Shown here: one piece after another, positions 1-64,000 of the stretch
Position numbering within the stretch: the first letter of the stretch is position 1
How the letters are laid out: each line of letters opens with the position of its first letter
NCBI GenBank assembly: GCA_038326985.1
Contig: JBBQKQ010000002.1
Coordinates: 2,978 to 66,977, forward strand
From: Minisyncoccia bacterium
GTDB taxonomy: Bacteria; Patescibacteriota; Minisyncoccia; Phycocordibacterales; UBA5272
DNA length: 64,000 nt
Direction: 5' to 3'
Position numbers and translations under genes: made by a program
The notes under the pieces: generated by a model
The model's input: only the letters and a program-made list of their open reading frames with translations
The model's database searches: none
What the model was told of the DNA's origin: nothing

Positions 1-563
1 CAATTATGAATATTTTAGGATTGCTAGACACACCAACTTCAGGTAAATATTTTTTAGAAGGTCAGGATATTTCCGAGATTAATGATGTTTCGCAGGCAAG
101 TATTCGCGCAGACAAAATAGGTTTTGTATTTCAATCTTTTAATTTACTCTCCCGAACCTCAGTTCTTAGAAATGTTTCTTTGCCACTTATTTATAGAAGT
201 GTCCAAATGAGTATTAAAGAAAGAGAAGAAAAAGCGAAATATGCACTCGCGAGTGCTGGTTTTCCTGAAGACAAATGGGACAATAATAGCAACCAACTTT
301 CTGGAGGGCAAATTCAACGTGTTGCTATCGCACGAGCGCTAGTAAATGACCCAAGTATTATTTTAGCTGATGAGCCGACTGGAAACTTAGACTCTAAAAC
401 TTCCGATATTGTATTAAAAACTTTCCAAGATTTAAATAAAAAAGAAGGCCGAACAATTATTCTTATTACCCACGAGCACGACGTGGCAAAATATGCAGAT
501 AGAATTATTTATTTAAAAGATGGCGAAGTGGTTTCTGAAAATTATAAAATTAATAATATATGA
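1..563 (+). CDS. ABC transporter ATP-binding protein, MacB/LolD-like. 5' end truncated by the window edge.
   Basis: ABC signature LSGGQIQRVAIARAL, Walker B ILADEPTGNLD, H-loop ITHEHD. The ATGA overlaps the downstream permease gene. Confidence 0.85.
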   Translation, partial: IMNILGLLDTPTSGKYFLEGQDISEINDVSQASIRADKIGFVFQSFNLLSRTSVLRNVSLPLIYRSVQMSIKEREEKAKYALASAGFPEDKWDNNSNQLSGGQIQRVAIARALVNDPSIILADEPTGNLDSKTSDIVLKTFQDLNKKEGRTIILITHEHDVAKYADRIIYLKDGEVVSENYKINNI

Positions 564-1774
564 AAATAATTGATTTATACCACGAAACACGCACAAGTTT
601 ATTGTCTAATATGACAAGAACTGGGCTAACAATTTTAGGAATAGTTATTGGGATTGCATCTGTAATTGTCATGCTTGCTGTTGGGCAGGGTGCGCAAGAC
701 TCTATAAACTCTACCATAAATAGTTTGGGTTCAAATGTTATAACAATACGATCTGGTGGTGGAACAGGTCGCCCAGGAGAGGTAAACTCTGGTGCAGGAC
801 TACCATTAACTATTGACGATGCTTTAGCTATTAGAGATAAGGTTTTAATTGCAAAAGAAGTTTTACCAATTGTGCAAACTTCTCAACAAATAGTTTCTGG
901 TTCGGTAAATAGTAAATCAGCAGTTTTGGGAATTACCCCCAACTATGCAGACGTAAATAATATAAAAATTGACGAAGGTACTTTTATTACTGAAGCGCAG
1001 AATAGAAGTTTTTCAAAAGTAGTAGTTCTTGGTGCAACAGTAAAAGATAATTTATTTGGAACGGATAATGCAATAGGTAAACAAATAAAAATAAAAACTA
1101 ATTCATATATTGTAGTAGGAGTAGCTCTAGCAAAAGGTGGCGGTGGTTTTTCAAACCCTGACGAAAATATTTATATGCCTCTTACTACTGAAATGCAATA
1201 TTTAACAGGAGGAAATAATGTAGGAAATATTGTAGTTACTGCTGCTAAGTCTGAGGACTTAGCACAACTCCAAGAGGAGGTTACAACACTAATGCTAAAG
1301 CGTCATAAAATAGAAGACAAAACTCAGGCTGACTTTAGAATTATCAATCAAGCCGAGCTACTGTCTACTGCCTCGTCCATAACTTCTATTTTCACCATTT
1401 TACTTGGTAGTGTTGCAGGAATATCTCTTGTGGTAGGTGGGATTGGAATTATGAATATGATGCTAACTACGGTTCGTGAGCGCACAAAAGAAATTGGACT
1501 TCGAAAAGCAATAGGTGCACAAAAAAAAGATATTCAAAGTCAGTTTTTGGCCGAAGCAGTTGTAATAACAATGACTGGAGGCATAATTGGAATTATTTTA
1601 GGTTATTTACTTTCCGCCCTAATTACATATTCAGGATTAATTACAACTTCAGTTTCAACCTTTTCAGTTCTATTATCATTTACAGTATCAGCGGTTATAG
1701 GAATTGTTTTTGGATATTATCCGGCAAAAAAAGCTTCGGAACTCAATCCTATTGATGCCCTTAGATATGAATAA
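560..1774 (+). CDS. ABC transporter permease, FtsX/MacB family
   Basis: N-terminal TM helix, a large periplasmic MacB-like domain and C-terminal FtsX-type TM helices. Translationally coupled to the ATPase gene. Confidence 0.8.
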   Translation: MKIIDLYHETRTSLLSNMTRTGLTILGIVIGIASVIVMLAVGQGAQDSINSTINSLGSNVITIRSGGGTGRPGEVNSGAGLPLTIDDALAIRDKVLIAKEVLPIVQTSQQIVSGSVNSKSAVLGITPNYADVNNIKIDEGTFITEAQNRSFSKVVVLGATVKDNLFGTDNAIGKQIKIKTNSYIVVGVALAKGGGGFSNPDENIYMPLTTEMQYLTGGNNVGNIVVTAAKSEDLAQLQEEVTTLMLKRHKIEDKTQADFRIINQAELLSTASSITSIFTILLGSVAGISLVVGGIGIMNMMLTTVRERTKEIGLRKAIGAQKKDIQSQFLAEAVVITMTGGIIGIILGYLLSALITYSGLITTSVSTFSVLLSFTVSAVIGIVFGYYPAKKASELNPIDALRYE

Positions 1775-1788
1775 TTAATCCATAAAAG

Positions 1789-1817
1789 TTGATTTTGTGG
1801 AAATTATATTGTATAAT
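1789..1817 (+). promoter_or_regulatory. Sigma-70-like promoter: TTGATT, 17 nt spacer, TATAAT
   Basis: TTGATT at 1789-1794, a 17 nt spacer, TATAAT at 1812-1817, about 25 nt upstream of the ATG at 1842. Confidence 0.4.
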
Positions 1818-1841
1818 AATAAAAAATAAAATAATTTTTTT

Positions 1842-2432
1842 ATGAATAAGAAAGAATTATTTACTACTATAAGTAAAATAAAAAAACCAATGATTCTGGG
1901 AATTTCAGGTTTTGGAGGTTCTGGGAAATCTTCACTGGCAAAGGAGATTTGTTTAAAATTCTACATTCCTGTAATTAGTATTGACTCGTTTCAAACAAAA
2001 GGTTTATATGATTCTAAATACAAACTTTGGGAAATAATGGACTTTAAAAGATTAGAAAATTCTGTTTTAAAACCATTTTTAAATAAAGAAAAAATAATTC
2101 GTTACGAGAATTTTTATCCAAATTTAGAATGCATTACTGAAACTGTAATTTTAGAAAACAAAGGAAAAATAATAATCGAAGGTGTCGGATTGTTTCGCCC
2201 AGAACTTTTGAAATATTTTACCTATAAAATATGGGTTGATTGTGAAATGGAAACTGAAATACAAGAGGAAAAAAAAGGGATAACAAACATGGTAGAAAAT
2301 CTGTTGATAATTTGTGGGACACTATTTGGATGCAAAATGATTATGAATATTTTGATGTTTTTAAACCAAAAGAACAAGCGGATTTTGTATATGATAATAA
2401 TTTGGAGAAATAAAAACTTGGTGTATACTTGA
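1842..2432 (+). CDS. P-loop nucleoside/nucleotide kinase, uridine kinase/PRK-like. The C-terminal ~45 aa look unnatural and a frameshift is possible.
   Basis: Walker A motif ILGISGFGGSGKSSLAKEI near the N-terminus. The tail follows an A8 homopolymer at ~2270 and is Cys/Met/Ile-rich nonsense-like. Confidence 0.45.
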   Translation: MNKKELFTTISKIKKPMILGISGFGGSGKSSLAKEICLKFYIPVISIDSFQTKGLYDSKYKLWEIMDFKRLENSVLKPFLNKEKIIRYENFYPNLECITETVILENKGKIIIEGVGLFRPELLKYFTYKIWVDCEMETEIQEEKKGITNMVENLLIICGTLFGCKMIMNILMFLNQKNKRILYMIIIWRNKNLVYT

Positions 2433-2457
2433 TATCAAATAAATTATAAATAAATAT

Positions 2458-3834
2458 ATGCAAACAAAATTTAAAGGTCTTGGTCAGCTTTGGGGAGTGA
2501 AAGTAGTTTTGTTGGCTATTGTTTTTTGTTCAGGAGTTTACTCTGGAAGATATGTTTTTCCTGTTCAGACAGTTTCTGCTCAAAATGCATCTACAAGTAT
2601 TTACTCAATGGGAACTGTAAACATCCAGCTTCCAAAAGAAATGCAGCTCTACCAAGACGTAAAGAAAATCTTAGATGATAAGTTTATAAAAGCAGGAGAT
2701 GTAACTGAGCAAAATAAAGCCTATGGTTCTATTCAAGGTTTGATAAATAGTTACGGTGACCCTTACACAGCATTTTTCCCACCCACTCAAGCCAAAGAGT
2801 TTAAGTCTGTAGTAGCAGGTTCGTTTTCAGGAGTTGGAATGGAGGTGGCTTTAAAAGAAGGTGTTATAACTGTAATATCTCCACTTAAAAAGTCTCCCGC
2901 AGAAAAAGCAGGTATCAAACCTGATGATAAAATCTTAAAAATAAATGGTACAAGTACTGAAGGTATGCAGACTGACGTAGCAGTTTCACTTATCCGTGGT
3001 GAAAAGGGAACTCCGGTAACTCTGTCAATTTTTAGAAAAAGTGATAACAAACCAAGAGAAATAACAATTATCCGTGACACTATTGATCTTCCAATTATTG
3101 AAACAGATAATACTAAAAAAGATGCCTTTGTTATTTCTGTTGCTTCATTTTCTGAGCATTCAGCTGAAAAATTCCAAATAGCACTTCAAGAATTTGCCAC
3201 TAGTAAAAAGAAAAATTTGATTATTGACCTTCGAAATAATCCAGGAGGATATTTAGAAGCTGCTGTACTTATTTCTTCTTTTTTCTTTCCATCGGATAAA
3301 TTAATAGTTAGTGAGGATTTTACAAGAACTGGAAATAAAAATGTTCACAATAGTAAAGGCTTTAATGCTATTCCGAGTGATGTTCATATTGTAATACTTG
3401 TTAACAAAGGTTCTGCTTCGGCTTCTGAGATAACAGCTGGTGCGTTTCAAGACTATGGTAGAGCACTAATAATGGGTGAGCAATCATTTGGTAAAGGTTC
3501 TGTACAAGAATACATTGAGCTTCCAAGTGGAGAGTCATTAAAAGTAACCGTTGCTCGCTGGCTTACACCATTAGGCCACACTATTTCTCAAGTCGGAATA
3601 ACTCCAGATATTGTTGTTGCTCAAAAAGAAATGAAAAAGAAAGGTGGACCCGACAGTGTTTTAGATGCTGCGCTAAACGTACTTAAAAACTGGGAGTCAT
3701 ATTCAAAGTATTCAGCACTAAATAAGTCACAGTATGACTTTGATAAAAAAGCTTTGGTCCCTAGTGCTACATCAACTACGTCATTGTTCAACGCGTCTAC
3801 CTCAAGTTCTTCGGTTCAGATACAAGTCAAGTAA
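2458..3834 (+). CDS. C-terminal processing peptidase (S41, Tsp/CtpA family) with PDZ domain
   Basis: Signal/TM N-terminus, a PDZ region (GVGMEV...), S41 motifs LRNNPGGYLEAAV and NKGSASASEI, and a Ser/Thr-rich tail. Confidence 0.8.
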   Translation: MQTKFKGLGQLWGVKVVLLAIVFCSGVYSGRYVFPVQTVSAQNASTSIYSMGTVNIQLPKEMQLYQDVKKILDDKFIKAGDVTEQNKAYGSIQGLINSYGDPYTAFFPPTQAKEFKSVVAGSFSGVGMEVALKEGVITVISPLKKSPAEKAGIKPDDKILKINGTSTEGMQTDVAVSLIRGEKGTPVTLSIFRKSDNKPREITIIRDTIDLPIIETDNTKKDAFVISVASFSEHSAEKFQIALQEFATSKKKNLIIDLRNNPGGYLEAAVLISSFFFPSDKLIVSEDFTRTGNKNVHNSKGFNAIPSDVHIVILVNKGSASASEITAGAFQDYGRALIMGEQSFGKGSVQEYIELPSGESLKVTVARWLTPLGHTISQVGITPDIVVAQKEMKKKGGPDSVLDAALNVLKNWESYSKYSALNKSQYDFDKKALVPSATSTTSLFNASTSSSSVQIQVK

Positions 3835-3845
3835 TTTATTAAAAA

Positions 3846-3872
3846 ACAGCTATCAAAACTAGCTGTTTTTTT
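3846..3872 (+). terminator. Rho-independent terminator after the S41 peptidase gene
   Basis: Hairpin ACAGCTA-tcaaaac-TAGCTGT followed by T7. It shares the AAAACAGCTAT...ATAGCTGTTTTTTT core with the terminator after rpoC. Confidence 0.55.
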
Positions 3873-3891
3873 ATGTTATAATAAACCATAT

Positions 3892-4326
3892 ATGAAAATA
3901 CTTTTCTTAAAAAATGTACCAAGAGTAGGTCAAGTTGGGGAGGTGAAAGAAGTTGCACAAGGACATGCGAATTTTATTTTAAAAAGTGGAGCAGGAATTG
4001 TTGCGACAGATTCTATCCTAAAGCAACACATAAAGAAAATCGAAGAAGCGTCTATGAAAGCTAAAGGTGAAGAAAGTATGGCTCATGAAATTGCCAAGCG
4101 TGTAGATGGCAAAATATTTAGAATTATGGGTGGTGCAAACAGTAAAGGTAGCCTTTATAAAGCTTTCAAAAAGCACGACGTGCAAGAAGCCATCACTAAA
4201 GAAATTATAGTTGCTGTACCTGAGAATTTTTTAGAAGATGTAAATTTAAAGCTTACAGGTAAACACAAATTAAACCTTGTTTACAAAGGAAAAATTTTAA
4301 CTACTTTTGAAATTGAAATAGTCTAA
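3892..4326 (+). CDS. rplI: 50S ribosomal protein L9
   Basis: N-terminus MKILFLKNVPRVGQVGEVKEV...ANFIL matches the L9 N-domain consensus (M.viLL.dV..lG..G..V.V..GYARNFL). Length 144 aa fits L9. Confidence 0.75.
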   Translation: MKILFLKNVPRVGQVGEVKEVAQGHANFILKSGAGIVATDSILKQHIKKIEEASMKAKGEESMAHEIAKRVDGKIFRIMGGANSKGSLYKAFKKHDVQEAITKEIIVAVPENFLEDVNLKLTGKHKLNLVYKGKILTTFEIEIV

Positions 4327-5019
4327 ATTTAGTTTTTTAGTTGAAGTTGCAATTTGAGCTTTGATTTCTTTAGGTAAAAGCTTGTCAATATCAACTTTTG
4401 TGGCAAGTCCAACGTGGACTTTTTTATCAATGACAATTGCTGGTAGCTGGTCAGGTTTTATTCCATAAATATTTCCGAAAGTTTTTATAATAGGTAAATC
4501 CAGGTTATAGTCTATAGAATAAACACGGAGTTTCTCATAGTCGTTACGTAAAGAAGTAAGTGCTTCCCCAGTCCCTACACATTTTGGACACACATCGGCA
4601 TTACCATAAAAGTAAATTATAAAGGTTGGTTTTTTACCGCAGTTTTCAGCTACTTTTTTTGAAAGTAGGTAGTCTTTTATTAAAAGTATGGTATATCTTT
4701 TTTTTGCGATCAATATTCTCTGATCCTCTTGGTTGGTGTTTTCTAAGATACTAAGTTTTTCTGCCAAGTCACCAATTTCTTTAGTAAGAGTAGTTTGGTT
4801 CTGAGTATCAAGATTATCACACGAAGCCTCCCTAACGATATCATTTTCAGTTTCAGATGCTAAGATTGATAGTGAGATATTATCCTCAACACTTTGAATA
4901 TTCTCTAATTTTTTTGAAGTTAAAAAGCTGGATGCTAAAAAACCTGTTATGAAGATCATTCCCGTAATAACAAGTGCAACTATATATCTTCGATAATTAA
5001 AATTAGTATTATTTGGCAT
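4297..5019 (-). CDS. Membrane-anchored thioredoxin-fold protein with a CPKC motif
   Basis: N-terminal TM helix, a coiled-coil-like middle, and a C-terminal region FYGNADVCPKCVG with a CxxC motif on a thioredoxin-like scaffold. Confidence 0.4.
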   Translation of the reverse strand: MPNNTNFNYRRYIVALVITGMIFITGFLASSFLTSKKLENIQSVEDNISLSILASETENDIVREASCDNLDTQNQTTLTKEIGDLAEKLSILENTNQEDQRILIAKKRYTILLIKDYLLSKKVAENCGKKPTFIIYFYGNADVCPKCVGTGEALTSLRNDYEKLRVYSIDYNLDLPIIKTFGNIYGIKPDQLPAIVIDKKVHVGLATKVDIDKLLPKEIKAQIATSTKKLNLDYFNFKSS

Positions 5020-5053
5020 ATTTGTATTTTTGTAATTATATCATAAAATTAAA

Positions 5054-5087
5054 GACCCCTCTTAACCTCCCCTTGGTAAGGGGAGGG
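5054..5087. repeat. Palindromic repeat family copy a, intergenic: GACCCCTCTTAACCTCCCCTTGGTAAGGGGAGGG
   Basis: Stem CCTCCCCTT / AAGGGGAGG with a 3 nt loop. It sits immediately 3' of the minus-strand GT2 gene stop and is near-identical to the copies at 19314 and 27347. Confidence 0.8.
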
Positions 5088-5094
5088 AAAATTC

Positions 5095-6381
5095 CTATCT
5101 CCACTCTCCAGCACGTTTTGTGAGAGTATTATAAAGTGCTCGAGCAAACCACCAAGGAACAATAAACTCCCATAAGAACATATAATAAAGTATGTAATGT
5201 AGTTTGCGGTTTTCTTTAAGTGAAAGATGATGTCCCATAAGCATAAAAATTATTCCAGAGACCAGAACTGGAACTACAAGAAAATATAGAAAATCTGTTC
5301 GAAAATATATTTTCATAAACATATCTATTAAGTCATAATGGTGAAAAATCATATCTAGTTTTAAAACCTGCCAAGTTTGGTAAAGGTGAATTATCTTTTT
5401 AACAAAAGTGTAGATAGTAAACAAGGCGATATATAAAACCATAACAACTCCCACCCATCCCAGAGGAATTGTAAGCATTGCAACATTGCCATATTTTGGA
5501 CGAAGTATCATATCTTTGTAATCTAAAGAGTTTTGCATGAATCCTTGGGTCCAACGAAGTCTTTGTTTATAAAGCTTGTAAAAAGTATCGGGTGTAGAAG
5601 TTTCAACATAGGCATCGGTAGCAGATACAATTTTCATAAAATTTTTTTGCATACGAAAAGTTATTTCCATGTCTTCGGTATTGTGCGCCGGTTTATAACC
5701 GCCAATTTTTTCAAACACTACACGTCTAAAAAGTGAAAATGGACCAGGTGTAACATGTATTCCATTTATCGCAGAAAATATTCTTTTTAATAGTAGTCCA
5801 AAATTGTACTCTACACTTTGTATTGCTTGAAGGATATTTTCTGGTTTACGTACCACCATCATTGGAGTAACTGCCATCACCTCTTTATTTTCTTCGAATG
5901 GTATGAGCATATTTTTTAAAGCGTCAGGAAAAACAAAAGAGTCAGCATCTAGACATCCAAATATTTCACAGTCAGGGTTTTTCTCAAGCACAAAATTTAA
6001 AACTGTGTGTTTCCCACCATTTTCTTTTTGAAGAACAATAAGTTGGTCAAACTTGTCATATTTTTCCTTGCAGTTTTTAAGAATTTCAAAAGTATTGTCT
6101 TTAGACCCATCGTCAACTGCCCAGATTTTAAATTTGTATTTTGGATAATTTATTGCCAAAAGCGAAAGAATAGTTTTTTCTACCGTCTTACTTTCATTCC
6201 AGCAGGGTACTGCAATTACAACTTCTGGATAGTAGGTTAAGTTTTTTTCTTTTGTTGAAGCAAAAATAGTGTCCCATTCTTCAAAAAGTACAATCAACAA
6301 ATACACTTGTACGTAAAGGGCAATAAAGGTAAATAAATAAATTGGGTAAACCTCCATAAATTTGTCTGTATTATACAACAA
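5095..6381 (-). CDS. Processive family-2 glycosyltransferase (cellulose/chitin/PNAG synthase-like), integral membrane
   Basis: GT2 motifs AVPCWNES...DDGSKDNT and DAD, the QRLRWTQG (QxxRW) processivity motif, and multiple TM helices flanking the catalytic domain. Confidence 0.75.
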   Translation of the reverse strand: MLYNTDKFMEVYPIYLFTFIALYVQVYLLIVLFEEWDTIFASTKEKNLTYYPEVVIAVPCWNESKTVEKTILSLLAINYPKYKFKIWAVDDGSKDNTFEILKNCKEKYDKFDQLIVLQKENGGKHTVLNFVLEKNPDCEIFGCLDADSFVFPDALKNMLIPFEENKEVMAVTPMMVVRKPENILQAIQSVEYNFGLLLKRIFSAINGIHVTPGPFSLFRRVVFEKIGGYKPAHNTEDMEITFRMQKNFMKIVSATDAYVETSTPDTFYKLYKQRLRWTQGFMQNSLDYKDMILRPKYGNVAMLTIPLGWVGVVMVLYIALFTIYTFVKKIIHLYQTWQVLKLDMIFHHYDLIDMFMKIYFRTDFLYFLVVPVLVSGIIFMLMGHHLSLKENRKLHYILYYMFLWEFIVPWWFARALYNTLTKRAGEWR

Positions 6382-6406
6382 AAGTTGATATTTTTCTAGA
6401 TTAAAA

Positions 6407-7195
6407 ATGAGTAGATATTGTGTTATTATATCTAATATGCAAGAAAAAAAAGTCGGTCATTTACACCCAATGTCTTTGATAATAAACTGTGTAACCGAAA
6501 TATTTCAAAAAATTGGTTTTCGAGTAGTAGATGGACCAGAGCTCGAGACAGAGTGGTATAACTTTGATGCCCTAAACGTTTCAAAAGACCACCCAGCTCG
6601 AGACATGCAGGACACTTTTTGGATAGAAACTAAAGATGGAAGTAGAAAAGTTTTAAGAACACAAACTTCTAACATGCAAATAAGAAGTATGGAAGAATGG
6701 GTAAAAACAGATATGTCCGAACCCCTTGCTATTATTGCTCCAGGAAAAGTTTATAGAAATGAGGCGACGGACGCTACGCACGAAGCAAACTTTTACCAAT
6801 TAGAGGGTTTATTTGTAGATAAAAAAGAGCATGTTTCTGTGGGGAATTTGAAATGGGTTATAGAGAAAATGCTTACCGATTTATTTAATAGACCAATAAG
6901 TATTCGTTTTCGCTCATCATACTTTCCATTCGTTGAGCCCGCACTTGAGGTGGACATGTCTTGTTTTCGTTGTGATGGTGCAGGGTGTAGTACGTGTAAA
7001 CAAAGTGGTTATATTGAGCTTGGAGGAAGTGGAATGGTACATCCAAATACTTTGAACATGTGTGGTATAGATAGTTTAAAATACTCAGGCTTCGCATTTG
7101 GTTTTGGTATTGATAGAATAATAATGATGCTTTACGGGGTGGAAGATATTCGACTTCTTTATAATGGTGACATGAGGTTCACGAGTCAATTTTAA
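6407..7195 (+). CDS. pheS: Phenylalanine--tRNA ligase alpha subunit, short form
   Basis: Class II aaRS motifs: HPARDMQDTFW, QTSNMQIRSM, APGKVYRNEATDATHEANFYQLEG and FPFVEPALEVD. Confidence 0.85.
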   Translation: MSRYCVIISNMQEKKVGHLHPMSLIINCVTEIFQKIGFRVVDGPELETEWYNFDALNVSKDHPARDMQDTFWIETKDGSRKVLRTQTSNMQIRSMEEWVKTDMSEPLAIIAPGKVYRNEATDATHEANFYQLEGLFVDKKEHVSVGNLKWVIEKMLTDLFNRPISIRFRSSYFPFVEPALEVDMSCFRCDGAGCSTCKQSGYIELGGSGMVHPNTLNMCGIDSLKYSGFAFGFGIDRIIMMLYGVEDIRLLYNGDMRFTSQF

Positions 7196-7207
7196 ATAAA
7201 TAACAAC

Positions 7208-9163
7208 ATGAAAAGATATAGTAAAAAGTGGATGCAAACGTTTGTCGAAGGAAAATTTCCTGAAGACGACAAAATAATAATCGAAGAACTTTCTAAAAAA
7301 AGTTTTGAAGTTGAAAGTGTTGAAATGAGTGCGGATGGCGATAGTCTATTTGAAATAAAAGTTTTACCAAATAGAGTATCCGATGCGATGAGTTTAAGAG
7401 GAATGGCTAGAGAGTTTTCTGCGGTGTTTGATTTGAAATGGAATGATAAAAATATCCCAGATATAAATTTAGAAGATTTTAAATTAAATAATGAATTTTA
7501 CTCACCTCTTTTTTCTCCTCTTTCCCGACGTGAAGAAATGCCAATTTATATATTTTCCGGTGTAAAAGTAAATAATTTTGATAACTCTAAAGAAACACCT
7601 GAGTGGTTAAAAGATATAATACTAAAATGCGGTGGAAGGTCAATAAATTTATTGGTAGATATTACAAATCTGATGCTATTTTCTTTTGGCCAACCTGCAC
7701 ACGTTTTCGACTTTGAGAAACTAAACGGTAAAATAGTTACAAGGTTTGCAAATAATGAAGAAGAGATAGAACTTTTAGGAGGAAAAATCGGCGACAAAAA
7801 AATAACTTTGACAACTGATGACTTTGTAATTGCTGATGAAAAACAAGCATTGTCGCTAGCGGGTATAAAAGGTGGGAAAGCAGCTGAGGTAGATAAAAAT
7901 ACTAAAAATGCTTTTTTTGAACTAGCAAACTTTAATGGAACTATGATTCGTAAAACTACTCAAAGGTTAGGAATTCGAACAGACGCATCTAAAATTTTTG
8001 AAAATGGAATAACAATATATAAAACTGAAAATGTTTTAAAAATACTTTTATCAACTATAAAAGAAATGGATAAAAATGCAGAAGTAGAGTTTATTGTAAA
8101 TCAAAAATTTGAAAATAAATCTCCAAAATGGGTAGAAACAACTCTGGCTCATATAGAAAATTATGCTGGAATTCCTTTGGGAGCAGAAAAAGTTGTTGAG
8201 CTGCTAAAAAAGCAAAACTTCGAAGTAGATACGGATGAGTCAGGTGCAAATTTTAAAGTTAAGGGTACGGATGAGCGCTTGGACATAAATATCGCAGAAG
8301 ACATAGCTGAAGAAGTTTTGAGACTTTATGGCTTTGACAATATTGGAAGTAAGGCATTAAATCTTCCAATAACAACTTCACACAACAAACGTTTTTTGCT
8401 TGAAAACTTCTTAAAAATAAAATTAATGGATTTAGGTTATACCGAAATTTTTAACTATACTTTTGTTGATAGTGGCGAAGTAAAGTTGAAGGCGGGACTA
8501 GCAGAAGATAAAATGTTTTTAAGAGACAACTTATTTTCAGGTGCACAAAAAGCTTTAGTAAAAAATTATAACTATTTACCTATACTTGAAATTGAAGTTG
8601 TAAAATTTTTCGAAATGGGATCAGTTTTCTTTGAGGGTAGAGAAGAAAAATATTTGGTTATAGTACAAGAAGATAATAAAAAGAAAACTAAATACTTAGA
8701 AAACATAAAAGAAGACTTAAAAAGCATCTTGCTAGAGTTGGGGGTGGAATTTAAAGTTGTAAAAGAGTCTGAAAATCCTGCAATTTTAGAAATTTCTTTA
8801 GATGAGATTTTAAAAGAATTAAATAATAAAAATACTCAAGTTCCATATTTGAAAATTGAAAAAGATTTGCAATTAATAAAATATTTCCCAATCTCTATCT
8901 ATCCTTTTATTGTTCGTGATGTTGCAATTTGGGTAGATAGTAATTTTGGATTTGAAAATTTAAAACAAGATATACCAAAATTAAATTTACAAAATTTTGT
9001 AAAAGTTTATATGTTTGATAGTTTTGAAAAAGAAGGGAGAAAGTCCGTAGCTTTTAGAATCATTTTTCAATCGCCTGAAAGGACCTTGACGGACACAGAA
9101 GTAGAAACAGAAATGCAAAAAATTAATAACTATTTAAAGAAAAATAATTTTGAGATAAGATAA
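7208..9163 (+). CDS. pheT: Phenylalanine--tRNA ligase beta subunit, short 651 aa form
   Basis: Directly downstream of pheS. B3/B4 and B5-like regions, and a C-terminal FDX-ACB-like segment FDSFEKEGRKSVAFRIIFQSPERTLTD. Confidence 0.8.
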   Translation: MKRYSKKWMQTFVEGKFPEDDKIIIEELSKKSFEVESVEMSADGDSLFEIKVLPNRVSDAMSLRGMAREFSAVFDLKWNDKNIPDINLEDFKLNNEFYSPLFSPLSRREEMPIYIFSGVKVNNFDNSKETPEWLKDIILKCGGRSINLLVDITNLMLFSFGQPAHVFDFEKLNGKIVTRFANNEEEIELLGGKIGDKKITLTTDDFVIADEKQALSLAGIKGGKAAEVDKNTKNAFFELANFNGTMIRKTTQRLGIRTDASKIFENGITIYKTENVLKILLSTIKEMDKNAEVEFIVNQKFENKSPKWVETTLAHIENYAGIPLGAEKVVELLKKQNFEVDTDESGANFKVKGTDERLDINIAEDIAEEVLRLYGFDNIGSKALNLPITTSHNKRFLLENFLKIKLMDLGYTEIFNYTFVDSGEVKLKAGLAEDKMFLRDNLFSGAQKALVKNYNYLPILEIEVVKFFEMGSVFFEGREEKYLVIVQEDNKKKTKYLENIKEDLKSILLELGVEFKVVKESENPAILEISLDEILKELNNKNTQVPYLKIEKDLQLIKYFPISIYPFIVRDVAIWVDSNFGFENLKQDIPKLNLQNFVKVYMFDSFEKEGRKSVAFRIIFQSPERTLTDTEVETEMQKINNYLKKNNFEIR

Positions 9164-9169
9164 TGATTT

Positions 9170-10090
9170 ATGATAGAAAAAATTTTGACACCTAAAAAGC
9201 CAGAAGAAATTTTTAAAAATATTGAGTATAGAACCCCGTTTCCTTCAAATCCCGAAATGCAAACTTTTATTCTTGGTAAACATGAAAATATACCACCAGA
9301 ATTTGGCTGGAGTTTAAGAGGGGTAAAGACTGTTGAAGATTTGTATAAACCAGAAAGAATTCACGTATTAAATTTTTTAGTGGATTTTGCCAAAAAAACA
9401 AAAATAAGAAATTTCTTTTCACCAGTCTCTGACCCACAAAATGGTTACATTTCAGAAAATAGGGATTTTGAAAATAAAATTGAAATTGGCAAAGATGATA
9501 ATGACGAATCCATTTTTTTACATAGAAGTCAAAAAAATCTTGAAGGTTGTGAAATTATAAAAGGAGAAATGTTTATTACTACTACAGCAGACTGTTTAAC
9601 ACTTATAATAAAAACAAAAAAAGAACCAGTAAGAGTTTTTGCTATGCATGCTGGGAGAGAAACAATTTTTGATATTAATAATCCAAAAAGACCAACACTG
9701 ATGGAAAATGTAATTTCAATGGCAAAAAGAATAGGCTATGATCCAACGGATTTGGAAATTTATAGTTCTTTTGGAGTTGCTCCCACAGAAAATTTTCTTC
9801 ATGATGAAGAAAGTGGTACTCATGCAAAAATAAATAAATCTCGACGTGAATTTATTGAAAAAAAAGGATGGAACGATGTTTATTCAAATGGGTATCTAAA
9901 TCTTTACAAAATGATTGAGAATGGGTTTAAAGATAAGGGTGTTCCTAGTTCAAATATTACATCAGATATGAGTTTAGATACACTAACTGCTAAAGATGAA
10001 TCTGGTGAAAGTAGATTTTTTAGTAATAGGCGAGATTCAGGTGAATTGGCTGGAAAAGGTAGAAATCTCTCTGCTTTTGTGTGGTTATAG
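9170..10090 (+). CDS. YfiH/PgeF (DUF152) family purine nucleoside phosphorylase / peptidoglycan editing factor-like protein
   Basis: ITTTADCLTLII...VFAMHAGRE matches the ADC...HAGWRG core. The C-terminus FFSNRRD...GRNLSAFVWL matches the family end FSYRRD..GR...IWL. Confidence 0.6.
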   Translation: MIEKILTPKKPEEIFKNIEYRTPFPSNPEMQTFILGKHENIPPEFGWSLRGVKTVEDLYKPERIHVLNFLVDFAKKTKIRNFFSPVSDPQNGYISENRDFENKIEIGKDDNDESIFLHRSQKNLEGCEIIKGEMFITTTADCLTLIIKTKKEPVRVFAMHAGRETIFDINNPKRPTLMENVISMAKRIGYDPTDLEIYSSFGVAPTENFLHDEESGTHAKINKSRREFIEKKGWNDVYSNGYLNLYKMIENGFKDKGVPSSNITSDMSLDTLTAKDESGESRFFSNRRDSGELAGKGRNLSAFVWL

Positions 10091-11448
10091 ATAATTCTGG
10101 TATAATGTGTTCCATGAAAGTAAAAGAGTTAAAAGACTTTTGTAAAAAACAAATTATAAAGGTTTTAGCTTGGGAGTCAAAAAAAATTTTGGATAAGTTT
10201 CAACCTAAGATAATAGGTATTACGGGAAACGTTGGTAAGACAACAACCAAAGATTACATTTACACTGTTTTAAAAACAAAATATGGTGCCAAAGTTTTAG
10301 AATCCAAAAATTCTCAAAACTCAGAGTTCGGAGTATGTCTAACTATTTTAAATAGCAAAAACCCTTGGAACAATCCATTTGCATGGATATATTTAATAAC
10401 TGTTAGATTCTTAAAAGTTTATTTCGGGAAAGTTTATTTTGAGGTTTTAATTTTGGAAATTGGTGCGGACCACAAAGGGGACATTAAACATATTACTAGT
10501 TTTGTAAAACCAGACGTAGTTGTTCTAACTGCTTTTCAAGACAAGCCAAGTCATGGTGAGTTCTTCAAAAATCTTGAAGAACATGTTCGAGAGAAACAAT
10601 ATCTAGTTGATGTTTTAAAAGATGATGGAATTTTGTTATTTAATAATGAAGATAAAATTTTAAAAAATTTAGTAAGATCTGACCACAATTCTTTTTCATA
10701 CGGAAAACGCGCAGGGTCTATTGTAGAAATTTTAGGTGTCCATGATTTTTATGAAAATGACAAAGTTATGGGTGTAAAAGTTATTTTAAAACAAAATCTT
10801 ACAGAAGAACTGGGAATAACCGAAATAATTTTACGGGGAGTTTTAGGAGAAGCTCATGGATACTCCGTTGCTGCATCAGTGCTAATAGGATTTATCGAAC
10901 AAATGGAAAAAAAGGAAATAGAAATGAGCTTTGACGATATGGGTGAAGACTCGCTAGCTAAAAGTAGAATGAGAATTTTACAAGGAATAAACGACTCAAT
11001 AATAATTGATGATTCATATAATGCCTCCCCAGACGCTTACAAAAATGCCTTAAATTCTCTTGCAAATATTGAAACTAAAGCACGAAAAATTGTTGTTCTT
11101 GGACATATGGCTGAACTAGGAGAAAACACTGAAACAGCGCACATTGAAGCTGGAAACTTGGCTGGAAAAGTGGCTGATGCGGTTATTATTTCAGGCAAAC
11201 ACCAAGACTACTTTCTTATGGGCTTAGAACAATCTGGTTTCCCTATGGAAAATTTAAGGTTGGCTAAAAATGCTGATGAAGTTTATAAAATAATTTTTGA
11301 AAATAATTTATTAGAAAGTGGTGACGTTATTTTGGTGAAAGGTTCCCAGTCAGCAAGACTTGAAAGAGTTGTGGTAAAGTTGTTGTCCAATAAAGAAGAT
11401 AGTAAGTTTGTATGCAGACAAAATAAAGAGTGGAAGAAAAGATCTTAA
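10081..11448 (+). CDS. murF: UDP-N-acetylmuramoyl-tripeptide--D-alanyl-D-alanine ligase
   Basis: Mur ligase P-loop IIGITGNVGKTTTKDYI, the MurF-type DDSYNASPDA motif, and position next to ddl. Confidence 0.8.
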   Translation: MVIDNSGIMCSMKVKELKDFCKKQIIKVLAWESKKILDKFQPKIIGITGNVGKTTTKDYIYTVLKTKYGAKVLESKNSQNSEFGVCLTILNSKNPWNNPFAWIYLITVRFLKVYFGKVYFEVLILEIGADHKGDIKHITSFVKPDVVVLTAFQDKPSHGEFFKNLEEHVREKQYLVDVLKDDGILLFNNEDKILKNLVRSDHNSFSYGKRAGSIVEILGVHDFYENDKVMGVKVILKQNLTEELGITEIILRGVLGEAHGYSVAASVLIGFIEQMEKKEIEMSFDDMGEDSLAKSRMRILQGINDSIIIDDSYNASPDAYKNALNSLANIETKARKIVVLGHMAELGENTETAHIEAGNLAGKVADAVIISGKHQDYFLMGLEQSGFPMENLRLAKNADEVYKIIFENNLLESGDVILVKGSQSARLERVVVKLLSNKEDSKFVCRQNKEWKKRS

Positions 11449-11466
11449 AGTTTTGTAATAAATAAA

Positions 11467-12327
11467 ATGAAAACTTCAAAACTAACATTTATTTACGGTG
11501 GTCCTGGTGAAGAGCACGAAGTTTCTGTAAAATCATTTCAAAATATTTATGAGACTGCAAAGCAGAATACTCAATATGAAATAAATACTATTTTTGTAGA
11601 TAAAAAAGGTAAGTGGGACAACAAGAAAAAGTTTGATAAAAAAGAGATTGTCTGGCCAATTATACATGGCAAATTTGGTGAAGATGGGCAAATCCAAAAA
11701 ATTTTGGAACAACAAAAAATAAAATTTATTGGCAATTCAAAAACTTGTTCCGAGCTAACAATAGATAAAGTGAAAACACAAAAAATATTAGCTAAAAATA
11801 ATATCAAAGTTCCTAGAATTATTTTTTCAAAAGAAAATTTGAAAATCCCTATTATTATAAAACCTAGCAATAATGGTTCTTCGGTTGGGTTATTAAAATA
11901 TTCTCATGAAAATATTTTAATTCAAGAATGTATTTTAGGGAGAGAGTTTATTTGTGGAGTAATAAAAAAAGCTGATAAATTTATAGCGCTCACTCCAACC
12001 GAAATTGTTTTAGAAAAAAACCAAATTTTTGATTATCAAAAAAAGTACAATGATAAAACTGGAACTATAGAAATAACTCCACCAAAAAATTTAGATATAA
12101 AAATTTTAAAAAAAATACAAGATATGGCTTTAAAGGTACATAAAATGACAGGATGTCGAGATTATTCTAGGACAGATATGATTTTGAATAGTAAAAATCA
12201 ACTTGTAGTTTTGGAAATAAACTCGGTACCAGGTCTTACAAAAGCCAGTCTTGTACCTCAGCAGCTTTCAGCGAGCGGTTATACATTAAAAGAGTTTATT
12301 GATATAATGGTTAAAAATAATTCATGA
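11467..12327 (+). CDS. ddl: D-alanine--D-alanine ligase, short 286 aa form
   Basis: ATP-grasp motifs HGKFGEDGQIQ, KPSNNGSSVGL and LEINSVPGLT. Confidence 0.8.
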   Translation: MKTSKLTFIYGGPGEEHEVSVKSFQNIYETAKQNTQYEINTIFVDKKGKWDNKKKFDKKEIVWPIIHGKFGEDGQIQKILEQQKIKFIGNSKTCSELTIDKVKTQKILAKNNIKVPRIIFSKENLKIPIIIKPSNNGSSVGLLKYSHENILIQECILGREFICGVIKKADKFIALTPTEIVLEKNQIFDYQKKYNDKTGTIEITPPKNLDIKILKKIQDMALKVHKMTGCRDYSRTDMILNSKNQLVVLEINSVPGLTKASLVPQQLSASGYTLKEFIDIMVKNNS

Positions 12328-13610
12328 AAAAAGTATATTTCATTGGAATAGGTGGTATTGGTATATCTGCTCTTGCAAGATATTATTTATCAGAAGGTTG
12401 GCAGGTATTTGGAAGTGATGATAATGATAGTGAACTTATTCAAAATTTAATCAGAGAAGGTATTAAAATAAATATTGGAAGAAATGAGCAAAATATAAAT
12501 AAAGATTTTTCTAGAATAATTCATACAATTGCAGTAACAGAAGAAAATATTGAGCTACAGAAGGCGAGAGCTTTAGAAAGGGATAGTGGTCTAGAAGTCC
12601 TTACTTACCCAAAAGCACTTGGTGAAATGACGAAAGAAAGAAAAGTTATTGCAATTTGTGGAACACATGGAAAAACTACAACAACTGCTATGACATATTT
12701 TGCTTTAAAAAATGCTGGGATTGATGTTTCTATGATTGTGGGCTCACTGATAGAAGACCCTAAAAATGAAAACTTAAAAACAAATTGCGTTCACGGTAAA
12801 AGTGAATGGCTAATTATTGAAGCTTGTGAGTACAGAAGAAGTTTTTTAAATTACACCCCTGATATAATTTTAGTAACAAATATAGACAATGACCACTTGG
12901 ATTACTTTAAAGACCAAAAAGATATAAATAATGCCTTTCAAGAATTTGTAGATAAGATTAAAAAAGGTGGAACTTTGGTTTTACATAAAAAAGATGAAGA
13001 GAAATTAAATTTTGATAGTAAATATATAGCAGAAGATTTTTCAAATGAAGATGAAATTGACTTACAAGTTCCAGGTATACACAATAGGAAAAATGCGCAG
13101 TTAGTCATTGCACTAGGCACAGTTTTAAAGTTAGATAAAAATAAAATTTTAGAAGGATTGAAAAATTTTAAAGGAACCTGGAGAAGACAAGAATATAAGG
13201 GAAATTTTTATGGCATAGATTTTTATGATGATTATGCTCATCATCCTACAGAGTTAAAAGCAACTTTGCAGGCTTTCCGGGAAAAGTTTCCCCTAAAGAA
13301 TATTGTTGGACTTTTCCAACCTCATCTATATTCTCGAACAAAAATACTTTTTAATGATTTTGCAGATTCATTTACTGATAGTGACAAAGTATTTATTTTG
13401 CCTATTTATGCTGCAAGAGAAAAATTTGATGGGACAATAAATAGTGAGATGTTAGTAAAAAAAATTGGAGATAAAGCAGATAACACAAATAATATAGAAG
13501 AGTTTGTTGAAAAAATTAAAAACAAACAAGTTAATATACTAAAAAATGCTGATGTTATAATAACTATGGGAGCAGGAGATATAAAAGATATATATAAATA
13601 TTTAAAATAA
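12324..13610 (+). CDS. murC: UDP-N-acetylmuramate--L-alanine ligase
   Basis: N-terminus YFIGIGGIGISALARYY, P-loop AICGTHGKTTTTAM, and the DDYAHHPTE motif. Confidence 0.85.
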   Translation: MKKVYFIGIGGIGISALARYYLSEGWQVFGSDDNDSELIQNLIREGIKINIGRNEQNINKDFSRIIHTIAVTEENIELQKARALERDSGLEVLTYPKALGEMTKERKVIAICGTHGKTTTTAMTYFALKNAGIDVSMIVGSLIEDPKNENLKTNCVHGKSEWLIIEACEYRRSFLNYTPDIILVTNIDNDHLDYFKDQKDINNAFQEFVDKIKKGGTLVLHKKDEEKLNFDSKYIAEDFSNEDEIDLQVPGIHNRKNAQLVIALGTVLKLDKNKILEGLKNFKGTWRRQEYKGNFYGIDFYDDYAHHPTELKATLQAFREKFPLKNIVGLFQPHLYSRTKILFNDFADSFTDSDKVFILPIYAAREKFDGTINSEMLVKKIGDKADNTNNIEEFVEKIKNKQVNILKNADVIITMGAGDIKDIYKYLK

Positions 13611-13613
13611 TTT

Positions 13614-14975
13614 ATGAAAAAAATTAAAACTAAATTTTTTGAAAATAAAAAAGTGTTACTAGTAGGATTAGGAATTTTAGGTGGAGGAACTTCAATGGCA
13701 AAGTTTATAATTGACGAAGGAGGAGAACTTACAATCACAGACCTTAGAAATGAAGAACTACTTAAAAAAGAAATTGACATAGTTTATAAATATGCAGAAA
13801 GGAAAAGTACCAAAGTAAAATTTGTTTTAGAAAAACATGAGCAGGTTATTTTTGATGATTCAAACGTAGTAGTATTTAACCCTGCAGTTCCATATTTCTC
13901 AAAATGGCCACAATATTGTATAGAAATAAAAAAAGAACATTACAATGATTTTACTTTATTTCAGGAATATCTAAATTGGCGAAATTGCACCTCAAAACAA
14001 ATATGGATTACTGGAACCCGAGGTAAAACAACTACTACGGACTGTATTTGGCAGCTCATGGGAAAAGACGCTGTCATTGGGGGTAATGTATTGGGTAATG
14101 GATTACAGAAAATATGTACACAGAACCCCAAATTTTTCGTACTGGAAACAAGTAATTTTCAACTTGAGTATCCAGTTTTAAATCAACAAATAATACAACC
14201 TGAAATTGCTGTATTAACCAATATATTTACTGACCATATAAATAGGCATAAAACACAAGAAGAATATGCAAGAGTCAAAAACCTTATTTATTCCTATAAC
14301 AAAAATTGTATATTATTTTTAAATAAAAAAGAAGGAAGTATAGAAAATATTTGGAAAAATAATTTACATGAGAATATAAAATTTATTTCTGAATATGAAA
14401 ATAATAAACTAAAAAATATTAAAGAGTTTTCACAAAATCAAATGCTTGCACTGTCTTTTGCAGTCTCAATCGCAAATCATATTGGAGTAAATGAAAAAGA
14501 TTTAAATAATAGAATTAAAACTCTCAAGTTACCCAAAATGCGACAAGAAATCATTTTTCAAAATAAAAATTTTAAAATAATAAATGACAGTGCTGCGACT
14601 AGCCCAGACGCACTTATTTCTTGTATCAATAGTTTTCCCGACGCGATATTTATCAGTGGCGGCACTAATGCGGAGCTTAACTTTGAAGAATTGGCAAAAA
14701 CAATTCTTGATAAAAACTTAGTTGTAAAAAAACAAATATTTTTCTTAAAGGGTACTGCTACAGTGGAGATTTTAAAAATTTCGAATATTGATGATAAAAA
14801 CAATCTAGTTTTTGACAATTTTGAAAAGATTTTTGAAAAAATAATTACCCTAAAATCAAAAAAGCAAATCACAATAATACTTTCTCCTGGGGCTAAAAGC
14901 TTTGGATTATTTAAAAATGAGTACGACAGAGGGGAAAAATTTAACAAAGCAGTAAAGAAAGCTTTTAAAGTATAA
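13614..14975 (+). CDS. murD: UDP-N-acetylmuramoylalanine--D-glutamate ligase
   Basis: N-terminal Rossmann region VLLVGLGILGGGTSMAKFI, P-loop ITGTRGKTTTT, and the INDSAATSPDA motif. Confidence 0.75.
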   Translation: MKKIKTKFFENKKVLLVGLGILGGGTSMAKFIIDEGGELTITDLRNEELLKKEIDIVYKYAERKSTKVKFVLEKHEQVIFDDSNVVVFNPAVPYFSKWPQYCIEIKKEHYNDFTLFQEYLNWRNCTSKQIWITGTRGKTTTTDCIWQLMGKDAVIGGNVLGNGLQKICTQNPKFFVLETSNFQLEYPVLNQQIIQPEIAVLTNIFTDHINRHKTQEEYARVKNLIYSYNKNCILFLNKKEGSIENIWKNNLHENIKFISEYENNKLKNIKEFSQNQMLALSFAVSIANHIGVNEKDLNNRIKTLKLPKMRQEIIFQNKNFKIINDSAATSPDALISCINSFPDAIFISGGTNAELNFEELAKTILDKNLVVKKQIFFLKGTATVEILKISNIDDKNNLVFDNFEKIFEKIITLKSKKQITIILSPGAKSFGLFKNEYDRGEKFNKAVKKAFKV

Positions 14976-15045
14976 AGTTTTATCAAAAAAGTTATCCCCA
15001 AGTTATAAACATTTAGGGAGATTTTTTAGTTGCAAAGTTTCACGA

Positions 15046-15080
15046 GTGGGTTAAACTGGGAAAAGGTGGGGGAAAGTGGA
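15046..15080 (+). promoter_or_regulatory. Putative MraZ operator: four GTGGG-like boxes on an exact 10 bp period, upstream of mraZ
   Basis: GTGGG 15046-50, CTGGG 15056-60, GTGGG 15066-70, GTGGA 15076-80. The spacing is the 10-bp-phased direct repeats known for MraZ binding sites. Confidence 0.5.
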
Positions 15081-15198
15081 TAAAGAATCTTGGAACTGTA
15101 AACGACGGTTTCTCAAAAATATACGCATACATATTTTAATAAACAATTCCTAAAATACTGTTCCAAGATTCTTTATCCAAGCCTTCACTACAAATAAA

Positions 15199-15633
15199 AT
15201 GTTAATTGGTCAATACACACATATATTAGACGATAAAAAGCGACTTGCTTTGCCAAATAAATTTAAAAGTTTACTTGGTAAAAAAGTTGTCCTTACTCGT
15301 GGTCTTGATACGTGTGTATTTGTTTACACAACAAAAGAATGGGATAAAATTGCAGAAAAACTCAGCTCTGGTTCCTTGGGCTCCAAAGATTCAAGAGACC
15401 TTAACAGGTTTTTTCTTTCAGGTGCTACAGAAGTAGAAGTAGATTCTGCGGGTAGAATTCTAATTCCTGAATACTTAAAAGAATTTGCGAAACTAACTGA
15501 AAAGGTTATTTTTGCTGGACTTTATAGTAGATGTGAAATTTGGAATGAAACTGAGTGGGAAAAAAAACAAGCAGACGTTTCTAACCGTGTAGATGATGTC
15601 GCAGCCAAACTCCAAGAAATAGGGATGATTTAA
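15199..15633 (+). CDS. mraZ: Transcriptional regulator MraZ
   Basis: N-terminus MLIGQYTHILDDKKRLALP with a duplicated DxxxR fold, followed by rsmH. Confidence 0.85.
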   Translation: MLIGQYTHILDDKKRLALPNKFKSLLGKKVVLTRGLDTCVFVYTTKEWDKIAEKLSSGSLGSKDSRDLNRFFLSGATEVEVDSAGRILIPEYLKEFAKLTEKVIFAGLYSRCEIWNETEWEKKQADVSNRVDDVAAKLQEIGMI

Positions 15634-15640
15634 TAAATTA

Positions 15641-16525
15641 TTGAATAATTTTATGCACTACTCAGTAATGAAAGAAGAATCGCTTAAATCACTTCAATTG
15701 GTACCTGGTCTTACTGTTGTTGACTGTACTGTAAATAGAGCAGGTCACGCGCTAGAAATAGCTAAACAAATTGGTGAAAGTGGAACCCTAATTATCTTTG
15801 ATCTTGATTTGCAAGCTTTAAACTTTTCAAAAGAAATTTTAGAAAATTTGCAAACTTGTCCAAAAATAATCGCAATTCATTCTAACTATAGAAATATAAA
15901 TACGGAATTACAAAAAGTTGAAATTGTGAAAGTTGACAGAATCTTTGCGGATCTAGGTTTGTCATCACAAGAAATTGACGAGTCAGGAAGGGGATTTACA
16001 TTTCAAAAGGATGAACCCATTCATATGACTTTTCAGTCAGAAATAGATGATAAAACTTTTACTGCCAAAGATTTGTTGAATAACCTAGATGCAAAAAGTC
16101 TTCAAAATATATTTGAAAATTATGGTGATGAAAAAAAAGCTTATAAAATCGCAAATGCAATTGTAAAATATAGGGCAGAAACTGGTGAAATAACCACAAC
16201 TACCGAATTAGTAAAAATAATTGAATCGGTAGTTAAGAGAAGTGGAAAATCGCACCCCGCAACTAAAATATTTCAAGCGATACGAATTGCAGTAAATGAT
16301 GAATATGATGGTATAAAAGAACTAATAAATGACGGGCATGAAATTTTAAACACTGGAGGAGTTATGTCAATAATTACTTTTCACTCTGGTGAAGATAGAA
16401 TTGTGAAAAATTTATTTAATGATTTAAATAAAAAGAACAACTTTAAAACAAAACCAAGTCAAAGTGAAATAAAAGAAAATAAAAGAAGTAGGAGTGCCAT
16501 GCTTAGAACAATAATTAAAATATGA
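15641..16525 (+). CDS. rsmH: 16S rRNA (cytosine1402-N4)-methyltransferase
   Basis: HYSVMKEESLKSL...VDCTVNRAGHA, DLGLSSQEIDESGRGFTF and HSGEDRIVKN motifs. Confidence 0.85.
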   Translation: MNNFMHYSVMKEESLKSLQLVPGLTVVDCTVNRAGHALEIAKQIGESGTLIIFDLDLQALNFSKEILENLQTCPKIIAIHSNYRNINTELQKVEIVKVDRIFADLGLSSQEIDESGRGFTFQKDEPIHMTFQSEIDDKTFTAKDLLNNLDAKSLQNIFENYGDEKKAYKIANAIVKYRAETGEITTTTELVKIIESVVKRSGKSHPATKIFQAIRIAVNDEYDGIKELINDGHEILNTGGVMSIITFHSGEDRIVKNLFNDLNKKNNFKTKPSQSEIKENKRSRSAMLRTIIKI

Positions 16526-16893
16526 AAGATATTAAAGTAAACAGAATTCCAAAAGTACCCGCTAAGATCCAGCCAAAAATAGAAAATTTATATTATAGAG
16601 AGAATAAAATAGAAGATAAAAATAAAAGTGAGAAAAATTTTCTCTCTAGTTTGTCTTATATTTTATTTGCTTTTATGACTGTGAGTGTTTTTACATATAT
16701 ATTTTTCGTTACTTCTACTTTTTACTATGCAATAAAAGAAAGACAAGTTTTAACATCAAAAAATAATATTAATCAAAATGAATTAGCAAATATTTTTGAG
16801 GAAAATAAAAAGTTTTTAGTAATTGAAAAAAGTAAAAATAGTAAAATTTCTTATATAAATGTAAATCAAGATATTTCCATTTCTTTGAAATAG
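16522..16893 (+). CDS. Small single-TM membrane protein in the FtsL position
   Basis: 123 aa with one TM helix, between rsmH and ftsI. Called by position and topology only, not sequence similarity. Confidence 0.35.
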   Translation: MKDIKVNRIPKVPAKIQPKIENLYYRENKIEDKNKSEKNFLSSLSYILFAFMTVSVFTYIFFVTSTFYYAIKERQVLTSKNNINQNELANIFEENKKFLVIEKSKNSKISYINVNQDISISLK

Positions 16894-16898
16894 AGTGC

Positions 16899-18641
16899 AT
16901 GAAAGAGATACGAATTAATGAAGGTCAGATAAAAATTCTTGGATTGGTTTCTGTAGTGGGAATTGCTTTTCTTTATTTAATTTTCTGCCTTTACAAAACC
17001 CAAATTACTAATCATTCTAAGTATTTGGAGAGTAGAAATGAGCAAAATCAGCTAATTGTTAATAATAGTAAAAGAGGGACTATTTATGGGACAAGAAAAG
17101 ATGGCGAATTATTACCACTTGCTGTGGATGAGCAAATTTATAAACTTGTAATTTCTCCTAAAAATATTCCTAAAAAAATTGAAGATTTTTATTTTGAAAA
17201 ATTGAGTCAAATATTGCCAGATTTAAAAAAAAATGATTTTTATGAAAAGGTAAGTAAAAAGAAAATTGTTTATGTGGAATTGGGAATTATTGATAAAAAA
17301 TTAGTTACAAAAATTGATGATCTAGCTCTTGAAGGTGTTTTTGTTGTAAAAGATTTTAAAAGAACTTACCCCATGAAGGACGTCGGAGCGCGATTTCTCG
17401 GTTTCGTTGGAGATGGGGAAGGTGGGATGATGGGTAGGTATGGTTTAGAAAAACAATATAATTCTCTTTTAACAGGAAATAATAGCACTTCAGTATCTTT
17501 TTTTCAAAAACTTTTACAGGATATTAATCTGGGAAGTGTCTCGAAGGATACTAATAAAAATGGAGATAATGATGGGAGTATAATAACAAGTATTGAGCCA
17601 AATGTACAAAACTTTTTACACAATCATTTATTGGATATGAAAGAACAGTGGGGTGCAGATTCGGTATCGGCTATTATTATTAAACCCTCATCAGGAGATA
17701 TTACAGCTATGGATACAGTACCAAGTTTTGACCCTAACAATTATAAAGATTTCGACATTTCACTTTTTAATAATCCTAATATTCAAGGAGTTTACGAACT
17801 TGGGTCGATTATGAAACCAATAACCATGAGTGGAGGTATACAAAATCGACTAGTTACTCCAGAGTCAACTTACCATGATTATGGATTTGTAAAGGTAAAT
17901 AATTTTACTATTTGGAATTTTGATCATAAAATTAGAGGAGAGCAAACGATGCAAGATGTCATAAATAATTCATTAAATACTGGTGCAGTTTATGTGGAAA
18001 ATTTACTAGGAAAAGAAAGATTTAAAAATAATTTTAACAATTTTGGTTTCGAAACTGTAACTGGAGTGGATTTCCCTGGTGAGAGTTACAATATTACCGA
18101 TAACCTGGAAAAAGGTAAAACTTCTGATGTTGACTATGCCACGGCAGCTTTTGGTCAAGGAGTGGCGATTACACCAATTTCCATGTTGCGTGCGCTTTCA
18201 ACCCTTGTAAATGCGGGAGTATTGGTGCAGCCAAAGTTTATAAAAAGTATTTTACACACAGATGGAAATATTGAATACGTAAATCCAAATTCTGAGAAAA
18301 AAGAAAATGTAGTTAGTTCGACCACTGCCAAAACTGTGGAAAATATGCTAGTAAATTTAATTGATGTTGGTTTGGCACATGGAAGGTTTAAAGACAAGTA
18401 TTATAAAGTGGGTGCAAAAACAGGGACTGCTCAGATTCCAAAAAAAGGAGGAGGTTACGAAACGGATAGGTTTATCCACTCATATTTTACTTTTTTAGGA
18501 GAAGGGGAAAATAGATACGCAGTATTGATATTTCAAGTAAACCCAAAGAGGGGAGCTCTTGCTTCGCTTACTTTAGCACCTCCAGCTACAAAGCTAAAAG
18601 ATTTTTTGATTTCTTATTACAATATCCCACCAGACAGATAG
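16899..18641 (+). CDS. ftsI: Penicillin-binding protein 2/3, peptidoglycan D,D-transpeptidase (FtsI-like)
   Basis: N-terminal TM helix and the transpeptidase motifs SIMK (SxxK), SLN (SxN) and KTGTA (KTG). Confidence 0.8.
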   Translation: MKEIRINEGQIKILGLVSVVGIAFLYLIFCLYKTQITNHSKYLESRNEQNQLIVNNSKRGTIYGTRKDGELLPLAVDEQIYKLVISPKNIPKKIEDFYFEKLSQILPDLKKNDFYEKVSKKKIVYVELGIIDKKLVTKIDDLALEGVFVVKDFKRTYPMKDVGARFLGFVGDGEGGMMGRYGLEKQYNSLLTGNNSTSVSFFQKLLQDINLGSVSKDTNKNGDNDGSIITSIEPNVQNFLHNHLLDMKEQWGADSVSAIIIKPSSGDITAMDTVPSFDPNNYKDFDISLFNNPNIQGVYELGSIMKPITMSGGIQNRLVTPESTYHDYGFVKVNNFTIWNFDHKIRGEQTMQDVINNSLNTGAVYVENLLGKERFKNNFNNFGFETVTGVDFPGESYNITDNLEKGKTSDVDYATAAFGQGVAITPISMLRALSTLVNAGVLVQPKFIKSILHTDGNIEYVNPNSEKKENVVSSTTAKTVENMLVNLIDVGLAHGRFKDKYYKVGAKTGTAQIPKKGGGYETDRFIHSYFTFLGEGENRYAVLIFQVNPKRGALASLTLAPPATKLKDFLISYYNIPPDR

Positions 18642-18658
18642 TATGGTAAAATATCATT

Positions 18659-19192
18659 ATGAAACTTTTACTCAAAAAATTAACTTTTAAAAATTTTGCA
18701 GTTTCAATTTTAGTATTTCTAATATACTTCAAAATATTTTTTATTCTTACAAACTATCAACAATTTATAGAGCTCTATAAATATTCTAATTCTTTTTTAA
18801 ATTTCTTTTCAAACTCATTAAGTTATTTTTTTATCTTTTGGTCATCTCTAAATTTTTTAACATACACTTTTAGTATTATCTTTTTTGCTTTTGTATTTCT
18901 ATTTATTCTAACATTTACAATTGCAAAAGCGGGCATGAAAAATATATTTAAAAAAGTTCATAAATATAATATAGTTGGTAGTGTGCTTTCTTTTTTTGGT
19001 TTTGGTTGTGTTGCTTGTGGACAGACACTACTTTACCCCATACTTCTTTTCTTGTTTACCAATGTTTCCGGAGCACTTGTAGAGTATGTGGGTAATTTTG
19101 CAATGTTTTTAGGAATTATATTTTTGTATTTTGGAATAAAACAAAATCTTGAATTAATCAAAATCGAAGATAAAAAAATATGTATTATTTAA
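18659..19192 (+). CDS. Hypothetical polytopic membrane protein
   Basis: Multiple hydrophobic helices and a conserved-looking GFGCVACGQT segment. No assignable family. Confidence 0.35.
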   Translation: MKLLLKKLTFKNFAVSILVFLIYFKIFFILTNYQQFIELYKYSNSFLNFFSNSLSYFFIFWSSLNFLTYTFSIIFFAFVFLFILTFTIAKAGMKNIFKKVHKYNIVGSVLSFFGFGCVACGQTLLYPILLFLFTNVSGALVEYVGNFAMFLGIIFLYFGIKQNLELIKIEDKKICII

Positions 19193-19833
19193 ATAATCCA
19201 AAAAAATTAATTGCCTACAGTATTATTTTTATAATTGGATATTTTTTAGGAGACAAAACAATTCAAAACTTTTCTTTAGACAACTTAAAAATCACCCTTA
19301 GTCCCTCTAATCAGACCCCTTCTAGCCTCCCCTTGGATAAGGGGAGGGACCTCATTGCAACTAGTACAAAATATATTGTAAATTATGTTGTAGATGGTGA
19401 CACTATTCATGTAAAAAATGAAAATGGCGTTGAGACTAAAGTAAGACTTTTAGCAGTAAATACTCTTGAGCTTCATGCAACGAGCTCAAGAGAAAAATGC
19501 TTAGCAGAACAAGAAAAACAGTTCACTAAACAAAACCTTCTAGGAAAAGAGGTTGTTTTAACAGCTGATCCCACTCAACCAAAACTTGATAAATATGGTC
19601 GAAGTTTGTTTTATATTAGCCTCACCCCACCTCGAAACGATGGCAAGGGTACACTTGAAGCGAAGCAAGAGGGAGAAGAGCAAACCTTTAATGAATTATT
19701 GATGAAAACTGGAAATGCGAAAATTTATAAGTCTTCACCACCTGCACAAATGTATACAAAATATTTAGATTTACAAAATCAAGCAATTCAAAGTCGTGTT
19801 GGTATTTGGGACCCGACAAATTGCAAATTATAA
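19180..19833 (+). CDS. Thermonuclease (staphylococcal nuclease, SNase)-like secreted or membrane-anchored nuclease
   Basis: N-terminal TM helix and an SNase core: YVVDGDTIHV...KVRLLAVNTLE...DKYGRSL. Carries in-frame palindromic repeat copy b. Confidence 0.7.
   Translation: MYYLNNPKKLIAYSIIFIIGYFLGDKTIQNFSLDNLKITLSPSNQTPSSLPLDKGRDLIATSTKYIVNYVVDGDTIHVKNENGVETKVRLLAVNTLELHATSSREKCLAEQEKQFTKQNLLGKEVVLTADPTQPKLDKYGRSLFYISLTPPRNDGKGTLEAKQEGEEQTFNELLMKTGNAKIYKSSPPAQMYTKYLDLQNQAIQSRVGIWDPTNCKL
19314..19348 (+). repeat. Palindromic repeat family copy b, in-frame inside the SNase-like gene
   Basis: GACCCCTTCTAGCCTCCCCTTGGATAAGGGGAGGG, translated as TPSSLPLDKGRD. Confidence 0.8.
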
Positions 19834-19854
19834 ATTAAAGAACATACTTTCAAT

Positions 19855-20265
19855 ATGAAAAAAATAATAAAATATTTTATATCATTTATATCAATTCTAT
19901 TGATTGTGCTGGCTGTAAGAATACACTATTTTGACTCAAGCCCGAGAAATTTAATCACTTTTTCTGGCTCAGGATTTGAACCAGGTTTTTATTTTAGTAT
20001 ATCTACTGAAGACGCAAAAACTGCGGCATTTTCTATGACTACTCAAGAGGGAAATAAATATGTAGGATCATTAAATGTAAAAAAGTTTGAGGATCAAGAA
20101 AAAAATTTTTCAGGGAATGTAAACGATATTGAAAATAATAAAGTTAGTGTAGAAATAAATATTATTAAAAAAGATTGTGGGGAACCCAGTGGAAAATTTG
20201 CCCCTTACACTATAACCCTAAAAATAGGGAAAATACTTTGGAGTGGATGTGCTACACAAAAATAG
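19855..20265 (+). CDS. Hypothetical small secreted or membrane-anchored protein
   Basis: N-terminal hydrophobic helix and a C-terminal Cys pair. No family assignable. Confidence 0.35.
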   Translation: MKKIIKYFISFISILLIVLAVRIHYFDSSPRNLITFSGSGFEPGFYFSISTEDAKTAAFSMTTQEGNKYVGSLNVKKFEDQEKNFSGNVNDIENNKVSVEINIIKKDCGEPSGKFAPYTITLKIGKILWSGCATQK

Positions 20266-20295
20266 AAATCTATATTTTTAGAATTTTTAAAACCG

Positions 20296-20304
20296 TGATA
20301 TAAT
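20296..20304 (+). promoter_or_regulatory. Extended -10 element TGATATAAT for tRNA-Leu
   Basis: TGnTATAAT located 16 nt upstream of the tRNA 5' end. Confidence 0.35.
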
Positions 20305-20319
20305 CATCATCACCAATAT

Positions 20320-20404
20320 GCCCGGGTGGCGAAATTGGCAGACGCACTAGCCTTAGGAGCTAGCGAGGCAACTCATGAAGGTTCAAGTCCTTTCCCGGGC
20401 ACCA
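20320..20404 (+). tRNA. tRNA-Leu (anticodon TAG), type II with long variable arm and encoded CCA
   Basis: Hand-folded cloverleaf: acceptor GCCCGGG/CCCGGGC, D stem GCG/CGC, anticodon stem CTAGC/GCTAG, loop CTTAGGA, 13 nt variable arm, T loop TTCAAGT, 3' ACCA. Confidence 0.8.
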
Positions 20405-20660
20405 AAATGGAACTTAAAATTTTTGAAGAAGCAGAAATGCGGGACGCGCGAAGCGCCTCCCAATGGTTTCCGCCTAGATTTCCCCCAGAATCCGCAGAAG
20501 AATCTGCCAAAAATAAATCCGAATTTGGCGCGCAAGCGTGTGGAGTTTTTTCGCCGAGGAGGAGGTGCGAGCCAAAGATTTCTTCGGCACAGACCTTTTT
20601 AGAAAAAAGGTCTGAATCAGAAGCGATTTTGTCCAAGGATTGAGAGTCTTTTAGCCAGTT
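20405..20660. other. GC-rich (~50%) noncoding-looking segment between tRNA-Leu and the IS remnant. Function unknown.
   Basis: Composition strongly deviates from the ~30% GC surroundings. Local hairpins include GCGCGAAGCGC and CAGACCTTTTTagAAAAAAGGTCTG. The overlapping ORFs on both strands look spurious. Confidence 0.3.
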
Positions 20661-20989
20661 TTGGAAAGGTGTGAGCAAATCGTTCTGCTTATATAAAAAA
20701 GTAGATATATCTTATTTAAGAGATAAAAATTTTTTTTCCCCACAAAAGCAGTCAAAGATGGGTCGGAGTTTTTGTAGTCTTGCAAATCAAGACGATTTAA
20801 TTCCTCTACTCAGTCTTTGGGCAAAGAAGCTTTTTGAATTAAGAATGATAATTGCTAGTCTAGTTTTTCACAACGAAGCTACATTTCGGGACATTTCATT
20901 ACTTTAGATTTTTTTTTCGTATATCTGTAATACGCAAAGTGGATACTTGATCGTGGAGTTAGAAGATGCAAGGAATGTAAAAAAGATGT

Positions 20990-21680
20990 CTCTGTATAAG
21001 TGGACACAGTTTTGGTACATACTCAAATACCAATTAGGCTTTTGTTGCAAGCTATTTGGCTAATCATCTTTTCTAAACAAGGTGTCAATACTATGGAGTT
21101 AGTAAAAATGTTAGGCATGAAAAGTGAGAGATCTGGCTGGGACTTATTGCAAAAAATACTTAGTGCTATGGTCAAAACTTCAGCCAATTTACTATCTAGT
21201 TAGTAGAAATAGACGAGGTTTTCCTAGAAGGCGAGCATGCTGGTAAGCGTGGTTGAGGTGCCTTTGGTAAAACTTTGATACTTGTGATAGTTGAAGACAA
21301 AGTCGAAGCTAGATTCGGTAGAATACGAATGTGTGTCATAAAAAATGCTGAAGATCAAACTTTGTTAAAAGCCATACAAAGTATGGTATCTGTTGGCAGT
21401 ATAATTCGTAACGATCAACACAAAAGTTATTCACTCATAAAAGAGCATTACTACGAGCATAAACCTGTTGCTAAAGTTGTTCATAAACTTGGAGAAGACA
21501 ACACACCACTTGTGCAAAAAGTGGCTTCACTTTTTAAAAGGTGGCTTTTAGGAACTCATCAAGGTGGCATGGAACCTTTGTATATTCCATCTTACCTATA
21601 TGAATACACTTTCCGTTTTAATAGACTAAAATCCAAATCTCGTGATAAACTATTATTCGATAGAAAATCTAATTAAAAAA
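20990..21680 (+). pseudogene. Decayed IS1595-family (ISXO2-like) transposase, split into at least two frames
   Basis: 21000-21203 encodes HTQIPIRLLLQAIWLIIFSKQGVNTMELVKMLGM, matching the F.NTKIPLRKWF.AIYL...KGISS.QLAR HTH region. 21275-21676 encodes DNTPLVQKVASLFKRWLLGTHQGGMEPLYIPSYLYEYTFRFNR, matching the C-terminal HTN.IE..WS.LKR...GTYH.VS.KHL..Y..EF.FRYNNR signature. The catalytic core between them is missing or fragmented. Confidence 0.6.
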
Positions 21681-21734
21681 CCTTTAGTGGTGATAGATGA
21701 CTAGACCAGAAATAAAATAAAAATATGACGAATA

Positions 21735-22243
21735 AAAATATGCTTTATGCTGGGTTAGTCATGTTAATAATCTCTATCTTCTTGTGGCTTTTTACTTTTA
21801 ACAATACTACATAAACTCCCGTTATTACTTAAGACCAAGTGGCTACAACTGCAAATAATTCTGTAGATGCTGGCACAAAGACAGAAATTGTAGCTGATTC
21901 ACAAGTGCCTGTAAAATACATTTCTGGTTATCCAAAGTCTTGACCAAGTGACATTGTAAAGTATCTAAATGGTATTGTAAATACAAAAGCTGAAGATAAT
22001 CTAAATTCTAAAGCAAAAGAAGTAATTGTAATTCTGACAACAGGAGACACAGTGCATACTGTAGTTAAATTTTATTTAAAGAATTTGGTTGCAAATGGCT
22101 GGAAAATAACTGAAGATGGTGCTGGACTTGCCAATCAAATTACTTTTAGAGCCACAAAAGGGGTAAGAACTGTTGGTGCCTACGTTCAAAAAATAACAGA
22201 TGGAAAAACGAAATTGACAATGGGTGTAAATGAGGGAATATAA
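21735..22243 (+). pseudogene. Disrupted gene for a small secreted protein: a signal peptide in one frame, then a frameshift and two in-frame stops (TAA 21830, TGA 21941) before the 22052-22243 ORF
   Basis: The signal-peptide-like start MTNKNMLYAGLVMLIISIFLWLF is in frame 0. The continuous protein-like reading is in frame 2, interrupted only by TAA and TGA. It lies adjacent to the IS remnant. Confidence 0.3.
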
Positions 22244-23849
22244 AAGAAATTATAAAATGAACAAAAAAATATCAAGAGAAGAAAATGCTAGATATGCTAG
22301 GTCGCTTATTGAGGCTTCACTAGACCCACTTGTTACTATTAGCATTGATGGAAAAATTACAGATGTTAATGAAGGTTCAATAAAAGTGACAGGAATTTCC
22401 AGAGAAAAATTAGTGGGAACTGACTTTTCAGATTATTTTACTGAGCCAGAAAAGGCCCGCGCAGGCTATAAACAAGTTTTTGCAGACGGATTGGTGACAG
22501 ACTATCCATTAACGATTCACCATTTGAACGGTACTTTGACTCATGTGCTTTATAATGCCTCGGTGTATACAGATGAAAAAGGGGAAGTTTTAGGTGTTTT
22601 TGCAGCGGCAAGAGATGTAACTGCCAAAAAAGAATTGGAAAAACAATTAGCAGAATTTGCAAAACTACAAGATGAAAAAATTATAAATAGAACCGTGGAA
22701 CTTGCTCAAAAAGTAAAAGAGCTTAGTGAGGCCAAAGCTAAAGACGAGGCTATTTTGCTTTCCCTTGGTGCCGCATTGGTGGTAGTAGATAAAGAAGGGA
22801 AAATAGAATTTGTAAATAAGGCCTTTGAGGAGCTTTTAGGTTGGGCGCAATCAGAGGTGCTAGGTAAATTCATGGTAGAGGTCATACCCCGTGAAGATGA
22901 AGCTGGACTTGAGGTGCCATTTGTGGAAAGAATTTTGTCAGAAGTTTTAGCTGGTAAAAAAATCACAACTTCAAACATTAAGTCTAGCGATTTAGATGCC
23001 CCAGTTATGGTATTACCTCCATATTATTATATCCGTAAAGACAAGACTAGATTCCCGGCAGCAGGGTTTATTAACCCTATTTTACTCAATAAAAGAGTTG
23101 TTGGAGCAGTTGAAATATTTCGCGATATTACAAAAGAAAAAGAATCAGACACAGCTAAAAGTGACTTTATTTCTCTTGCAGCTCATCAACTTCGTACCCC
23201 TCTTTCGGTTGTTTCCTGGTATATAGAAATGCTTTTAGATGGTGATGGTGGTGAGTTGAATGAGATACAAAAAGATTATTTTCAACAAATTTACAACGCA
23301 ACAGAAAGAATGTTAGATATGGTGAACTCGTTACTAAACGTTGCTTTACTTGATGTTGGAGCAGTGATAATTCATGATGAACATACTGATGTGGCATTAT
23401 TAATTCAAGATGTTATGGATGAGCAGAAAAAAGATATTTTGGAAAAAGAAATGGAAATTACTTTTGATTATACAAAAAATTTACCACTTATAAAGATTGA
23501 TCCAAAAAGACTAAGAATGGTTTTACAAAATTTAATATCAAATTCCGTAAAATACACTGAGAAAAAAGGTAAAATAAAAATCAAGATGTCGATCTTAAAT
23601 AAAAATGGTAAAGAAAAAAAAGAGTTGCTATTGTCAGTGGAAGATAATGGTCTCGGTATCCCTTTTGAATTCCAATCTAAAATATTTACAAAATTTTTTA
23701 GAGCAGACAATGTGGTCCAACGATCAACAGCTGGTACTGGATTAGGTATGTATCTAGCAAAAAATATTGTAGAAGCTTCTGGTGGAAAAATTTGGTTTGA
23801 AAGCAAGGAAAATATAGGCACAACTTTTTATGTGACTTTGCCCATGTAA
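22230..23849 (+). CDS. Cytoplasmic PAS-domain sensor histidine kinase. An alternative start at 22257 is possible.
   Basis: Two PAS-like regions, the HisKA H-box FISLAAHQLRTPLSVV, and HATPase_c N/G boxes NSVKYT, VEDNGLGIP and GTGLGMYLAK. Confidence 0.8.
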   Translation: MREYKRNYKMNKKISREENARYARSLIEASLDPLVTISIDGKITDVNEGSIKVTGISREKLVGTDFSDYFTEPEKARAGYKQVFADGLVTDYPLTIHHLNGTLTHVLYNASVYTDEKGEVLGVFAAARDVTAKKELEKQLAEFAKLQDEKIINRTVELAQKVKELSEAKAKDEAILLSLGAALVVVDKEGKIEFVNKAFEELLGWAQSEVLGKFMVEVIPREDEAGLEVPFVERILSEVLAGKKITTSNIKSSDLDAPVMVLPPYYYIRKDKTRFPAAGFINPILLNKRVVGAVEIFRDITKEKESDTAKSDFISLAAHQLRTPLSVVSWYIEMLLDGDGGELNEIQKDYFQQIYNATERMLDMVNSLLNVALLDVGAVIIHDEHTDVALLIQDVMDEQKKDILEKEMEITFDYTKNLPLIKIDPKRLRMVLQNLISNSVKYTEKKGKIKIKMSILNKNGKEKKELLLSVEDNGLGIPFEFQSKIFTKFFRADNVVQRSTAGTGLGMYLAKNIVEASGGKIWFESKENIGTTFYVTLPM

Positions 23850-23909
23850 TATATTTGCTTCAACCTTCCCATTGACATATTTTTATGGTATGATTGATAT
23901 AACATCATA

Positions 23910-24275
23910 ATGAAAATAATTTTGTTAGTGGAAGACGATATTTCCTTACTAACTGTAATCCAAATAAAATTGGAAAGATGTGGCTTTAAAGTTGTCACTG
24001 CAAGAAGTGTTGAAAGTGCAATGGAAAAAATAATGAAAGTAGATGGCATATGGCTTGACCATAACCTAATTGGTAAAGAAAACGGAATGGATTTTGTCAT
24101 AAAATTTAAAGCTAAAACTAAAAAATTTAAAGAAACACCCGTTTTTGTTGTTTCCAATACATCTTCTCAAGATGTACAAAAATGTTATGCAGATCTTGGG
24201 GTTCTGAATTATTTTGTAAAAGCCGAACATAAACTTAGTGAAATAGTTAAACAAGTACAAACATCTCTGTCGTAG
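23910..24275 (+). CDS. Single-domain response regulator, CheY-like receiver
   Basis: MKIILLVEDD with acidic pocket, phospho-acceptor Asp in IWLDHNL, and a conserved Lys region. No output domain. Confidence 0.75.
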   Translation: MKIILLVEDDISLLTVIQIKLERCGFKVVTARSVESAMEKIMKVDGIWLDHNLIGKENGMDFVIKFKAKTKKFKETPVFVVSNTSSQDVQKCYADLGVLNYFVKAEHKLSEIVKQVQTSLS

Positions 24276-24287
24276 TTTTTTTAGAAA

Positions 24288-25214
24288 TTATTTAATTCCA
24301 CAAACCTTTTTTAAAGCCTCGGAGTCAGCTTTTGTGATTGTAAACCCTACACCGTCATCAATGTAGTGCATAATAGAATTTTTTTGCTTTAAATGATCGA
24401 GGCCTAGTGCGTGCCCAAGCTCATGAGCTAAAACTCTTTTCAAAGAATTGAAATCTTCATACTCATAAATATCAATTGTGCCATAAGAAGAATAAAGTCC
24501 TTTTTCAAACTCACCTCCAGTATTAGAATTATAAGAATTTACAATAGTATTTACAGAGTTAACTTCTGAATTATGAGTGCTAACATTTTGATTAATTTCC
24601 GATTTTAAAGAATTTAGCTCGTTAATTAAAACCTGCAAATTGTTTTTTTGTTGGTCAAGACTAGCTTTTTCTTGCTCCAATACTTGAGCTTGCTGCACAG
24701 TTGCACCGCCACTATTATTTATGGCTCTAACTTTATAATTGTAAGAATCAAGATTTGTCTGATACTTTTTATTTTCAATTTCGAAAGCTATATTTTTATT
24801 ATTATAATTGGCTTTTAAATCAGAAATGATTTTGCCGTCATTTTTAAGCTCTGCTTCTTTCACTCTAATATTTTCAGCAATTATTTTATTTTTAATTGTG
24901 TCTCGCTGTCTTTTGTCAAAAATAAATCTTATTTTTATTTCACCACCCGCATCATATTTTAAAACTTCTTTCCCAACAGATTTGTTCCAGGCCTCTGCAA
25001 CTGCTTTAGCTTGTAGAACAGCAGTACTTGTAGAGAGATTGAAATTTTTATCTATAGTTACTATTTCAAATGTCTTAGGTGTTTGGTAATTTAAAAAAAG
25101 TCTGGGAATATTTTTAGTTAAATCTGCCAAATTTGTCAAATCTTGTTTTGAGTAAAATTTGTAGGCCAAAAAGATAATAACAAGTAAGAATAAATACTTT
25201 ATTAATTTAAACAT
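24288..25214 (-). CDS. Secreted or membrane-anchored zinc metalloprotease, metzincin/matrixin-like HExxHxxGxxH
   Basis: C-terminal VLAHELGHALGLDH plus a Met-turn-like SIMHY. N-terminal TM helix and a central coiled-coil, Asn-rich region. Confidence 0.7.
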   Translation of the reverse strand: MFKLIKYLFLLVIIFLAYKFYSKQDLTNLADLTKNIPRLFLNYQTPKTFEIVTIDKNFNLSTSTAVLQAKAVAEAWNKSVGKEVLKYDAGGEIKIRFIFDKRQRDTIKNKIIAENIRVKEAELKNDGKIISDLKANYNNKNIAFEIENKKYQTNLDSYNYKVRAINNSGGATVQQAQVLEQEKASLDQQKNNLQVLINELNSLKSEINQNVSTHNSEVNSVNTIVNSYNSNTGGEFEKGLYSSYGTIDIYEYEDFNSLKRVLAHELGHALGLDHLKQKNSIMHYIDDGVGFTITKADSEALKKVCGIK

Positions 25215-25281
25215 GTTTATATATATTATACGCTAAAAACTTTGAAAGTATTTCAGCTATTATACGTAGTATAATGTAGAT

Positions 25282-26040
25282 ATGAAAAAAATTCTTTTTA
25301 TAGTGCCTGTGCTTTTCCTGCAAATATTTACTGCAAGTGCACAGACTTTATCAACATCAACTGCATCAACCTCGACATCAACTATTTCTACTTCAACCTA
25401 TATTAGAGTCCTTATACCAGAAGGTTTACGAAAAGAAGAGATTGCTAAAATTTTTACCAAAAGTCTTAACTGGGATAAAAAACAAGAAAAAAACTTTTTA
25501 AGTTTTAATGAGGGTACGTATTTTCCAGAAACTTATTTAATTCCTCCAAATGAAGTAGCTACAAAAACTGCCCAGAGACTTATATCAAAGTTTAATGAAC
25601 AACTGGGTCCATATTTGCCTTTGTTTAATGAACAAAACGTAAAATGGACCACTGCTCTTACTCTTGCATCAATCGTACAGCGCGAGGCTGCGAATAGCCA
25701 AGATATGCCAATCGTTGCAGGTATTTTGTGGAATAGGTTAAACCAGAAAATGCAACTAAATGCAGATGCAACTTTACAGTATTTGCGCGGGGATACTGGA
25801 AATGGCTATTGGGCACAAGTTTCTGTGAAAGACAAAAAAATAAAATCTCCATATAATACTTATAAAAATAAAGGTTTACCTCCTCACCCCATTTCTAATC
25901 CTGGAATATCTGCTATAGAAGCTGTTCTAAATCCTGCGACTACAACATGTCTTTATTATTTACACGATAAAGACCACATAATTCATTGCGCAAATACTTA
26001 CGATGAGCATTTACAAAATATTGAGACTTATTTGAAATAA
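25282..26040 (+). CDS. YceG/MltG-like endolytic transglycosylase family protein, short paralog with a Ser/Thr-rich linker
   Basis: Signal peptide, STSTASTSTSTIS linker, and the YceG core ASIVQREAANSQDMPIVAGILWNRLNQKMQLNADATLQY. Confidence 0.65.
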   Translation: MKKILFIVPVLFLQIFTASAQTLSTSTASTSTSTISTSTYIRVLIPEGLRKEEIAKIFTKSLNWDKKQEKNFLSFNEGTYFPETYLIPPNEVATKTAQRLISKFNEQLGPYLPLFNEQNVKWTTALTLASIVQREAANSQDMPIVAGILWNRLNQKMQLNADATLQYLRGDTGNGYWAQVSVKDKKIKSPYNTYKNKGLPPHPISNPGISAIEAVLNPATTTCLYYLHDKDHIIHCANTYDEHLQNIETYLK

Positions 26041-26613
26041 CTATTTTTGGTGAATTTTATTGGTCTCTATATTTTCTTTATCAGGAGGTAGGTCTCTTAA
26101 ATCCTCCGCTTTACTATCAAAAAGTATTCCATCTAAGTGGTCAATTTCGTGCTGAAAAATTTGAGCCATAAGTCCTGAAGCTCCGCGAACATGTCTGATC
26201 CCAAATTCGTCTAGGCTTTCTATCATTACTTGTTTTGATCTCTCAACTTCACCATACATCCAACGAACAGAAAGACAACCCTCTAACATAAAATCTTTCT
26301 CTTTTGAAGATTTTAAAATACGTGGGTTGATATACACTGTTTGAAAATTTTTAGTATTTTTATGAAAAGCAATTGGAGATAGTATAAACAAACGGATAGA
26401 TTCACCAACCTGTGGCGCTGCAATAGCTACACCATCCTCTTGTTTTGCAAGTTCGTCTTTCATTAAATCTATCACGTCATTTAAAAACCTACCTCCTATT
26501 TCCGATGCCAAAATTGGCCTTGCCATTTTTTCTAGCACAGGGTTACCTTTATTTACAATTTTATTTGACACTTTCATTTGTATGTATTGTAACATATTTT
26601 CAAATTTGCACAT
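26041..26613 (-). CDS. def: Peptide deformylase
   Basis: Motifs GVAIAAPQVG, EGCLSV and QHEIDHLDG. Confidence 0.85.
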   Translation of the reverse strand: MCKFENMLQYIQMKVSNKIVNKGNPVLEKMARPILASEIGGRFLNDVIDLMKDELAKQEDGVAIAAPQVGESIRLFILSPIAFHKNTKNFQTVYINPRILKSSKEKDFMLEGCLSVRWMYGEVERSKQVMIESLDEFGIRHVRGASGLMAQIFQHEIDHLDGILFDSKAEDLRDLPPDKENIETNKIHQK

Positions 26614-26639
26614 AATTAGATTATTGCTATACTTACGAC

Positions 26640-27035
26640 ATGAAAAATAAAAATTTACAAGTTGTCGGACTAATTTTTGTACTATTGGTTATTGGCTCAC
26701 TTTATTTCTGGTATAAAGATTCCAAAGCTCCTGGACAATATGACGAATTTGCGAAGTGCCTCGGAGACAAAGGTTTGAAATTCTACGGAGCATTCTGGTG
26801 TCCACATTGCCAAAAAGAAAAAGCCTTATTCGGAAAATCGAAACAATATTTGCCATATGTTGAGTGTTCAACTGCTGACGGTAATGGGCAAACACAAATC
26901 TGTAAAGATAAAGGAGTAACAGGGTATCCAACTTGGGAATACATGAAAAATGGAACTACCACCATGGAAAGTGGAGAAAAGACTCTACAAGATTTGGCTG
27001 ATATGACAAGCTGTGTTTTAGCTCCTGTTAAATAA
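26640..27035 (+). CDS. Membrane-anchored thioredoxin-like protein with WCPHC active site
   Basis: N-terminal TM helix, FYGAFWCPHCQKEK, and a cis-Pro region GYPTW. Confidence 0.55.
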   Translation: MKNKNLQVVGLIFVLLVIGSLYFWYKDSKAPGQYDEFAKCLGDKGLKFYGAFWCPHCQKEKALFGKSKQYLPYVECSTADGNGQTQICKDKGVTGYPTWEYMKNGTTTMESGEKTLQDLADMTSCVLAPVK

Positions 27036-27704
27036 GTGCTAAGTAAAGAAGCGCAGTTTCTAAAAAAGAAAGATAAAATATTGGGTAAAATAATTTTAGA
27101 GGATTTACCTGTGCTAAAAAGTAGGGGAAATGTCTACGAGTCGTTACTCTCATCAATTATTTCTCAACAAATTTCATTAGGAGCAGCAAGATCAATAAAA
27201 GAAAAATTCTTAAAATTATTCAATAAAAATACATTGAAATTTCCACGCATAAAAGAACTATTGGAAATAAGCGACGAAGATTTGAGAAGTGCCGGACTTT
27301 CGAAACCAAAAATAGGTTATATGAAAAATGTTGCAGAACATTATAAGACCCCACCTAGCCTCCCCTTGTTAAGGGGAGGAACAGTGCAATATGAAAATAT
27401 GAGTGATAGTGAAGTAATAGCAGATTTAGTAAAAATAAAGGGTGTGGGAGAGTGGACAGCTGAAATGATACTTATTTTTTCCCTACTTAAACCGGATGTG
27501 TATTCTTATAAAGATTTAGCATTAACAAATACTATAATCGAAACTTACAATATAAAAAAAGACAACTACACTCCAAAACAACTGAAAGAAGAAGTTTTAA
27601 AAATAACTGACAAATGGTCCCCGCACCGAAGCTTGGCTTCTAGATATTTATGGGAATATAGAGGTAAAAAGAAAATAAAATTAATAAATAAAAATCTCAC
27701 TTGA
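27036..27704 (+). CDS. HhH-GPD superfamily DNA glycosylase (AlkA / 3-methyladenine glycosylase II-like), GTG start
   Basis: HhH-GPD core VKIKGVGEWTAEMILIFSL...D. Contains in-frame palindromic repeat copy c just upstream of the HhH motif. Confidence 0.65.
   Translation: MLSKEAQFLKKKDKILGKIILEDLPVLKSRGNVYESLLSSIISQQISLGAARSIKEKFLKLFNKNTLKFPRIKELLEISDEDLRSAGLSKPKIGYMKNVAEHYKTPPSLPLLRGGTVQYENMSDSEVIADLVKIKGVGEWTAEMILIFSLLKPDVYSYKDLALTNTIIETYNIKKDNYTPKQLKEEVLKITDKWSPHRSLASRYLWEYRGKKKIKLINKNLT
27347..27380 (+). repeat. Palindromic repeat family copy c, in-frame inside the glycosylase gene
   Basis: GACCCCACCTAGCCTCCCCTTGTTAAGGGGAGGA, translated as TPPSLPLLRGGT. Confidence 0.8.
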
Positions 27705-27760
27705 CAGAAAATTTGTATTTGGTATAGATATAGTATTAATAACCTAAAGTAAACAAAAAT

Positions 27761-30475
27761 ATGCCACCATTTAACTTATTTTCCATGACTGCACAACGGT
27801 CAATTCAGAAAGCTCACGAAATAGCTGGTGAGCGTGGTATAAGCCACGTTTCTTCTATGCATTTATTGCTATCGCTTTTTACTTTGGAAGATGATGTGCT
27901 CTTAACAATTTTTGAAAAAATGGAGCTTAACCAATTAGACATTATAGACAGTTTGTTGGAAAAACTCGAAGACAGAAACGTGGGTGATCAGATGTCGACT
28001 AGTTACGTGCAACAGATGTTTTTAACCCCTGACATGGCCGAGACACTAGACCGCGCAATGCATGTAGCAAAAGAAATGAATGATAAAACAATTGAGCCTG
28101 AGCACTTATTTTTAGCACTTTTAAGTATTGATAAAGAAGCAGCCAAGTTTTTATTGCCGTACAATATTAACTTTGATAATTTCAAAAAAATAGTTTTAGA
28201 AGTGCATCAAGAAAATCTTGATGAACAAGAGTTAGAAAATATTGAGGGAGAGGAGTCAGAAAATAAAAGCAATCCAAAAGCTAGAGCGGTAGAAAAATTT
28301 ACTCGCAATTTAACTAAAGAAGCAAAACAAGATAAAATAGACCCTGTTATTGGGCGAGATAAAGAGACGATGCGCCTAATGCAAATTTTATCTCGTAGAA
28401 CTAAAAACAATCCTATAATTATTGGTGAACCCGGAACAGGAAAAACCGCAGTAGCAGAAGGACTAGCACTCAGAATAGCAAAAGGTGACGTTCCCGAGTC
28501 TTTAAAAGGTAAAGAACTAGTTTCGCTTGATTTAGGACTTTTAATTGCAGGTACAAAGTATAGAGGAGAATTTGAAGAGAGATTAAAAAATATAATGAAA
28601 GAAATAGAGAAATCTAAAGGTAAGATTATTCTCTTTATTGATGAAATACATACTATAATTGGAGCAGGAAACCGTGAAGGTGAGAGTGATGTAGCAAACA
28701 TGCTTAAACCAGCCCTTTCACGAGGAGAAATACGTGTTATAGGTGCAACTACAATAAATGAGTATCAAAAACACATTGAAAAAGATGCTGCTTTAACCCG
28801 CCGTTTTCAGCCAATATTTGTAGAAGAACCTTCTGAGGTTGACACGATTGCAATATTGCGTGGAATAAAAGAAAAGTACGAGCTTTTTCATGGAGTCAGA
28901 ATAACCGATGATGCCATTATTGCTTCTGTTGAATTATCAACAAAATATATTTCCAATAGATTTTTGCCGGACAAAGCCATTGATCTTATTGATGAAGCAG
29001 CCTCAACTCTCAGGATGACTTTGGAAAATAAACCAATTGTTTTAGATGAGGCACACAGAAAAATAATGAAGCTCGAGATTGAAAAAAAATCTTTAGTTGA
29101 AGGTGATGCAAAAATTAAAATCATCGCGGCACAAATAGCAAAAATTAAAAAAGAAATAGCCCCCACAGAAAAAAAGTGGAAAGCTGAAAAAGATTTGTTA
29201 TCTGAAATACAGAGAATAAAGACGGAGCTCGACACGATGAGGGTTGAAAGTGAGCAAGCGGAATCAATGGGTGATTTAACAAAAATTGCCGAAATACGCT
29301 ATGGAAAAATACCCGAGCTTAAAAGTGAAATGCAAGTAAAAATAACCGAGCTTGCACTTTTACAGAAAAAAGGAAGTCGTGTATTAAAAGAAGAAATAAA
29401 TAGGGAGGACATTGGTAGAGTTGTAGCTCAATGGACAGGAATACCAGTGCTTAGAATGCTAGAAGACGAAGCTCAAAAGCTAGAACATATGGAAGAGTTT
29501 TTACACGCGAGAGTTGTAGGACAAGAAGAAGCTGTTAGTAAAGTTGCACATGCAATAAGAAGAAGTAGAGTGGGAATTGGTGACCCAAACCGACCAATTG
29601 GTTCTTTCATATTTTTAGGACCTACTGGAGTAGGAAAAACCGAACTTACAAAAGCCTTGGCGGAATTTATGTTCAATGATGAAAAGGCACTGGTCCGAAT
29701 TGATATGAGTGAATACATGGAAAAACACAGTGTTTCTAAACTGGTAGGAGCTCCACCAGGATACGTAGGATATGATGAGGCAGGTCAATTAACAGAAGCT
29801 ATTCGCCATAGACCATACTCGGTAATACTTTTTGACGAAGTGGAAAAAGCTCACCCAGAAGTTTTCAATATTCTTCTTCAAGTTTTGGATGAGGGAAAAC
29901 TTAAAGACTCAAAAGGTCGATATGTAAACTTTAAAAATTGTATTATAGTACTCACTTCTAACTTGGGTTCTCAGTTTATAAATAAGATGGAAAGTTTTGG
30001 TTTTAACGAAAAACCAACATCAGATTATTCCAACATGAAAGAAAAAGTATTAACTAGTTTGAAAGATTTCTTTAGACCAGAATTCTTAAACAGGCTTGAT
30101 GAAATAGTTGTCTTTGATGTGCTTTCAAAAGAAATGATAAAAGATATTGTAAAAATTCAATTAAATATTTTAGTGGACAGATTAAAAACAAAGAATGTGA
30201 ATTTAAGTTTTACTGAAGCCTCAGTTGATAAAATTTCTGAACTTGGATTTGACCCTCATTATGGAGCACGACCCGTTAAGAGGATTATTCAAACTGAAGT
30301 TTTAAACCCCATTGCACTGACCTTAGTAAAATATGTAAATAAATTTGAGAAAAATGTATTACTAGATGTTAAAAAGGACAAGGGAATACTCAAATCTGAG
30401 AATAAATTAGAAATTTCTTTTAAAGGACTCACAAAAGGAATCTCACTTAAAAAAGTCAATATTGCAAAAAAATAA
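27761..30475 (+). CDS. clpB: ATP-dependent chaperone ClpB: two AAA+ modules plus a long middle coiled-coil
   Basis: Clp_N repeats, Walker A motifs GEPGTGKTA and GPTGVGKTE, a ~120 aa coiled-coil M-domain, and the sensor-2 GARPVKR. Confidence 0.85.
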
Positions 30476-30495
30476 AAATAGAATACAATAATAAA

Positions 30496-30652
30496 TAGGG
30501 CTATCTGTAAAAAACTTTACTAAAATTTTTACAGGAGGCTTTATATAGATTCACCTGCCGCGCTTTCAAAAGAAATTTTGTTCGTACGAATATGGAAATT
30601 CTTGCGGTCTCCGCCCTTAAGTTAATCCTTAAGGTTTAAGCAGATAGCCCTA
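30496..30652. repeat. ~157 bp element bounded by 12 bp inverted repeats TAGGGCTATCTG / CAGATAGCCCTA. MITE-like or a structured RNA.
   Basis: Perfect 12 bp terminal inverted repeats. The interior has hairpins CTGTAAAAA/TTTTTACAG, palindromic TTCGTACGAA and CCTTAAG..CTTAAGG. It is GC-richer than the flanks and has no ORF. Confidence 0.3.
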
Positions 30653-30681
30653 AACAAAAAATGAAAACAACAATGAAGCAC

Positions 30682-31020
30682 TTGCTTCGTTTTTTGTTTG
30701 GGTGTAGAATTTTAGATGACCGACAAAACGGTCAGCGTTCAAAGGAAAAAAAAGATGGCAAAAAGCAAACGAGGAGCCGTAAAGGCATCCCGGAGGAGGA
30801 GGTGCCTTAGTGGTAATCCTGATTTGGTGGGGCAACATCACCAACTGCAAACAACCACGTTAGGTGGGGACTCGAGAGAGACTCCAAAAAGATATGACTA
30901 TGGGGGACGAACCTTTGTGTTTCCGGAAAGCACTTGGGAGTTGAATGATCTCAACTTCTAAGCTCAGTCTTCTTTGGGAAACGTTTGTGGGGCGCTGCAA
31001 AGCAGCGCCCCTTTTACTTT
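30682..31020 (+). other. Mini transcription unit 1: TTGCTT-N17-TAGAAT promoter, SD plus a 68 aa basic ORF (30755-30961), and a GC hairpin terminator (30988-31020). Possibly an sRNA.
   Basis: Promoter box TTTGGGTGTAGAAT shared with unit 2. AGGA Shine-Dalgarno 10 nt before the ATG. Terminator GGGGCGCTGCAAAGCAGCGCCCC + TTTTACTTTTT. About 45% GC in a ~30% GC genome. Confidence 0.35.
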
Positions 31021-31055
31021 TTAATTATCTTAAAAAATATATTTGAAAAAGACAT

Positions 31056-31336
31056 TTGCTTTGTTTAAAGTTTGGGTGTAGAATTTAAAAGCTGTCAACC
31101 TGTAAAAGAAGGAAAAATCATGACTAAAAAGAAACCTTCAGGTGCACATGGCGCAAAAGGGGCAAAGCTTAGACGTGCAGAAAGATGGCTGCGTCAGAAC
31201 TTTGCGAAGTTCTTTTTCAGAACTCCGCGGATGACTCAAGAAACACCTTCGGTGATCTTGCATCAAGCGACAGGTTAATCCCGTAGAGCCAAAAAGAGGT
31301 AGGGGCGTCACAAATCGACGCCCCTTTTACTTTTTA
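31056..31336 (+). other. Mini transcription unit 2, paralogous to unit 1: TTGCTT-N17-TAGAAT promoter, SD plus a 52 aa basic ORF (31120-31278), and a GC hairpin terminator (31302-31336)
   Basis: Same promoter box AGTTTGGGTGTAGAAT and the same terminator tail GCCCCTTTTACTTTTTAA as unit 1. The ORF starts MTKKKPSGAHGAKGAKLRRAERW. Confidence 0.35.
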
Positions 31337-31361
31337 AAATTTTTATTGTATTATATATTTT

Positions 31362-32684
31362 ATGATACTGAAAGATTTAGATAAATTTAAGCTTCCGGAC
31401 GAAAGTGGAGTTTATTTTTTTATGGGACCCCCCCTAACCCCCCCTTATACAGGGGGGGAAGAGAACATCCTTTACATTGGTAAAGCTACAAGTTTAAAAA
31501 GTAGAGTTAAAAGTTATTTTGATAATAATATTTTACATACCCGTGGTCTTCACATTGCAAACATGGTGAGCTTGGCCAAAAGTATTAAATTTGAAACTAC
31601 AAGAAGTGTTTTAGAAGCACTTCTGCTTGAGCAAGAGCTAATAAAAAAACATAAACCAAAATTCAACAGCGAAGCAAAAGATGATAAAAGTTTTTTTGTT
31701 TTGGTGATAACAAAAGAAGATTTTCCTAGAGTACTACTAGTAAGAAACAAAGATATAGACAAAGAAAATAACCTAGTTTTAAAAAGTAAATTACTTGGTA
31801 AGAAAGTAGAAAATAAAAAAGAAATTGTAAAAGTTGAAAAAACTTTCGGACCGTATTCAAGTGGGCAAAGTGCAAAAGATGCTTTAAAGCTTATTCGTAA
31901 AATTTTTCCATTTCGAGATAAATGTGATCTTTATGACAAGAAAAAATCTTGGCAAAAAAAAGCCTGTTTTTCATATTCTATAGGTCTGTGTCTAGGAACG
32001 TGTGCTGGAGTAATTTCTAAAACGAAATACCAAAACCATATTGAAAGACTAATAACTTTTTTAGAAGGGGATGGGGAAAAGGTGCGAAAAGATTTAGAAA
32101 AAGATATGCAAACTGCCAGTGACAAATTAGAATTTGAAGAAGCGCAAAGAATAAAAGAAATACTTTTTGCGCTCGAGCATATTCGAGATTCTCATCTTAT
32201 AAATCGTGATATAAAAGAAGAAAATAAAAGCACTCGTATAGAGGCTTTCGATATCGCACACATGTCTGGTCAAAACAGAGTCGGGGTAATGGTGGTTGTA
32301 CAAGGTGGAGTCCCTAATAAAAGCCAATACAAAAAGTTTAAAATCTCGAAAGATGAAAACGACGACTTAGAAGGATTAAAAGAGCTTTTTTTAAGAAGAA
32401 TAAAACACTTGGAATGGGGAATACCAGATGTAGTTATTGTTGACGGTGATGAAAGACATATAAATGTTGCAGAAAAAATTTTAATTGAAAACAACCTAGA
32501 TAAAACAGTAAAAGTTGTAGCAGTAACAAAAAACCGCCAACACAAAGCACAAAAAATAACAGGTGATAAAAAAATTGTGGAAGAGTTTCAAAGAGAAATA
32601 ACTTTAGCAAACAGCGAAGCCCATAGATTTGCAATAACTTATCATAAAAATTTACGCAAAAAAAGTTTTATACCTAAAAACTGA
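31362..32684 (+). CDS. uvrC: UvrC-like excinuclease, short 440 aa form: GIY-YIG, Cys-rich, UVR and RNase H-like start, but lacking the C-terminal Endo V-like and HhH2 domains
   Basis: GIY-YIG motifs GVYFFM...ILYIGKATSLKSRVKSYF. Cys cluster CDLYD..CFSYSIGLCLGTCAG. UVR motif EFEEAQRIKEILFALEHI. IEAFDIAHMSGQ motif. The ORF ends where the canonical C-terminal domains would follow. Carries in-frame repeat copy g inside the GIY-YIG motif. Confidence 0.6.
   Translation: MILKDLDKFKLPDESGVYFFMGPPLTPPYTGGEENILYIGKATSLKSRVKSYFDNNILHTRGLHIANMVSLAKSIKFETTRSVLEALLLEQELIKKHKPKFNSEAKDDKSFFVLVITKEDFPRVLLVRNKDIDKENNLVLKSKLLGKKVENKKEIVKVEKTFGPYSSGQSAKDALKLIRKIFPFRDKCDLYDKKKSWQKKACFSYSIGLCLGTCAGVISKTKYQNHIERLITFLEGDGEKVRKDLEKDMQTASDKLEFEEAQRIKEILFALEHIRDSHLINRDIKEENKSTRIEAFDIAHMSGQNRVGVMVVVQGGVPNKSQYKKFKISKDENDDLEGLKELFLRRIKHLEWGIPDVVIVDGDERHINVAEKILIENNLDKTVKVVAVTKNRQHKAQKITGDKKIVEEFQREITLANSEAHRFAITYHKNLRKKSFIPKN
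31426..31466 (+). repeat. Palindromic repeat subfamily-2 copy g, in-frame in the uvrC-like GIY-YIG motif
   Basis: GACCCCCCCCTAACCCCCCCTTATACAGGGGGGGAAGAGAAC, translated as GPPLTPPYTGGEEN, between GVYFFM and ILYIGKA. Confidence 0.8.
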
Positions 32685-32926
32685 AAATCTTTGTGGATAA
32701 CTTTTTACTTTACAAAATAAAAATTTATGGGGAAGTTTATATACTAAAAATATAGAGTTTTTGAGAAACAAATTACCACAGAATTCGCTTTGTAAATATT
32801 GTTATTTTAATATATTTGAATATACTGTTAATAACACCAAAAGAGTAACCTCCAAAAGTGTATGCGACATTATTAACCCGTTTTCCTGGCCAAGTTTTTT
32901 AGCTCAACTTTTTTTAAAATTAAAAT

Positions 32927-35900
32927 ATGATTAATCTTACAACCATTCGTAAAAGAAATGGCACTTTGGTGCCTTTTGACCAAAACAAAATTATCGATGT
33001 AATAACGAAAGCCTTTAAAAATGTAACTGGCAACGAACAAATGTTGGTTGCTGAAAATATTCGAGACCAGGTTGTTATAAAACTCGAGGAGCTCCACAAA
33101 GGTGAAGATGCTGGAGTACCATATGTTGAACAAGTTCAAGATGTTGTAGAGCAGGCAATAATGGAAGCGGGATATTTTGAGGTTGCAAAACATTTTATAC
33201 TTTATAGACACGAAAAAATAAAAGAAAGGGCTGAAGAAAAAGCAAAGGAAATAAAAAAAATAGAAGAAGGGAACGCAATGATAATAAATCGCAATGGAAA
33301 GCAGGAAAGATTTAATGAAGGAGTAATGCGTGGATTTGTAAAAAAAATGGTTGTAGGGTACGAAAATACAGTTTCAGTCGATGCTATAATGTCGCGTACA
33401 AAAATGGAAATTTATGATGGAATTTCTTCTACAGACCTAATGAAAGCGCTTATACTTTCTTGCCGAGGAATGATAGAAAATGACCCGGCCTACGCCTACG
33501 TAGCTGCAAAAATGATTCGCTATACAACTGTAAAAGAATTAGGGAGCAATGACAGTTTGACAGTAAATTACGAAAATTATACTGAAGAACTTGTAAATAA
33601 AACTTATATTGAAACTTTTGTAAAATGCACCGTTGAAGGAGTTCAGGATAAAATATACGACGCCAGACTTTTAACCTTTGATCTAGGAAAACTAGCGGCG
33701 GCAATTCGCCCAGAAAGAGATTTTTTATTCCAATACCTTGGAATGCAAACTTTGGTAGACCGATACCTTGTAAGAAATATTGAAAAAGGAAATAAAATAA
33801 TTGAACTTCCTCAGACGTTTTGGATGCGTGTTGCAATGGGTCTAGCAATATTGGAGACTGATAAAAACGAAAAAGCCATAGAGTTTTATAATATGATGTC
33901 GACTCTACGAGTAATTCCGTCTACTCCCACACTTTTTCAATCAGGTACTTCTTATCCTCAGCTATCGTCTTGTTATTTAAACACTATTGACGATACTTTG
34001 GAAAGTTTAGCAAAAGTTACTTACACAGATAATGCCCAACTTTCAAAATACTCTGGAGGTATTGCTACCGACTGGTCATACATTCGATCAAGTGGTGCTA
34101 TTGTTAAGAAAACTCGTATAGAAAGTACGGGAATTATTCCATTTTTAAAAATTGCGAACGACGTAACTTTAGCGATTAATAGATCTGGACGTCGCCGTGG
34201 TGCAACTTGTGCTTATCTAGAAACTTGGCATTACGATATAGAAGAATTTTTAGATCTTAGAAAAAATACTGGCGATGAGCGCAGACGTACTCACGATATG
34301 AACACTGCCAACTGGATCCCAGACTTGTTTATGCAAAGAGTTAGAGAAGATGCTGAATGGACATTATTTTCCCCTGATGAAGCTAAAGAACTTCATGATA
34401 CTTATGGGCAAAATTTTAAAAGACATTATGAAAATTATGAATCTAAAACAAAAACTGGAGAGATAAGAATTTTCAAAACCGTAAAAGCTAAAGATCTTTA
34501 TAAAAAAATGATTATGATGATTTTTGAAACGGGCCATCCTTGGTTTACTTTCAAAGATGTTTGTAATATTCGCTCACCACAAGACCATGTTGGTATGATC
34601 CACAACTCTAACCTCTGTACTGAAATAACCCTTAATAATAGTTTCGAAGAAACTGCTGTTTGTAACTTAGCATCTCTTAACTTGCCCCGACACTTTGTTG
34701 ACCATGGTGGTGGTAAGAAAATGGATCTGGAAATGCTCAAAGATACTATCGGTACTGCAATGCGCATGCTAGATAATGTAATTGATATCAATCTTTACCC
34801 TACGATAGAAGGTAAAACCAGTAATTTGAAGCACAGGCCAATTGGTTTAGGTATAATGGGTTTTCATGATGCCTTATATGAACTTGGGCTTAATTATGAT
34901 TCGGCTGAAGCATTAAAATTTGCAGACGAAAATCAAGAATTTATTTCCTATTATGCGATACTTGCATCAACAGAACTTGCAAAAGAGCGTGGTGCATATT
35001 CTACATTTCCAGGGTCAAAATGGGATCGCGGAATATTGCCAGTAGATACAATTTCTCTTTTAGAGCAAGAAAGAAATAGTAAGATTCCAGTTTCTAAAAC
35101 AGGAAAAATGGATTGGGGACCGGTTAGAAATTCTATAAAAATGTATGGAATGAGAAATAGTAACACTATGGCAATAGCACCAACCGCTACAATTTCTAAT
35201 ATTGCCGGCAGTAGTCCGTGCATCGAGGCTTATTATAAAAACATTTACGTGAAAAGTAATATGTCTGGTGAGTTTACAATGATCAATTATTATTTAGTTT
35301 CCGATTTGAAGGAAATTGGTATGTGGAATGATGAAATGCTAAACGAAATTAAACAAGCGGAAGGTTCTGTTCAAGATATCATGCGGATTCCTGCGGAGCT
35401 CCGAGCTAAGTATAAAGAAACTTTTGAAATAGACTCTAAAGTATTTATAAATCTCGCTGCATTTAGAGGTAAATGGATTGACCAATCTCAGTCGCTTAAC
35501 CTTTTTTACAAGGGAACAAGTGGAAAAGACATTGGAGATATGTATATGTACGCATGGGATATGGGACTAAAAACAACTTATTATTTGCGAACTCTGGCAG
35601 CATCAGGTATAGAAAAGGCAACCGTATCTATCTCTAAAGCCCCCGAAAAAGCACCCAACGTCATCGTAGGGGGTGCAGGACCCACACTTACACCGCAAGC
35701 AACTCCCTCTACCTACGCTTCATACAATACTCCAATACCTGAACCCCCTTTTGTTGCAGCTGAGTCAGAAACAGTAAAACCAGAAGTAAATTATCTTACT
35801 CAGTTTGCCCCGGTAAATACTTATAAAGAAATAGACACACAGGCTCTTATAAATAATGCACTGAGTAAAATAAAAGCCAATACCGAAGCAAAAGCAGAAA

Positions 35901-36001
35901 GTATGAACAATTCTTATGTCACAAATGGATCTGTAAAAATAAATGGTGTAGATACTAAACTTTGTCGCATTCTCGACCCCGATTGCGAAGCATGCCAATA
36001 A
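32927..36001 (+). CDS. nrdA: Ribonucleoside-diphosphate reductase alpha subunit with N-terminal ATP cones
   Basis: ATP-cone start TIRKRNGTLVPFDQNKII, the RNR large-subunit catalytic core (NLCTEI, Cys-containing active site regions), a C-terminal tail with a CEAC pair, and nrdB immediately downstream. Confidence 0.8.
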   Translation: MINLTTIRKRNGTLVPFDQNKIIDVITKAFKNVTGNEQMLVAENIRDQVVIKLEELHKGEDAGVPYVEQVQDVVEQAIMEAGYFEVAKHFILYRHEKIKERAEEKAKEIKKIEEGNAMIINRNGKQERFNEGVMRGFVKKMVVGYENTVSVDAIMSRTKMEIYDGISSTDLMKALILSCRGMIENDPAYAYVAAKMIRYTTVKELGSNDSLTVNYENYTEELVNKTYIETFVKCTVEGVQDKIYDARLLTFDLGKLAAAIRPERDFLFQYLGMQTLVDRYLVRNIEKGNKIIELPQTFWMRVAMGLAILETDKNEKAIEFYNMMSTLRVIPSTPTLFQSGTSYPQLSSCYLNTIDDTLESLAKVTYTDNAQLSKYSGGIATDWSYIRSSGAIVKKTRIESTGIIPFLKIANDVTLAINRSGRRRGATCAYLETWHYDIEEFLDLRKNTGDERRRTHDMNTANWIPDLFMQRVREDAEWTLFSPDEAKELHDTYGQNFKRHYENYESKTKTGEIRIFKTVKAKDLYKKMIMMIFETGHPWFTFKDVCNIRSPQDHVGMIHNSNLCTEITLNNSFEETAVCNLASLNLPRHFVDHGGGKKMDLEMLKDTIGTAMRMLDNVIDINLYPTIEGKTSNLKHRPIGLGIMGFHDALYELGLNYDSAEALKFADENQEFISYYAILASTELAKERGAYSTFPGSKWDRGILPVDTISLLEQERNSKIPVSKTGKMDWGPVRNSIKMYGMRNSNTMAIAPTATISNIAGSSPCIEAYYKNIYVKSNMSGEFTMINYYLVSDLKEIGMWNDEMLNEIKQAEGSVQDIMRIPAELRAKYKETFEIDSKVFINLAAFRGKWIDQSQSLNLFYKGTSGKDIGDMYMYAWDMGLKTTYYLRTLAASGIEKATVSISKAPEKAPNVIVGGAGPTLTPQATPSTYASYNTPIPEPPFVAAESETVKPEVNYLTQFAPVNTYKEIDTQALINNALSKIKANTEAKAESMNNSYVTNGSVKINGVDTKLCRILDPDCEACQ

Positions 36002-36169
36002 AAGCTGTAATAAATATTAAAACGATACGGCATTCTATTGTGGATAAGTTAGTTGCAAAAAATATACAAAGACTTATACTTATCACACAAAAAACAATTT
36101 ATTATCAGCAGAGTTTCAGATTTTTCTCGTCTAAAAATCTCAAAAATTATAAAAAATAAATAAAAATAT

Positions 36170-37180
36170 ATGAATAAATCAGGAATATTGAACAACAACA
36201 CTCACGATCCAAATAAAATTCTTCCTATGCGCTACAAATGGGCGCGTACACACTATAAGAATGGTGTTAATAATAACTGGACCGCAGAAGAAGTGCCCAT
36301 GATGAATGACGTAGAGCTTTGGAAAAAAGCAGAAGCATTAGGTGGTCTAACTCCTGATGAGCGAAGAATGATACTTTGGAATTTAGGATTTTTCTCTACG
36401 GCAGAGTCACTGACAGCCAACAATATTGTACTGACCGTGTATAAACATGTTACAAACCCTGAGTGTAGACAATATCTTTTAAGACAAGCTTTTGAAGAAT
36501 CAATTCACACTGATATGTTCATTTACTGCTGTGATTCATTAGGCCTTAACCCTGACGAAATATATAAAATGTATGAGACTATTCCCTCAATCAAAGCAAA
36601 AGATGATTTTGTTATTGAAATGACAAAAAGTATAATGGATCCAAATTTTAAAACTGACACAGTTGCAAATATTCAAAGGTTTGCACATGATCTAGTAGGC
36701 TATTATGTAATTATGGAAGGAATGTTTTTCTACGCTGGATTTGCGATGATGCTAAACCTAATGCGTCACCAAAAAATGGTAGGAGTAGGGGAACAATTCC
36801 AATATACTTTACGTGATGAGACAGTACACTTAGCATTTGGAGCAGATCTAATCAATACAATCATTTCTGAAAATCCAGAAATTTGGACTCCCGAGTTTAA
36901 AGCAGAATTAACTTCTAAAATAATGCAGGCAGTAGATCTTGAAAGTGCTTACGCAGCTGATGCTTTGCCAAAAGGAATTCTCGGTATGAATAAAGAAATA
37001 GTTCGACAGTATTTGGAATATGTTGCTGACAGAAGGTTAGAGAGAATTGGGCTTTCAGCACAATACAACACTCCAAATCCATTTCCTTGGATGTCGGAAA
37101 TAATGGATTTAAAAAAAGAAAAGAATTTTTTCGAAACTCGCGTTACCGAGTATCAACAATCGGGGGCACTGGAGTGGTAA
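36170..37180 (+). CDS. nrdB: Ribonucleoside-diphosphate reductase beta subunit, ferritin-like di-iron
   Basis: EESIHTDMF and MEGMFFYAGFAMM...ETVHLAFG iron-ligand motifs. Conserved Tyr radical region. Confidence 0.85.
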   Translation: MNKSGILNNNTHDPNKILPMRYKWARTHYKNGVNNNWTAEEVPMMNDVELWKKAEALGGLTPDERRMILWNLGFFSTAESLTANNIVLTVYKHVTNPECRQYLLRQAFEESIHTDMFIYCCDSLGLNPDEIYKMYETIPSIKAKDDFVIEMTKSIMDPNFKTDTVANIQRFAHDLVGYYVIMEGMFFYAGFAMMLNLMRHQKMVGVGEQFQYTLRDETVHLAFGADLINTIISENPEIWTPEFKAELTSKIMQAVDLESAYAADALPKGILGMNKEIVRQYLEYVADRRLERIGLSAQYNTPNPFPWMSEIMDLKKEKNFFETRVTEYQQSGALEW

Positions 37181-37217
37181 GTAATATTTAGCTAAAGCTA
37201 GAAATAAAATTATCATC

Positions 37218-37703
37218 ATGTCAAAAGAAGAAAAATTAGAATTTACACAAATGGTTCGAGATTCAATCAGAGTTGATTTGAAAGATGAGCATAATTATTT
37301 TGATTTGAAATTTAAAGAGGAGAGTGAAAAGAATGATGGAAGATTTAAAATCGAAAGTGAAAAAACCGATTATAGATTTAAGCTAGAAAGTGAAAAGAAT
37401 GATGAAAGATTTAGAATCGAAAGTGAAAGGAGTGATGATAGACTTATAGAATTTTCTAGGAATATGGTTGAGGCCGTTGATCTTCGTGTAAAAAACGCAA
37501 TAAAAGAAAATAATGAATTTATTCTCAGTGGCATGCAAAACCTGCTTGTTGATTTTAGAGAAGCAATTAAAGATGATAACCGTTCTACAAAAAGAAAAGT
37601 AGATGAAATGGCAAGTGTTTCTGAAAAAGTAAGCTGGTTGGAAGGTATGGTAAATAATACAATAATGCCAAAGATAAATTGGCTGTATTCTAAGGTTTCT
37701 TAA
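37218..37703 (+). CDS. Hypothetical coiled-coil protein containing four tandem 13 aa repeats (ESEKNDxRFKI)
   Basis: Tandem 39 bp DNA repeats at 37317-37446: GAAAGTGAAAAGAATGATGAAAGATTTAGAATC x4, with variants. Confidence 0.4.
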   Translation: MSKEEKLEFTQMVRDSIRVDLKDEHNYFDLKFKEESEKNDGRFKIESEKTDYRFKLESEKNDERFRIESERSDDRLIEFSRNMVEAVDLRVKNAIKENNEFILSGMQNLLVDFREAIKDDNRSTKRKVDEMASVSEKVSWLEGMVNNTIMPKINWLYSKVS

Positions 37704-37741
37704 TTTTTTCCAATTAATTAAATAAATGCCAAACCATAAAT

Positions 37742-38398
37742 ATGTACAAAAAAGAGCTTACTGAGGAGTACATTTTATCGGAAATTAAAAAACTAAGATA
37801 TACATATGGACTCAATAAAGTTATAAGATATAACCAAGCGAGAGATGAAAAATATCAAACTCAGTCTGTAGCAGAGCATATAGCAAATATGATTTTTCTG
37901 GCATTTTATTTCAAAAAATATGAAGATCCTGAAAACAAACTTAATTTTGGCAAAGTAATTAAAATTATCCTCATGCATGACATGGGAGAAATTGAAACAG
38001 GCGATGTAATTGCAGTATCAAAAAATATTCAAGATGCGGAAGCAGAAAAACTTGCTATACAAAAAGTTAAAATTAATTCTCCAGATTTTGTTGCAGAAGA
38101 AATAGAAAATTTATTTGAAGAATATAAAAATACAAATACTCCAGAGGGCCAATATGCAAAAGCAATAGATAGATTTGAGGGACAACTTTTTTGGATTGAC
38201 AGAGAAGGTGTGGAAATGTGTAAAGACGTTTGCACAAACGCAGGACTAGATATAAACATTACTCAAGTAAAACTCATTAAAGACATATTTGAATTATTAG
38301 ACAGATTTGGTTTTAAAACTATTGCAAAGTTTCTTGAAGTAGTAAATACAGAAAAATACAAATATGGAATATTTAAGGAAGATTTAAATACTTTATGA
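37742..38398 (+). CDS. HD-domain phosphohydrolase, YfbR-like 5'-deoxynucleotidase family
   Basis: H..H...ILMHDMGEIETGD...D metal-binding pattern, about 200 aa. Confidence 0.65.
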   Translation: MYKKELTEEYILSEIKKLRYTYGLNKVIRYNQARDEKYQTQSVAEHIANMIFLAFYFKKYEDPENKLNFGKVIKIILMHDMGEIETGDVIAVSKNIQDAEAEKLAIQKVKINSPDFVAEEIENLFEEYKNTNTPEGQYAKAIDRFEGQLFWIDREGVEMCKDVCTNAGLDINITQVKLIKDIFELLDRFGFKTIAKFLEVVNTEKYKYGIFKEDLNTL

Positions 38399-38925
38399 GT
38401 CACCAAAATTTAAAGTTAATGTCTTTAATATTTTTTACAAAATTTACCGATGGTAGAAAATATATTTTAATGGGAAAATATTCAAATGATAAAAGATTAG
38501 AAGGTTTTAGGAATGGTTATGGTGGAAAGTGTAAAGTAGGAGAAAATACTTTAGAATGTGCAAGGCGTGAAGTGGAAGAAGAATTTGGAGTAATATTTGA
38601 TAAAGAAAAATTTATTAAAGTTGGGAAACTATTTGACCAAGAAATTCAAGTTGATATTTTTATTATAGTTAGTGGAGGAGATTTTGTTATCCCGGCCAAC
38701 AATTCTGAATTTGAAGATGTGAGATGGTTTGATATTGAAAAATCCGAAGTGTTTTTGAATGAAATGCTAAATGGTGATAATGAAATTATTCCAAAACTTA
38801 GTGAGGCTTTGGAGCAAATAAAAAATAATGTTGAAATGGTAAAAGAATTTGAAGTTGAATTGTCATCGAACACACAAGAAGAAAAAAAAGAAAGAGAGAA
38901 AATAAAAAACAAAATATTTAAATAA
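38395..38925 (+). CDS. Nudix hydrolase
   Basis: Nudix box GYGGKCKVGENTLECARREVEEEFGV (Gx5Ex7REUxEExGU). Confidence 0.7.
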   Translation: MSHQNLKLMSLIFFTKFTDGRKYILMGKYSNDKRLEGFRNGYGGKCKVGENTLECARREVEEEFGVIFDKEKFIKVGKLFDQEIQVDIFIIVSGGDFVIPANNSEFEDVRWFDIEKSEVFLNEMLNGDNEIIPKLSEALEQIKNNVEMVKEFEVELSSNTQEEKKEREKIKNKIFK

Positions 38926-38930
38926 ATTTT

Positions 38931-39497
38931 ATGAAAGTAATAGGAATATGTGGAACCAATGGAAGTGGAAAAGGAACAGTGGTAGATATATTAGAAAAGT
39001 ATTTCACTCTAACCCATATCAGTGCTCGAGAAATGATAATAGAGGCTGCTAAAAATGAAGGAGTAAAAATAGAATCAAGAGACGACTTCAGAGAATACAA
39101 CGAACAAAGGAATAAAGAAGGCAAGACCTTGGTAAATGAAATAAAAAATAAATTTAAAAAAAGTGAAAATGAAAATAGAATATTTGTTTTTGAATCAATT
39201 AGAAGAGTGGGGGAAATAAAAGAATTTAGAGAAGATTTTAAGAATAATTTTTTACTTGTTTCTGTATATGCACCAGTAGAAATTCGGTATCACCGAATAC
39301 TGAAAAGAGCAAGCATCGCTGACTCTGTTGATTTTTCAAAGTTTGTTGAACAAGAAAAGTTGGAAAGTATAAATGAAGACGAAAATCAGATGAATATTAC
39401 AAAATGTATTCTTATGTCGGACATTCATCTTGTGAACGATGGTGATTTAGCAAAATTTGAAGAGGAAGTAAAAAACAAATTATTACCTGTGATATAA
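38931..39497 (+). CDS. P-loop nucleotide/nucleoside kinase family protein
   Basis: Walker A IGICGTNGSGKGTV at the N-terminus, ~190 aa, clustered with HD and Nudix genes downstream of nrdAB. Confidence 0.5.
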   Translation: MKVIGICGTNGSGKGTVVDILEKYFTLTHISAREMIIEAAKNEGVKIESRDDFREYNEQRNKEGKTLVNEIKNKFKKSENENRIFVFESIRRVGEIKEFREDFKNNFLLVSVYAPVEIRYHRILKRASIADSVDFSKFVEQEKLESINEDENQMNITKCILMSDIHLVNDGDLAKFEEEVKNKLLPVI

Positions 39498-39521
39498 TAT
39501 AAAAATAAGCAAAATAAAAAT

Positions 39522-39809
39522 ATGTTAGACGGAATAAAAGGTGTATTTAAAAAAGCTGGAGTAGCTGTTGCAAAAAAAGTTGCAACTACAGAATTTGGGA
39601 TAGCAAAAATGAAAGAAGAAATGGCTAAAATGCCAATTCCACCACAAATGAAAATGATGTTCACAAAATTATTAGATAATAATCCAGAATTACTTTTCAA
39701 AATCCAAGAAGAAATACAAGATCTAATTTCAAAAGGCAAAAACCAAATGGCAGCTTCCCAAAGCGTGATGACAAAATACCAAAATGAACTGCGCGCAGCA
39801 ATGAAATAA
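39522..39809 (+). CDS. Hypothetical small protein
   Basis: ORF only. A helical Lys/Met-rich protein with no motif. Confidence 0.3.
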   Translation: MLDGIKGVFKKAGVAVAKKVATTEFGIAKMKEEMAKMPIPPQMKMMFTKLLDNNPELLFKIQEEIQDLISKGKNQMAASQSVMTKYQNELRAAMK

Positions 39810-39843
39810 GTTTTATTTAATTTTTAGTGATATAATCAATCCC

Positions 39844-39924
39844 ATGTCAATATTACTTATAATTGCAATTGTACTTCTCGTTATGTTTATGATGGGGTAC
39901 AAAATAAACATTAAAAAAGATTAA
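39844..39924 (+). CDS. Candidate 26 aa hydrophobic membrane peptide, possibly leaderless
   Basis: MSILLIIAIVLLVMFMMGYKINIKKD. The extended -10 TGATATAAT (39828-39836) ends 7 nt before the ATG. Confidence 0.25.
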   Translation: MSILLIIAIVLLVMFMMGYKINIKKD

Positions 39925-39991
39925 GATAATACTTAAAGTATTTCGTTAATAAAAATATGATATAATTGCCAAAAATAACTAAACAAAATTT

Positions 39992-41107
39992 ATGGCAAAT
40001 ATATCTATCGGAATAGTGGGACTACCCAACGTGGGAAAGTCTACACTTTTTAACGCGCTAACTAAAAAAAGTGTACCTGCAGAAAACTACCCATTTTGTA
40101 CTATTGACCCAAGTGTAGGAATTGTTCCTGTACCAGACTCCCGACTTTGGAGACTTTCTGAATTTTCAAAATCTATTAAAACTATACCTGCTGTTGTGGA
40201 GTTTGTTGATATTGCGGGTCTGGTTAAAGGTGCAAGTAAAGGTGAAGGATTGGGGAATAAATTCCTTTCAAACATTCGCGAAACTGACGCAATTGGGCAA
40301 GTTGTGAGACTATTTGAATCATCGGAAAGTCTAGATATTCAACACGTTGAGGGAAGTGTGCACCCACTGCGAGACGTGGAAATAATAAATGCTGAGCTTG
40401 CTTTGGCTGATCTTGAAACAATAGAAAAAAGAATCAATAACATTCAAAAAGATGTACGTAAAGGTGACAAAGAAGCCTTAAAAGAAGAAGAACTTTTAAA
40501 AAGAATTTTACAAGTTGTAAATGACGGGAGACTAATTTCTAGTCAAACATTTACTGAAGATGAAAGTAAAATTTTAAAAATGCTAAATTTTCTTTCTAGT
40601 AAACCAATACTTTATATATTAAATAAAAGTACTGGCAAAAAAAATATTGAAGAGACTGATGAAAAATTTTTAGAATTAAAAAAATATATTGAAGACACAA
40701 AGTCACAATATGTAATAGTAGATGCAAAAATAGAAGATGACTTAAAAGATTTTGAAGGAGAGGAAAAAAGTCTTTTCCGAGAAGAGCTCGGAGGAAAAAA
40801 AGAAGATGACGGAGTAGACACATTAATTAAAAATGCTTATAAGCTTCTCGGACTCGACACATATTTTACAACAGGTGTTGATGAAACTAGGGCCTGGACA
40901 ATAGCTAAAAATAGTACTGCACCAGTTGCAGGGCAAGCAATTCACACGGACTTTTTAACTAGGTTTATAAAAGCACAGGTCATTTTTTGGAGTGAACTTT
41001 TAGAAGCAGGAAGCTTAGCAAATGCAAAATCAACAGGGAAACTCCGAACTGAAGGAAAAGAATATATTGTAAAAGATGGTGATGTTATAGAGTTTATGGT
41101 TAATTAA
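39992..41107 (+). CDS. ychF: Ribosome-binding ATPase YchF (Obg-family GTPase with TGS domain)
   Basis: G1 motif GIVGLPNVGKSTLFNALT, G4 NK.., and a C-terminal TGS-like KDGDVIEFMVN. Confidence 0.85.
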   Translation: MANISIGIVGLPNVGKSTLFNALTKKSVPAENYPFCTIDPSVGIVPVPDSRLWRLSEFSKSIKTIPAVVEFVDIAGLVKGASKGEGLGNKFLSNIRETDAIGQVVRLFESSESLDIQHVEGSVHPLRDVEIINAELALADLETIEKRINNIQKDVRKGDKEALKEEELLKRILQVVNDGRLISSQTFTEDESKILKMLNFLSSKPILYILNKSTGKKNIEETDEKFLELKKYIEDTKSQYVIVDAKIEDDLKDFEGEEKSLFREELGGKKEDDGVDTLIKNAYKLLGLDTYFTTGVDETRAWTIAKNSTAPVAGQAIHTDFLTRFIKAQVIFWSELLEAGSLANAKSTGKLRTEGKEYIVKDGDVIEFMVN

Positions 41108-41111
41108 GAAG

Positions 41112-41729
41112 TTATTTTTTTAGACTACTAATTTCTTTTAGTAAAATCTCTAGTGTATTTTCTATTTTTTCCAAACGTGCTTTTTGCTCGAAACGGCGGC
41201 GTTTCTCGTCCTGCTCGGCAATTAGTTCTTCTTCATCTTCCATCATTTCTTCTTGGATATCTTCCACGTCTTCTGCGAGCTCATCAACTGTTTTATTCAT
41301 TTCTTCCACATCTTCACTCATTTCTTCCATGTCTTTAGAAACATCCGCAACATCTTCTTGTATTTCATCAACGTCTTTTTCAATCTCATCTACACTTGCA
41401 TTTATTTCCTCTACATCTTCCTGAATTTCTTCCATGTCTTCCTGGATCTCCTCAATATCTTCTGATACTTCTTCAATAACTTGAGTTTGCCTATTTATAG
41501 AAATTTGGATAAAAAGCGCAAGGTAAATTGCTTCTAGAGATAATATTGTAGTTAATACAATTAAAGTGTCCTGATAAGAAAAATTTGTAACCAATGGAAA
41601 TACTAAAAATAATATAAACAAAATAGTGTGTACAACAATTGAGGTCATAGAGCCAAAAGCAGCAGTAAACTTTTCGTCAATATTTACTATTTTAGCTTTA
41701 CTTTTCTTTTTAGAATTGGATTTGACCAT
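41112..41729 (-). CDS. Membrane protein with two TM helices and a highly acidic heptad-repeat tail (EE[IM]QEDxEE x ~12)
   Basis: Tandem 21 bp-periodic repeats at about 41215-41470 encoding EDIEEIQEDMEEIQEDVEEINASVDEIEKDVDEIQEDVADVSKDMEEMSEDVEEMNKTVDELAEDVEDIQEEM. Confidence 0.45.
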   Translation of the reverse strand: MVKSNSKKKSKAKIVNIDEKFTAAFGSMTSIVVHTILFILFLVFPLVTNFSYQDTLIVLTTILSLEAIYLALFIQISINRQTQVIEEVSEDIEEIQEDMEEIQEDVEEINASVDEIEKDVDEIQEDVADVSKDMEEMSEDVEEMNKTVDELAEDVEDIQEEMMEDEEELIAEQDEKRRRFEQKARLEKIENTLEILLKEISSLKK

Positions 41730-41757
41730 AAGATACTTTATAGTGTAATATATAAGT

Positions 41758-44172
41758 ATGAAAATGCAAGATAAAATACCTTACGAACCAAAAGATATAG
41801 AAAAAAAATGGCAAGACGTTTGGGAAAAGAATAATTTATATAAAAGTGAAATAGATAAAACAAAAACAAAAATGCATGTTTTGGATATGTTTCCATATCC
41901 AAGTGGAGAAGGACTCCATGCAGGACATGCTAAAATTTTTGGAGCCTCAGACATTTATGCCCGAATGAAAAGAATGCAAGGTTTTAATGTTTTAAAAGTA
42001 CAGGGCTATGATGCTTTTGGACTTCCAGCAGAACAGTTTGCAATTAAAAATAAGGTCAACCCAAAAATTTCTACCAAAAAAAATACAGAAAACTTTGAAA
42101 GACAAATGCGACGCCTTGGACTTTCTTATGACTGGAGTAGAAGTGTAAACACAACTGACCCAAAATTTTACAAATGGACCCAATGGATATTTAAACAACT
42201 TTATAAAGATGGACTCTGTTTTGAAAGTCATGAGCCAATAAACTGGTGCCCAAGTTGTAAAACAGGTTTGGCAAATGAAGATTTGGAAGACGGAAAATGT
42301 GAGCGTTGCGGGAGTGTTGTAGAGAAAAAACCAATTCGTCAGTGGGTAATAAAAATAACAGACTACGCTGAAAAACTTTTAAGCGGAGTGGATAATTTAA
42401 ACTGGAAAGAAAGTATAAAAGAAATGCAGAGAAATTGGATTGGGAAAAGTGAAGGAGCGGAAATAGATTTTAGATTAAGTACTAGCCAAACTTTTACCGT
42501 TTTTACAACTCGTCCAGACACACTTTTTGGATGTACTTATTGTGTATTTGCGCCTGAAAATAAATTAGTAGAAGAATTGTTAAATAATAATTTAATTAAT
42601 AATGGGAACGAAGTTAAAAAATATATTTTAGAAGTAAAAGATAAATCTGAAATAGAAAGAACCTCTTCTGGTAAAGAAAAAACCGGTGTAAAACTTGAGG
42701 GTGTATTTGCAATAAACCCCGCAAACCAAAAAGAGGTGCCAGTCTACATTGCAGATTATGTATTAAACAATTATGGAACAGGAGCTATTATGGCGGTACC
42801 AGCACATGACGAGCGAGACTTTGAGTTTGCAAAAAAGTTTGATATAGAAATAATAGAATTAGAAAAGTTTGAAGATAAAAATGAAATAGTAAAAAAAGTT
42901 GGAGGGAAAATGGTTACAAAATATAAACTTCGTGACTGGGTATTTGCAAGACAGAGATATTGGGGTGAGCCTTTCCCAATTGTATTTGACGAAAACCACA
43001 ATCCATTTGTAGTTGCAGACTCTGAACTACCGGTAATACTTCCTGATGTAGAAAGTTATGAGCCAACTGGAGATGGAGAGAGTCCGTTAAAAAATATACA
43101 AGAGTGGGTAGAAGTAAATGGAAAAATAAATAGCGAGGGAGAATTTGAAAGTGATGAAAATGGAAAAATATTTTATAGAGAAACAAATACAATGCCCCAA
43201 TGGGCAGGAAGTAGTTGGTATTGGCTAAGATACATGGACCCTCATAATGATCAGGAAATGGTAAATAAAGAAATTGAAAAATATTGGGGGGATGTCGATA
43301 TCTATCTTGGGGGAATGGAACATGCAACTAGGCATTTAATATATGGTAGATTTTGGAACCAATTTTTATTTGATAAAAAAATAATCTCTACTCCAGAACC
43401 CTTTAAAAGACTTGAAGCTGTAGGGCTAGTGCTTGGAGAAGGTGGTATGAAAATGTCTAAAAGACTCGGAAACGTAATAAATCCAGATGACATTGCTGAT
43501 ATTTTTGGAGTGGATACACTCAGACTATATATTGCTTTTGCTGGGGACTATCATGATGACTATACTTGGGATACAAAAGCTATAGTTGGACCTAGAAGAT
43601 TCATTGAAAGAGTTTGGAATATGCAATACAAGATCCAGACCCCCCCTAGCCTCCCCTCAATTGAGGAGGGGAATAGTTCCCCAAATATCAAGCTAACAAC
43701 TTTACTACACCAAACAATAAAAAAAGTGAGTAATGACTACGAAAAACTACAGTTCAACACTGCTGTGGCTCAGATGATGACATTTATTAATGCGTATGAT
43801 AAAAATGAAAACATTGATTTAGAAAGTTATAAAACTTTACTAAAACTTCTAGCACCGATTTGTCCATTTGTGACAGAAGAAATATGGGAAAGCCTCACCC
43901 CGGCCCTCTCCATAGGAGAGGGAGCAATGCAATCTATTCACCAAGAAGAATGGCCAAAGTATGATGAGCTGCAAACTATAGACAAAGTTGTTAATATCGC
44001 CATACAAATCAACGGTAAATTGCGTGACACATTTTCTATAGCTACAGACAGCCCTGACGTGGAAGTTTTAGAAGTAGCAAAAAATAGAGAACAATATAAA
44101 AAATGGGTAGGTGAGGTAGAGCCAAAAAAAATAATTGTAATTAAAAATAAAATAGTAAATGTTGTACTTTAA
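41758..44172 (+). CDS. leuS: Leucine--tRNA ligase
   Basis: HIGH-type motif PYPSGEGLHAGHA, KMSKS-type GMKMSKRLGN, and CP1/editing and Zn-binding Cys regions. Carries two in-frame palindromic repeat copies. Confidence 0.9.
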   Translation: MKMQDKIPYEPKDIEKKWQDVWEKNNLYKSEIDKTKTKMHVLDMFPYPSGEGLHAGHAKIFGASDIYARMKRMQGFNVLKVQGYDAFGLPAEQFAIKNKVNPKISTKKNTENFERQMRRLGLSYDWSRSVNTTDPKFYKWTQWIFKQLYKDGLCFESHEPINWCPSCKTGLANEDLEDGKCERCGSVVEKKPIRQWVIKITDYAEKLLSGVDNLNWKESIKEMQRNWIGKSEGAEIDFRLSTSQTFTVFTTRPDTLFGCTYCVFAPENKLVEELLNNNLINNGNEVKKYILEVKDKSEIERTSSGKEKTGVKLEGVFAINPANQKEVPVYIADYVLNNYGTGAIMAVPAHDERDFEFAKKFDIEIIELEKFEDKNEIVKKVGGKMVTKYKLRDWVFARQRYWGEPFPIVFDENHNPFVVADSELPVILPDVESYEPTGDGESPLKNIQEWVEVNGKINSEGEFESDENGKIFYRETNTMPQWAGSSWYWLRYMDPHNDQEMVNKEIEKYWGDVDIYLGGMEHATRHLIYGRFWNQFLFDKKIISTPEPFKRLEAVGLVLGEGGMKMSKRLGNVINPDDIADIFGVDTLRLYIAFAGDYHDDYTWDTKAIVGPRRFIERVWNMQYKIQTPPSLPSIEEGNSSPNIKLTTLLHQTIKKVSNDYEKLQFNTAVAQMMTFINAYDKNENIDLESYKTLLKLLAPICPFVTEEIWESLTPALSIGEGAMQSIHQEEWPKYDELQTIDKVVNIAIQINGKLRDTFSIATDSPDVEVLEVAKNREQYKKWVGEVEPKKIIVIKNKIVNVVL
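43638..43671 (+). repeat. Palindromic repeat copy d, in-frame in leuS
   Basis: GACCCCCCCTAGCCTCCCCTCAATTGAGGAGGGG, translated as TPPSLPSIEEGN. Confidence 0.75.
43893..43928 (+). repeat. Palindromic repeat copy i (subfamily-2-like), in-frame in leuS
   Basis: CCTCACCCCGGCCCTCTCCATAGGAGAGGGAGCAATG with stem CCCTCTCC/GGAGAGGG, translated as LTPALSIGEGA. Confidence 0.6.
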
Positions 44173-44190
44173 ACTTTATACACAATATGT

Positions 44191-44219
44191 TTGCTTACTT
44201 TGTCAAATTATGGTAGAAT
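44191..44219 (+). promoter_or_regulatory. TTGCTT-N17-TAGAAT promoter, same architecture as the two mini transcription units
   Basis: TTGCTT 44191-96, 17 nt spacer, TGgTAGAAT ending at 44219, 12 nt before the ATG at 44232. Confidence 0.4.
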
Positions 44220-44231
44220 ACAAATAATAAC

Positions 44232-45269
44232 ATGAAAAATAAATTCAGCTTCTTGCCCAAAAAAGTTTCCAAAAATTTGTTGACACCTCTTAACGCTCGA
44301 GCAAAGGAAGTTATCACGGGACGATTTGGCCTTGGCGACGGTGAGAAAAAAACTTTAGAATCTATTGGTCGTAAATATGGAATTACTCGTGAAAGAGTGA
44401 GACAAATTGAAAATTTTGCATTACGCCTTATTAAAAAATCTGAAAACTTTTTAGCCGAGCACTCAATATTTGAAGAGCTTAAACAGCTTATGAAAGCTGA
44501 AGGGGGAGTTGTACATGAAGAACAATTTTTAGAAAGTTTAACTAAAGATAAAGCACTTCAAAACCATATACATTTTTACTTAGTACTTCATGACGATTTT
44601 AAGGTAGACAGAGAAACTGAAGACTTTAACAGACAATGGTCAATGGATGAGAAAATCAAAAAAACTGTTAAAGACTCTTTAGAAAGTTTACACACTACTT
44701 TAGGGGATGAGGAAATGGTAGCGGAAAGTGTATTGCTGGACAGATTTTTAAACCAAATGGAAGAGCTACATACTGCATATAAAACTCCGGAAATGATAAA
44801 AAAATATCTTCAACTTTCGAGAGTTTTAGGTAAAAACCAAATGGGTGAATGGGGTAAACGAACTAGCCCAAATATCAAAACAAGAGGTATAAAAGACTTT
44901 GCATATTTAGTTGTTCGAAAAGCTGGACGCCCAATGCATTTTCGTGAAGTAGCAAAAGAAATATTTACAGAGTTTAAAAGAAAAGCTCATGTTGCAACGT
45001 GCCACAATGAGCTTATCCGTGACCCTAGATTTGTATTAGTAGGAAGAGGAATATATGGTCTTCGTGAGTGGGGGCACAGTGGTGGAATAGTTCGAGATGT
45101 CATAATAGAAGTAATGAAGAAAAATGATAAAGCTATGACTAAAAATGAAATCATTGATCTGGTAAAAGGTGAGCGTGTAGTAAAAGACAATACAGTGGTA
45201 GTAAATTTACAAAATCCAAAATTCTTTGAAAAAACTAGCGATGGAAAATATGTTTTAAAAAAGAACTAA
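44232..45269 (+). CDS. Sigma-70 region-4-like HTH plus C-terminal HARE-HTH domain protein
   Basis: N-terminus [42 protein letters not shown] (sigma70_r4-like). C-terminus [14 protein letters not shown]...[17 protein letters not shown] (HARE-HTH-like, as in RpoE delta subunit or restriction-system HTHs). Confidence 0.5.
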
Positions 45270-45287
45270 AAAAAGACTAGCAAAAGA

Positions 45288-45319
45288 AATCATGTTATAA
45301 TTAAAACATGATTTTTTTG
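45288..45319 (+). terminator. Hairpin AAATCATGTT-ataattaa-AACATGATT + T7. It overlaps the annotated ATG of the next ORF.
   Basis: 9-10 bp perfect stem followed by TTTTTTT. The annotated start codon at 45308 lies in the 3' arm. Confidence 0.35.
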
Positions 45320-46816
45320 TTAATTATAAATATAATTTTTGTTGCGTTTTTAGGACTACTTACTTATTTTTTGATTAATCAAAATTTATTTTGGTGGCTA
45401 AGATCTCAGAGAACAAAAAATATTTTAAAAAACTTTTGGCCAAAGCTTAGCTACTTAGAATTAAAAATGCCAAGAGAAGTTACTAAGTCACCCGCTGCAA
45501 TGGAATTTATGTTTAATGCATTGAACCAAACTTTGGGACACGTTGACCTAACCTTTAAAGAAAAAAGAGAAAAAGACAAGGAATGGAAAAAGAAAAAACT
45601 TTCCCAAAAAGTGGACGAATACAGGTCCTATTGGCAAGATAGATATTTAAACGGTGGAGTTAGGATGTGGAGCTCTTTAGAAATTGTTTCGGAAGAGGGG
45701 CAAGTAAAATTTTATATTGTAATGCTTGAAAAACACGTTGGACTTGTTAAGAATGCGCTATATGGGCAGTACAATGGAATAGAAATAGTAGAGTCAAAAA
45801 ATGACTACTTAGATAAGTTTGCCTACACAAAACAAAACGAAGGAGACTGGAACCTTTATGTAGGAAGATACCAGAAAAAACAAGATAAAGAAACTTTTAA
45901 ATACGTTCAACCTATTAAAACTTATGTTGACTATGGACTAGAGAAAGATCCGAAGGATGAATTTAAAATTGACCCTCTTAATACAGTCTTAGAAGCATTT
46001 GCAAATGCAGGTAAGGGCGAAAACTTTGTTTTACAAATATTAATCAGAGGCTCCATTGCTGATGGAACTACTTATCACCACGGACATGCTATCAACTATC
46101 AAGCAGACACTTTTACTGCAATTGAAAAAATAAAAGGTATAAAAAGAGCAGAAGAAGATACAACAATAGAAGAAGAAATTAAAGGTGAAAAAAAACCAAA
46201 AAAAATAAAGAAAGGGGATATTGTTGAAAACGGTAAATCGGAAATGCAGTTAACCACTGCCGAGAAAGAGTCCATCGAGGCGCTAAACAAAAATTTAACC
46301 AAACCTTGTTTTGACACAATTATTAGAATGTTTTACATAGCTAAGAAAGAAAAATTTAATTTATCAAGTGGAGTATTTCCTGTAGTTTATACGCTAAAAA
46401 ATTTCAACAAACCAAATTTTGGCGAATTAGGCTTTACAAGTTTGACCCTTGACTCGGACTATCTATTTAAAGACCCAACTGGAGTGAGATCAGAGGGTAT
46501 GAGAGGATTTTTTTGGAAGATGCTTAAACTTAGAGCGGGGTTTTATGTAGAATCAGAAGGAATTCACTTTTCTTTAAAAAGTTGGTTTAAAAGAAGATTT
46601 GGGAAAGGTGGAACGGCAGACTGGGCAGCAACAATTGCTAAAGAAAATGTACTTTATTTCTCTGAAGGAATAAAACACCCTGGAACTGCGGGAGACTCGT
46701 ACATGAACGCTGAAGAACTGGCAACACTTTTCCATGTCCCATCAAAAATACAAGGAAATACTCAAGGAAGAGTAGATAGTATAAAAGTAGATCCGCCTGC
46801 AAATTTGCCATTTTAA
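45308..46816 (+). CDS. Hypothetical 502 aa protein with an N-terminal TM helix. The start is uncertain (alternative Met at ~45464).
   Basis: Long ORF with a Lys-rich linker (KKPKKIKKGD). No Walker or catalytic motifs recognised. The first 50 aa coincide with a terminator-like hairpin. Confidence 0.35.
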   Translation: MIFLLIINIIFVAFLGLLTYFLINQNLFWWLRSQRTKNILKNFWPKLSYLELKMPREVTKSPAAMEFMFNALNQTLGHVDLTFKEKREKDKEWKKKKLSQKVDEYRSYWQDRYLNGGVRMWSSLEIVSEEGQVKFYIVMLEKHVGLVKNALYGQYNGIEIVESKNDYLDKFAYTKQNEGDWNLYVGRYQKKQDKETFKYVQPIKTYVDYGLEKDPKDEFKIDPLNTVLEAFANAGKGENFVLQILIRGSIADGTTYHHGHAINYQADTFTAIEKIKGIKRAEEDTTIEEEIKGEKKPKKIKKGDIVENGKSEMQLTTAEKESIEALNKNLTKPCFDTIIRMFYIAKKEKFNLSSGVFPVVYTLKNFNKPNFGELGFTSLTLDSDYLFKDPTGVRSEGMRGFFWKMLKLRAGFYVESEGIHFSLKSWFKRRFGKGGTADWAATIAKENVLYFSEGIKHPGTAGDSYMNAEELATLFHVPSKIQGNTQGRVDSIKVDPPANLPF

Positions 46817-46836
46817 ATGTGCTATAATAATTCGAA

Positions 46837-47787
46837 ATGTTAAAAGAATTCTTTGTAAATAATTTCGGGAAAATTGGAACTGGAATACTTAGTGTCATGT
46901 TGTTGGTTTTGGCCTATCTTGCTTACCAGATATATTTACCAATTTCAAACTTTCCCGTTTCCAAAAATAATGAAGTAAGTTTTGTAATTGCAAAAGATGA
47001 AAATGGAGCACAGATATTTGATGACTTAAAAACAAAAGGTTTTATAAAGGATGTTTTCTACGCAAAACTTGTTTCAAAAGCATTTGGGTATAATAGATTT
47101 TACCCCGAAGAATATGTATTCCAAAATCCAATGTCCACATTTGACATTGTGATAACCGTATCTACTCGTCCTCCTAGTATTGCAGTATTAATCCCAGAAG
47201 GCTTCACTAAAAAACAAGTTGCTGAAAGAATCGCTGCTACTATTAAAAACTTCGACAAGGAAAGCTTTTTGGCAAGTAGTAGTGAAGGATATTTATTTCC
47301 CGATACCTATTATTTTTATAAGTCATATACTAACAGTGAAATATTAAGTGAATTCCAAACTAAATTTTACAAAGAGACATTTGCAAAGTTTGGTAAAGTG
47401 CCAACAAACCAAGAGGTAATCATTGCTTCTATTTTGGAGCGTGAAGGAAAAGACCCGGAAGATATGAAAATGATTTCAGGAATAATTCAGAACCGGTTAA
47501 AAATAAATATGCCACTTCAAATCGACGCTACAGTTTTGTATGGCAACAATACTTGGAAAAGTATTACGTATTATAAGGATTTAAAATCTAAAAATAATTA
47601 TAATACCTACCTTAATATTGGTCTTCCTATTGGTCCCATATCAAACCCTGGCTTACTAGCTCTTGATGCTGCTATGAACCCTTCTAAAACCGATTATCTT
47701 TTTTACTTAACAGGGAGAGACGGAAAAATGTATTATGCAAAAACTAATGAAGAGCACGTGAAAAATAAATTTAAATATTTAAAATAA
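46837..47787 (+). CDS. mltG: YceG/MltG endolytic murein transglycosylase family protein
   Basis: N-terminal TM helix and the YceG core ASILEREGKDPEDMKMISGIIQNRLKINMPLQIDATVLYG...GLPIGPISNPG. Confidence 0.7.
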   Translation: MLKEFFVNNFGKIGTGILSVMLLVLAYLAYQIYLPISNFPVSKNNEVSFVIAKDENGAQIFDDLKTKGFIKDVFYAKLVSKAFGYNRFYPEEYVFQNPMSTFDIVITVSTRPPSIAVLIPEGFTKKQVAERIAATIKNFDKESFLASSSEGYLFPDTYYFYKSYTNSEILSEFQTKFYKETFAKFGKVPTNQEVIIASILEREGKDPEDMKMISGIIQNRLKINMPLQIDATVLYGNNTWKSITYYKDLKSKNNYNTYLNIGLPIGPISNPGLLALDAAMNPSKTDYLFYLTGRDGKMYYAKTNEEHVKNKFKYLK

Positions 47788-47803
47788 CAACAAAAATAAA
47801 ATT

Positions 47804-48355
47804 ATGAAAGATTCAATATTAGCATTTCTTGACGTTGAAACTACGGGACTTGACTATGCAAAACATGAAGTGATACAAGTTGGAGTTGTTCTTGCAAAAC
47901 AAATTCCCCGTGACAATACTCGTGGTCCTGCACTAGAGTTTATTGAAGAGTTTGAACTAAAAATAAAACCTACTAGAATTGAAGATGCAGAAGAAGAAGC
48001 ACTTAGAATAAATGGCTACACAGAAGCTGAGTGGATGTTTGCACCTGACATGAAAAATGCAGCTGAGTTTTTAGCGAAAAAACTTGAGGGAACAATCCAG
48101 GTTTCCCACAACATTGCATTTGACGCACCTTTTATAGATAAATTTTGGGAAAGAGCGGGTATGGACAACCCAATGAAAAGGTACAAACTGGACACAATTT
48201 CAATAGCCTTCGCAAGACTATATAATAGAGATGATGTAAAGTACTCTTTAAAATATTTGTGTGACCTTTTTCAAATTAAAAATGAAAATGCCCATACTGC
48301 CCTTGCCGATGCAAGAGCAATGTATTTAGTTTATAAAAAATTAATGAATGCTTAA
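47804..48355 (+). CDS. DEDDh 3'-5' exonuclease, DnaQ / Pol III epsilon-like
   Basis: Exo I motif LAFLDVETTGLD, Exo II VSHNIAFDAPFI, Exo III HTALADARA. Confidence 0.75.
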   Translation: MKDSILAFLDVETTGLDYAKHEVIQVGVVLAKQIPRDNTRGPALEFIEEFELKIKPTRIEDAEEEALRINGYTEAEWMFAPDMKNAAEFLAKKLEGTIQVSHNIAFDAPFIDKFWERAGMDNPMKRYKLDTISIAFARLYNRDDVKYSLKYLCDLFQIKNENAHTALADARAMYLVYKKLMNA

Positions 48356-48379
48356 AAGTTCTCATGATATAATATATTT

Positions 48380-49717
48380 GTGAAAAAAATTTTGTTATTT
48401 TATTTTTTAATTGTGGTTATCTTTTCTTATCAACAAGTTTCAGCCTTTGGGAGTTTTGACTATCAAAACTTTTTCCAAAATTTTGGTCTTAATTCTTTTT
48501 TAAGAAATATAAACTTTGGAGAAAATATTTATAGACCTGTAACTAGAATTACAAGTCTTGTAATATCTACACCTTCAACTTCATCTCCAAATTTAAATGA
48601 AGAAAATGTTTTTTTACATATTGATAATAATGATACTAACAGAAATTACTCACCCACGACTTTTAATCCAAGAGCACTCGAGGAAAATAAAATAACTCCT
48701 AATTTTGCTCCTCAAACTACTCTTGAAAGACTCTTAAGCAGCTTGAGTCCTAATACTTCAAGCGGCACTACTCCCCAAATTACAGGGCTTCAGCAAAGTG
48801 AACCCGTCTCCAATACTTATGGACTTTTTGCAACCACAACCACTAATTCTTCAGTACAAGAACTAAGAAGAGTTGACCAAACTGGAATTGTCCAACCGAG
48901 TTCAGTTCCTAACGTTGATGCATCTCCAGCTTCAGGAGGACTTCTACCAAGCGATATTAATTTTAGTCTCCAAACTGCTATTCAAGCGGCTTTTAGAAAT
49001 TTTCCTGCAACTGGACCAGTTAACCCTGCTATTTGGGATGGTAATCCACTTACAAGACCCAACCAATTACTGGCGTCGACTTCACTTATTGAAATGAACA
49101 GACCAACTTTTAGAGTTGCACTAGGAAGTTCTACTGATGTTATAAATAGTTTACAAGATGGAAGATTTACAATACTCCCTGATAATTGGTTGAAAACTAA
49201 AGCTACAAACTTTGGTTTGACAGTAAATGGTGGAGCAGATACTGGACTGGTAAATTTTGCTTTGGGTTGTCCAACGTCTATGAGTGGTTTTTCCAGAGGA
49301 GGGGTGAGGGTTTGTAACCAAAGTACATGTGTAGTCGGAATACCACCAGACGTAATGGACTATTATTTTGGAAAAACAACTTGGAATAGACCTCGCTGGG
49401 CACCATACCCCGCAGGTGAAAATGCTCAGTCTATTTTGACTCTTTATAGAAGAATTGCCGGTACACCAATAGAAATAATAAACGAAAGAAATAACAGATG
49501 TACCGTTGTTCCACTTTGGGAAACAGGTCCATCAAAAAGCGAATGTGCAGGAAAGGGTTGCGGAATAGATCTGACTTATTGTGTGAAAGTTGTTCTACTT
49601 GAAAACAGGGAAGGGAGAACTCCCGTAAGGTATAGACCAGTACCTCAGGGGAAACGAGGTTGCGAAGGTTTTCAATATATTCAAGCACCGGTAAACACTT
49701 TACCAGAAAGAAGATAA
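48380..49717 (+). CDS. Hypothetical secreted protein: Ser/Thr/Pro/Asn-rich N-terminal half and Cys-rich C-terminal half
   Basis: Signal peptide ending VSAFG. A low-complexity region. Ten or more Cys in the C-terminal 170 aa (GCPTSMSG...CNQSTC...CAGKGCGIDLTYC). Confidence 0.4.
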   Translation: MKKILLFYFLIVVIFSYQQVSAFGSFDYQNFFQNFGLNSFLRNINFGENIYRPVTRITSLVISTPSTSSPNLNEENVFLHIDNNDTNRNYSPTTFNPRALEENKITPNFAPQTTLERLLSSLSPNTSSGTTPQITGLQQSEPVSNTYGLFATTTTNSSVQELRRVDQTGIVQPSSVPNVDASPASGGLLPSDINFSLQTAIQAAFRNFPATGPVNPAIWDGNPLTRPNQLLASTSLIEMNRPTFRVALGSSTDVINSLQDGRFTILPDNWLKTKATNFGLTVNGGADTGLVNFALGCPTSMSGFSRGGVRVCNQSTCVVGIPPDVMDYYFGKTTWNRPRWAPYPAGENAQSILTLYRRIAGTPIEIINERNNRCTVVPLWETGPSKSECAGKGCGIDLTYCVKVVLLENREGRTPVRYRPVPQGKRGCEGFQYIQAPVNTLPERR

Positions 49718-49721
49718 ACTT

Positions 49722-50819
49722 ATGAAAAATAAAAAAGTATTTGTTGGACTAAGTGGAGGAGTAGACTCGAGTGTATCAGCATATTTATTAAAAAAATCTG
49801 GCTTTGATGTGACAGGAGTTTTTATAAAAGGTTGGCAACCAGATTGGATTCCTTGTACATGGATGTCAGATAGAATATCTGCAATGCGAACGGCTGCATA
49901 CTTGGATATTCCATTTATTACTCTTGATTTAGAAATGCAATACAAAAATAAAGTTGTGAGTTATTTACTTGAAGAATACGCAAAAGGGCACACTCCAAAT
50001 CCGGATATGCTTTGTAATAGAGAAATAAAATTTGGAAGTTTTTTAAATTGGAGTTTGAAAAATGGTGCCGACTATGTTGCCACTGGGCATTATGCACAAA
50101 ATTATAAAAATCAACTTTTAGAATCAATAGACAAAGAAAAAGATCAGAGTTATTTTTTATCACAGCTAACTCAAAAAGAGTTGCAACATATTTTATTTCC
50201 AGTAGGGCATTTGGTAAAAGCAGAAGTTCGAGGAATTGCAGCTCAAGCAAAATTGCCTGTTGCAACTAGAAAAGACTCTCAAGGAATATGCTTTGTAGGA
50301 GACTTATCAATGAAAGAATTCTTAAAACGAGAACTTAAGCCAGAAAAGGGAAATGTTGAGAACGTAGATGGGGAAATAATTGGTGAACACGATGGGGCTA
50401 TACTTTACACTATCGGCGAAAGACATGGGTTTACTATAATTAACAATACTGAAAATCAAAAACAATTTTATGTTGTCAAAAAAGATGTTGAGAAAAATGT
50501 GATTGTGGTTTCAGACTCACCCCTAACCCCTCTCCTTCAGAGAGGGGAAGAGAACAAAAAAGAAAAATTTATATATTTAAATGATTTTTCTTTTACACAA
50601 AATATTGATGAGGTGCAAAATAGCAAAAATTTATCTATAAGAATTCGCTATAGAGGTGCAAAAGTCGCAGTAAAATTTATTTCTTATAATGTATCTGAAA
50701 ATATAGTTGTGGTTGAGACTGAAGACAATTTAGTTTTTGATTTTGGACAATTTGGGGTTTTATATGACCGTGAAAGATGTCTGGGTGGTGGAGTAATTTC
50801 TACAAATGTGGTAGAATAA
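49722..50819 (+). CDS. mnmA: tRNA-specific 2-thiouridylase
   Basis: PP-loop VFVGLSGGVDSSVSAYLL, catalytic Cys region DMLCNREIKFG, and GHYAQ. Carries in-frame repeat copy h. Confidence 0.85.
   Translation: MKNKKVFVGLSGGVDSSVSAYLLKKSGFDVTGVFIKGWQPDWIPCTWMSDRISAMRTAAYLDIPFITLDLEMQYKNKVVSYLLEEYAKGHTPNPDMLCNREIKFGSFLNWSLKNGADYVATGHYAQNYKNQLLESIDKEKDQSYFLSQLTQKELQHILFPVGHLVKAEVRGIAAQAKLPVATRKDSQGICFVGDLSMKEFLKRELKPEKGNVENVDGEIIGEHDGAILYTIGERHGFTIINNTENQKQFYVVKKDVEKNVIVVSDSPLTPLLQRGEENKKEKFIYLNDFSFTQNIDEVQNSKNLSIRIRYRGAKVAVKFISYNVSENIVVVETEDNLVFDFGQFGVLYDRERCLGGGVISTNVVE
50525..50566 (+). repeat. Palindromic repeat subfamily-2 copy h, in-frame in mnmA
   Basis: GACTCACCCCTAACCCCTCTCCTTCAGAGAGGGGAAGAGAAC, translated as DSPLTPLLQRGEEN. 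It shares the CCCTAACCC head and GAAGAGAAC tail with copy g. Confidence 0.75.
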
Positions 50820-50839
50820 ACAAGTCTAAAAAATTAGAC

Positions 50840-50920
50840 GCCCGGGTGGTGGAATGGTAGACACGAAGGACTTAAAATCCTTTGACGCAAGTTGTGTGGG
50901 TTCGAGTCCCACCCCGGGCA
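50840..50920 (+). tRNA. tRNA-Leu (anticodon TAA), type II, no encoded CCA
   Basis: Hand fold: acceptor GCCCGGG/CCCGGGC, D stem GTG/CAC, anticodon stem AAGGA/TCCTT with loop CTTAAAA, long variable arm, T stem GTGGG/CCCAC with loop TTCGAGT. Confidence 0.75.
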
Positions 50921-50922
50921 CT

Positions 50923-50994
50923 GGTGTCGTGGTGAAGCGGTAACACTGCGGTCTGCAAAACCGCCATGCGCGAGTTCGATCCTCGCCGGCACCT
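50923..50994 (+). tRNA. tRNA-Cys (anticodon GCA), no encoded CCA, 2 nt after tRNA-Leu
   Basis: Hand fold: acceptor GGTGTCG/CGGCACC (one G-U), D stem GTG/CAC, anticodon stem GCGGT/ACCGC with loop CTGCAAA, T stem GCGAG/CTCGC with loop TTCGATC. Confidence 0.7.
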
Positions 50995-51028
50995 CTAATG
51001 GAATTAAATTTTATGATATACTTTTTCT

Positions 51029-51550
51029 ATGATGCAAATCTTAAAAGTGTTTCTAGGAATAGTTTTTGGCCTATTACTAATTTATATTGTTATAATTATT
51101 TTTAGGGCAGTTTTTTTAACTGGTGTTTCTACTGTGAGTACAGTGTCAAACGATGTTTCTCCAGCGAAAAACGTAGTTACTACGGCAAAAAGGTTTTCGT
51201 GGCAAGATTTTGTAAATTATTGGAGGTTGCCTATTGCTCCAGTGACTATTGTTCCAAATATTACTTCAAGTGTGTATTACTCCACACAAGAGGAACAAAA
51301 TTATAAATACCAAAATTTAAACAATGCCGACTCTCCAGATAACCACCCTACAGATTGGGCACCGGTGGATCAGAGACCTTTCGACGAAAGATGGGGATTG
51401 CAAAACAAAAATCAGAACTATCAACAAAACTTTAATGGAAACCTTTACGAAAATTTACCAGTTCAAAAATACTTTAATCATAACTTTCCTCAATTAAAAC
51501 TCCTTTTCCCAAGCCGAGCATTAATGTATCCTAATTATCAAAACTATTAA
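51029..51550 (+). CDS. Hypothetical membrane-anchored protein with an Asn/Gln/Tyr-rich low-complexity (prion-like) C-terminal half
   Basis: N-terminal TM helix, then QNYKYQNLNN...QNKNQNYQQNFNGNLYENLPVQKYFNHNFPQ...YPNYQNY. Confidence 0.35.
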   Translation: MMQILKVFLGIVFGLLLIYIVIIIFRAVFLTGVSTVSTVSNDVSPAKNVVTTAKRFSWQDFVNYWRLPIAPVTIVPNITSSVYYSTQEEQNYKYQNLNNADSPDNHPTDWAPVDQRPFDERWGLQNKNQNYQQNFNGNLYENLPVQKYFNHNFPQLKLLFPSRALMYPNYQNY

Positions 51551-51593
51551 TACCTACTTGCAATTATTTTAAATAATGTTATTATTGTAATTG

Positions 51594-51720
51594 CTGGGTG
51601 GGGGTCCCCCCCGATGACCCACCTAGCGCATGCTGCTGCATCGCCCTACGCAGCAGCAGAGTGGTCCGAACTCCTGGAAGATTAGAGCTATTAAGCTCTC
51701 ATCCAGGGGTTCGGCCATTT
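51594..51720 (+). ncRNA. Candidate structured small RNA or complex terminator: ~125 nt, ~60% GC, three hairpins, ending in a terminator-like stem plus T-tract
   Basis: H1: GGTGGG...CCCACC around a C7 run. H2: TGCTGCTGC-atcgccctac-GCAGCAGCA (9 bp). H3: a 14 bp interrupted stem GGtCCGAACTCCTGG...CCAGGGGTTCGGCC enclosing AGAGCT-atta-AGCTCT, followed by ATTTCTCTTTGCATTTTT. It lies between the stop at 51550 and the rpoB promoter. Confidence 0.3.
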
Positions 51721-51724
51721 CTCT

Positions 51725-51752
51725 TTGCATTTTTAGAATTTTGTGTTATAAT
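51725..51752 (+). promoter_or_regulatory. rpoB promoter: TTGCAT, 16 nt spacer, TGtTATAAT
   Basis: TTGCAT 51725-30 and an extended -10 TGTTATAAT ending at 51752, with an ~85 nt leader to the rpoB ATG. Confidence 0.45.
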
Positions 51753-51837
51753 CCGCGGCAACGAATGAGTTCCGACAAGTGTAAAAAAGTGCGAGATATT
51801 TTAATAAAAAGAAGGGTAAATTAATTTAATCATTCAT

Positions 51838-54800
51838 ATGACTACAAAAGTAATTCAAAAGTACTTTTCGAAATTCCGCGCTCCACTTGTTGAAGTTCCA
51901 AATCTAGTTGAAAACCAAATAAATTCTTATAACCTTTTTCTAAAAGAGGGTTTTGGAAATGTTTTGAGAGAGTTTACTCCTATTTCTGATTACTCAGGAA
52001 AAAAGTTTGATTTAGAAATTGTTAAATTTGAAATTGGAGATGCTAAGATGACTGAAATGGAGGCTAAAATGAAAAAGCAAACATTTGAAGCTCCAATACG
52101 TGCAACTTTTAAATTAAAAAACAAACTTCTTAATACCGAAAAAACTCAGGAGCTCTTTTTGGCTGACATGCCACTTATGACTGACCATGGTACTTTTATA
52201 ATTAATGGAATTGAGCGTGTAATTGTTTCTCAACTTATTAGATCATACGGAGTTTTCATATCAAGTGAAGAAGCTAAAGGGAAAGAATACTACGGTGCAA
52301 AAATTATTCCAGCTCGAGGAGTGTGGATAGAAATGCAAACTACTAACGACAATGAGATAGTAGTAAGAATTGACAAAAAAAGAAAATTTTCAATTATTAC
52401 ACTTTTACGAGCTTTTGGATATAAAACCGATGTTGAACTTTTGGGAGCATTTAAAGGTGATAAATCTCGCGCTTATATAAAAGCACTTTTAAAAACTGAC
52501 CCAATTAAAAACCAAGAAGATGCCTACGTAGAACTTTATAAAAAAGTTCGTGATGGAGATTTGGCTTCAGCTGATAATGCCAAAGAATATTTTGCATCTA
52601 TTTTTGATAAGGCAAGATATGACTTTTCACTTGTTGGAAGATTTAGATTTAATAAACGTTTTGGCCTTCCTTTAGAAGGAAAAGACCTTGATAGAAAAAC
52701 TTTTTCTAAAGAAGATTTGGCTATGGTTGTGGAGTCAATAATTAATTCTAATGAAAACATAGAAGCTATTCCAGATGATATTGACCACTTAGGATCTCGA
52801 AGAGTAAGATTTGTGGGTGAAATAATTGAAGGAAGAATTCGAACAGGAATGATCCAAGTAAAAAGAAATATCCAAGATCGTATGTCGGTAGTTGATGGAG
52901 ACACAACACTTCCAACAAATATTGTAAATCAGCGACCTTTACAAGCTCGTATCAAAGAGTTTTTTGCTACCAACCAACTTTCACAGTTCATGAACCAAGA
53001 TAATCTTCTTGGAGAAATTGAGCACTTAAGAACACTTTCTGCCATGGGACCTGGAGGTTTAAACTCTGAGCGTGCTTCATTTGAAGTTCGTGACGTGCAC
53101 ACCTCTCACTACGGTAGAGTATGTCCAGTGCACACTCCAGAAGGTCATACTATTGGGCTAATTTTGCGTATGTCTACTTATGCTAAAGTAAATAATTTTG
53201 GAATTCTTGAAACCCCATACGTTGTGGTGAAAGATGGTAAGATAACAGGTAAAATAGTTTATTTAAATGCTCTGGAAGAAGAAGCTTATGTTATTGCTCA
53301 CCAAGGTTTAAACTACAATGACAAAGGAGTTATTACTGATGATTTTGTGCAAGCAAGAGTTCGAACTATACCGGGAATTATTTCTGCGGACCAAGTCCAA
53401 CTTGTAGAAGTTTCTACATTCCAACAATTCTCAGTGGCAACTTCTCTTATTCCATTCCTAGAACATGACGATGCGACTCGTGCGTCTTACGGTGCAAACA
53501 TGCAGAAACAAGCAACTCCGGTTATTATTCCAGAGCTTCCAATTGTTGCCTCAGGACTAGAAAGTGAATATGCAAAATATACAGGAAGATTGGTTTATGC
53601 ACCGGCAAACGGAGAAATAGTTTTTGCAGATGCCAACAAAATAGAATTTATTGCTGATACTGATAAAGGAAACAATAAAAAGAAAATCACTTATCCTTTG
53701 CTTTCATTCCAAAGAACAAACCAATTTACAAATTTCCACCAAAGACCAGTCGTTAGAAATGGTGAAAAAGTAAAGAAGGGGCAAATTATGGTTGACGTTT
53801 CTACTTCAGATCGAGGGCAAATTGCTCTTGGACAAAATGTATTGGTAGCTTTCATGACTTGGAATGGAAATAACTTTGAAGATGCGATTATTCTTTCAGA
53901 AAGGTTAGTTAGAAATAAGAAGTTTACTAGTATTCATATTGAGGAGTTTGTATGTTTAGTTCGTGAGACAAAACTAGGACCAGAAAACACTACTTGCGAT
54001 ATTCCAAATGTTTCTGAAAACAGACTGAAGGATTTGGATGCCAATGGAATTATCCGAATGGGTGCAGAGGTTGAGCCGGGAGATATTTTAGTAGGAAAGA
54101 TTACTCCAAAAGGAGAAACTGATCTTACTCCAGAAGAAAGACTACTTAGAAGTATTTTCGGAGAAAAAAGTAGAGAAGTAAAAGATACTTCAATGCGTGT
54201 TGAAAATGGAAAACGTGGACGTGTTATTGGGGTAAAAATATTTGATAGAAGTAAAGGTGACACTCTTGAAACTGGAATCTTAAAAAGAATTCACGTAGAA
54301 GTTGCACAGCTTAGAAATATTTCTGTTGGAGATAAGCTTGCTGGTAGACACGGAAACAAAGGTGTAATTTCAGTAGTGCTACCCGAAGAAGAAATGCCAT
54401 TTATGGCCGACGGTACTCCTATTGATATTGTACTTACTCCACTCGGTGTGCCATCACGTATGAACCTAGGACAAATATTGGAAATTCACCTTGGGCTTGC
54501 AGCTGACAAGCTTGGCTACCAAGCTGTAGTTCCACCTTTTCAAGGTGCGACTGCTGATGAAATTTCCCAAGAGCTTGTAAAAGCTGGATATCAGTCCAAT
54601 GGTAAAATGCCACTTTTCGATGGACAAACAGGTGAGAAATTTGAACAAGACATTGCGGTGGGTATCATGTATATTTTGAAACTTCACCACATGGTTGAAG
54701 ATAAAATTCACATGCGCTCTACTGGTCCATACTCGCTTATTACTCAGCAACCTCTTGGTGGACGTGCACAAGGTGGAGGACAAAGACTTGGAGAAATGGA

Positions 54801-55143
54801 AGTGTGGGCCTTGGAAGGTTATGGTGCAGCTCATACTTTAAGAGAAATGTTAACGGTAAAATCTGATGATATTATTGGGCGTACTCGTGCTTTTGATGCC
54901 ATCATCAAAGATGAACCAATGCCAGAACCAGGAATTCCAGCATCATTTAACGTACTTAAAAATACTCTTCGTGGTCTTGCCCTTGACGTGCAAATAACTG
55001 GTGGAGACAAAGAAGGAACAGATGATTATGCAAAACAAGAATATCTTAAACACAGAGGTGTTAATATTGACGAACAACTTGGAATGGATGAGGAAGATAT
55101 GGCAGATTTACACGAAGTTGATGAAGATGCAGAATTAAAATAA
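51838..55143 (+). CDS. rpoB: DNA-directed RNA polymerase beta subunit
   Basis: 1101 aa. Conserved beta regions, e.g. GDKLAGRHGNKGV, PFMADGTP and NLGQILE. Confidence 0.95.
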   Translation: MTTKVIQKYFSKFRAPLVEVPNLVENQINSYNLFLKEGFGNVLREFTPISDYSGKKFDLEIVKFEIGDAKMTEMEAKMKKQTFEAPIRATFKLKNKLLNTEKTQELFLADMPLMTDHGTFIINGIERVIVSQLIRSYGVFISSEEAKGKEYYGAKIIPARGVWIEMQTTNDNEIVVRIDKKRKFSIITLLRAFGYKTDVELLGAFKGDKSRAYIKALLKTDPIKNQEDAYVELYKKVRDGDLASADNAKEYFASIFDKARYDFSLVGRFRFNKRFGLPLEGKDLDRKTFSKEDLAMVVESIINSNENIEAIPDDIDHLGSRRVRFVGEIIEGRIRTGMIQVKRNIQDRMSVVDGDTTLPTNIVNQRPLQARIKEFFATNQLSQFMNQDNLLGEIEHLRTLSAMGPGGLNSERASFEVRDVHTSHYGRVCPVHTPEGHTIGLILRMSTYAKVNNFGILETPYVVVKDGKITGKIVYLNALEEEAYVIAHQGLNYNDKGVITDDFVQARVRTIPGIISADQVQLVEVSTFQQFSVATSLIPFLEHDDATRASYGANMQKQATPVIIPELPIVASGLESEYAKYTGRLVYAPANGEIVFADANKIEFIADTDKGNNKKKITYPLLSFQRTNQFTNFHQRPVVRNGEKVKKGQIMVDVSTSDRGQIALGQNVLVAFMTWNGNNFEDAIILSERLVRNKKFTSIHIEEFVCLVRETKLGPENTTCDIPNVSENRLKDLDANGIIRMGAEVEPGDILVGKITPKGETDLTPEERLLRSIFGEKSREVKDTSMRVENGKRGRVIGVKIFDRSKGDTLETGILKRIHVEVAQLRNISVGDKLAGRHGNKGVISVVLPEEEMPFMADGTPIDIVLTPLGVPSRMNLGQILEIHLGLAADKLGYQAVVPPFQGATADEISQELVKAGYQSNGKMPLFDGQTGEKFEQDIAVGIMYILKLHHMVEDKIHMRSTGPYSLITQQPLGGRAQGGGQRLGEMEVWALEGYGAAHTLREMLTVKSDDIIGRTRAFDAIIKDEPMPEPGIPASFNVLKNTLRGLALDVQITGGDKEGTDDYAKQEYLKHRGVNIDEQLGMDEEDMADLHEVDEDAELK

Positions 55144-55235
55144 TAAATTTTTTCAAAACAAAACTCCTTAAACAAAAAAAATTTGTATCAGGCAAATTAA
55201 AATAAACTGGCTTCAGTGCACATTACAAGTTACAA

Positions 55236-55270
55236 AACCCCTCCTAACCTCCCCTTGATTAAGGTGAGGA
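55236..55270 (+). repeat. Palindromic repeat copy e in the rpoB-rpoC spacer, or in-frame at the extreme rpoC N-terminus if the 55216 start is used
   Basis: AACCCCTCCTAACCTCCCCTTGATTAAGGTGAGGA, translated in the 55216 frame as TPPNLPLIKVRN. Confidence 0.7.
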
Positions 55271-55284
55271 ACGGGCAAATAAAT

Positions 55285-58200
55285 ATGCAAACATTTAACA
55301 AAAAAATAATTAGAAATAATTTTAAAGAAATTGGACTACGAATAGCTTCACCTGCTCGTATTAAAGAATGGTCATATGGAGAAATCTTGAAACCAGAAAC
55401 TATTAACTACCGAACAGGAAAATCTGAACGAGGTGGACTTTTTGACGAGCGAGTTTTTGGACCAACAAAAAGTTTTGAATGTTATTGTGGAAAATATAAA
55501 CGAATTCGTTATAAAGACATTATTTGTGAAAAATGTGGAGTGCAAGTAACTGACTCCATAGTTCGTCGTGAAAGAATGGGGCATATTGAGCTTGCAACTC
55601 CTGTTTCTCATATTTGGTATTTGAAAGGGACTATTCCTGCCCCACTTCCATTATTTTTGGGTATTCAAGCTTCTCAACTTGAAAAAGTTATTTATTTTGC
55701 AGGTTACATTATCCAAAACGTAAATGAAGTTGAAAAAGCAAAACTTTTAAAAGATCTTGATGGAGAATTTAAAGATAAGCTAGGAAATGCAGCAGACGAA
55801 GCCACAAAAGAAAAACTGCGAGAGTTAATGATGACTGCCAAAGAAGAAATAAAGAACCTCTCCTCTTGGCAAGTTTTGGATGAAGTTACATATAATAAAT
55901 ATTCTGCCAGATATGGAAATGTTTTTGAAGCAGGGATTGGAGCTGAAGCAGTTTACAATATTTTAAAAAATTTAAACCTTCAAGAATTTATAAAAACTCT
56001 TGAAGTAGCGCTTTCAAATGCTGGAAGTGTTGAAAGAGAAAAACTTCAAAAAAGACTATCACTTGTAAGAGGAATGAACGAAGCCGATATCCGCCCAGAA
56101 TGGATGTTTATAAAAACTATGCCAGTTATACCTCCAGGGTTACGACCAATGGTTGCGCTTGAAGGTGGACGACACGCAACTTCAGATGTGAATGATCTTT
56201 ACCGAAGAGTTATAAACAGAAACAATCGTCTTAAAAAATTAATGGCAATAGGTGCTCCTGAAGTAATTTTGCGAAATGAAAAACGTATTTTACAAGAAGC
56301 TTGCGATTCACTTTTTGACAATACAGCACGAGGAAGTAAAGAAATGGCAATGAACGCGACACAACGCCGACAATTAAAATCTCTTGCGGACAACCTGCAA
56401 GGAAAACAAGGAATGCTTCGTCAAAACCTTCTTGGAAAGCGTGTAGACTATTCAGCGCGTTCAGTGATTGTTGTTGGTCCAAGACTAAATTTGAATCAAT
56501 GTGGTCTTCCAAAACATATGGCGCTTGAGCTGTTTAAACCATTCATTATCTCTAAACTTTTAGGAAGAGAATTGGCATTTAACATAAAATCTGCAAATAA
56601 ACTTATAGAAGAAGGAGACCCAGATGTTTGGTCAATATTGGAAGAGGTTATTGAAGGAAAATATGTATTGTTAAACCGTGCACCAACACTTCACCGTCTT
56701 GGTATGCAAGCCTTTATGGTTAAACTTGTAGAAGGAAACGCTATCCAACTCCACCCACTTGTTTGTCCCGCGTTTAACGCAGACTTCGACGGTGACCAAA
56801 TGGCTGTTCACTTACCTCTCGGTGAGGAGTCTCAAATGGAAGCCAGAGAAATCATGGCTGCACAAAAAAATATCTTAAAACCAGGAGATGGGGTACCTTC
56901 TTTCTTTGGAAAGCTTCTAGATCTAGTTTTGGGAGTGTTTTGGATGACAACTATTTTAGAAGAAGACAATAAAACTCCTCAATATTTTTCTTCACCAAAT
57001 GAGGCAATACTTGCTCATGAAAATGGGGTAGTGAGTTTCCGAAATAAAATAATTGTTCTCCCAACAGGATCTGTAAGATATACAAAGTTTGCAGGAAAAA
57101 CTTTCGAGACCACAGTTGGAAGACTTTTGTTTAACTCGGTACTTCCAAATGATTACGAATTCATCAACCAAACTTTAGAACAAAAAAGTTTGAAAAAACT
57201 TTTCGAGGATGTAATTGATAGATATGGAATTGAAAATTCTTGGGTTATTTTTGATCGTGTTAAAAACTTTGCATTCGAATATGCAACAAAATCTGGTGTG
57301 ACATTTGGTTTGTACGATGTAGAAACTCCAGTTGAAAAGGCGTCTCTTGTTGCGGAAGCTAATAAACTTGTAAAAGAAGTTGAAAATAACTTTAACGAAG
57401 GTTTCTTGTCAGATGAGGAAAGATATAAAAAAATTATTGAAATTTGGTCATCTACAAAAACTCGAATTGAAAAATCTTTGCGTGGTGCGTTTAAAGCTGG
57501 CAACCCAATTAAAGACATGGCAGAGTCTGGAGCTCGTGGAAACTATGGTCAGCTAAACCAAATGGCGGGTATGAAAGGTCTTATTCAAAACAACACTGGT
57601 CGTACACTTGATTTTCCGATTATTTCTTCATATAAAGAAGGACTATCACCGATTGAATATTTCGTAACTTCATATGGTGCACGTAAAGGTGGTTCAGATA
57701 CAGCACTTAAAACAGCTCAAGCAGGGTACTTTACTCGTAAACTTGTAGATGTTGCTCAAGATACAATTATCACTGAAGAAGATTGTGGGTCAGAGAATTT
57801 CAAAAATGTTTCAACACAAAACTTAGGAGGAATAGAAATTCCACTTTGGAAAACTATTTGGGGAAGAATATTAGCTGCCGATGTTGTACATGAAGGAAAA
57901 ACGCTTTACAAAAAAGGTGAAATGTTGAAACAATTTGAAGCAAAAGAAATTGATGCTGCGGGTGTTAAAACTGTTTCAATTAGAACCCCACTTACATGTA
58001 TTGCCGAGCGTGGACTATGTCAAAAATGTTATGGACTTGATATGGGTCGTGGAAATTTGGTGCGTCTAGGTGAAGCAGTAGGAATTGTGGCCGCTCAAGC
58101 GATTGGCGAGCCAGGAACACAGCTAACTATGCGTACTTTCCACTCAGGTGGAGTGGCAGGTGTCGATATTACTCAAGGTCTTCCTCGTGTAACAGAACTT

Positions 58201-58971
58201 TTCGAAAAAAGAATGCCCAAGACGCAAGTCGCTGCTACTCTTTCACCTTACGATGCTGAAGTTATGGAAATAACTACAAACGGAAATACAAAACTTATTA
58301 CTCTAATACTTGACGAAGGAGAATCTACTAAAAAATCTAAGGGTGTTAAAGAAGGACAAAAATCTGCACAATTTGAAATTTCTAACAAGCGTGTGGTTGT
58401 TGTGAAGGTTGGTGATCGTGTAAAACGTGGTGACATGTTGACTGATGGTTCAGCAGATATTGATGAACTATTCCACCATGCTGGAGCTGAAAAAGCGCAA
58501 GACTATATTGCAGAAGAAGTAACTAAAGTTTATGAGCTTCAAGGAGCAAGTATTTCACGAAAACACTTGGATATTATTATTAAACAAATGTTTTCTCGTA
58601 TGGAAGTTCTAGACGGCGGAGACTCAAAATATTCTCATGGTGATATTATTCCTGACTATACTTTCAAAAAAGAAAATAGAAAAGTTGAGTCCAAAGGTGG
58701 TCAAATTATGACTGCCGAGCCTATAATCCAAGGAATTACTCAAGCGTCTCTCTCTACAGAATCATGGTTGTCAGCTGCATCATTCCAAAATACTACAAAA
58801 ATTCTTATTAAAGCTGCAACTCGTGGACAACGTGATGAGCTTGTAGGTTTGAAGGAAAATGTTATTGCGGGACGTCTTGTTCCAGTAGGAACAGGTTACC
58901 GAACAAAAGCTGAAAAAGAAGTTGAAGAAATGGAAAAAGAAGCCCAGTTTAATGAGGGATCAGATGAATAA
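55285..58971 (+). CDS. rpoC: DNA-directed RNA polymerase beta' subunit. Start set at ATG 55285. An in-frame upstream ATG at 55216 would add 23 aa including the repeat.
   Basis: Canonical beta' N-terminus begins near ...IASPARIKEWSYGE. Zn-finger CYCGKYKR..C.KCGV and NADFDGD catalytic motif. 1228 aa from 55285. Confidence 0.9.
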   Translation: MQTFNKKIIRNNFKEIGLRIASPARIKEWSYGEILKPETINYRTGKSERGGLFDERVFGPTKSFECYCGKYKRIRYKDIICEKCGVQVTDSIVRRERMGHIELATPVSHIWYLKGTIPAPLPLFLGIQASQLEKVIYFAGYIIQNVNEVEKAKLLKDLDGEFKDKLGNAADEATKEKLRELMMTAKEEIKNLSSWQVLDEVTYNKYSARYGNVFEAGIGAEAVYNILKNLNLQEFIKTLEVALSNAGSVEREKLQKRLSLVRGMNEADIRPEWMFIKTMPVIPPGLRPMVALEGGRHATSDVNDLYRRVINRNNRLKKLMAIGAPEVILRNEKRILQEACDSLFDNTARGSKEMAMNATQRRQLKSLADNLQGKQGMLRQNLLGKRVDYSARSVIVVGPRLNLNQCGLPKHMALELFKPFIISKLLGRELAFNIKSANKLIEEGDPDVWSILEEVIEGKYVLLNRAPTLHRLGMQAFMVKLVEGNAIQLHPLVCPAFNADFDGDQMAVHLPLGEESQMEAREIMAAQKNILKPGDGVPSFFGKLLDLVLGVFWMTTILEEDNKTPQYFSSPNEAILAHENGVVSFRNKIIVLPTGSVRYTKFAGKTFETTVGRLLFNSVLPNDYEFINQTLEQKSLKKLFEDVIDRYGIENSWVIFDRVKNFAFEYATKSGVTFGLYDVETPVEKASLVAEANKLVKEVENNFNEGFLSDEERYKKIIEIWSSTKTRIEKSLRGAFKAGNPIKDMAESGARGNYGQLNQMAGMKGLIQNNTGRTLDFPIISSYKEGLSPIEYFVTSYGARKGGSDTALKTAQAGYFTRKLVDVAQDTIITEEDCGSENFKNVSTQNLGGIEIPLWKTIWGRILAADVVHEGKTLYKKGEMLKQFEAKEIDAAGVKTVSIRTPLTCIAERGLCQKCYGLDMGRGNLVRLGEAVGIVAAQAIGEPGTQLTMRTFHSGGVAGVDITQGLPRVTELFEKRMPKTQVAATLSPYDAEVMEITTNGNTKLITLILDEGESTKKSKGVKEGQKSAQFEISNKRVVVVKVGDRVKRGDMLTDGSADIDELFHHAGAEKAQDYIAEEVTKVYELQGASISRKHLDIIIKQMFSRMEVLDGGDSKYSHGDIIPDYTFKKENRKVESKGGQIMTAEPIIQGITQASLSTESWLSAASFQNTTKILIKAATRGQRDELVGLKENVIAGRLVPVGTGYRTKAEKEVEEMEKEAQFNEGSDE

Positions 58972-59000
58972 AAGTTTATAAAGTAAGGACAATTTAACGA

Positions 59001-59035
59001 AAAAACAGCTATTGAAAAAAATAGCTGTTTTTTTG
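59001..59035 (+). terminator. Rho-independent terminator after rpoC
   Basis: AAAAACAGCTATT-gaaaaaa-ATAGCTGTTTTT followed by T7. Confidence 0.6.
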
Positions 59036-59054
59036 TGGTAATATTAGAAATATA

Positions 59055-59099
59055 AATCCTCCCTAGCCCTCCTTGAGAAAGGAGGGCTAGGGAGGATTT
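59055..59099. repeat. Palindromic repeat family copy f: the longest and perfect copy, a 19 bp stem, intergenic between rpoC and dnaG
   Basis: AAATCCTCCCTAGCCCTCCTT-gagaa-AGGAGGGCTAGGGAGGATTT, a perfect inverted repeat. Confidence 0.8.
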
Positions 59100-59122
59100 T
59101 TGAACTCTGTTATAATGTCTTT

Positions 59123-60757
59123 GTGAAAGACAACCGTAATTTAGAACTGATTAAAGAAAGATTAAATATTTTAGACGTTGTTTCGACCTACATAAAGTTG
59201 GAAAAAGCAGGCTCTCAGTTCCGAGCCCGCTGTCCATTTCATAATGAAAAAAGCCCTAGTTTTTATATTTCTCCAGCTCGCGGAACTTACCATTGTTTTG
59301 GCTGTAGTGAGCATGGAGATATCTTTGGTTTTACAATGAAAATTGAAGGCTTACAGTTTAAAGATGCTCTTAAAATGTTGGCTGATAAAGCTGGAGTATC
59401 ACTTTCAAATTTTAGAAAAGAAGAAGTGGGAAATGTTTTGGATATTTTAGAAAATACAACAATATTTTTTGAAGAGAATTTAAAAAATAATATTGATGCG
59501 CAAAATTATTTAAAGAGTAGGGGATTAAGCACTGAAATAATAAAAAGGTTTAGAGTTGGATTTGCACAAAACGACTGGCGAACACTTTATACTTATCTGC
59601 AAAAATTAAACTATTCTGATGAAGAGATATTAAGTAGTGGTGTTTGCATACGTCATGAAAAAGACAATAAAGTTTCGTTATATGATAGATTTCGAAGTAG
59701 AGTAATGTTTCCAATCATGAATGCCTCGGGTAAAGTTGTGGCTTTTACAGGAAGAATTATTGGAATGGACGAAGGTAGGGACGAGGTTGCAAAATATGTT
59801 AATAGCCCTGAAACTGAAACTTATCACAAGTCTAGTATTTTATTTGGCTATGACAAAGCCAAAATGGAAATTGGGAAAACAAAAAAAGTAATTGTGGTAG
59901 AAGGGCAAATGGACGTTGTTATGACTCATATGGCTGGAACACAAAACGTTGTAGCCATTTCAGGTACCGCCTTTACACCCGAGCACATTTCTATTTTAAA
60001 AAGATTCGCAGAAGTTGTTGTCTTGGCACTTGACTCGGACAAAGCAGGGTACAATGCTATGTTAAAGTCTGCAAGTTTGGCATTACAAAGTGACCTAGAA
60101 GTTGAAGGTATAAAAATGACCAATAAAGACCCCGCAGATATGGTAAAAACAGATCCTAAAATGTGGGATGAGGCAGTAAAAAATAGTAAGCCAATTTTGA
60201 CTCTCATTGCAGAAATAATTAAAGAAAAAGAAAGTGTGAGACCAAAACAAATTCAACTCATGAGAAAAGATTTGTTTCCACTACTTCGAGTAGTAAAAAG
60301 CCCACTTTTAAAACAAGCATATTTACAAGAAATAGCAGAAATATTAAATGTTGCCCCCAACATTATTCAAGAAGAAGTAGACTTAATAAAAAGTGAGTTA
60401 GAAGGACAAATTAAAAAAGAAAAAAAAATAGTACCCAAAATAGATATTTTAACAATAGTTGCAAAGGGTAAAGCTGCAAGTGAAATACTAAAAATAAAGC
60501 TTGAGTTGGATATGGAAGAAATACCAGATGATATTTTAAACAAAGAACATATTTTGTTAGAAAAAAGTTTATCTGAAGTTAAAGCGGGAGATGAAAAAGA
60601 AAAAGAAAGAATTTTACGCGAGGCAATATATTTAGCTAAAAAAGTAATTTATGAAAATGCTATTATGATAGCTAAAAATAAAATTGGCGAAGGGGTAGAC
60701 ATGGAAGAAAATTTAAAAATCATACAAGAATTTTCTAAAAAACTAAAAAACATATGA
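59123..60757 (+). CDS. dnaG: DNA primase, GTG start
   Basis: Zn-ribbon CPFHNEKSPSFYIS...YHCFGCSEHGD, TOPRIM VEGQMDV...LDSD. TATAAT at 59111-16 lies only 6 nt upstream, so the mRNA is possibly leaderless. Confidence 0.85.
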   Translation: MKDNRNLELIKERLNILDVVSTYIKLEKAGSQFRARCPFHNEKSPSFYISPARGTYHCFGCSEHGDIFGFTMKIEGLQFKDALKMLADKAGVSLSNFRKEEVGNVLDILENTTIFFEENLKNNIDAQNYLKSRGLSTEIIKRFRVGFAQNDWRTLYTYLQKLNYSDEEILSSGVCIRHEKDNKVSLYDRFRSRVMFPIMNASGKVVAFTGRIIGMDEGRDEVAKYVNSPETETYHKSSILFGYDKAKMEIGKTKKVIVVEGQMDVVMTHMAGTQNVVAISGTAFTPEHISILKRFAEVVVLALDSDKAGYNAMLKSASLALQSDLEVEGIKMTNKDPADMVKTDPKMWDEAVKNSKPILTLIAEIIKEKESVRPKQIQLMRKDLFPLLRVVKSPLLKQAYLQEIAEILNVAPNIIQEEVDLIKSELEGQIKKEKKIVPKIDILTIVAKGKAASEILKIKLELDMEEIPDDILNKEHILLEKSLSEVKAGDEKEKERILREAIYLAKKVIYENAIMIAKNKIGEGVDMEENLKIIQEFSKKLKNI

Positions 60758-61521
60758 TTTACATTTTATATTTCTTAATATTTATTTCTGGGTCATGTAT
60801 TGCAAGCTATATTTGTGCTTATTTGTATAGAAATAAAAATAAGAAAAATTTGCCCAAGCGAAGTATATGCGAGAAATGCAAAAGGGAGCTTTGTTGGTAT
60901 GAAAACATTCCTGTTTTTTCTTATATTTTTTTATGGGGAAAGTGTAAAATGTGTAAAAACAAAATAGATTTGAAATATTTTATTTCTGAAATAGTTCTTG
61001 GATTATGGTTCATTTTTTCATTTATATATTATTTAGGGATTCAAGAAGGTAAAATATATTTTGTTCTAAGTTGTATATTGGGAAGTTTATTATTATATAT
61101 CTCGCTAGAAGATTATGAATCCCAAGAAATATCTTCATATATTTTATATACAATAATTTTTATTGCTCTTTTAAAAAATGTTTTATTTTTAGATGTAAAA
61201 AGTTTATTTTGGGCACTATTCATTTCTTTACCATACTGGTTAATATATTTTATAAGTCGAGGGAAGTGGATTGGTATTGCTGACCCATTTTTGTTTACGT
61301 CATTAAATATTTTCTTTGGTCCACAGTTTGCAATATCCCTGTTTCTATATTCTGCATGGTTCGGAGTAGTATTTGCGTATATCTATTTAAAAAATAATAA
61401 AAACAATTATATTCCCTATGTTCCAATTATTTTCTTTTCCACATTAGTAATTTTAATTTTTCAATATCATATTATAACAATACAGGATATACTAGTAATA
61501 AATGAAATTATTGGAAAATAA
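60754..61521 (+). CDS. pilD: Type IV prepilin peptidase (A24 family)
   Basis: N-terminal Zn-binding tetracysteine CEKCKREL...CKMCKNKI, polytopic, with catalytic Asp regions LEDYESQEI and GIADPFLF. Confidence 0.7.
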   Translation: MIYILYFLIFISGSCIASYICAYLYRNKNKKNLPKRSICEKCKRELCWYENIPVFSYIFLWGKCKMCKNKIDLKYFISEIVLGLWFIFSFIYYLGIQEGKIYFVLSCILGSLLLYISLEDYESQEISSYILYTIIFIALLKNVLFLDVKSLFWALFISLPYWLIYFISRGKWIGIADPFLFTSLNIFFGPQFAISLFLYSAWFGVVFAYIYLKNNKNNYIPYVPIIFFSTLVILIFQYHIITIQDILVINEIIGK

Positions 61522-62116
61522 ATTTAAAGGTTTTACACTCGTAGAACTGTTGGTTTCTATAACTATTATTGGAATTATTTCTGTAATGTCTATTTCCTCA
61601 TATCCAAAATTTTCCGAACAACTTTCTGTAACTTCAGAAACTTATAAAATATTATCTTTTGGTTTGGAAACCAAAAGTTATGGCTCAGGATCTATTACAG
61701 AGCCAGGTGTAAAAGTGGTTTATGCACTCATAATAGAAAAAAACAACAATACAATTAAAAGAGTGGTAATAAAAAATCCCACCCAAAATGATAACCAATA
61801 TTTCGTAAATACTTTTCCCGCCGCATCAACCGATCCTTTGGATAATTTGATAATTAAAGATAATTTCGAAATTTCAGATATTTGTTACTTTGGAATTGAT
61901 AAGACAAATTGCGATCAACACTTAAACAAAGTTTATGGAATATTTAAAAGGCCAAATCCAGATGCGAGACTTATTGGACTACAAGGAACTAATATTGGTC
62001 CAGACACTGACACGGGAAGCTATGATAGGTTGGAAGTGACTCTTAAAAGCAAAAATAATAGTAATTTGCAAAAAAAGCTTGTTATACTTTCTACAGGTCA
62101 AATTTATGTCAAATAA
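61502..62116 (+). CDS. Type IV pilin / pseudopilin-like protein
   Basis: Class III signal KGFTLVELLVSITIIGIISV (G|FTLVE). Confidence 0.6.
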   Translation: MKLLENKFKGFTLVELLVSITIIGIISVMSISSYPKFSEQLSVTSETYKILSFGLETKSYGSGSITEPGVKVVYALIIEKNNNTIKRVVIKNPTQNDNQYFVNTFPAASTDPLDNLIIKDNFEISDICYFGIDKTNCDQHLNKVYGIFKRPNPDARLIGLQGTNIGPDTDTGSYDRLEVTLKSKNNSNLQKKLVILSTGQIYVK

Positions 62117-62852
62117 AAAGTTTAAAGCGTTTTCCCTTATTGAAATAATAGTATCACTGGCGATATTTTCGGTTATCATTACTGTGGTAATTGGAATATC
62201 TGTAAAAATGATTGATGCTCAAAACAAACTTCAAGCAAAAGTTTTTCTAGTACAAACTGCACAAATTACTTTAGAGCTAATGAGTGGTCAAATGAGGTTT
62301 GGATATAACTATACAGGTACTGAGCCCACAAAAACAAATGCGAACGGAACTATATATTTGAGCTCAAATAAAATTGAAGGAAAAAATTGTTGGGATGACA
62401 AGGGAACTTCAGATCCTGTTGATGACACCTATCAGGACCCCAATGCAAGCGGTGTTTGTTCATTTGGAGTATTAATAACAAAAACTATTTACTCTCAAAA
62501 TTTAAGTGACATTGCAAACTCACCCATAATAGTATTTGAATCTCACGAGGGTAATCCAAATGATTTGTCAGATCAAAAAGTTTTTTGTGCCTACAATAAT
62601 AAATTATATTATTTGAAAAAATTTCTGCCCGACACCTCAACACCTGGTGCTTTTACATCAAGGTGTGATGAGGGACAAAGTATTTTACCTGATGAAGTGA
62701 AATTGGAATATATTTCATTTGACGTTTATGGTGATAGCTCAACAAATCCGAAGAATCCTATGGTAAGGATTAAATTTAAATTATCAAATGGAGATGGTGC
62801 CACCATGGAATTACAAACTACTATTACTCAAAGGCTCGTAAGCTATTTTTAA
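62106..62852 (+). CDS. Type IV pilin-like protein. Start moved to ATG 62106 from the ORF-track 62079.
   Basis: MSNKKFKAFSLIEIIVSLAIFSV prepilin leader with E at +5. Confidence 0.55.
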   Translation: MSNKKFKAFSLIEIIVSLAIFSVIITVVIGISVKMIDAQNKLQAKVFLVQTAQITLELMSGQMRFGYNYTGTEPTKTNANGTIYLSSNKIEGKNCWDDKGTSDPVDDTYQDPNASGVCSFGVLITKTIYSQNLSDIANSPIIVFESHEGNPNDLSDQKVFCAYNNKLYYLKKFLPDTSTPGAFTSRCDEGQSILPDEVKLEYISFDVYGDSSTNPKNPMVRIKFKLSNGDGATMELQTTITQRLVSYF

Positions 62853-62857
62853 AGAAT

Positions 62858-63391
62858 ATGAAAAAAATCACAAAAAAAATAATAAAAAATATAAAGGCAT
62901 TTACTATTTTAGAAACTCTGATAACTATTCTTGCAATTTCATTAATGATTGTAGGACCGGTTGCTTTTGTTGCTAAAAGTTTTCATTATTCAGATTTTAT
63001 AAATCATAAAATAATTGCTACTGGACTATCTCAGGAAGCTTTGGAACTGGCAACCAGTCTTCGAAATTTGGATTTAGATGAATTCCAAAAAATGGCTTCA
63101 AAATGTTCAAAATCATGTTTGATAGATTGGGGTGGCAATGGAAGTACTCCTACTTATTCAAAATGTGAATCAGATTCGGAGTGTCAGTTATTTTTACTTC
63201 CTAACTCTGACGGTAGTAGAAGTTATAGACATATATATTCAAGTGAAGCTAGTGATTTTTATAGATATATTGAAATTACTAAAAATGGTTCACAATCCTA
63301 TACAGTAGAAGCAAACACATACTCATATAACAATGGCATAAAATTAGAAGTAAAATTAAAAAAAATAATTTTTGCAATAGTAGTAAAATAA
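62858..63391 (+). CDS. Type IV pilin-like protein
   Basis: KAFTILETLITILAISLMIV prepilin-type N-terminus. Confidence 0.55.
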   Translation: MKKITKKIIKNIKAFTILETLITILAISLMIVGPVAFVAKSFHYSDFINHKIIATGLSQEALELATSLRNLDLDEFQKMASKCSKSCLIDWGGNGSTPTYSKCESDSECQLFLLPNSDGSRSYRHIYSSEASDFYRYIEITKNGSQSYTVEANTYSYNNGIKLEVKLKKIIFAIVVK

Positions 63392-63395
63392 ATTT

Positions 63396-63896
63396 ATGTT
63401 AAAAAAACAAAACAAAAACAAAAAAGCTTTCATATCAATATTTGCTATTTTCTTTTCAGCTATTGTGGTTTCGGTTTTAACTGCCTTATTTGTTTTATTT
63501 ATTAAACAAATACAAATTTTAAATACAGACTATGCGTCTTTCCAAGCTTTTTATACTTCCGACTCTGCATTTGAGTGTGGATTGTATAAAGAATCACAAA
63601 TATCTGCACCTGAAGACTCCGTTTTTTTACCAGCTAATAAAGACAATTTGGGATATTGTGCAGATGCTGGCGACTTAGTTTGGCAAACTGCACCTTCTTC
63701 ATCAGGGGGACCTACAAACTCTACTGCTAATTTTTCCCTTACTACTGACCAAGGAAATTTTTGCGGACAAATGTTCGTGACTAAACAACAGCCTAATACC
63801 GAAGTAAATCATACAATGAAACTTTACGGTCAAAGTAGAAACTGTTCCGATACTGGTTCAAAAGTTATCGAAAGAGAGATAGATTTTATTTATTAA
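63396..63896 (+). CDS. Possible minor pilin-like protein, atypical with no Glu at +5
   Basis: KKAFISIFAIFFSAIVVSVL hydrophobic N-terminus following basic residues. Last gene of the pilin cluster. Confidence 0.3.
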   Translation: MLKKQNKNKKAFISIFAIFFSAIVVSVLTALFVLFIKQIQILNTDYASFQAFYTSDSAFECGLYKESQISAPEDSVFLPANKDNLGYCADAGDLVWQTAPSSSGGPTNSTANFSLTTDQGNFCGQMFVTKQQPNTEVNHTMKLYGQSRNCSDTGSKVIEREIDFIY

Positions 63897-63927
63897 AAGA
63901 AGTATTTTTTTGTAGTATAATAGGAGA

Positions 63928-64000
63928 ATGAAGGATGTTAAAAGTAAAATTATAAAGCTTAGAGAAGAAATAGAATCCCACCGATATGCATATTATGTTA
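63928..64000 (+). CDS. ligA: NAD-dependent DNA ligase, N-terminal fragment; the gene continues beyond the window
   Basis: MKDVKSKIIKLREEIESHRYAYYV matches the LigA N-terminal consensus ...L...I..H...YYV. SD GGAGAA upstream. Confidence 0.5.
   Translation, partial: MKDVKSKIIKLREEIESHRYAYYV

Follow-up and report, generated by a model that had tools for sequence, protein, structure and literature searches.

BoxC, PIT and TM repeats have been known since the 1990s. These intrastrand triplex motifs rich in G/C (BoxC/PIT/TMECO) occur in E. coli, cyanobacteria and others; a stable triplex has been obtained in vitro (CD, NMR, melting) with E. coli TMECO oligonucleotides only, and even in E. coli none could be detected in vivo (Holder et al. 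2015, PMC4666352). Short GC-rich palindromic repeats of another kind, the Rickettsia palindromic elements (RPE) and intragenic REPs, are inserted in frame in functional genes and tolerated in loops. RPE-4 and RPE-6 are CGTC-tagged REPs and RPE-1 consists of longer palindromic insertions, and intragenic REPs favour genes of UvrABC, repair, tRNA synthetases and tRNA modification (Di Nocera et al. 2013, PMC3733652).

The window, i.e. the whole 64,000-nt stretch of DNA that we analysed, comes from a Patescibacteria genome of 33% GC. A scan for tail, linker, arm, loop and second arm (arm'), allowing at most one mismatch per block, found 9 motifs in the window and 0 in 40 Markov-1 simulated windows. 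A core 13-mer has 6 matches in the window against 0.7 expected. The initial annotation had listed at least nine copies of a repeat family; all are present within about 10 nt of the positions it gave, the scan returns exactly these nine, and the family is far above chance. The description of the repeat as a plain two-block palindrome was wrong, as there are three blocks, the 'GACCCC..CTA' flank mirroring the 5' arm. In brief, each copy is made up of a 5' pyrimidine tail, a 3-nt linker (TAA, TAG or CGG), a pyrimidine arm, a loop and a purine arm. The tail is the mirror image of the pyrimidine arm, and the purine arm pairs with the latter by Watson-Crick rules. Elements have a length of 30-42 nt, and the C-rich strand is the + strand in 9/9 copies. 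Copies 5054, 19314, 27347, 43638, 55236 and 59055 are of the main type, with the stem CCTCCCCTT.

All DNA fetched for the study together contained 461 pyrimidine/purine hairpins. The tail mirrors the arm at 7/7 positions in 78% of these, compared with 27% after shuffling arms between hairpins, in a sample drawn from loci fetched with main-type patterns and thus enriched for this family. For 13 of the 17 arm classes, 78-100% of tails mirror their own arm. A C in the arm goes with a C in the tail in 2262 of 2292 cases, and a T in the arm with T 316 times, with A 178 times and with C or G 7 times. The linker has 3 nt in 314/399 cases, TAA or TAG being the commonest and CGG among the rest. These counts agree with the triplet rules G.G-C and A.A-T or T.A-T, by which the third block mirrors the duplex arm; the T/A ambiguity in the tail is what the purine motif allows (T.A-T or A.A-T).

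By sequence criteria, the nine copies belong to the class of intrastrand triplex motifs that are rich in G/C. The ITxF-like scan, which asks for three consecutive blocks on one strand (pyrimidine, purine and second purine, or the complement), with stems of 6-15 nt, loops of 1-6 nt and no more than one mismatch, recovers 9/9 copies. With BoxC/PIT/TMECO they have in common a layout in three blocks, which reads Y-R-R on one strand and Y-Y-R on its complement. Stems are likewise G/C-rich and 7-9 nt long; the first loop measures 3-6 nt, and the second, of 3 nt, is TTA or CCG. On the C-rich strand this second loop is TAA/TAG or CGG; the linkers are complementary to the loops TTA and CCG found in types A and B of TMECO. 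One mismatch is tolerated, often at an A-T triplet, inverted doublets occur now and then, and no mobile-element gene is linked. The TMECO consensus is CCCTCNCCC-N3-6-GGGNGAGGG-(TTA or CCG)-GGGNGAGGG. Copy 43893 fits type B with 8-nt stems, and copy 50525 fits type A with a permuted stem; both agree in nearly every block with the consensus or a K-12 copy. The E. coli K-12 BoxC copy CCCTCACCC-TAA-CCCTCTCC-TTCA-GGGAGAGGG in particular matches copy 50525 in each block and has a nearly identical layout. The six main-type copies and copy 31426 carry other stems (CCTCCCCTT and CCCCCCC) and fall within the class but outside the TMECO consensus, whose stem is CCCTCNCCC.

There are also differences from E. 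coli. All 23 copies in K-12 are intergenic, a property described for that strain that is no structural criterion of the class, whereas 6/9 window copies lie inside ORFs. BoxC has no strand bias in K-12, while the window copies all have the same orientation. The density would be about 140 per Mb here, if the window is typical, versus about 5 per Mb in K-12. Together, tail, linker and arm make up a homopyrimidine mirror repeat, which is what H-DNA requires in sequence; unlike in H-DNA, the complementary purine arm is on the same strand, so that a triplex would be possible from one strand alone, without a supercoiled duplex. Predicted hairpins of two copies are weak, with modest z-scores (copy 43638, -6.3 kcal/mol; copy 55236, -5.0 kcal/mol).

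Six copies, all on the + strand, are found in ORFs of conserved genes, as the initial annotation had proposed, and the encoded peptides are missing from most orthologs. Pfam confirmed the host genes as SNase, HhH-GPD, UvrC (GIY-YIG, UVR and RNase H domains), LeuS and MnmA. Aligned with orthologs and PDB homologs, each insert stands out as extra sequence in a variable loop or linker. Copy 19314 (19315-19347) in the SNase-family ORF 19180-19833 encodes TPSSLPLDKGRD (aa 45-58); this peptide lies N-terminal of the SNase domain, which Pfam matches from aa 87 and the PDB from aa 70. The copy at 27347-27379, in the ORF of an HhH-GPD protein resembling 3-methyladenine glycosylase (27036-27704), encodes TPPSLPLLRGGT, exceeding the aligned loop of PDB 2h56 by 6 aa. 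In leuS (41758-44172), copy 43638 (43641-43672) falls in a variable loop of the anticodon-binding region, where it encodes TPPSLPSIEEGN, and a second site (43893-43922) holds the BoxC/TMECO type-B-like copy CCTCACCC-cgg-CCCTCTCC-ata-GGAGAGGG, which encodes LTPALSIGEG. Copy 50525 (50515-50547), the type-A-like ACTCACCCC-taa-CCCCTCTCC-ttc-AGAGAGGGG, lies in mnmA (49722-50819) in the linker N-terminal of the C-terminal barrel. The UvrC-like ORF 31362-32684 holds the copy at 31426-31458, of the CCCCCCC-taa-CCCCCCC type; its peptide, GPPLTPPYTGGEEN, is part of the beta1-beta2 loop in the GIY-YIG domain. In the AlphaFold UvrC model this insert is predicted to be unstructured between strands 16-21 and 36-42, with pLDDT <50 at residues 29-32. 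Several UvrC relatives, counted regardless of whether they have an insert, lack a Pfam GIY-YIG call.

All six coding copies are free of stops and keep the reading frame. The claim that they share one frame relative to the element did not hold, since two frames are used by three copies each: the linker starts at codon position 3 in copies 19314, 27347 and 43638, and at codon position 2 in copies 31426, 43893 and 50525. In the third frame a TAA/TAG linker would read as a stop.

The other copies are intergenic. Copy 5054 (5055-5086, + strand) has the blocks ACCCCTCT-taa-CCTCCCCT-tggta-AGGGGAGG and lies between two minus-strand genes, a glycosyltransferase (5095-6381) and the ORF 4297-5019. The copy at 55236-55269 (+ strand) is located in the rpoB-rpoC spacer. 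It is in frame with an ATG 16 nt downstream (55285) and with a GTG upstream (55216), which leaves two candidate starts for rpoC. Copy 59055 (59056-59097) lies 3' of rpoC, which ends at 58971. It is a terminator-like, 20-bp perfect palindrome followed by TTTTT, carries the motif (tail, TAG and arm) on either strand, has no assigned strand and is predicted to fold with -24.3 kcal/mol.

The match to Rickettsia palindromic elements that the initial annotation had put forward stands for the behaviour of the repeats, inserted in frame in functional genes and absent from most orthologs, and fails for family membership. None of the nine copies has a CGTC tetranucleotide flanking the palindrome or a GTAG next to the stem; the tetranucleotide adjacent to the stem is CTAG, CTAA or CCGG. 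The elements are also much shorter than RPE-1, have a third mirror block and occur beyond one genus. We therefore reject kinship with the RPE, of which RPE-4 and RPE-6 carry the CGTC tag. In-frame insertion is a behaviour in common with these elements and no evidence of homology. Different repeats near one site of orthologs are likewise on record for intragenic REPs, in Xanthomonas recB (PMC3733652). The in-frame intragenic context appears to be new, although the repeat class itself is already known. Small dispersed repeats of heterocystous cyanobacteria, attributed to Elhai and co-workers (2008), are reportedly very short and nest in repeats and genes while sparing function; the likeness, by description, is one of nesting, since small hairpins are nested inside the triplex motif in locus L209 and at leuS site 2 of L002.

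The hairpin is present in 106 of 131 matches to the pattern, which come from at least 15 phyla, and the two free positions of the pattern are almost always [AT]C. The motif is also found in viral contigs, and Photobacterium sp. GJ3 has tandem arrays with 141-nt units. A CPR-specific invention was considered and rejected, as the repeats are of the G/C-rich intrastrand triplex class and the main type is so widespread. No protein family recurs beside the element in 119 loci of about 8 kb, nor did the DNA examined reveal a target-site duplication, a mobilising enzyme or a site filled in one and empty in another of two near-identical genomes.

We suggest that the nine copies, as repeats of the triplex-motif class, are most likely selfish or neutral, are dispersed non-autonomously and persist in tolerant protein loops and linkers; we hold this to be probable. 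In single-stranded DNA the two arms would pair as a hairpin, and on the G-rich complementary strand the third block would lie in the major groove of this hairpin, in a triple helix of the purine motif (class II). For the C-rich strand a weaker, acid-dependent triplex of the pyrimidine motif is conceivable, runs of C+.G-C triplets on this strand being unfavourable at neutral pH. That the copies of this lineage form triplexes is inferred, as are their selfishness and mobility, the latter two purely from the distribution. Movement is perhaps linked to stalled forks or repair. Loops and linkers that tolerate 6-14 extra Pro/Gly-rich residues would keep copies in either of the two stop-free frames, and the ribosome would simply translate them. 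About 92% of this piece of the genome is coding, so many of the persisting copies are expected in protein loops or linkers. Of the intergenic copies, 59055 may double as a terminator and 55236 as a 5'-UTR hairpin. The uniform orientation of the nine copies is not predicted by a purely neutral model and hints at selection or a strand-specific mechanism.

It is possible, though we think it unlikely, that the repeats form a single, actively spreading pan-bacterial family, with structure-driven insertion, for instance at stalled forks or repair intermediates, no dedicated transposase, hits in CPR loops and an orientation set by selection. In gene-dense CPR genomes such a family would have hit the same permissive loops again and again in proteins of repair, replication and translation (UvrA, UvrC, XseA, DnaG, GyrB, RNR, LeuS, MetRS, MnmA and AtpG), and the uniform orientation would reflect selection against a stable G-rich triplex on exposed single-stranded DNA. 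If real, it would generally give rise to new protein loops and make essential genes locally unstable.

Mobilisation in trans by a RAYT (an IS200/IS605-like Y1 transposase), with the tail as recognition or cleavage tag of a REP/REPIN-type element, is improbable. An unpaired 5' tag beside a GC-rich hairpin resembles the geometry of REPs, the inverted doublets and tandem arrays in Photobacterium (L201) and in locus L108 recall REPINs and BIMEs, and the single orientation of the nine copies fits insertion into single-stranded DNA at the replication fork. The host classes are those favoured by intragenic REPs (UvrABC, other repair genes, tRNA synthetases and tRNA-modification enzymes). Against this, the GTAG or CGTC tag is absent beside the stem, and near the 119 loci neither a Y1 transposase nor another recurrent gene was found and no RAYT association was seen. 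REP families are usually species-specific, whereas the triplex repeats span many phyla, and the tail co-varies with the arm as its mirror image, which a simple tag does not need. For BoxC, too, no link to mobile elements is reported (Holder et al., PMC4666352).

Quite improbable, too, is that the copies are cis-acting RNA or DNA signals selected site by site, such as terminators, hairpins sequestering the ribosome binding site, processing or pause sites, or recombination hot spots. In favour, copy 59055 has a strong stem and a T-run directly 3' of rpoC, and copy 55236 lies upstream of the rpoC ATG. In many loci a start codon follows the purine arm AAGGGGAGG at a distance of 5-12 nt, and the nearly perfect hairpins retained in coding copies and the uniform orientation in the window are also compatible with a signal. 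However, for only 19/131 copies does an ORF of at least 60 codons start within the next 30 nt downstream, and six window copies are mid-ORF in unrelated genes. Both orientations occur at the same UvrC loop among relatives, and in E. coli PIT/TMECO elements acted neither as promoters nor as terminators and kept no consistent distance from genes (PMC4666352).

The UvrC and LeuS loops also bear on whether the peptides themselves are old. The initial annotation had stated that orthologs from unrelated lineages with the same peptide at the same position would make it an ancestral protein feature. This is found in part: similar P...G/E-rich peptides are present at the same UvrC loop in 14/39 relatives and at the leuS sites of relatives P0002 and P0019, but the underlying DNA differs in subtype and orientation. 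Across the window and loci L206, L207, L208 and L209, five different motifs on the + or - strand occupy the UvrC loop, and the leuS sites of L001, L002 and L080 also have motifs. Different subtypes in both orientations at the same loops show that insertion at both has been recurrent, and do not reflect ancestry. Ancestral or convergently selected Pro-rich surface loops, with DNA symmetry as a by-product, are thus already largely refuted and very improbable; loops are short in 25/39 UvrC relatives and most LeuS relatives, the filled ones encode unrelated peptides, the same DNA motif occurs between genes and in unrelated phyla, and protein selection leaves the three-block symmetry unexplained. 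Equally far-fetched is that the inserts go untranslated, removed from the mRNA or bypassed by the ribosome like the byp elements of yeast mitochondria, which these GC-rich hairpins in an AT-rich genome recall together with mitochondrial GC clusters, since the coding copies use solely the two stop-free frames and read-through is sufficient.

Repeats of a kind described as strictly intergenic in E. coli (BoxC) are here found for the most part within essential genes, in a CPR genome that is reduced. That one protein loop can hold different subtypes, in either orientation, is a natural experiment on insert tolerance, and the insertion events, dated and independent of one another, could disclose how the elements insert. 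The inserts call for caution in annotation and phylogeny of CPR proteins. They also link two literatures, on in-frame RPE/REP insertions and on triplex-forming repeats, that describe similar behaviour under different names.

The window is AT-rich (33% GC), and its LeuS is 65-74% identical to its best relatives; the named matches (Paceibacterota, Yonathbacteria and similar) point to a Patescibacteria/Paceibacteria-like genome. The repeat finder returned a main family of six copies, with six matches to the core 13-mer in the window against 0.7 expected. In brief, each element consists of a pyrimidine tail, a 3-nt linker, a pyrimidine arm, a loop and a purine arm, and the motif is defined by its symmetry, not by its sequence. 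A search for GC-rich hairpins recovered eight of the nine sites listed in the initial annotation, the ninth, 55236, having a mismatched stem. A scripted scan of the window for the full three-block motif returned all nine and no others, at 5055, 19315, 27347, 31426, 43641, 43893, 50515 (also called 50525), 55236 and 59056, and gave no hits in 40 Markov-1 simulated windows. Hairpin energies predicted for DNA lie between -5 and -10 kcal/mol in eight copies; 59056 is a perfect 20-bp palindrome, predicted at -24.3 kcal/mol.

The tail covaries with the 5' arm and is its mirror image, also where the arm differs. Tail and arm are CCCCCCC and CCCCCCC at 31426, CTCACCCC and CCCCTCTC at 50525, CCTCACCC and CCCTCTCC at 43893, and CCCCCTCC and CCTCCCCC in Photobacterium. 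Of 461 pyrimidine/purine hairpins in the fetched DNA as a whole, 78% carry a tail that mirrors the arm at 7/7 positions, compared with 27% when the arms are shuffled, and most arm classes are matched by their own mirror. Opposite an arm C the tail has a C in 2262 of 2292 cases, and opposite an arm T it has T (316 cases), A (178) or C or G (7). The linker is 3 nt long in 79% of cases, TAA and TAG being the commonest and CGG among the others. Mirror combined with inverted symmetry on one strand is characteristic of an intrastrand triple helix. The ambiguity between T and A in the tail is explained by the purine motif, which permits both T.A-T and A.A-T triplets.

The family was recognised after this mirror symmetry had been noticed, and the literature on triplex and mirror repeats then led to the BoxC/PIT/TMECO repeats of E. 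coli (Holder et al. 2015, PMC4666352). These have the layout CCCTCNCCC-N3-6-GGGNGAGGG-(TTA or CCG)-GGGNGAGGG, and CD and NMR have proven in vitro that they fold into a class II purine-motif triplex. They occur 3610 times across 262 genomes of proteobacteria, and further triplex motifs rich in G/C are abundant in cyanobacteria, Thermus and Neisseria (PMC4666352). The window elements belong to this triplex-motif class. The TTA and CCG loops of BoxC/PIT/TMECO are the complements of linkers in the window family, and the E. coli K-12 copy downstream of lldD aligns block for block with window copy 50525. The element class itself is already known; our literature search found no description of it in Patescibacteria, of a mainly intragenic location or of hot-spot loops.

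All 23 copies in E. coli K-12 are intergenic, without strand bias, without promoter or terminator activity and without a link to mobile elements (PMC4666352), whereas six of the nine window copies are intragenic and all nine have the C-rich strand on the + strand. The + strand carries 93% of the coding sequence in the window, and GC skew is positive throughout. Coding sequence takes up about 92% of the window, so that even three intergenic copies are an excess of intergenic sites. The uniform orientation may stem from selection against the stable triplex that the G-rich strand would form when exposed as a single strand, or from an insertion process specific to one strand. By analogy, the window copies would fold like their E. 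coli relative when single-stranded; that relative is associated with local instability, and no stable triplex has been detected for it in vivo (PMC4666352). We suggest that these repeats are selfish or neutral.

Pfam confirms SNase, HhH-GPD, UvrC (with GIY-YIG, UVR and RNase H domains), LeuS and MnmA as hosts, and the copies lie in frame in loops, in a manner compatible with read-through. Both LeuS copies are in variable loops, at which most of 24 relatives are shorter. The MnmA insert is within the linker before the C-terminal barrel (reference PDB 9hlv), the glycosylase insert adds six residues relative to PDB 2h56, and that in the SNase protein is N-terminal to the nuclease domain. In UvrC, the insert separates the GVYFF and ILYIGKA strands of the GIY-YIG domain, a site where 25 of 39 relatives have a turn of 3-6 residues. 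In the AlphaFold model, strands 16-21 and 36-42 of UvrC are joined by an unstructured loop (residues 22-35), whose pLDDT falls under 50 for residues 29-32. The initial expectation that the inserts are extra relative to orthologs and fall in loops agrees with the UvrC and LeuS comparisons and with the UvrC model. The coding copies had been claimed to share one frame, but two frames are used, with three copies in each, and the third would read the TAA/TAG linker as a stop.

The elements had been likened to Rickettsia palindromic elements (RPE). This holds for behaviour, as in-frame insertion and a bias to genes for UvrABC and other repair proteins, tRNA synthetases and tRNA modification are shared with RPE and intragenic REP (Di Nocera et al. 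2013, PMC3733652). It does not hold for family membership, and neither a GTAG nor a CGTC tag is present at the elements. A gathering search of the window against Rfam, and E-value searches of one fetched locus (L108) and two window regions, yielded nothing beyond tRNAs and noise. A BLAST search of INPHARED phages with a 39-mer gave no match. Literature searches by raw sequence strings gave nothing relevant, and those on palindromic or in-frame repeats gave REP papers only.

A MITE-like element with terminal inverted repeats would require an inverted partner, and one is found within 400 nt downstream in only 16 of 131 copies; the basic element is therefore a single unit. If the tail were a direct repeat, CCTCCCC-class tails should be matched best by the CCCCTCC class, and they are not. 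An assembly or adapter artefact was rejected, since variation in loops and stems is accompanied by compensating changes, the copies keep the reading frame and the elements are present in isolate genomes (Photobacterium, E. coli, Aetokthonos).

Insertion has occurred repeatedly at the same loops. The UvrC beta-hairpin loop carries a CCCCCCC-type motif in + orientation in the window, a BoxC type-B motif in + orientation in the lineage relative L207, and differing motifs in - orientation in L206 and L208. Since divergence cannot give opposite orientations at one site, these are independent insertion events, filtered by protein tolerance. The UvrC junctions of the window and relatives show no evident target-site duplication. 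In L209 (10001-11311, codons 22-36) the triplex motif has a small hairpin, GTCAC-TTC-GTGAC, nested in its linker. In the 80%-identical relative L204 (6512-7816, codons 22-35) the loop is occupied by an unrelated perfect hairpin, GGCGGCGGC-GAA-GCCGCCGCC, of 14 codons, as long as the triplex-repeat insert of the window, which suggests that one hairpin has replaced another, or that hairpins turn over, at one site. In leuS, L001 has a triplex motif at window site 1 that differs from that of the window. At site 2 (near 2870-2950), the element of L002 is decayed or nested, with a small unrelated hairpin, CGTCAGAC-GCATG-GTCTGAC, in the linker/arm region of the triplex repeat. The nested hairpins in L209 uvrC and L002 leuS look like repeat-in-repeat insertion. 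One of two further copies in L002 leuS lies in a loop where another fetched locus, L080, also has a copy and many relatives have a NUDIX domain.

Across the lineage relatives (L001-L003 and L204-L209, roughly 110 kb), about 11 of 12 motifs lie inside a leuS, mnmA, uvrC, uvrA or RNR gene; mainly intragenic placing is a trait of the lineage as a whole. The main-type pattern, ACCCCNNCTARCCTCCCCT, was found at more than 119 loci among the matches listed from species-representative genomes. The hosts among these matches include Patescibacteria, Nitrospirota, Gamma-, Beta- and Alphaproteobacteria, Bacteroidota, Chloroflexota, Planctomycetota, Cyanobacteria, Bacillota and Deinococcota, with GC contents of 0.27 to 0.66, and roughly 85% of the listed copies across all phyla are intergenic. 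The main type is present in viral contigs too. The 3' arm is present in 106 of the 131 matches listed, and both free pattern positions are nearly always [AT]C. With a hairpin-only pattern, the C-rich tail AACCCC[AT]CC adjoins many hairpins. Main-type copies are in frame in AtpG and DnaG of Saccharibacteria, MetRS and LeuS of Patescibacteria, XseA of Parcubacteria and one gammaproteobacterial GyrB. When 2392 ORFs from 119 loci were clustered all against all, no neighbour recurred.

Several related arrangements were observed. In the Saccharibacteria AtpG ORF (L017), two more peptides, SSGSPPRVGGVREG and SSGSPPKVGGARGG, resemble the main-type insert that it also holds, which suggests that this essential gene has taken up repeats several times. 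Photobacterium sp. GJ3 (NZ_CP073579.1) has eleven tandem 141-nt units at L201:19991-21605 and L202:3117-3830, each with two inverted tail and hairpin units around a middle hairpin, resembling a BIME/REPIN array; its replicon has at least 40 matching places. In Vibrio maerlii, V. owensii and Vibrio sp. (L016, L031, L061), a tail and 5' arm, ACCCC[AT]CCTARCCTCCCCTTGTAT, recur every ~146-306 nt without a complementary 3' arm, and may be a different repeat with a common pyrimidine mirror block. Many lineage LeuS orthologs (~950-1030 aa; L001:4798-7845, proteins P0002-P0005 and P0008-P0013, and others) have an inserted NUDIX domain (PF00293, ~190 aa) that immediately precedes the editing domain's FTTRPDT motif; the window LeuS has none.

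Within the window, a lone tail-like block without a hairpin, CCTCACCCCACCTCG, lies inside the SNase ORF at 19625-19645 and may be a repeat remnant. Two GC-rich terminator-like hairpins, GGGGCGCTGC-AAA-GCAGCGCCCC (30989-31011) and AGGGGCGTC-ACAAATC-GACGCCCCT (31301-31325), are both followed by the identical tail TTTTACTTTTTAA; the ~290 nt between them hold no ORF of at least 80 aa and no Rfam match. The spacer upstream of rpoB contains a GC-rich self-complementary sequence, GCTGGGTGGGGGTCCCCCCCGATGACCCACCTAGC (51589-51630), outside the repeat family. Tandem repeats inside ORFs are found at 41248-41478 (105-nt units, minus-strand ORF 41112-41729) and at 37302-37433 (33-nt units, ORF 37218-37703).

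Follow-up and report, generated by a model that had tools for sequence, protein, structure and literature searches.

The 3' ends of tRNA genes are the usual targets of tyrosine-integrase islands. Characterised serine integrases, which are prized as genome-engineering tools, mostly have protein-coding genes as their targets and land there in idiosyncratic sites, and IS1595 elements have, to our knowledge, no preference for tRNAs. Another kind of element found at tRNA genes is the tycheposon of Prochlorococcus, a small cargo element that builds or remodels the adjacent islands and leaves degenerate remnants behind (10.1101/2020.12.28.424599). The main defining feature of tycheposons is a tyrosine recombinase of one specific clade; replication genes are often present, seven specific tRNAs serve as targets, and a minority, 27 of 937, have a large serine recombinase (LSR) (10.1101/2020.12.28.424599).

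Here we describe a locus beside a tRNA-Leu(TAG) gene in a Parcubacteria-like (CPR) genome, contained in a window (the whole stretch of DNA that was analysed) of 64 kb. The locus is very probably a layered scar with three pseudogenes, of a recombinase, an IS1595 transposase and a small protein, and the tRNA is likely its only active part. Taken alone, such a decayed scar is nothing unusual; what makes it interesting is the family to which the parent element belongs. The sequence-only reading had interpreted the locus as the scar left when a mobile element inserted, long ago, at the 3' end of a tRNA, and this core idea is supported, although the reasons that it gave are not the evidence for it.

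The tRNA-Leu(TAG) gene and the recombinase remnant

The tRNA-Leu(TAG) gene (20320-20404, plus strand) is intact and has an encoded CCA; its position 5' of a GC-rich stretch, as first read, is borne out by ARAGORN and by Rfam (RF00005, 55.6 bits). A promoter-like TTTAGA-16-TGnTATAAT is located upstream, at 20277-20304. The tRNA sequence is identical in a relative (L088), and in both this relative and another one (L090) a terminator follows the tRNA directly, with no GC-rich or recombinase segment between them. In the window, the stretch after the tRNA does have the roughly 50% GC attributed to it (200-nt windows over 20300-20600 have 0.49-0.51, the whole window 0.33), and a GC content of at least 0.46 is reached in few other 150-nt windows of the 64 kb. 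No match to this stretch was obtained by blastn in plasmid and phage collections, nor to an exact 21-mer in viral and metagenome collections, where a 19-mer matched a single viral contig of 62% GC, by chance.

The GC-rich stretch is the 3' end of a minus-strand LSR pseudogene that runs from 20950 to 20373 and retains the C-terminal ~250 of ~545 codons, with four in-frame stops, one frameshift and a deletion of ~40 codons. Its C-terminal block (20373-20738, minus strand, approximately aa 408-536 of 550) has an in-frame stop at 20712-20714, and the frame continues into the antisense of the tRNA. By tblastn this block is 52-58% identical to intact LSRs (E 1e-37 to 2e-51), and a phmmer search against 1.84 billion proteins gave 135 matches, the best of which (P0186) shows 70% identity at E 1.8e-39; the matched proteins carry Zn_ribbon_recom or Resolvase domains. 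ORFs from both strands of 20405-20678 match 135 database proteins, and it is the minus-strand matches that extend upstream into the Zn_ribbon_recom and Resolvase domains. The second block (20741-20950, minus strand, approximately aa 298-367), comprising zinc ribbon and coiled coil, is in a different frame, has in-frame stops at 20879-81, 20855-57 and 20810-12, and is separated from the C-terminal block by the ~40 missing codons. When aligned alone by tblastn it shows 43-56% identity over 70-73 aa (E down to 7e-14), and when paired with the C-terminal block E goes down to 2e-51, the same value that is reached when full-length LSRs from metagenome loci are aligned by tblastn to 20950-20741 and 20738-20322.

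What the window holds is a fragment of an LSR and not a functional LSR gene. The N-terminal ~300 codons, with the catalytic and recombinase domains, are absent, since tblastn with full-length proteins found nothing in the window before aa ~298, and a resolvase catalytic domain with its serine nucleophile (PF00239) was likewise not found there by tblastn. The remnant, which aligns to the distal zinc ribbon and coiled coil (aa 298-367) and to the C-terminal tail, gives no Pfam match alone. Judged by homology, the GC-rich stretch is thus securely identified as the end of a recombinase gene.

Within this pseudogene, positions 20400-20570 (minus strand, by blastn) are the remnant of a GC-rich terminal repeat, corresponding to the 147-nt right inverted repeat of intact elements. 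The window has a longer variant of it, made up of the last ~55 codons of the recombinase frame and ending in TTGGTG, the antisense of the tRNA's CACCA. Inverted repeats of intact elements match 20400-20487 and 20524-20570 in blastn with 76-81% identity, and the remnant was also aligned to the inverted repeat of locus L128. A hairpin that is invariant in the family, GGGACGCGC-TTC-GCGCGTCCC, is present in the window with one mismatch. Across the family, the repeat combines this invariant 9-bp hairpin with a second one, in which three of the eight pairs show compensatory changes and pairing is 95%, a result matched by none of 500 shuffles. The sequence of the repeat is less variable than the neighbouring coding sequence at all codon positions, third positions being the most variable. 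The GC-rich stretch is conspicuous because the element family holds its terminal ~150 nt, with their conserved hairpins, at ~53% GC whatever the GC content of the host. A closing stem between 20420-20436 and 20683-20699, considered as the P1 helix of an RNA or as a MITE terminus, has no counterpart in the family and was rejected. In public data both strands of the repeat have been called as "hypothetical proteins".

The IS1595 copy and the downstream pseudogene

Fragments of an IS1595/ISXO2-like transposase in two frames, as proposed before any database search, are confirmed by Pfam and by tblastn with an intact relative. The N-terminal part (20940-21197, plus strand) corresponds to aa 57-142 of the 305-aa protein P0001 (67% identity in tblastn) and has an in-frame TAA at 20997-20999; the recognisable portion of its zinc-ribbon region, a domain (PF12760) carried by intact relatives, is the second CxxC (CKEC, ~20965) with the helix-turn-helix that follows, homology beginning at aa 57. 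The DDE part (21200-21676, plus strand) was detected by PF12762, NF033547 and tblastn, aa 144-296 of P0001 aligning to 21200-21658 with 73% identity. A 1-nt deletion at ~21199 shifts the frame, an Arg codon has become TGA at 21254-21256, and the C-terminus is altered by a 5-nt deletion at ~21656. The ORF at 21275-21676 matches PF12762 at E 2.7e-19 over profile positions 40-153 of 153, and NF033547 with 70.2 bits (the cut-off is 75), against 176 bits for the closest intact relative. When stitched together, the reconstruction of 248 aa is 70% identical to an intact IS1595-type protein of 305 aa. The transposase motif that the sequence-only reading had written as HTN...FRYN does exist, but it reads DNT...FRFN, the intact relatives having EDNTPLVHR.

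Three intact relatives of 958-992 bp were retrieved, and two of them (L001 and L002, 989-992 bp) end in perfect 27-bp inverted repeats and start 45 nt before the transposase start. DNA identity to these two is 62-77% from 20900 on and 40-52% leftward. The right terminal inverted repeat of the window copy is at 21683-21709, where the element ends in ...GACTAGACCAG at 21709, flanked on the right by AAATAAAA; a 23-nt consensus from intact relatives matches 21687-21709 with no mismatch, this being its only match in the window at up to three mismatches (0 of 100 shuffles). The left inverted repeat could not be found in the window at up to three mismatches, the left end having been deleted; of the two flanks in which an 8-bp target-site duplication, a mark of IS1595 insertions, would show, only the right one is preserved. 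The copy therefore lacks its first ~56 codons and left inverted repeat, and it carries two nonsense codons and two frameshifts. Two candidates for its left part were dismissed: a degenerate 5' end in 20721-20900 (with an inner-repeat-like TCCCCAC and weak FIDNFAT similarity), which has only 40-52% DNA identity and aligns to opposite-strand recombinase genes, and, on the same grounds, the inverted pair 20851-20864 and 21700-21713 as the ends of the element. The IS1595 copy (~20940-21709), of the DDE-transposase type, is a second insertion unrelated to the LSR element; the two remnants meet at 20940-20950, where both are cut off, and neither has a second copy in the 64 kb.

Further downstream, 21725-22243 (plus strand) is a pseudogene of a small membrane-anchored or secreted protein, recognised by its intact homologues. 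Six of these, of 166-188 aa, show 51-65% identity (E 3e-42 to 3e-29) and share the motifs GYPxSWPSD and GAGLANQITFR. This gene had previously been read as broken by a frameshift together with in-frame stops; the stops are there (TAA at 21812-14, TAA at 21830-32 and TGA at 21941-43), but all pieces lie in a single frame, and three nonsense mutations account for the pseudogene. The TGA falls on the invariant Trp of GYPxSWPSD. The Pfam label of the intact homologues (PF27226, AF_1845-like) is a weak precomputed match, and a fresh Pfam scan did not recover it at E<0.01.

The parent element family

The LSR remnant has at least 419 relatives in JGI metagenomes, from which 80 loci were retrieved. Most of these have an intact LSR ORF of 520-550 aa with Resolvase, Recombinase and Zn_ribbon_recom domains; the resolvase domain (PF00239) is found at E 1e-21 to 1e-23, and Recombinase (PF07508) and a zinc beta-ribbon (PF13408) are followed by a coiled coil. 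At about 50 of the 80 loci the LSR gene and a convergent tRNA gene overlap by ~4 nt at their 3' ends. The target tRNAs across the family have 21 anticodons, tRNA-Leu(TAG) being the target in five of the ~50 tRNA-abutting loci. Complete elements are 4-5.3 kb long, with one to three genes of cargo. Where family members differ by indels, these keep the reading frame. The LSR gene is bracketed by a near-perfect 147-nt inverted repeat, the last 147 nt of the gene being copied in inverted orientation upstream of it. In four loci (L100, L116, L107 and L151) a repeat pair of 320-410 nt surrounds the cargo and a pair of 147-171 nt surrounds the recombinase gene, and in two of them (L107 and L151) the orientation of the cargo relative to the recombinase is opposite.

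The boundaries can be read best in L116, which has long flanks: its far end keeps a displaced ...CGCACCA tRNA tail with a terminator, the tail CGCACCA lying in the far-left flank, and the junctions of the element share the core CGCAC. The far-left junction of L100 is similar, while in that of L151 47 nt of the repeat are retained, which gives it an attP-like appearance; the core shared at family junctions is only ~5 nt. An element junction consists of the end of the repeat (its last ~60 nt) and a conserved flanking motif, TTATTGTACCAAGCTCGAACC... A TCGAACC motif in the element flank is shifted 4 nt outward relative to the tRNA, which may be likened to the offset between attP and attB half-sites of the A118 integrase, an offset that we take to be 5. 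Contigs in which the recombinase gene is joined to the conserved flanking motif (the L096 type) were rejected as proof of inversion, as short-read assembly can mis-join a perfect 147-nt inverted repeat; the free attP form is an equally good reading of them. The terminal repeat also disrupts metagenome assemblies, many recombinase contigs stopping inside the inverted repeat.

The family is widespread and targets tRNAs, and it is apparently undescribed, our literature search having found no description of this LSR element family. Tentatively, and with a confidence somewhat short of even, we regard the remnant as a member of an undescribed, widespread family of 4-5.3 kb integrative elements in which the LSR has as its target the outermost 3' end of practically any tRNA gene and the end of the recombinase gene lies within the attachment site; the attachment region (the 147-nt GC-rich repeat, the conserved flanking motif and a hairpin module) would be present twice, inverted, and the recombinase and cargo segments, each bracketed by long inverted repeats, could be found flipped relative to each other.

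On the strength of this homology, the element that used the tRNA appears to be the LSR element, its remnant being the GC-rich stretch together with the AT-rich DNA up to 20950, and the tRNA (20320-20404) is the target-side half of a junction with an integrated element (attR). By analogy with the family, site-specific recombination would have placed a small LSR element at the outermost 3' end of tRNA-Leu(TAG), with its recombinase gene converging on the tRNA and its GC-rich terminal repeat supplying the sequence from the CCA outward. An IS1595-family insertion sequence would later have transposed into the LSR element or next to it, and a deletion may then have removed the left end of the insertion sequence (~210 bp), the N-terminal ~300 codons of the recombinase and the rest of the element, i.e. 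its left inverted repeat, non-coding module, cargo and far junction. That a single deletion made the junction of the two remnants, and the order of these events, is what we infer. In blastn with intact elements neither the far junction nor the non-coding module was detectable in the window. The remnants have decayed by nonsense mutations, frameshifts and small deletions, over 20373-20950 (minus strand) in the recombinase, ~20940-21709 in the insertion sequence and 21725-22243 in the adjacent, presumably chromosomal gene. We found no empty-site genome of the same species, a scan of genome contigs with the neighbouring histidine kinase returned distant paralogues only, without synteny, and the window's own proteins had no exact match among recorded contigs.

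For the GC-rich stretch one may also consider a free-standing gene for a structured non-coding RNA beside tRNA-Leu or co-transcribed with it, in which case the protein homology would be incidental. The folding z-score of about -2.6 on either strand, a terminator-like hairpin with a T-run on the tRNA strand (20528-20552), the hairpins of the family and a variability below that of neighbouring coding sequence all fit such a gene. However, the homology stays in frame for ~250 codons, through AT-rich DNA and into recombinase domains, third codon positions vary most and family indels are in frame; in the window the hairpin is mismatched and the frame has stops, as expected of decay, and relatives without the element also lack the segment. 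A known structured RNA, which the sequence-only reading had kept in view, is not supported either, as the GC-rich stretch has no Rfam match even at E up to 10 (the whole window gives only tRNAs at gathering thresholds, and in a sensitive scan of 20250-21000 nothing besides the tRNA is better than E 0.95). An RNA gene is thus improbable, and the hairpins more plausibly reflect a second constraint that acts on the repeat; being conserved, they may leave room for a residual role at the nucleic-acid level, e.g. as a terminator of the tRNA. Scarcely any credence can be given to the idea that the stretch belongs to the IS1595 element, as a passenger or a long 5' region, so that 20405-21709 would be one element: the two stretches are adjacent, and neither belongs to the tRNA-Leu loci of the relatives, but the three intact relatives that were retrieved measure only 958-992 bp, the 45 nt before the transposase and the 27-bp repeats of L001 and L002 leave no room, the DNA to the left of 20940 shows homology to opposite-strand recombinase genes, and none of the 80 recombinase loci was retrieved via IS1595 homology. 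Just as remote is a classical tyrosine-integrase island with a direct repeat of the tRNA 3' end, of whose machinery the IS1595 copy would be a remnant. Such islands do use tRNA 3' ends, and broken genes do follow this tRNA, but the direct repeat for which the first reading had suggested a search does not exist: the last 14-25 nt of the tRNA do not recur anywhere in the 64 kb, on either strand, at up to three mismatches (matches of 12-13 nt lie in the T-arm and are at chance level). Moreover, no search revealed tyrosine recombinase homology, ORFs of 20326-22243 have no Pfam integrase match, the recombinase remnant adjoining the tRNA is of the serine type, and IS1595 elements, as the intact relatives with their terminal repeats illustrate, are DDE transposons.

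Two further explanations concern the assembly and the genetic code. The contig comes from a metagenome-assembled genome, and the junction of the two truncated elements at ~20945, or even the whole arrangement, would be an assembly chimera in a formal alternative that we regard as very unlikely. Both element types are repeats that break assemblies, as seen from IS relatives that form stand-alone contigs of ~1 kb and from recombinase contigs that end inside the inverted repeat, and the contigs of the closest relative stop just upstream of the region. Nevertheless, both sides of the junction are heavily mutated pseudogenes, i.e. old, unique sequence and not collapsed active repeats, each is present only once in the 64 kb, and the contig, as we read it, continues for more than 40 kb on both sides at normal gene density. 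Recoding or readthrough of stop codons, which would make 21725-22243 a functional gene, is harder still to believe. Its three stops do share one frame, and the TGA sits exactly on a conserved Trp, as it would where TGA encodes Trp; yet TGA and TAA are ordinary stops in this genome (ending seven and 29 of 40 long ORFs, respectively), a usage on which alternative codes with TGA for Trp or Gly were rejected, long genes translate without interruption by the standard code, the two TAA codons would need recoding as well, and a single G-to-A change, of the kind to be expected in an AT-rich genome, turns TGG into TGA.

Implications and comparison with known systems

The locus shows a small, streamlined Parcubacteria-like genome that took in, and then eroded, mobile DNA. 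If the family does land at the conserved 3' end of many tRNAs, it would offer orthogonal integrases with predictable targets in every organism, and if its enzymes recognise the conserved T-loop and acceptor end, they would be natural serine integrases whose landing site is nearly universal, the exact tRNA being set by the junction sequence of the element; compact elements and readable junctions would add to their value as tools. The duplicated, inverted attachment region with its conserved hairpins is a puzzling feature of their design. There is also a lesson for annotation, in that a GC-rich repeat can be miscalled as hypothetical proteins on both strands and can break assemblies.

Among known systems, the family is closest to the large serine recombinases, with which its intact members share the order of Resolvase, Recombinase and Zn-ribbon domains followed by a coiled coil, and the nearest solved structure to them is that of the A118 integrase of a Listeria phage (PDB 4KIS, E 1.5e-8). 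That integration occurs beside a defined target, and that the shared core is short, is consistent with att-site recombination. Against the NCBIfam cut-offs, the family scores 118 vs. 900 bits for CcrB, 84 vs. 375 for XisF, 67 vs. 900 for CcrC and 67 vs. 700 for CcrA, and since these scores are far below the cut-offs it is not in the named CcrB or XisF subfamilies. It differs from characterised serine integrases in its target, the 3' end of tRNAs with 21 anticodons, and in a reading frame that runs into the tRNA, and from known LSRs in that the last 147 nt of the gene are duplicated as a near-perfect inverted copy upstream. The insertion sequence in the window agrees with the IS1595 family in having a DDE_Tnp_IS1595 domain and a portion of the zinc ribbon, and its right inverted repeat is the same as in intact relatives of ~990 bp, but it is 5'-truncated, without a left repeat and inactivated, and its closest intact relative is 70% identical in protein sequence.

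The yeast 2-micron plasmid offers an analogy of architecture only, having, like the family elements, two unique segments, one of them with the recombinase gene, between long inverted repeats. Its FLP is a tyrosine recombinase, acting on a eukaryotic plasmid whose inverted repeats contain the recombination sites (FRT), whereas the LSR elements are found integrated in bacterial chromosomes and flipping by their recombinase is only putative. With classical tRNA-linked islands the locus shares its position directly 3' of a tRNA and its foreign, decayed content, but neither a tyrosine integrase nor a directly repeated tRNA 3' end is present in the window, and family elements share a core of only ~5 nt. 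From tycheposons, judging by their description, the family is set apart by having a serine recombinase only, by a size of 4-5.3 kb and by its nested inverted repeats.

The GC-rich stretch beside tRNA-Leu(TAG)

The window has a GC content of 33%, is densely coding under the standard genetic code, and includes a mur/ftsI cluster as well as rpoB/rpoC. After one 100% identical NCBI protein, its FtsI is 75% identical to that of the next relative, and the named matches (~37% identity) belong to Parcubacteria-group candidate phyla. The sequence-only reading had placed a GC-rich stretch immediately 3' of tRNA-Leu(TAG), and this was borne out: the tRNA lies at 20320-20404 and the next ~250 nt have a GC content of 49-51%. 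Since in the relatives L088 and L090 the same tRNA is followed directly by a terminator, with no GC-rich segment between, the segment after the tRNA is lineage-specific.

A known structured RNA had been considered as an alternative identity for this stretch, but no Rfam family matches it, even at permissive thresholds, and nothing in the plasmid and phage collections matches it either; its predicted folding is a little more stable than that of shuffled controls (z about -2.6) on both strands. When the long ORFs of both strands were joined and searched against 1.84 billion representative proteins, 135 matches were obtained, 45 of them at <1e-10, spread over both ORFs. The plus-strand matches are short spurious ORFs starting within tRNA genes; those on the minus strand (up to 70% identity, E 1.8e-39) are protein C-termini whose upstream parts bear a recombinase zinc ribbon or a resolvase domain. 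Full-length large serine recombinase (LSR) proteins recovered from metagenome loci, used as alignment queries, align to two minus-strand blocks, 20950 to 20741 (residues ~298-367, three in-frame stops) and 20738 to 20322 (residues ~408-536, one stop), which are in different frames, with ~40 coiled-coil codons absent between them; the N-terminal ~300 codons match nowhere in the window. Together, the minus-strand homology and the two-block alignment show that the GC-rich stretch is the tail of an LSR pseudogene, convergent on the tRNA and running into it antisense.

Public data call both strands of the GC-rich repeat hypothetical proteins (compare window 20326-20643 on the plus strand, and public proteins P0189, P0204, P0215, P0227 and P0228), the plus-strand calls beginning within tRNA genes; this is a recurring annotation artefact. 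A perfect 11-bp palindrome at 20590-20614 (CAGACCTTTTT-AGA-AAAAAGGTCTG) falls within the LSR reading frame, in codons for DLFSKKV, as an extra hairpin upstream of the family's terminal repeat; among intact family genes it was detected in one, L100, where it is conserved (92% over 25 nt). In the host's closest relative, three independent assemblies (FtsI 75% identical; GCA_043742405.1, our locus L084) all stop just past the SNase gene, a break corresponding to window ~19830, and the sister lineage also has something repetitive or variable at the equivalent position. The GC-rich tail at the L084 contig end (L084:6755-6911, 157 nt) is unrelated and has no Rfam match.

The IS1595 remnant and the broken gene downstream

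The IS1595-family fragments (~20940-21709) and the broken small-protein gene after them (21725-22243) lie where they had been reported. When stitched together, the transposase shares 70% identity with an intact protein of 305 aa bearing both IS1595 domains, and the proteins of the three intact relatives retrieved (L001, L002 and L003, stand-alone contigs of 958-992 bp) are 55-70% identical to the dead copy in the window. Perfect 27-bp inverted repeats (CTGGCCTAGTCACCTATCACCACCAAC) close both ends of L001 and L002. In the window the right inverted repeat is a perfect match at 21687-21709 and no left repeat is present; protein homology begins at residue 57, at 20940, and DNA identity to the intact element, 62-82%, falls to 40-52% left of 20900. 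The IS and LSR remnants therefore meet at ~20940-20950, each truncated there. The IS remnant carries a TAA at 20997, a 1-nt deletion at ~21199, a TGA in place of an Arg codon at 21254 and a 5-nt deletion at ~21656; it is unremarkable, a decayed copy from a family already known. The SRR sample series that yielded L001 and L002 also holds the host's closest relative, which suggests that the IS lineage is still active in that community.

The frameshift that had been proposed in 21725-22243 is absent; the whole gene lies in one frame, interrupted by three stops (TAA 21812, TAA 21830 and TGA 21941). Its product has six intact homologues of 166-188 aa (51-65% identical); aligned with these, the window's TGA falls on the invariant Trp of GYPxSWPSD and both TAA codons fall in a variable linker past the membrane anchor. 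Because an M10 peptidase gene adjoins this gene in relatives, and an ORF with a HExxH motif (HELGHALGLDH) is found 2 kb off in the window (24288-25214), we take 21725-22243 to be chromosomal rather than cargo. The right end of the IS is 15 nt upstream of this gene's start codon, and the insertion may have separated the gene from its promoter. The longest ORF of the neighbouring histidine kinase, starting at 22230, overlaps the end of this pseudogene by 14 nt (window 22230-22260); ATG 22257, just past the pseudogene stop, is the more likely start.

The view of the locus as a mobile-element scar stands, but the agent at the tRNA was very probably a serine-recombinase element, and the IS is incidental. 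No tyrosine integrase is present, and a search of the window for a repeat of the tRNA 3' end, as a possible attR, found none.

The recombinase family and its elements

Aligned LSR C-termini, used to scan metagenomes, returned at least 419 relatives, and the same scan of a viral contig collection returned none. Most of the 80 fetched loci have an intact ORF of 520-550 aa; Resolvase, Recombinase and Zn_ribbon_recom domains were found in all three representatives scanned, the nearest solved structure is the A118 integrase, and the family matches none of the named NCBIfam subfamilies. In ~50 of the 80 loci the gene's conserved portion runs ~4 nt into a convergent tRNA at its 3' end, the targets covering 21 anticodons and 11 amino acids (Leu(TAG) five times). 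Sites of the tRNA-Leu(TAA)/tRNA-Cys(GCA) type hold recombinase elements in L138 and L152; this pair in the window (50840-50995) has no element inserted.

An inverted copy of the last 147-149 nt of the LSR gene precedes the start codon at a distance of 35-180 nt, with a median identity of 98.6% between arms of a single element and 84% between those of different elements. The repeat has ~53% GC although host contigs span 33% to 58%. Its variability is highest at third codon positions and, at all positions, below that of the coding sequence immediately before it; a 9-bp hairpin shows no variation, and a second hairpin keeps its pairing through compensatory changes at 3 of 8 pairs (95% paired, equalled by 0 of 500 shuffles). 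The repeat is constrained both as coding sequence and as nucleic acid. Many contig ends fall within it.

Past the upstream copy sits a conserved motif (TTATTGTACCAAGCTCGAACCTA...), followed by GC-rich hairpin modules of 250-450 nt. In loci with long flanks, motif and module appear again 2-3.3 kb farther out in reversed orientation, a second inverted-repeat pair (320-410 nt, 89-100% identical) enclosing one to three cargo genes, which vary by locus (ABC transporter, membrane protein plus hydrolase, or PEP-utilising enzyme) and in L107 and L151 include one reversed relative to the recombinase. In L116 the displaced tRNA tail CGCACCA lies outside the far copy, followed by a terminator-like hairpin, and the junctions have a common core, CGCAC, as would be the expected residue of site-specific integration at the acceptor end. 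In L096, L105 and others the LSR gene 3' end is joined straight to the conserved motif; such joins fit an unintegrated attachment site, and wrong joining across the repeat could also produce them. At certain far ends (L151) the sequence resembles a neighbouring element's truncated attachment site more than a simple host junction. We infer that the family comprises integrative elements of 4-5.3 kb whose insertion sites are tRNA 3' ends and whose attachment region is present twice, in inverted orientation.

Sub-modules of the GC-rich non-coding region (L139:1-157 and 2098-2207; L137:969-1127 and 5504-5607) are 100-160-nt hairpin repeats scattered on the same contigs, resembling small palindromic repeat elements. 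A small XRE-type helix-turn-helix gene adjoins the non-coding module in several elements (L099:1996-2208, L102:4284-4505, L143:682-903 and the equivalent places in L101 and L117) and may encode a regulator or a directionality factor. Two ORFs just beyond the L100 element, at its far end (L100:1697-2631), are homologous to those at L139:222-1069, which hold the cargo position and are oppositely oriented with respect to the recombinase; a hint, perhaps, of cassette arrays separated by hairpin modules, or of decayed elements lying side by side.

Comparison with known integrases

The window locus is itself ordinary, and its recombinase remnant is a fragment of a serine integrase. The parent family differs in three respects from the characterised serine integrases known to us: it is aimed at the very 3' end of tRNAs of many kinds, the 3' end of its own gene appears to be part of the attachment site, and the attachment region seems to be duplicated in inverted orientation. 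Our literature search did not find a description of the family, which does not prove that there is none. Of the concepts in the literature searched, the tycheposon comes closest: it is a small, cargo-carrying element sited at tRNAs and mostly relies on a tyrosine recombinase (10.1101/2020.12.28.424599), whereas the LSR family uses a serine recombinase.

Follow-up and report, generated by a model that had tools for sequence, protein, structure and literature searches.

Several described systems resemble, in part, the locus analyzed here. OmrA and OmrB are sibling small RNAs (sRNAs), tandem duplicates that have kept their 5′ end, with the seed, and their terminator while the centre has diverged. 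SgrS/SgrT, RNAIII/hld and SR1/SR1P are dual-function sRNAs or small-protein mRNAs. In the Flavobacteriales, rpsU, which encodes ribosomal protein bS21, is the lone gene with a strong Shine-Dalgarno (SD) sequence in a lineage that is blind to the SD, and it is autoregulated through the availability of the anti-SD (PMC9976891, PMC7797042, PMC13000453). In this study, we undertook a computational analysis of two GC-rich mini transcription units that lie just upstream of uvrC in a 64-kb stretch of DNA from an uncultivated, ultra-small bacterium of the Patescibacteria, the whole of that stretch being referred to below as the window. An initial annotation had interpreted these units as either genes for small basic proteins or sRNAs with incidental ORFs. 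The reading we favour, with a modest degree of confidence, is that each unit is a monocistronic gene for a small polycationic protein. A literature search found no description of such units or of RNA-A, the structured sRNA beside them.

Direct reading of the sequence upheld the promoter boxes, SD sequences, ORFs (68 and 52 aa) and terminator tails that had been placed in the two units, each ~300 bp long (Table 1). The GC richness claimed for them also stands, their GC content being 0.48-0.49 versus 0.33 across the 64-kb window. The two unit promoters match the consensus at eight of 12 positions and for that reason were not listed by a consensus promoter scan; TAGAAT is, however, a recurrent -10 box in the clade, as in the RNA-A promoters of relatives. 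Both unit terminators were recovered by a terminator scan. In the centroid fold of each unit, neither the SD nor the start codon is paired. Both peptides are hydrophilic, and their first 20 residues together carry +7 to +8 net charge (+8 in that of unit 1). An in-frame ATG at 30716, 5 nt past the -10 box of unit 1, is a possible leaderless start that would give an 81-aa version of the protein. The terminator tail of unit 2 contains a -35-like TTTACT, possibly the -35 box of a uvrC promoter, and an inverted repeat of 21 nt brackets the region of the units.

Table 1. Coordinates of the two units and of their neighbours, as positions in the window.
Feature	Position	Strand	Details
clpB	27761-30475		Upstream neighbour of RNA-A
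RNA-A (structured sRNA, outside the units)	30462-30697	+	Mature RNA ~30498-30653 (~156 nt); promoter TTGCAA 30462 / TACAAT 30484; terminator 30672-30697
Unit 1, whole	30682-31024	+	
Unit 1 promoter	30682-30710	+	-35 TTGCTT 30682-30687, 17-nt spacer, -10 TAGAAT 30705-30710
Unit 1 5′ region	30716-30754	+	Hairpin 30717-30734; SD AAGGA 30742-30746
Unit 1 ORF	30755-30961	+	ATG 30755; 68 aa; pI 10.0; GC1/2/3 = 0.50/0.50/0.49
Unit 1 intrinsic terminator and tail	30989-31024	+	10-bp GC stem with AAA loop, 30989-31011; tail TTTTACTTTTTAA to 31024
Unit 2, whole	31056-31337	+	
Unit 2 promoter	31056-31084	+	-35 TTGCTT 31056-31061, 17-nt spacer, -10 TAGAAT 31079-31084
Unit 2 SD	31108-31113	+	GAAGGA, 6 nt 5′ of the ATG
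Unit 2 ORF	31120-31278	+	ATG 31120; 52 aa; pI 12.0; net charge +10; GC1/2/3 = 0.50/0.52/0.40
Unit 2 intrinsic terminator and tail	31301-31337	+	Hairpin 31301-31325; tail TTTTACTTTTTAA to 31337
uvrC	31362-32684		Downstream of unit 2

The units lie on the side of clpB on which they had been placed, downstream, but do not follow it directly, as the conserved RNA-A intervenes. The terminator stem of RNA-A includes, in its 3′ arm, the -35 box of unit 1. RNA-A is conserved in 10 relatives and its structure comprises 32 pairs, with 95.8% paired and nine pairs showing compensatory change, values that were reached in none of 500 shuffles. Searches of Rfam, at gathering score over the window and six loci and in E-value mode over 30450-31400, assigned RNA-A to no family. 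A scan of the window for tRNAs and tmRNA identified three tRNAs only, all of them outside the unit region; the window contains no 16S rRNA.

Comparison of the two units with each other revealed what had been duplicated. The promoter box GTTTGGGTGTAGAAT, a 15-mer, and the terminator tail CGCCCCTTTTACTTTTTAA, a 19-mer, each have exactly two occurrences in the window; with up to three mismatches allowed, 0.03 matches to the tail are expected, and two matches were obtained in none of 100 shuffles. A repeat finder returned a 5′ family of 34 nt (85% identity) and a 3′ family of 36 nt (83% identity). In a global alignment and in local alignments scored against shuffles, the leader and first ~7 codons (the first ~45 transcribed nt) were similar between the units, with a score reached in three of 500 shuffles, whereas the unit bodies (160-210 nt) were not alignable, their score being reached in 326 of 500 shuffles, and the two proteins compared with a pairwise z-score of -0.3. 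The description of the units as paralogous is therefore right for the promoter, leader, first codons and terminator and wrong for the ORF bodies. Paralogy thus appears to be confined to the expression signals (promoter, 5′UTR, first codons and terminator), the ORF bodies being to all appearance unrelated, and the units look to be two uses of a single expression cassette, each around an insert unrelated to the other. The view of the locus as a duplicated, independently transcribed module is supported. At two positions the terminator stems of the units differ, in each case by a compensatory exchange of both partners (C-G to U-A at one, U-A to C-G at the other), which indicates that the hairpins were kept intact after the duplication. 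The tail TTTTACTTTTTAA is also present in units of two relatives, L001 and L015, which ties the cassette of the window to the L001/L015 lineage.

UvrC places the window in a lineage of the Patescibacteria (CPR). The nearest genome by UvrC is that of L001, at 80% identity, followed by ~30 further relatives at 60-69%. We examined the loci of 12 relatives (L001, L002 and L013-L022; UvrC identity 63-80%), in 10 of which the order clpB, RNA-A, slot, uvrC is intact, the slot being the interval between RNA-A and uvrC. One or two GC-rich mini units were found just upstream of uvrC in 11 of the 12; L018 has no mini unit, and in L017 a mini unit is present with clpB and RNA-A not nearby. The units of relatives have an SD-like motif followed by a small ORF of 33-66 aa with a pI of 9.6-12, the N-terminus of which is often rich in Lys; a hairpin terminator is visible in most of these units. 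In nearly every case they lie on the minus strand, facing the RNA-A terminator, and the window units are inverted relative to almost all of them; L002 has one unit in each orientation. A loose K-T-F-K-x-G-K-x-A-K-R-R motif links small ORFs of L014, L019, L020 and L017 (pairwise z-scores of 3-5). Apart from orthologous pairs, the small ORFs of relatives are mutually unrelated or weakly linked. A scan of metagenomes with UvrC yielded two distant loci only, and the only other contig with the same UvrC (L010) was identical to the window, offering no variation.

The window units resemble those of their relatives in position, lying in the clpB to uvrC region beyond RNA-A with their own promoters and terminators, and in traits, with an SD core before the ATG, a Lys-rich N-terminus, a pI above 9.5 and a GC3 of at least 0.40. 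They do not resemble them in sequence. Every pair that included a window unit gave a pairwise z-score of at most 2.2, and no protein similarity in any frame was detected between the window units and those of relatives, only the terminator tail being shared, with L001 and L015. Conservation in relatives had been proposed as a check on the units. GC-rich mini units with the class traits recur just upstream of uvrC in 11 of the 12 relatives; the window peptides have no homologue in any of the 12 syntenic relatives, nor in any other fetched locus, by tblastn. The most fitting place for the units is as orphans within a lineage-specific class, so far without annotation, of genes for small basic proteins that are SD-led and GC-rich and occupy a conserved slot whose content turns over rapidly.

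Orphan status has a bearing on a rival explanation, that the units are non-functional or transient sequence, being either the remnant of an inverted and duplicated ancestral cassette of the type carried by L001 (L001m) or recent GC-rich foreign DNA. Such an origin would suit their inverted orientation, the lack of the L001m/L015m-type ORF that is expected by descent, the foreign-looking codon usage of the orphan ORFs and the 21-nt inverted repeat around the region. It sits less well with the integrity of both copies, each with a promoter, SD, ATG, a frame open to the terminator and the terminator itself, or with the compensatory changes in the terminator stems. Furthermore, searches of phage DNA and proteins together with a scan of viral contigs produced no match for the units, and relatives' units have the same class traits. 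We regard this explanation as very unlikely.

Two traits separate the small ORFs from ordinary genes, the first being GC3. Across the 16 small ORFs of the window and its relatives it ranges from 0.40 to 0.73, versus 0.15-0.30 in every ordinary gene of the window, rpoB and rpoC included. High GC3 is retained in diverged orthologues in genomes of 32-37% GC, and its presence in both members of such pairs indicates that it is maintained rather than the trace of a recent transfer. A codon table built from the small ORFs of relatives scored the annotated frame best for both window units, as it did in a leave-one-out test for 12 of the 12 relatives' ORFs tested.

The second distinguishing trait is the SD. 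All 10 small ORFs that had been identified without an SD criterion are preceded by an SD core, the six found by a scan that required an SD (L017m, L019mA, L019mB, L020m, L021m and L022m) having been excluded from this association. Among ordinary starts, a 4-mer SD core at -20 to -4 was found for three of 51 in the window and an SD core for one of 36 in relatives, rplQ, rplM and rpsI included, or four of 87 when pooled. Apart from those of units 1 and 2, no intergenic ORF start in the 64-kb window is preceded by an SD. Many ordinary starts lie 7-12 nt after a TATAAT-like box, and the arrangement of these sequences suggests that ordinary genes in the clade use leaderless or very short-leader mRNAs. 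If the ribosomes of the lineage ignore the SD, as those of Bacteroidia do, then an SD is weaker evidence of translation than it would otherwise be.

Evidence that members of this class are translated comes from the relatives. Three pairs of orthologous ORFs could be compared codon by codon, one of which, L001m and L015m, has 60% identity over 47 aa (E 3e-16, tblastn). Differences by codon position numbered 19/15/34 in that pair, 5/11/18 in L014mA/L019mA and 20/15/30 in L014mB/L019mB, with 18, 11 and 16 synonymous-only codon changes, respectively. Summed over the three pairs the differences are 44/41/82 (chi-square ~19, 2 df), and in L001m/L015m the peptide RIPLPPK has been preserved across seven consecutive synonymous changes. 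Substitution dominated by the third position indicates that those ORFs are translated, and on this codon-level evidence the three orthologous pairs can be taken as demonstrably under protein-level purifying selection.

A further alternative, which we consider improbable, is that the units are dual-function RNAs: they would be translated mRNAs on whose GC-rich bodies a second selection acts, at the level of the RNA, favouring stability or a regulatory structure. Selection of this kind would explain the high GC3. A GC3 of 0.40-0.73 persisting in diverged orthologues implies selection at synonymous sites. Consistent with it, the minimum free energy per nt is ~1.5-2 times that of ordinary genes, and the coding sequences (CDSs) of L002p and L019mB have fold z-scores of -3.7 and -5.3. 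However, CDS fold z-scores are mostly unremarkable, the bodies are alignable between close pairs only, and at synonymous sites L001m and L015m interchange G/C and A/T endings freely.

For the ORFs of the window itself, homology searches were silent. No homologous protein was found for the unit 1 peptide and only self-hits for that of unit 2, and phmmer, run with the peptide of unit 1 on 1.84 billion cluster representatives, returned one spurious match only. Neither peptide had a match in Pfam, NCBIfam, PHROG or PADLOC, and phmmer against the PDB gave noise only. No Rfam family reached its gathering score in the window, the best sub-threshold scores in 30450-31400 being at most 29 bits and attributable to terminator-driven noise. 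The expectation that the units could not be annotated by homology was borne out in these searches. This silence is weak evidence, since gene callers rarely call such small ORFs. Only one of 10 such small ORFs is present in a collection of 15 billion proteins; the ORF of unit 2 is in a protein collection as a 52-aa protein from an NCBI source (P0001), and the Logan gene call over unit 1 picked another frame. We attribute the failure of standard pipelines to detect the class to its codon usage, which is opposite to that of the host genome. AlphaFold2 single-sequence models of the two proteins were of low confidence, with one beta-hairpin in that of unit 1 (pLDDT 62) and one helix, at residues 12-32, in that of unit 2 (pLDDT 69).

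Evidence intrinsic to the window ORFs is mixed. According to the main rival to the coding reading, the units are sibling non-coding sRNAs of ~240-310 nt and their ORFs are by-products of GC-rich sequence poor in stop codons. The pattern of a conserved 5′ segment (45 nt) and terminator around an unalignable centre speaks for this rival, as do GC-rich islands within an AT-rich genome. The openness of the ORFs is not very improbable (p = 0.04 for unit 1 and 0.13 for unit 2), and is weak evidence in sequence of 50% GC. The ORF of unit 1 has no codon-position periodicity in GC, a CAI of 0.47 versus 0.71 +/- 0.06 in ordinary genes, and was passed over by gene callers, and the SD is unused by ordinary genes here. 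Whole-unit fold z-scores are -4.9 (unit 1) and -3.1 (unit 2). For the CDSs alone, however, they shrink to -1.5 and -1.9, values that ordinary coding controls also span, which indicates that the whole-unit signal derives from the terminator and 5′ hairpin. The conserved 5′ segment, moreover, consists of SD, spacer, ATG and Lys codons and is not an anti-SD-like seed, no Rfam family matches, the analogous units in the same slot of relatives are under protein-level selection, and the codon table of the class fits the annotated frame best. Of the two possibilities offered by the initial annotation, genes for small basic proteins are the better supported, the sRNA alternative being weakened by the CDS fold z-scores and the lack of an Rfam match. 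We consider the sRNA explanation unlikely, though it retains an appreciable probability.

Several other candidates were considered and rejected. A structured non-coding RNA (RNase P, tmRNA, SRP or 6S) had no covariance-model match, and the CDS fold z-scores are ordinary. A type I or other small membrane toxin does not fit peptides with GRAVY values of -1.02 and -0.85 and a maximum 15-aa Kyte-Doolittle window of -0.09 and -0.16, for which there was no PADLOC match; with no hydrophobic segment in either peptide, the suggestion that the proteins might be toxin-like is not supported. For a RiPP or bacteriocin precursor, modification and export genes do not adjoin, the flanking genes being clpB and uvrC, and for a retron, a DGR or an omega-RNA, no RT, IscB or TnpB is nearby. 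A leader peptide or attenuator of uvrC is at odds with the full terminator on each unit and with the opposite strand of the units in relatives. Descent by frameshift from an L001m-type gene was rejected on the lack of nucleotide or any-frame protein similarity.

Returning to our preferred reading, that of monocistronic genes for small polycationic proteins, we propose that a tandem duplication of one cassette built both units, whose bodies would since have become unrelated. Each unit would be transcribed independently, from its TTGCTT-N17-TAGAAT promoter to its intrinsic terminator, and a short A-rich leader with an SD, followed by the ATG, would start its translation. We infer that the window ORFs 30755-30961 and 31120-31278 are translated, giving products that are predicted to be 52-68 aa in length, strongly basic and mostly disordered. 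Judging from their charge only, these products may bind nucleic acid or the ribosome. In relatives, the slot between RNA-A and uvrC would be filled by one or two small protein genes that turn over rapidly. More speculatively, dependence on the SD could place the window units under a special translational regime, as it does for rpsU in Bacteroidia. A bolder form of the proposal, which we think unlikely, is that in one genomic slot of this SD-less clade a fixed cassette of promoter, SD leader, Lys-rich start and terminator has been refilled repeatedly with new, unrelated ORFs for polycationic micro-proteins, by de novo birth or replacement of the body. As these would be the only SD-dependent genes, a regime of their own would govern their translation, restricted for instance to ribosomes with a free anti-SD as for rpsU in Bacteroidia, and their products might be associated with the ribosome or with RNA-A.

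Should the units encode real proteins, theirs is a class overlooked by standard pipelines and a blind spot in CPR gene inventories. Such a class would unite three unusual features: selection would keep its synonymous sites GC-rich although the genome is AT-rich, its initiation would be SD-led although the lineage otherwise does without the SD, and its ORFs would turn over rapidly inside conserved signals at a fixed locus. Together these features would be relevant to the initiation of translation in minimal symbiotic bacteria and to the origin of new small genes. As sRNAs, by contrast, the units would count among the earliest proposals of sibling sRNAs in Patescibacteria.

Comparison with known systems reveals resemblances of several kinds. 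Like OmrA and OmrB, the units lie in tandem, have a promoter and a terminator each, and are conserved at both ends but not in the middle. Their length (240-310 nt), on the other hand, exceeds that of sRNAs of the OmrA/OmrB type, and their conserved 5′ part is a module of SD, ATG and Lys codons, with an ORF that fills the transcript. With SgrS/SgrT, RNAIII/hld and SR1/SR1P they share the form of a short, structured, terminator-capped transcript with a small ORF, but there is no homology to these systems and no sign of a base-pairing function in the units. The small basic ribosomal proteins (bS21, bL32-bL36 and bTHX) have much in common with the unit products, as they are ~40-70 aa in length with a very high pI and Lys/Arg-rich N-termini and are expressed from monocistronic genes with strong expression signals. 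Unlike ribosomal proteins, those of the unit class are not conserved even among relatives with 66-80% UvrC identity. In addition, the two window peptides and eight peptides of relatives had no match to ribosomal families in Pfam or NCBIfam at E of at most 10, and tblastn with E. coli bS21 and bL32-36 as queries gave no match at E of at most 0.1, so that the ribosomal-protein-like identity suggested earlier is not borne out. The units likewise differ from the rpsU system of the Flavobacteriales in that their products are not bS21, and are several unrelated, fast-changing proteins rather than one conserved protein. It would be pure speculation to extend rpsU-like autoregulation to the units. What they do share with rpsU is that a clear SD precedes a gene for a small basic protein in a lineage whose ordinary genes go without (an SD at 10 of 10 small ORFs versus four of 87 ordinary starts).

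Comparison with the uvrC loci of relatives revealed that RNA-A, our name for the structured small RNA between clpB and the first of two GC-rich cassettes carrying small basic ORFs (units 1 and 2), is kept among relatives at 66-80% UvrC identity. The proposed structure consists of five helices with 32 pairs and is 95.8% paired, and compensatory changes occur at nine pairs, a level reached by none of 500 shuffles. No family matching RNA-A was found in Rfam, and it may represent a new RNA class in Patescibacteria. The coordinates of this and the other features are listed below.

Features in the window and in uvrC loci of relatives (L numbers)
Feature	Location	Strand	Description
RNA-A	window 30462-30697	+	~156-nt structured sRNA immediately 3' of clpB; range includes own promoter and terminator
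RNA-A counterparts	L001 4243-4399; L002 4061-4204; L013 2004-2156; L014 1879-2033		
RNA-A counterparts	L015 1924-2046; L016 1980-2125; L019 1854-2008; L020 1985-2125		
GC-rich element, ~137 nt	window 51592-51728	+	5' of rpoB (51838)
GC-rich stretch, ~240 nt	window 20405-20640	+	~0.47 GC; directly 3' of tRNA-Leu (20320-20404)
Inverted repeat, 21 nt	window 30474-30494 and 31340-31360		86% complementary; flanks RNA-A and units 1 and 2
Unusual C7-TAA-C7-TTATACA-G7 tract	window 31424-31462		within uvrC, codons ~21-35; encodes GPPLTPPYTGGE
Two tandem small basic ORFs	L014 2131-2442; L019 2106-2422	minus	in the slot (interval between RNA-A and uvrC)

Two other GC-rich elements lie elsewhere in the window. 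For the one preceding rpoB, folding gives three strong hairpins (MFE of -76.8 kcal/mol, z = -7.2), and Rfam had no match at E <=1; this element could be either an sRNA or a leader of rpoB. The stretch following tRNA-Leu, which also matched nothing in Rfam, is within a gene-free interval of 1 kb and has the hairpin cagaccttttt...aaaaaggtctg at its end; its ORFs on either strand look incidental.

Shine-Dalgarno sequences were nearly absent from ordinary gene starts of this lineage, being present at four of the 87 counted (51 in the whole window and 36 in loci L001-L022). Many ordinary genes have a TATAAT-like box 7-12 nt upstream of the ATG, a proximity which suggests that their mRNAs are mostly leaderless or have a very short leader. 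For uvrC, a Shine-Dalgarno sequence is likewise missing (window 31326-31364), and only ~25 nt separate the unit 2 tail from the ATG. As that tail contains a -35-like TTTACT and a TATTAT ends 8 nt upstream of the start codon, uvrC may be leaderless; its counterparts in relatives have TGnTAtAaT 6-7 nt upstream of the ATG. The homopolymer tracts within uvrC, which could be slippage-prone or hairpin-forming, are in a GIY-YIG domain segment whose length varies between relatives.

One arm of the inverted repeat is the -10 region of RNA-A and the other is just upstream of uvrC. The repeat may be left over from an inversion that gave the cassette an orientation opposite to that in other genomes; alternatively, it may be a coincidence of AT-rich sequence.

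The class of small ORFs in the slot is missed by automatic gene callers. The Logan call across unit 1 (positions 411-548 of an identical contig, corresponding to window 30673-30810) is a 45-residue ORF in a different frame, that for unit 2 has a TTG start upstream of the predicted -10 box, and only one of ten small ORFs looked up was present in a collection of 15 billion proteins. In L014 and L019, both tandem slot ORFs have the motif KTFK-x-(G/R)K and look like paralogues, which indicates that tandem duplication of the slot mini-genes has recurred.

Follow-up and report, generated by a model that had tools for sequence, protein, structure and literature searches.

A UvrC GIY-YIG turn that probably carries a tolerated copy of a G/C-rich repeat with triplex layout

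In GIY-YIG nucleases the turn between the first two beta strands is usually quoted as a fixed spacer of 10-11 residues. The uvrC gene of a Minisyncoccia bacterium, located in the 64,000-nucleotide stretch of DNA that was analysed here (the window), reads ...GVYFFM-GPPLTPPYTGGEEN-ILYIGKA... in this region, and the Tyr-to-Tyr spacing rises from 9 to 19 residues with the insert. The locus thus raises the question of what the additional segment is and whether the gene withstands it. The features concerned are as follows.

31362..32684, plus strand: uvrC ORF of 440 aa, with GIY-YIG, UVR and RNase H-like endonuclease domains and without an HhH2 domain
31425..31466, plus strand: in-frame repeat copy e4, codons 22-35, GPPLTPPYTGGEEN, supported by ORF reading, motif scan, empty orthologs and the 1YCZ alignment
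31428..31434, plus strand: block X, CCCCCCC, mirror of Y; its minus strand is the third (reverse-Hoogsteen) strand of the motif, GGGGGGG(T)
31438..31445, plus strand: block Y, CCCCCCCT, the 5' hairpin arm
31451..31458, plus strand: block R, AGGGGGGG, the 3' purine hairpin arm, followed by a tail, AAGAGAAC, common to copy e7

The e4 DNA is G/C-rich (GGACCCCCCCTAACCCCCCCTTATACAGGGGGGGAAGAGAAC) and spans 42 nt, or 14 codons, in frame and free of stops. In empty orthologs the turn consists of 12 nt, or four codons (for example TTGGGTGAGGAA), and the net gain is 10 residues (30 nt). Alignment to the N-terminal structure of Thermotoga maritima UvrC (1YCZ) leaves a 10-residue gap exactly at e4. An earlier note on this DNA had proposed a repeat insertion of about 10 residues between the GIY (here GVY) and YIG strands, at 31426-31466; the ORF reading, the empty orthologs and the 1YCZ gap bear out both the insertion and its size, and the location stands, with a start that was off by one base at most. 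On the plus strand the order of the repeat is 5'-X-TAR-Y-loop-R, in which Y pairs with R as a hairpin and X mirrors Y. The minus strand of e4 accordingly reads CCCCCCCT-GTATA-AGGGGGGG-TTA-GGGGGGGT (as a 35-mer, CCCCCCCTGTATAAGGGGGGGTTAGGGGGGGT), namely, a pyrimidine arm, a loop, a purine arm, a 3-nt loop and a mirror-image purine arm. The GEEN codons (GAAGAGAAC) at e4 are either the tail of the element or ancestral loop codons. We infer from the sequence that the repeat in uvrC is translated.

The rest of the protein retains what a UvrC requires for recognition as such. The N-terminal GIY-YIG domain has its catalytic Tyr, Tyr, Arg, Glu and Asn, the corresponding residues (Y18, Y38, R48, E90 and N102) show no variation in 64 homologs, and the region can be aligned to both 1YCZ and 1YD6. 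The UvrB-binding UVR motif (PF02151) lies at residues 239-268, with 25 bits against a cut-off of 21.5. The earlier note had described a short UvrC lacking the C-terminal nuclease as well as the HhH domains. The nuclease is in fact present with its D/D/H motifs (UvrC_RNaseH_dom, PF08459, residues 287-422, E = 4.6e-30); 2NRT and 3C65 can be aligned to this region, FDIAH, VDGD and EAHRF included. The second half of the description is correct: at E <= 0.01 Pfam gives no HhH family in the protein, whose C-terminus lies 18 residues past the nuclease domain. The score for TIGR00194 is 263.8, below the cut-off of 285.45; the Patescibacteria homologs found typically have this short form, at about 405-450 aa and with no HhH2. 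Against the closest ortholog dN is about 0.14 and dS about 1.9, the latter being saturated, so that their ratio is a bound only. In the AlphaFold model (mean pLDDT 84.6), beta1 covers residues 16-22, beta2 residues 35-42, and the insert is coil (23-34). Comparing models with and without the insert had been suggested earlier, and the prediction for an insert-less ortholog (P0009) gives the same fold with a tight turn. Foldseek matches the UvrC model to 1YCZ with a target-normalised TM-score of 0.82 and to 2NRT with a probability of 1.0. The sequence comparisons indicate that uvrC is under purifying selection, with its catalytic residues and other domains retained, and the inserted residues are predicted to lengthen the tip of the beta-hairpin as a disordered segment.

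The turn was compared among orthologs, with uvrC DNA taken from the contigs that encode the UvrC homologs and orthology supported by ClpB-UvrC-RNR synteny. The turn has its basal length in 83 of 113 homologs and is empty in, for example, loci L139 and L002. It is longer in the other 30, of which 17 have loops of at least 12 residues. The earlier note had held that such natural long loops would speak against an insertion. They do exist, but they are unrelated to each other in sequence and length, and those examined at the DNA level are separate G/C-rich repeat insertions. In L132, L134 and L135 the turn carries sense-orientation triplex motifs, each different; in L133 and L136 the motifs have the opposite orientation; and in L001, whose UvrC is 80% identical, and L138, the turn carries GC hairpins of a non-triplex kind. 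In the nearest relatives of the insert-bearing UvrCs (88-93% identity) the turns are short or empty. Since the longer loops are separate repeats and the nearest relatives are empty, a long loop is not native to UvrC. Altogether, this turn is filled in orthologs by five or more separate insertions of triplex motifs, with both orientations represented, and by two simple GC hairpins. Other clusters of inserts in UvrC, at residues ~146-153 and ~376, lie within or adjoin regions of reduced AlphaFold confidence. The beta1-beta2 turn is one of about three permissive sites in the protein that have been struck repeatedly and independently. A preference of the element for purine-rich GGN-GAR-GAR codons as targets could also account for the recurrence, either alone or together with tolerance.

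Copies of the repeat are not confined to uvrC. A strict scan of the window for the three-block motif gave eight loci; the same scan of 100 dinucleotide-preserving shuffles gave none. Six of the eight are in frame within genes, namely those for UvrC, LeuS (two copies), MnmA, an HhH-GPD glycosylase and an SNase-like protein. The copies other than e4 are listed below.

5053..5090, plus strand: copy e1, intergenic, flanked by two minus-strand genes
19313..19351, plus strand: copy e2, in frame in the SNase-like ORF 19180..19833, QTPSSLPLDKGRD
27346..27391, plus strand: copy e3, with tail AACAGTGCAAT, in frame in the HhH-GPD glycosylase ORF 27036..27704, KTPPSLPLLRGGTVQ
43637..43677, plus strand: copy e5, degenerate, in frame in leuS (41758..44172), QTPPSLPSIEEGN
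43891..43925, plus strand: copy e6, in frame in leuS, LTPALSIGEGA, with a 9-residue gap against Thermus thermophilus LeuS
50512..50555, plus strand: copy e7, in frame in mnmA (49722..50819), DSPLTPLLQRGEEN, with a 7-residue gap against 9HLV and a tail as in the UvrC copy
59054..59099, no strand assigned: palindromic double copy, a 21-bp perfect hairpin and then a T-run, intergenic, just past ORF 55216..58971

The repeats measure 30-46 bp and add 7-15 residues, and the peptides differ by frame and subfamily. As in UvrC, the copies in LeuS and MnmA coincide with gaps against solved structures. An intrinsic terminator role was ruled out for the genic copies, no T-run following them; it is plausible for the palindromic copy at 59054-59099. 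Rfam gave no family at the gathering threshold over the window and none at E <= 1 on seven repeat-bearing loci; the element therefore belongs to none of its curated RNA families. Nor was there a credible Rfam match for two intergenic, G/C-rich stretches close to the uvrC insert.

The distribution in related loci is similar. In 11 such loci, 18 of 21 triplex motifs fall within long ORFs, and the sense strand of genic copies is the C-rich strand in a ratio of 15:3. Read in one of the three sense frames, the conserved TAR would be a stop codon, and no copy uses this frame. The repeats in this lineage are mostly intragenic, in frame and at poorly ordered loops or linkers. The contigs with related copies range from 30 to 70% in G+C, and outside Patescibacteria copies occur in DnaG, SufD and Dus genes on contigs of 42-56% G+C. 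L052 and L058 have tandem copies that might suggest a CRISPR-like array, but this was ruled out, the 'spacers' being identical or part of a larger composite repeat.

The pairing of the three blocks was examined further in metagenome copies, which were picked by a search pattern and share ancestry, so that the counts given here are not numbers of independent events. More than 120 contigs among the matches listed have GACCCCNNYTARCCTCCCCT, and in 107 of 133 distinct copies among them it is followed by a GGGGAGG arm. Also among these matches, a mirror of the 5' arm stands upstream of the hairpin for CCTCCCC, CTCCCCC, CCCCTCC, CCCCTCT, TCTCCCC, CCCTCTC and CCCTCCT, so that the rule covers at least seven stem variants across about 130 copies; mirror matches exceed direct ones, with counts including 41 against 1, 37 against 6 and 5 against 0. 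At the base opposite the A of the purine arm, a position left free in the search pattern, the matches listed have T in 86 cases, A in 20, C in one and G in none. A.AT and T.AT triads are permitted in the purine motif (PMC4666352), and we count the preference for T or A as support for a purine-motif triplex because it fits these third-strand rules. A triplex of the pyrimidine motif (C+.GC), formed by the plus strand or the mRNA, was given less weight than the purine motif on the minus strand because the third strand alternates between T and A opposite A-T and because purine-motif triplexes are not known to depend on pH. Mirror covariation over many stem variants is comparative evidence for conservation of the three-strand pairing itself.

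The class to which the motif belongs has been defined by three blocks, stems of 6-15 nt with at most one mismatch, loops of 1-6 nt, third-strand G opposite G-C and A or T opposite A-T, and more copies than in scrambled sequence (ITxF; Holder et al., 2015). In e4 the blocks are CCCCCCCT / AGGGGGGG / GGGGGGGT, with 8 triads, no mismatches and loops of GTATA (5 nt) and TTA (3 nt); the triad rule holds over the stem variants described above, and the excess over shuffled sequence is that of the window scan. By its sequence, then, the minus strand of e4 is a class II purine-motif intrastrand triplex motif of the BoxC/PIT/TM kind. A triplex may form transiently in single-stranded DNA, in competition, for the all-G/C copy e4, with a G-quadruplex or a simple hairpin.

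The closest known relatives in layout are the BoxC/PIT/TMECO triplex motifs (Hoyne and Maher, 2000; Holder et al., 2015, PMC4666352). These too are multi-copy and G/C-rich, with a pyrimidine arm, a loop, a purine arm, a 3-nt loop (TTA or CCG) and a mirror purine arm. In both groups the stems measure 7-9 nt, the third strand may have A or T where it faces an A-T pair, some copies are palindromic doubles, and no transposase goes with them. TMECO, for which a stable triplex was seen in vitro and no footprint in vivo (Holder et al., 2015, PMC4666352), shares with our repeat the TTA second loop and the Y-R-RH order, and the L133 uvrC allele, CCCTCCCC TGAA GGGGGAGGG CCG GGGAGGGGG, comes close to its consensus. 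However, the strict TMECO/BoxC consensus, CCCTCNCCC N3-6 GGGNGAGGG N3 GGGNGAGGG, is matched here in layout and TTA loop only, the blocks being C7/G7 or CCTCCCC/GGGGAGG where TMECO has CCCTCNCCC. Moreover, all 23 TMECO copies of E. coli MG1655 were reported as intergenic (PMC4666352), whereas here most copies are in frame in housekeeping genes of an AT-rich Patescibacterium and show a strand bias that is absent in E. coli. In this respect the repeat resembles the Rickettsia palindromic elements (Ogata et al., 2000, as reviewed in PMC10969869), which are also in frame in unrelated housekeeping genes, at fold-compatible sites, in a small AT-rich genome. However, those elements are of about 100-150 bp, add 30-50 residues, have a conserved peptide, lack a triplex layout and are limited to Rickettsia, whereas the peptides here vary. 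REP/BIME elements, which RAYT transposases mobilise (PMC3733652), are likewise short (20-40 bp), G/C-rich hairpin repeats of high copy number, but they lie outside genes and are tagged with GTAG or CGTC, where our intragenic repeat has a GAC-led mirror block. Neither tag was seen in the copies inspected. In the literature on Patescibacteria repeats and in-frame insertions we found no report of such elements, and a sequence-string search gave nothing relevant. In yeast mitochondria (GC clusters) and sponge mitochondria (RHE), G/C-rich hairpins have spread in AT-rich genomes, sometimes into coding sequence. We take these to be distinct, being organellar, without a mirror third block and unrelated in sequence.

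These results bear on whether uvrC is being inactivated, as the earlier note had considered beside a tolerant loop. An insert that breaks the GIY-YIG active site would set the gene on the way to a pseudogene, and the roughly doubled Tyr-to-Tyr spacing, the reduced genomes of Patescibacteria and a Pfam GIY-YIG match (PF01541) that begins only at residue 33 and is barely over the cut-off could be read in this way. We nevertheless consider decay very improbable given the full-length ORF with its three domains, the invariant catalytic residues, dN far below dS, the predicted retention of the fold and the many orthologs that have an insert in the same turn and are themselves intact; the loop appears instead to tolerate the insert. 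An assembly or sequencing artefact at the homopolymer runs is, to us, hardly credible at all: such runs and strong structures are error-prone, and one related contig has an N-gap between two identical repeat copies, but the reading frame is preserved, an identical protein is on record in NCBI and Logan, and the seven other window copies as well as independent assemblies obey the same rules.

Two further explanations grant that the insert is real and assign it a use. The long loop could be a native, selected feature of the clade, for example a new contact surface, given that 27% of homologs have a longer loop and that these share a composition, P/S/T-rich and then G/E-rich. However, this composition is just what a C-rich arm followed by a G-rich arm yields on translation, the loops are otherwise unrelated and mixed with empty turns among close relatives, their DNA consists of copies of a genome-wide repeat in both orientations, and the same repeat is present in unrelated proteins, which together make a native loop quite improbable. 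Alternatively, e4 could work locally on DNA or RNA by slowing the ribosome or polymerase early in uvrC, or as a slippage switch of excision repair through its three 7-nt runs. Its motif is perfect and undecayed, its hairpin stable (-11.6 to -13.1 kcal/mol by nearest-neighbour calculation), its C7/C7/G7 runs lie in codons 23-33, the genic copies favor the C-rich sense strand, and PIT elements block DNA polymerase in vitro (PMC4666352). A local role is still improbable, if a little less so than a native loop: the genes that hold copies are many and unrelated, other copies are intergenic, and the copies have no context in common; PIT elements showed neither promoter nor terminator activity, nor an effect in vivo (PMC4666352), and no run-length variants were seen in the one sequence covered.

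The reading that we favor, and consider likely, is that e4 is a copy of a G/C-rich interspersed repeat with triplex layout that landed in the UvrC turn and is tolerated. The copy landed between the strands that bear the GIY and YIG tyrosines, adding a net 30 nt and keeping the frame open. The repeat would be selfish or neutral DNA, with selection filtering sites and frames to those that the protein can bear; no transposase is tied to it, either here or in the literature. The comparison of uvrC alleles that the earlier note had called for supports this reading, with the empty turns on one side and the filled ones on the other. A broader proposal is possible, if doubtful: triplex-motif repeats might be very widespread, transposase-independent, self-copying DNA that routinely colonises ORFs in frame, each insertion adding a Pro/Ser-rich and then Gly/Glu-rich stretch to a surface loop and landing perhaps with the aid of microhomology to purine-rich Gly-Glu codons, in which case they would be a general, unrecognised source of protein indels, and the C7/G7 runs at uvrC a slippage switch for excision repair.

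Intragenic triplex repeats, in frame in essential genes and with the same catalytic-domain turn of UvrC struck independently several times, contrast with the prior intergenic picture of BoxC/PIT/TM elements. The filled and empty uvrC sites form a natural series for defining the boundaries of the element and its insertion mechanism, and they mark the GIY-YIG beta1-beta2 turn as a permissive site. Next to the Rickettsia palindromic elements, the repeats of this lineage would be the second case of selfish DNA remodelling the loops of proteins.

The window is AT-rich (~33% G+C), and its uvrC gene encodes a protein whose N-terminal stretch reads GVYFFM-GPPLTPPYTGGEEN-ILYIGKA. The gene and its parts are as follows.

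31362..32684, plus strand: uvrC ORF, 440-aa product
31425-31466, plus strand: insert e4, 42 nt, GGACCCCCCCTAACCCCCCCTTATACAGGGGGGGAAGAGAAC, in frame and stop-free
UvrC residues 33-102: GIY-YIG domain (Pfam)
UvrC residues 239-268: UVR (Pfam)
UvrC residues 287-422: UvrC_RNaseH_dom (Pfam, E = 4.6e-30)

An earlier note had placed about 10 extra residues between GVYFFM and ILYIGKA, and this holds: the insert spans 14 in-frame codons, and alignment with the T. maritima UvrC N-terminal structure opens a gap of 10 residues at precisely this point. The same note described a UvrC lacking both the C-terminal nuclease and HhH. The (HhH)2 domain is indeed absent, and it is the only one, but the nuclease claim is wrong because of the UvrC_RNaseH_dom match and the alignment of two solved 5'-incision domains (2NRT and 3C65) with the C-terminal part, FDIAH, VDGD and EAHRF motifs included. 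A length of ~405-450 aa with this domain set is typical of the Patescibacteria/Paceibacterota UvrC homologs found.

Either the loop tolerates the insert, the note had argued, or the gene is decaying. No sign of decay is present in any evidence gathered: the ORF is stop-free, the domains named are present, Y18, Y38, R48, E90 and N102 are unvarying across 64 homologs, and dN relative to the closest ortholog (0.14) is far under dS (~1.9, saturated). These residues correspond to the catalytic Y19, Y29, R39, E76 and N88 of T. maritima UvrC. In the AlphaFold model (64-sequence alignment; mean pLDDT 84.6), beta1 (16-22) and beta2 (35-42) are joined by a coil of lower confidence (23-34), and in the model of an insert-less ortholog (P0009) by a two-residue turn (beta1 16-22, beta2 25-32). 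The later elements come in the same order in both. The UvrC model matches the T. maritima N-terminal structure 1YCZ with a target-normalised TM-score of 0.82 (rmsd 2.4 Å) and superposes on 2NRT with probability 1.0. Of the note's two readings, the tolerant loop is right and the decaying gene wrong; the repeat would be translated into a disordered loop extension and UvrC would be active despite it.

The surrounding DNA has other features. The ClpB-UvrC spacer holds two ordinary G/C hairpins with T-runs (30989-31011 and 31301-31325), each preceded by a small ORF (30716..30961 and 31072..31278) and neither with a credible Rfam match at E <= 1. Codons 23-33 of uvrC contain three 7-nt homopolymer runs, which are slippage-prone. 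The minus strand of e4 (31428-31458), AGGGGGGG-TTA-GGGGGGGT, also matches the quadruplex pattern G3N1G3N3G3N1G3.

The insert has no second near-identical copy in the window. C/G runs and G/C-rich hairpins gave the first lead to related elements, which consist of an upstream mirror block (X), a 5' hairpin arm (Y) and a 3' purine arm (R), with the trinucleotide TAR between X and Y. A strict scan for all three blocks finds eight loci, compared with none in 100 dinucleotide-preserving shuffles (host genes named by Pfam).

e1, 5055: intergenic
e2, 19315: SNase-like ORF
e3, 27348: HhH-GPD glycosylase gene
e4, 31427: UvrC gene
e5, 43641: LeuS gene
e6, 43893: LeuS gene
e7, 50516: MnmA gene
e8, 59056: palindromic double copy just 3' of ORF 55216..58971

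Six of the eight lie in frame within genes. Read in one of the sense frames, the conserved TAR would be a stop; the genic copies use only the other two frames. Relative to solved structures, e6 and e7 correspond to gaps of nine and seven residues, respectively. Selection would purge copies from the stop-containing frame and from structured regions. The double motif e8 (59054-59099), which folds into a perfect hairpin of 21 bp (-26 kcal/mol, z = -8.9) with TTTTT behind it, looks like an intrinsic terminator made from the repeat. Another G/C-rich, self-complementary intergenic stretch (51590-51730; GGGTGGGGGTCCCCCCCGATGACCCACC..., GCTGCTGC...GCAGCAGC), 5' of an rpoB-like ORF (51838..55143), is without a match in Rfam and may represent an undescribed RNA.

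When each hairpin with an all-pyrimidine Y arm in all DNA fetched was compared with the sequence directly upstream, X proved to be the mirror image of Y and not its direct copy: mirror versus direct counts are 41 to 1 for CTCCCCC, 37 to 6 for CCCCTCC, 5 to 0 for CCCCTCT and 4 to 0 for TCTCCCC, and CCTCCCC, CCCTCTC and CCCTCCT arms likewise keep the rule. An intrastrand triple helix needs such a homopurine/homopyrimidine tract, mirror-symmetric beside a hairpin. A metagenome scan with GACCCCNNYTARCCTCCCCT, the pattern that defines this sample, finds the repeat in at least 120 contigs of 30 to 70% G+C. Among the matches listed, the purine arm GGGGAGG follows a variable loop in 107 of 133 distinct copies, and the X base opposite its lone A, which the pattern leaves free, is T in 86, A in 20, C in 1 and G in none; the copies are kin by descent, and these counts are not independent events. 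On the complementary strand, a pyrimidine arm and, past a loop, a purine arm are followed by TTA and by a mirror purine arm in which A or T faces A-T. By sequence, such a layout is that of the class II purine-motif repeats called BoxC, PIT elements or TMECO, a family that shares the 3-nt second loop TTA (or CCG) and in which A.AT and T.AT triads are allowed (Holder et al. 2015, PMC4666352). Element e4 has 8 triads free of mismatches and two loops, 5 and 3 nt long; it fits the published structural definition but does not match the TMECO consensus, and is therefore of the same kind and not of the same strict family. TMECO triplexes are stable in vitro, although an in vivo footprint was not found; the motif is associated with local sequence instability and has no promoter activity, terminator activity or transposon link (PMC4666352). 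Its position in E. coli MG1655 is described as "always located intergenically" (PMC4666352), unlike that of the window repeats, which are mostly in frame in genes.

Genic positions recur beyond the window. Eleven loci of the clade hold 21 triplex motifs, 18 of them within long ORFs (UvrA, ribonucleotide reductase and further UvrC sites among them); 15 of these 18 have the C-rich strand as their sense strand. Outside this clade most copies are intergenic, and 15 of 81 CCTCCCC-subfamily metagenome copies with enough context lie in open frames of at least 150 aa (both among the matches listed). In-frame genic copies are not confined to Patescibacteria, because contigs of 42-56% G+C carry them in DnaG, SufD and Dus genes (L078, L094/L114 and L073); the DnaG primase copy splits the DNAG_N match. 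Copies from different genomes have 3' tails in common. One group ends in GGGGAAyAGTGCAAT; a second, which includes the window UvrC and MnmA copies, has the tail GGGGAAGAGAAC, and there are therefore at least two subfamilies. Judged from their sequences, copies look to have been copied, not newly formed at each site. Elsewhere, in other organisms, the repeat forms tandem arrays of 64-bp period and 130-bp composite units with swapped-block-order copies facing each other (L052, 786-950; L058, 1120-1520). In L002 (1905-2005), a clade locus, two identical copies with identical flanks enclose a run of N, which is either a gap in the assembly at the repeat or a local duplication.

The G-rich strand, when single-stranded, would form the triplex transiently; more speculatively, the sense-strand bias might avoid a G-rich non-template strand. 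In all seven one-sided window copies the plus strand carries the C-rich blocks. It also carries nearly all genes and its GC skew is mostly positive, so that orientation effects of replication and of transcription are inseparable in the window.

The beta1-beta2 turn of UvrC has been filled repeatedly. It is basal in 83 of 113 homologs and longer in 30, 17 of these with at least 12 residues. The earlier note had suggested comparing alleles across relatives, and in loci with conserved ClpB-UvrC-RNR synteny both filled and empty turns are present.

L139, L002: empty turn, 12 nt
L132, L134, L135: three differing triplex motifs, sense orientation
L133, L136: triplex motifs in opposite orientation; that of L133 near the TMECO consensus, with a CCG loop
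L001 (80% identical protein), L138: plain G/C hairpins without third block

The nearest relatives (88-93% identity) of insert-bearing alleles have short or empty turns. At least six separate triplex-motif insertions, the window copy included and L133 and L136 counted as one event each, and two hairpin insertions have occurred here. In the closest ortholog, L001 (4815-4865), a different in-frame insert of equal length (14 codons) occupies the same turn and forms a 10-bp hairpin, GGGCGGCGGC-GAA-GCCGCCGCCC. Further in-frame triplex motifs lie near residues 150-180 of orthologous uvrC genes (L133, 8341-8371 and 8722-8752, a pair within one gene and both opposite in orientation; L002, 7231-7261).

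Inserts of at least seven residues cluster at three UvrC places in the 64-sequence alignment: the beta1-beta2 turn, ~146-153, where pLDDT is below 50, and ~376, which adjoins a region of reduced confidence. This clustering fits selection that filters insertions to permissive loops. Several of the clustered inserts also have a Pro/Ser-then-Gly/Glu composition in common. Preferential insertion at purine-rich Gly-Glu codons may account for the clustering instead or as well.

The uvrC insert is thus real and belongs to a known kind of element, the intrastrand triplex repeat. A non-exhaustive literature search found no earlier report of genic triplex repeats, and their setting in frame within housekeeping genes, together with a recurrent landing site at the GIY-YIG hairpin, is unreported in that literature.
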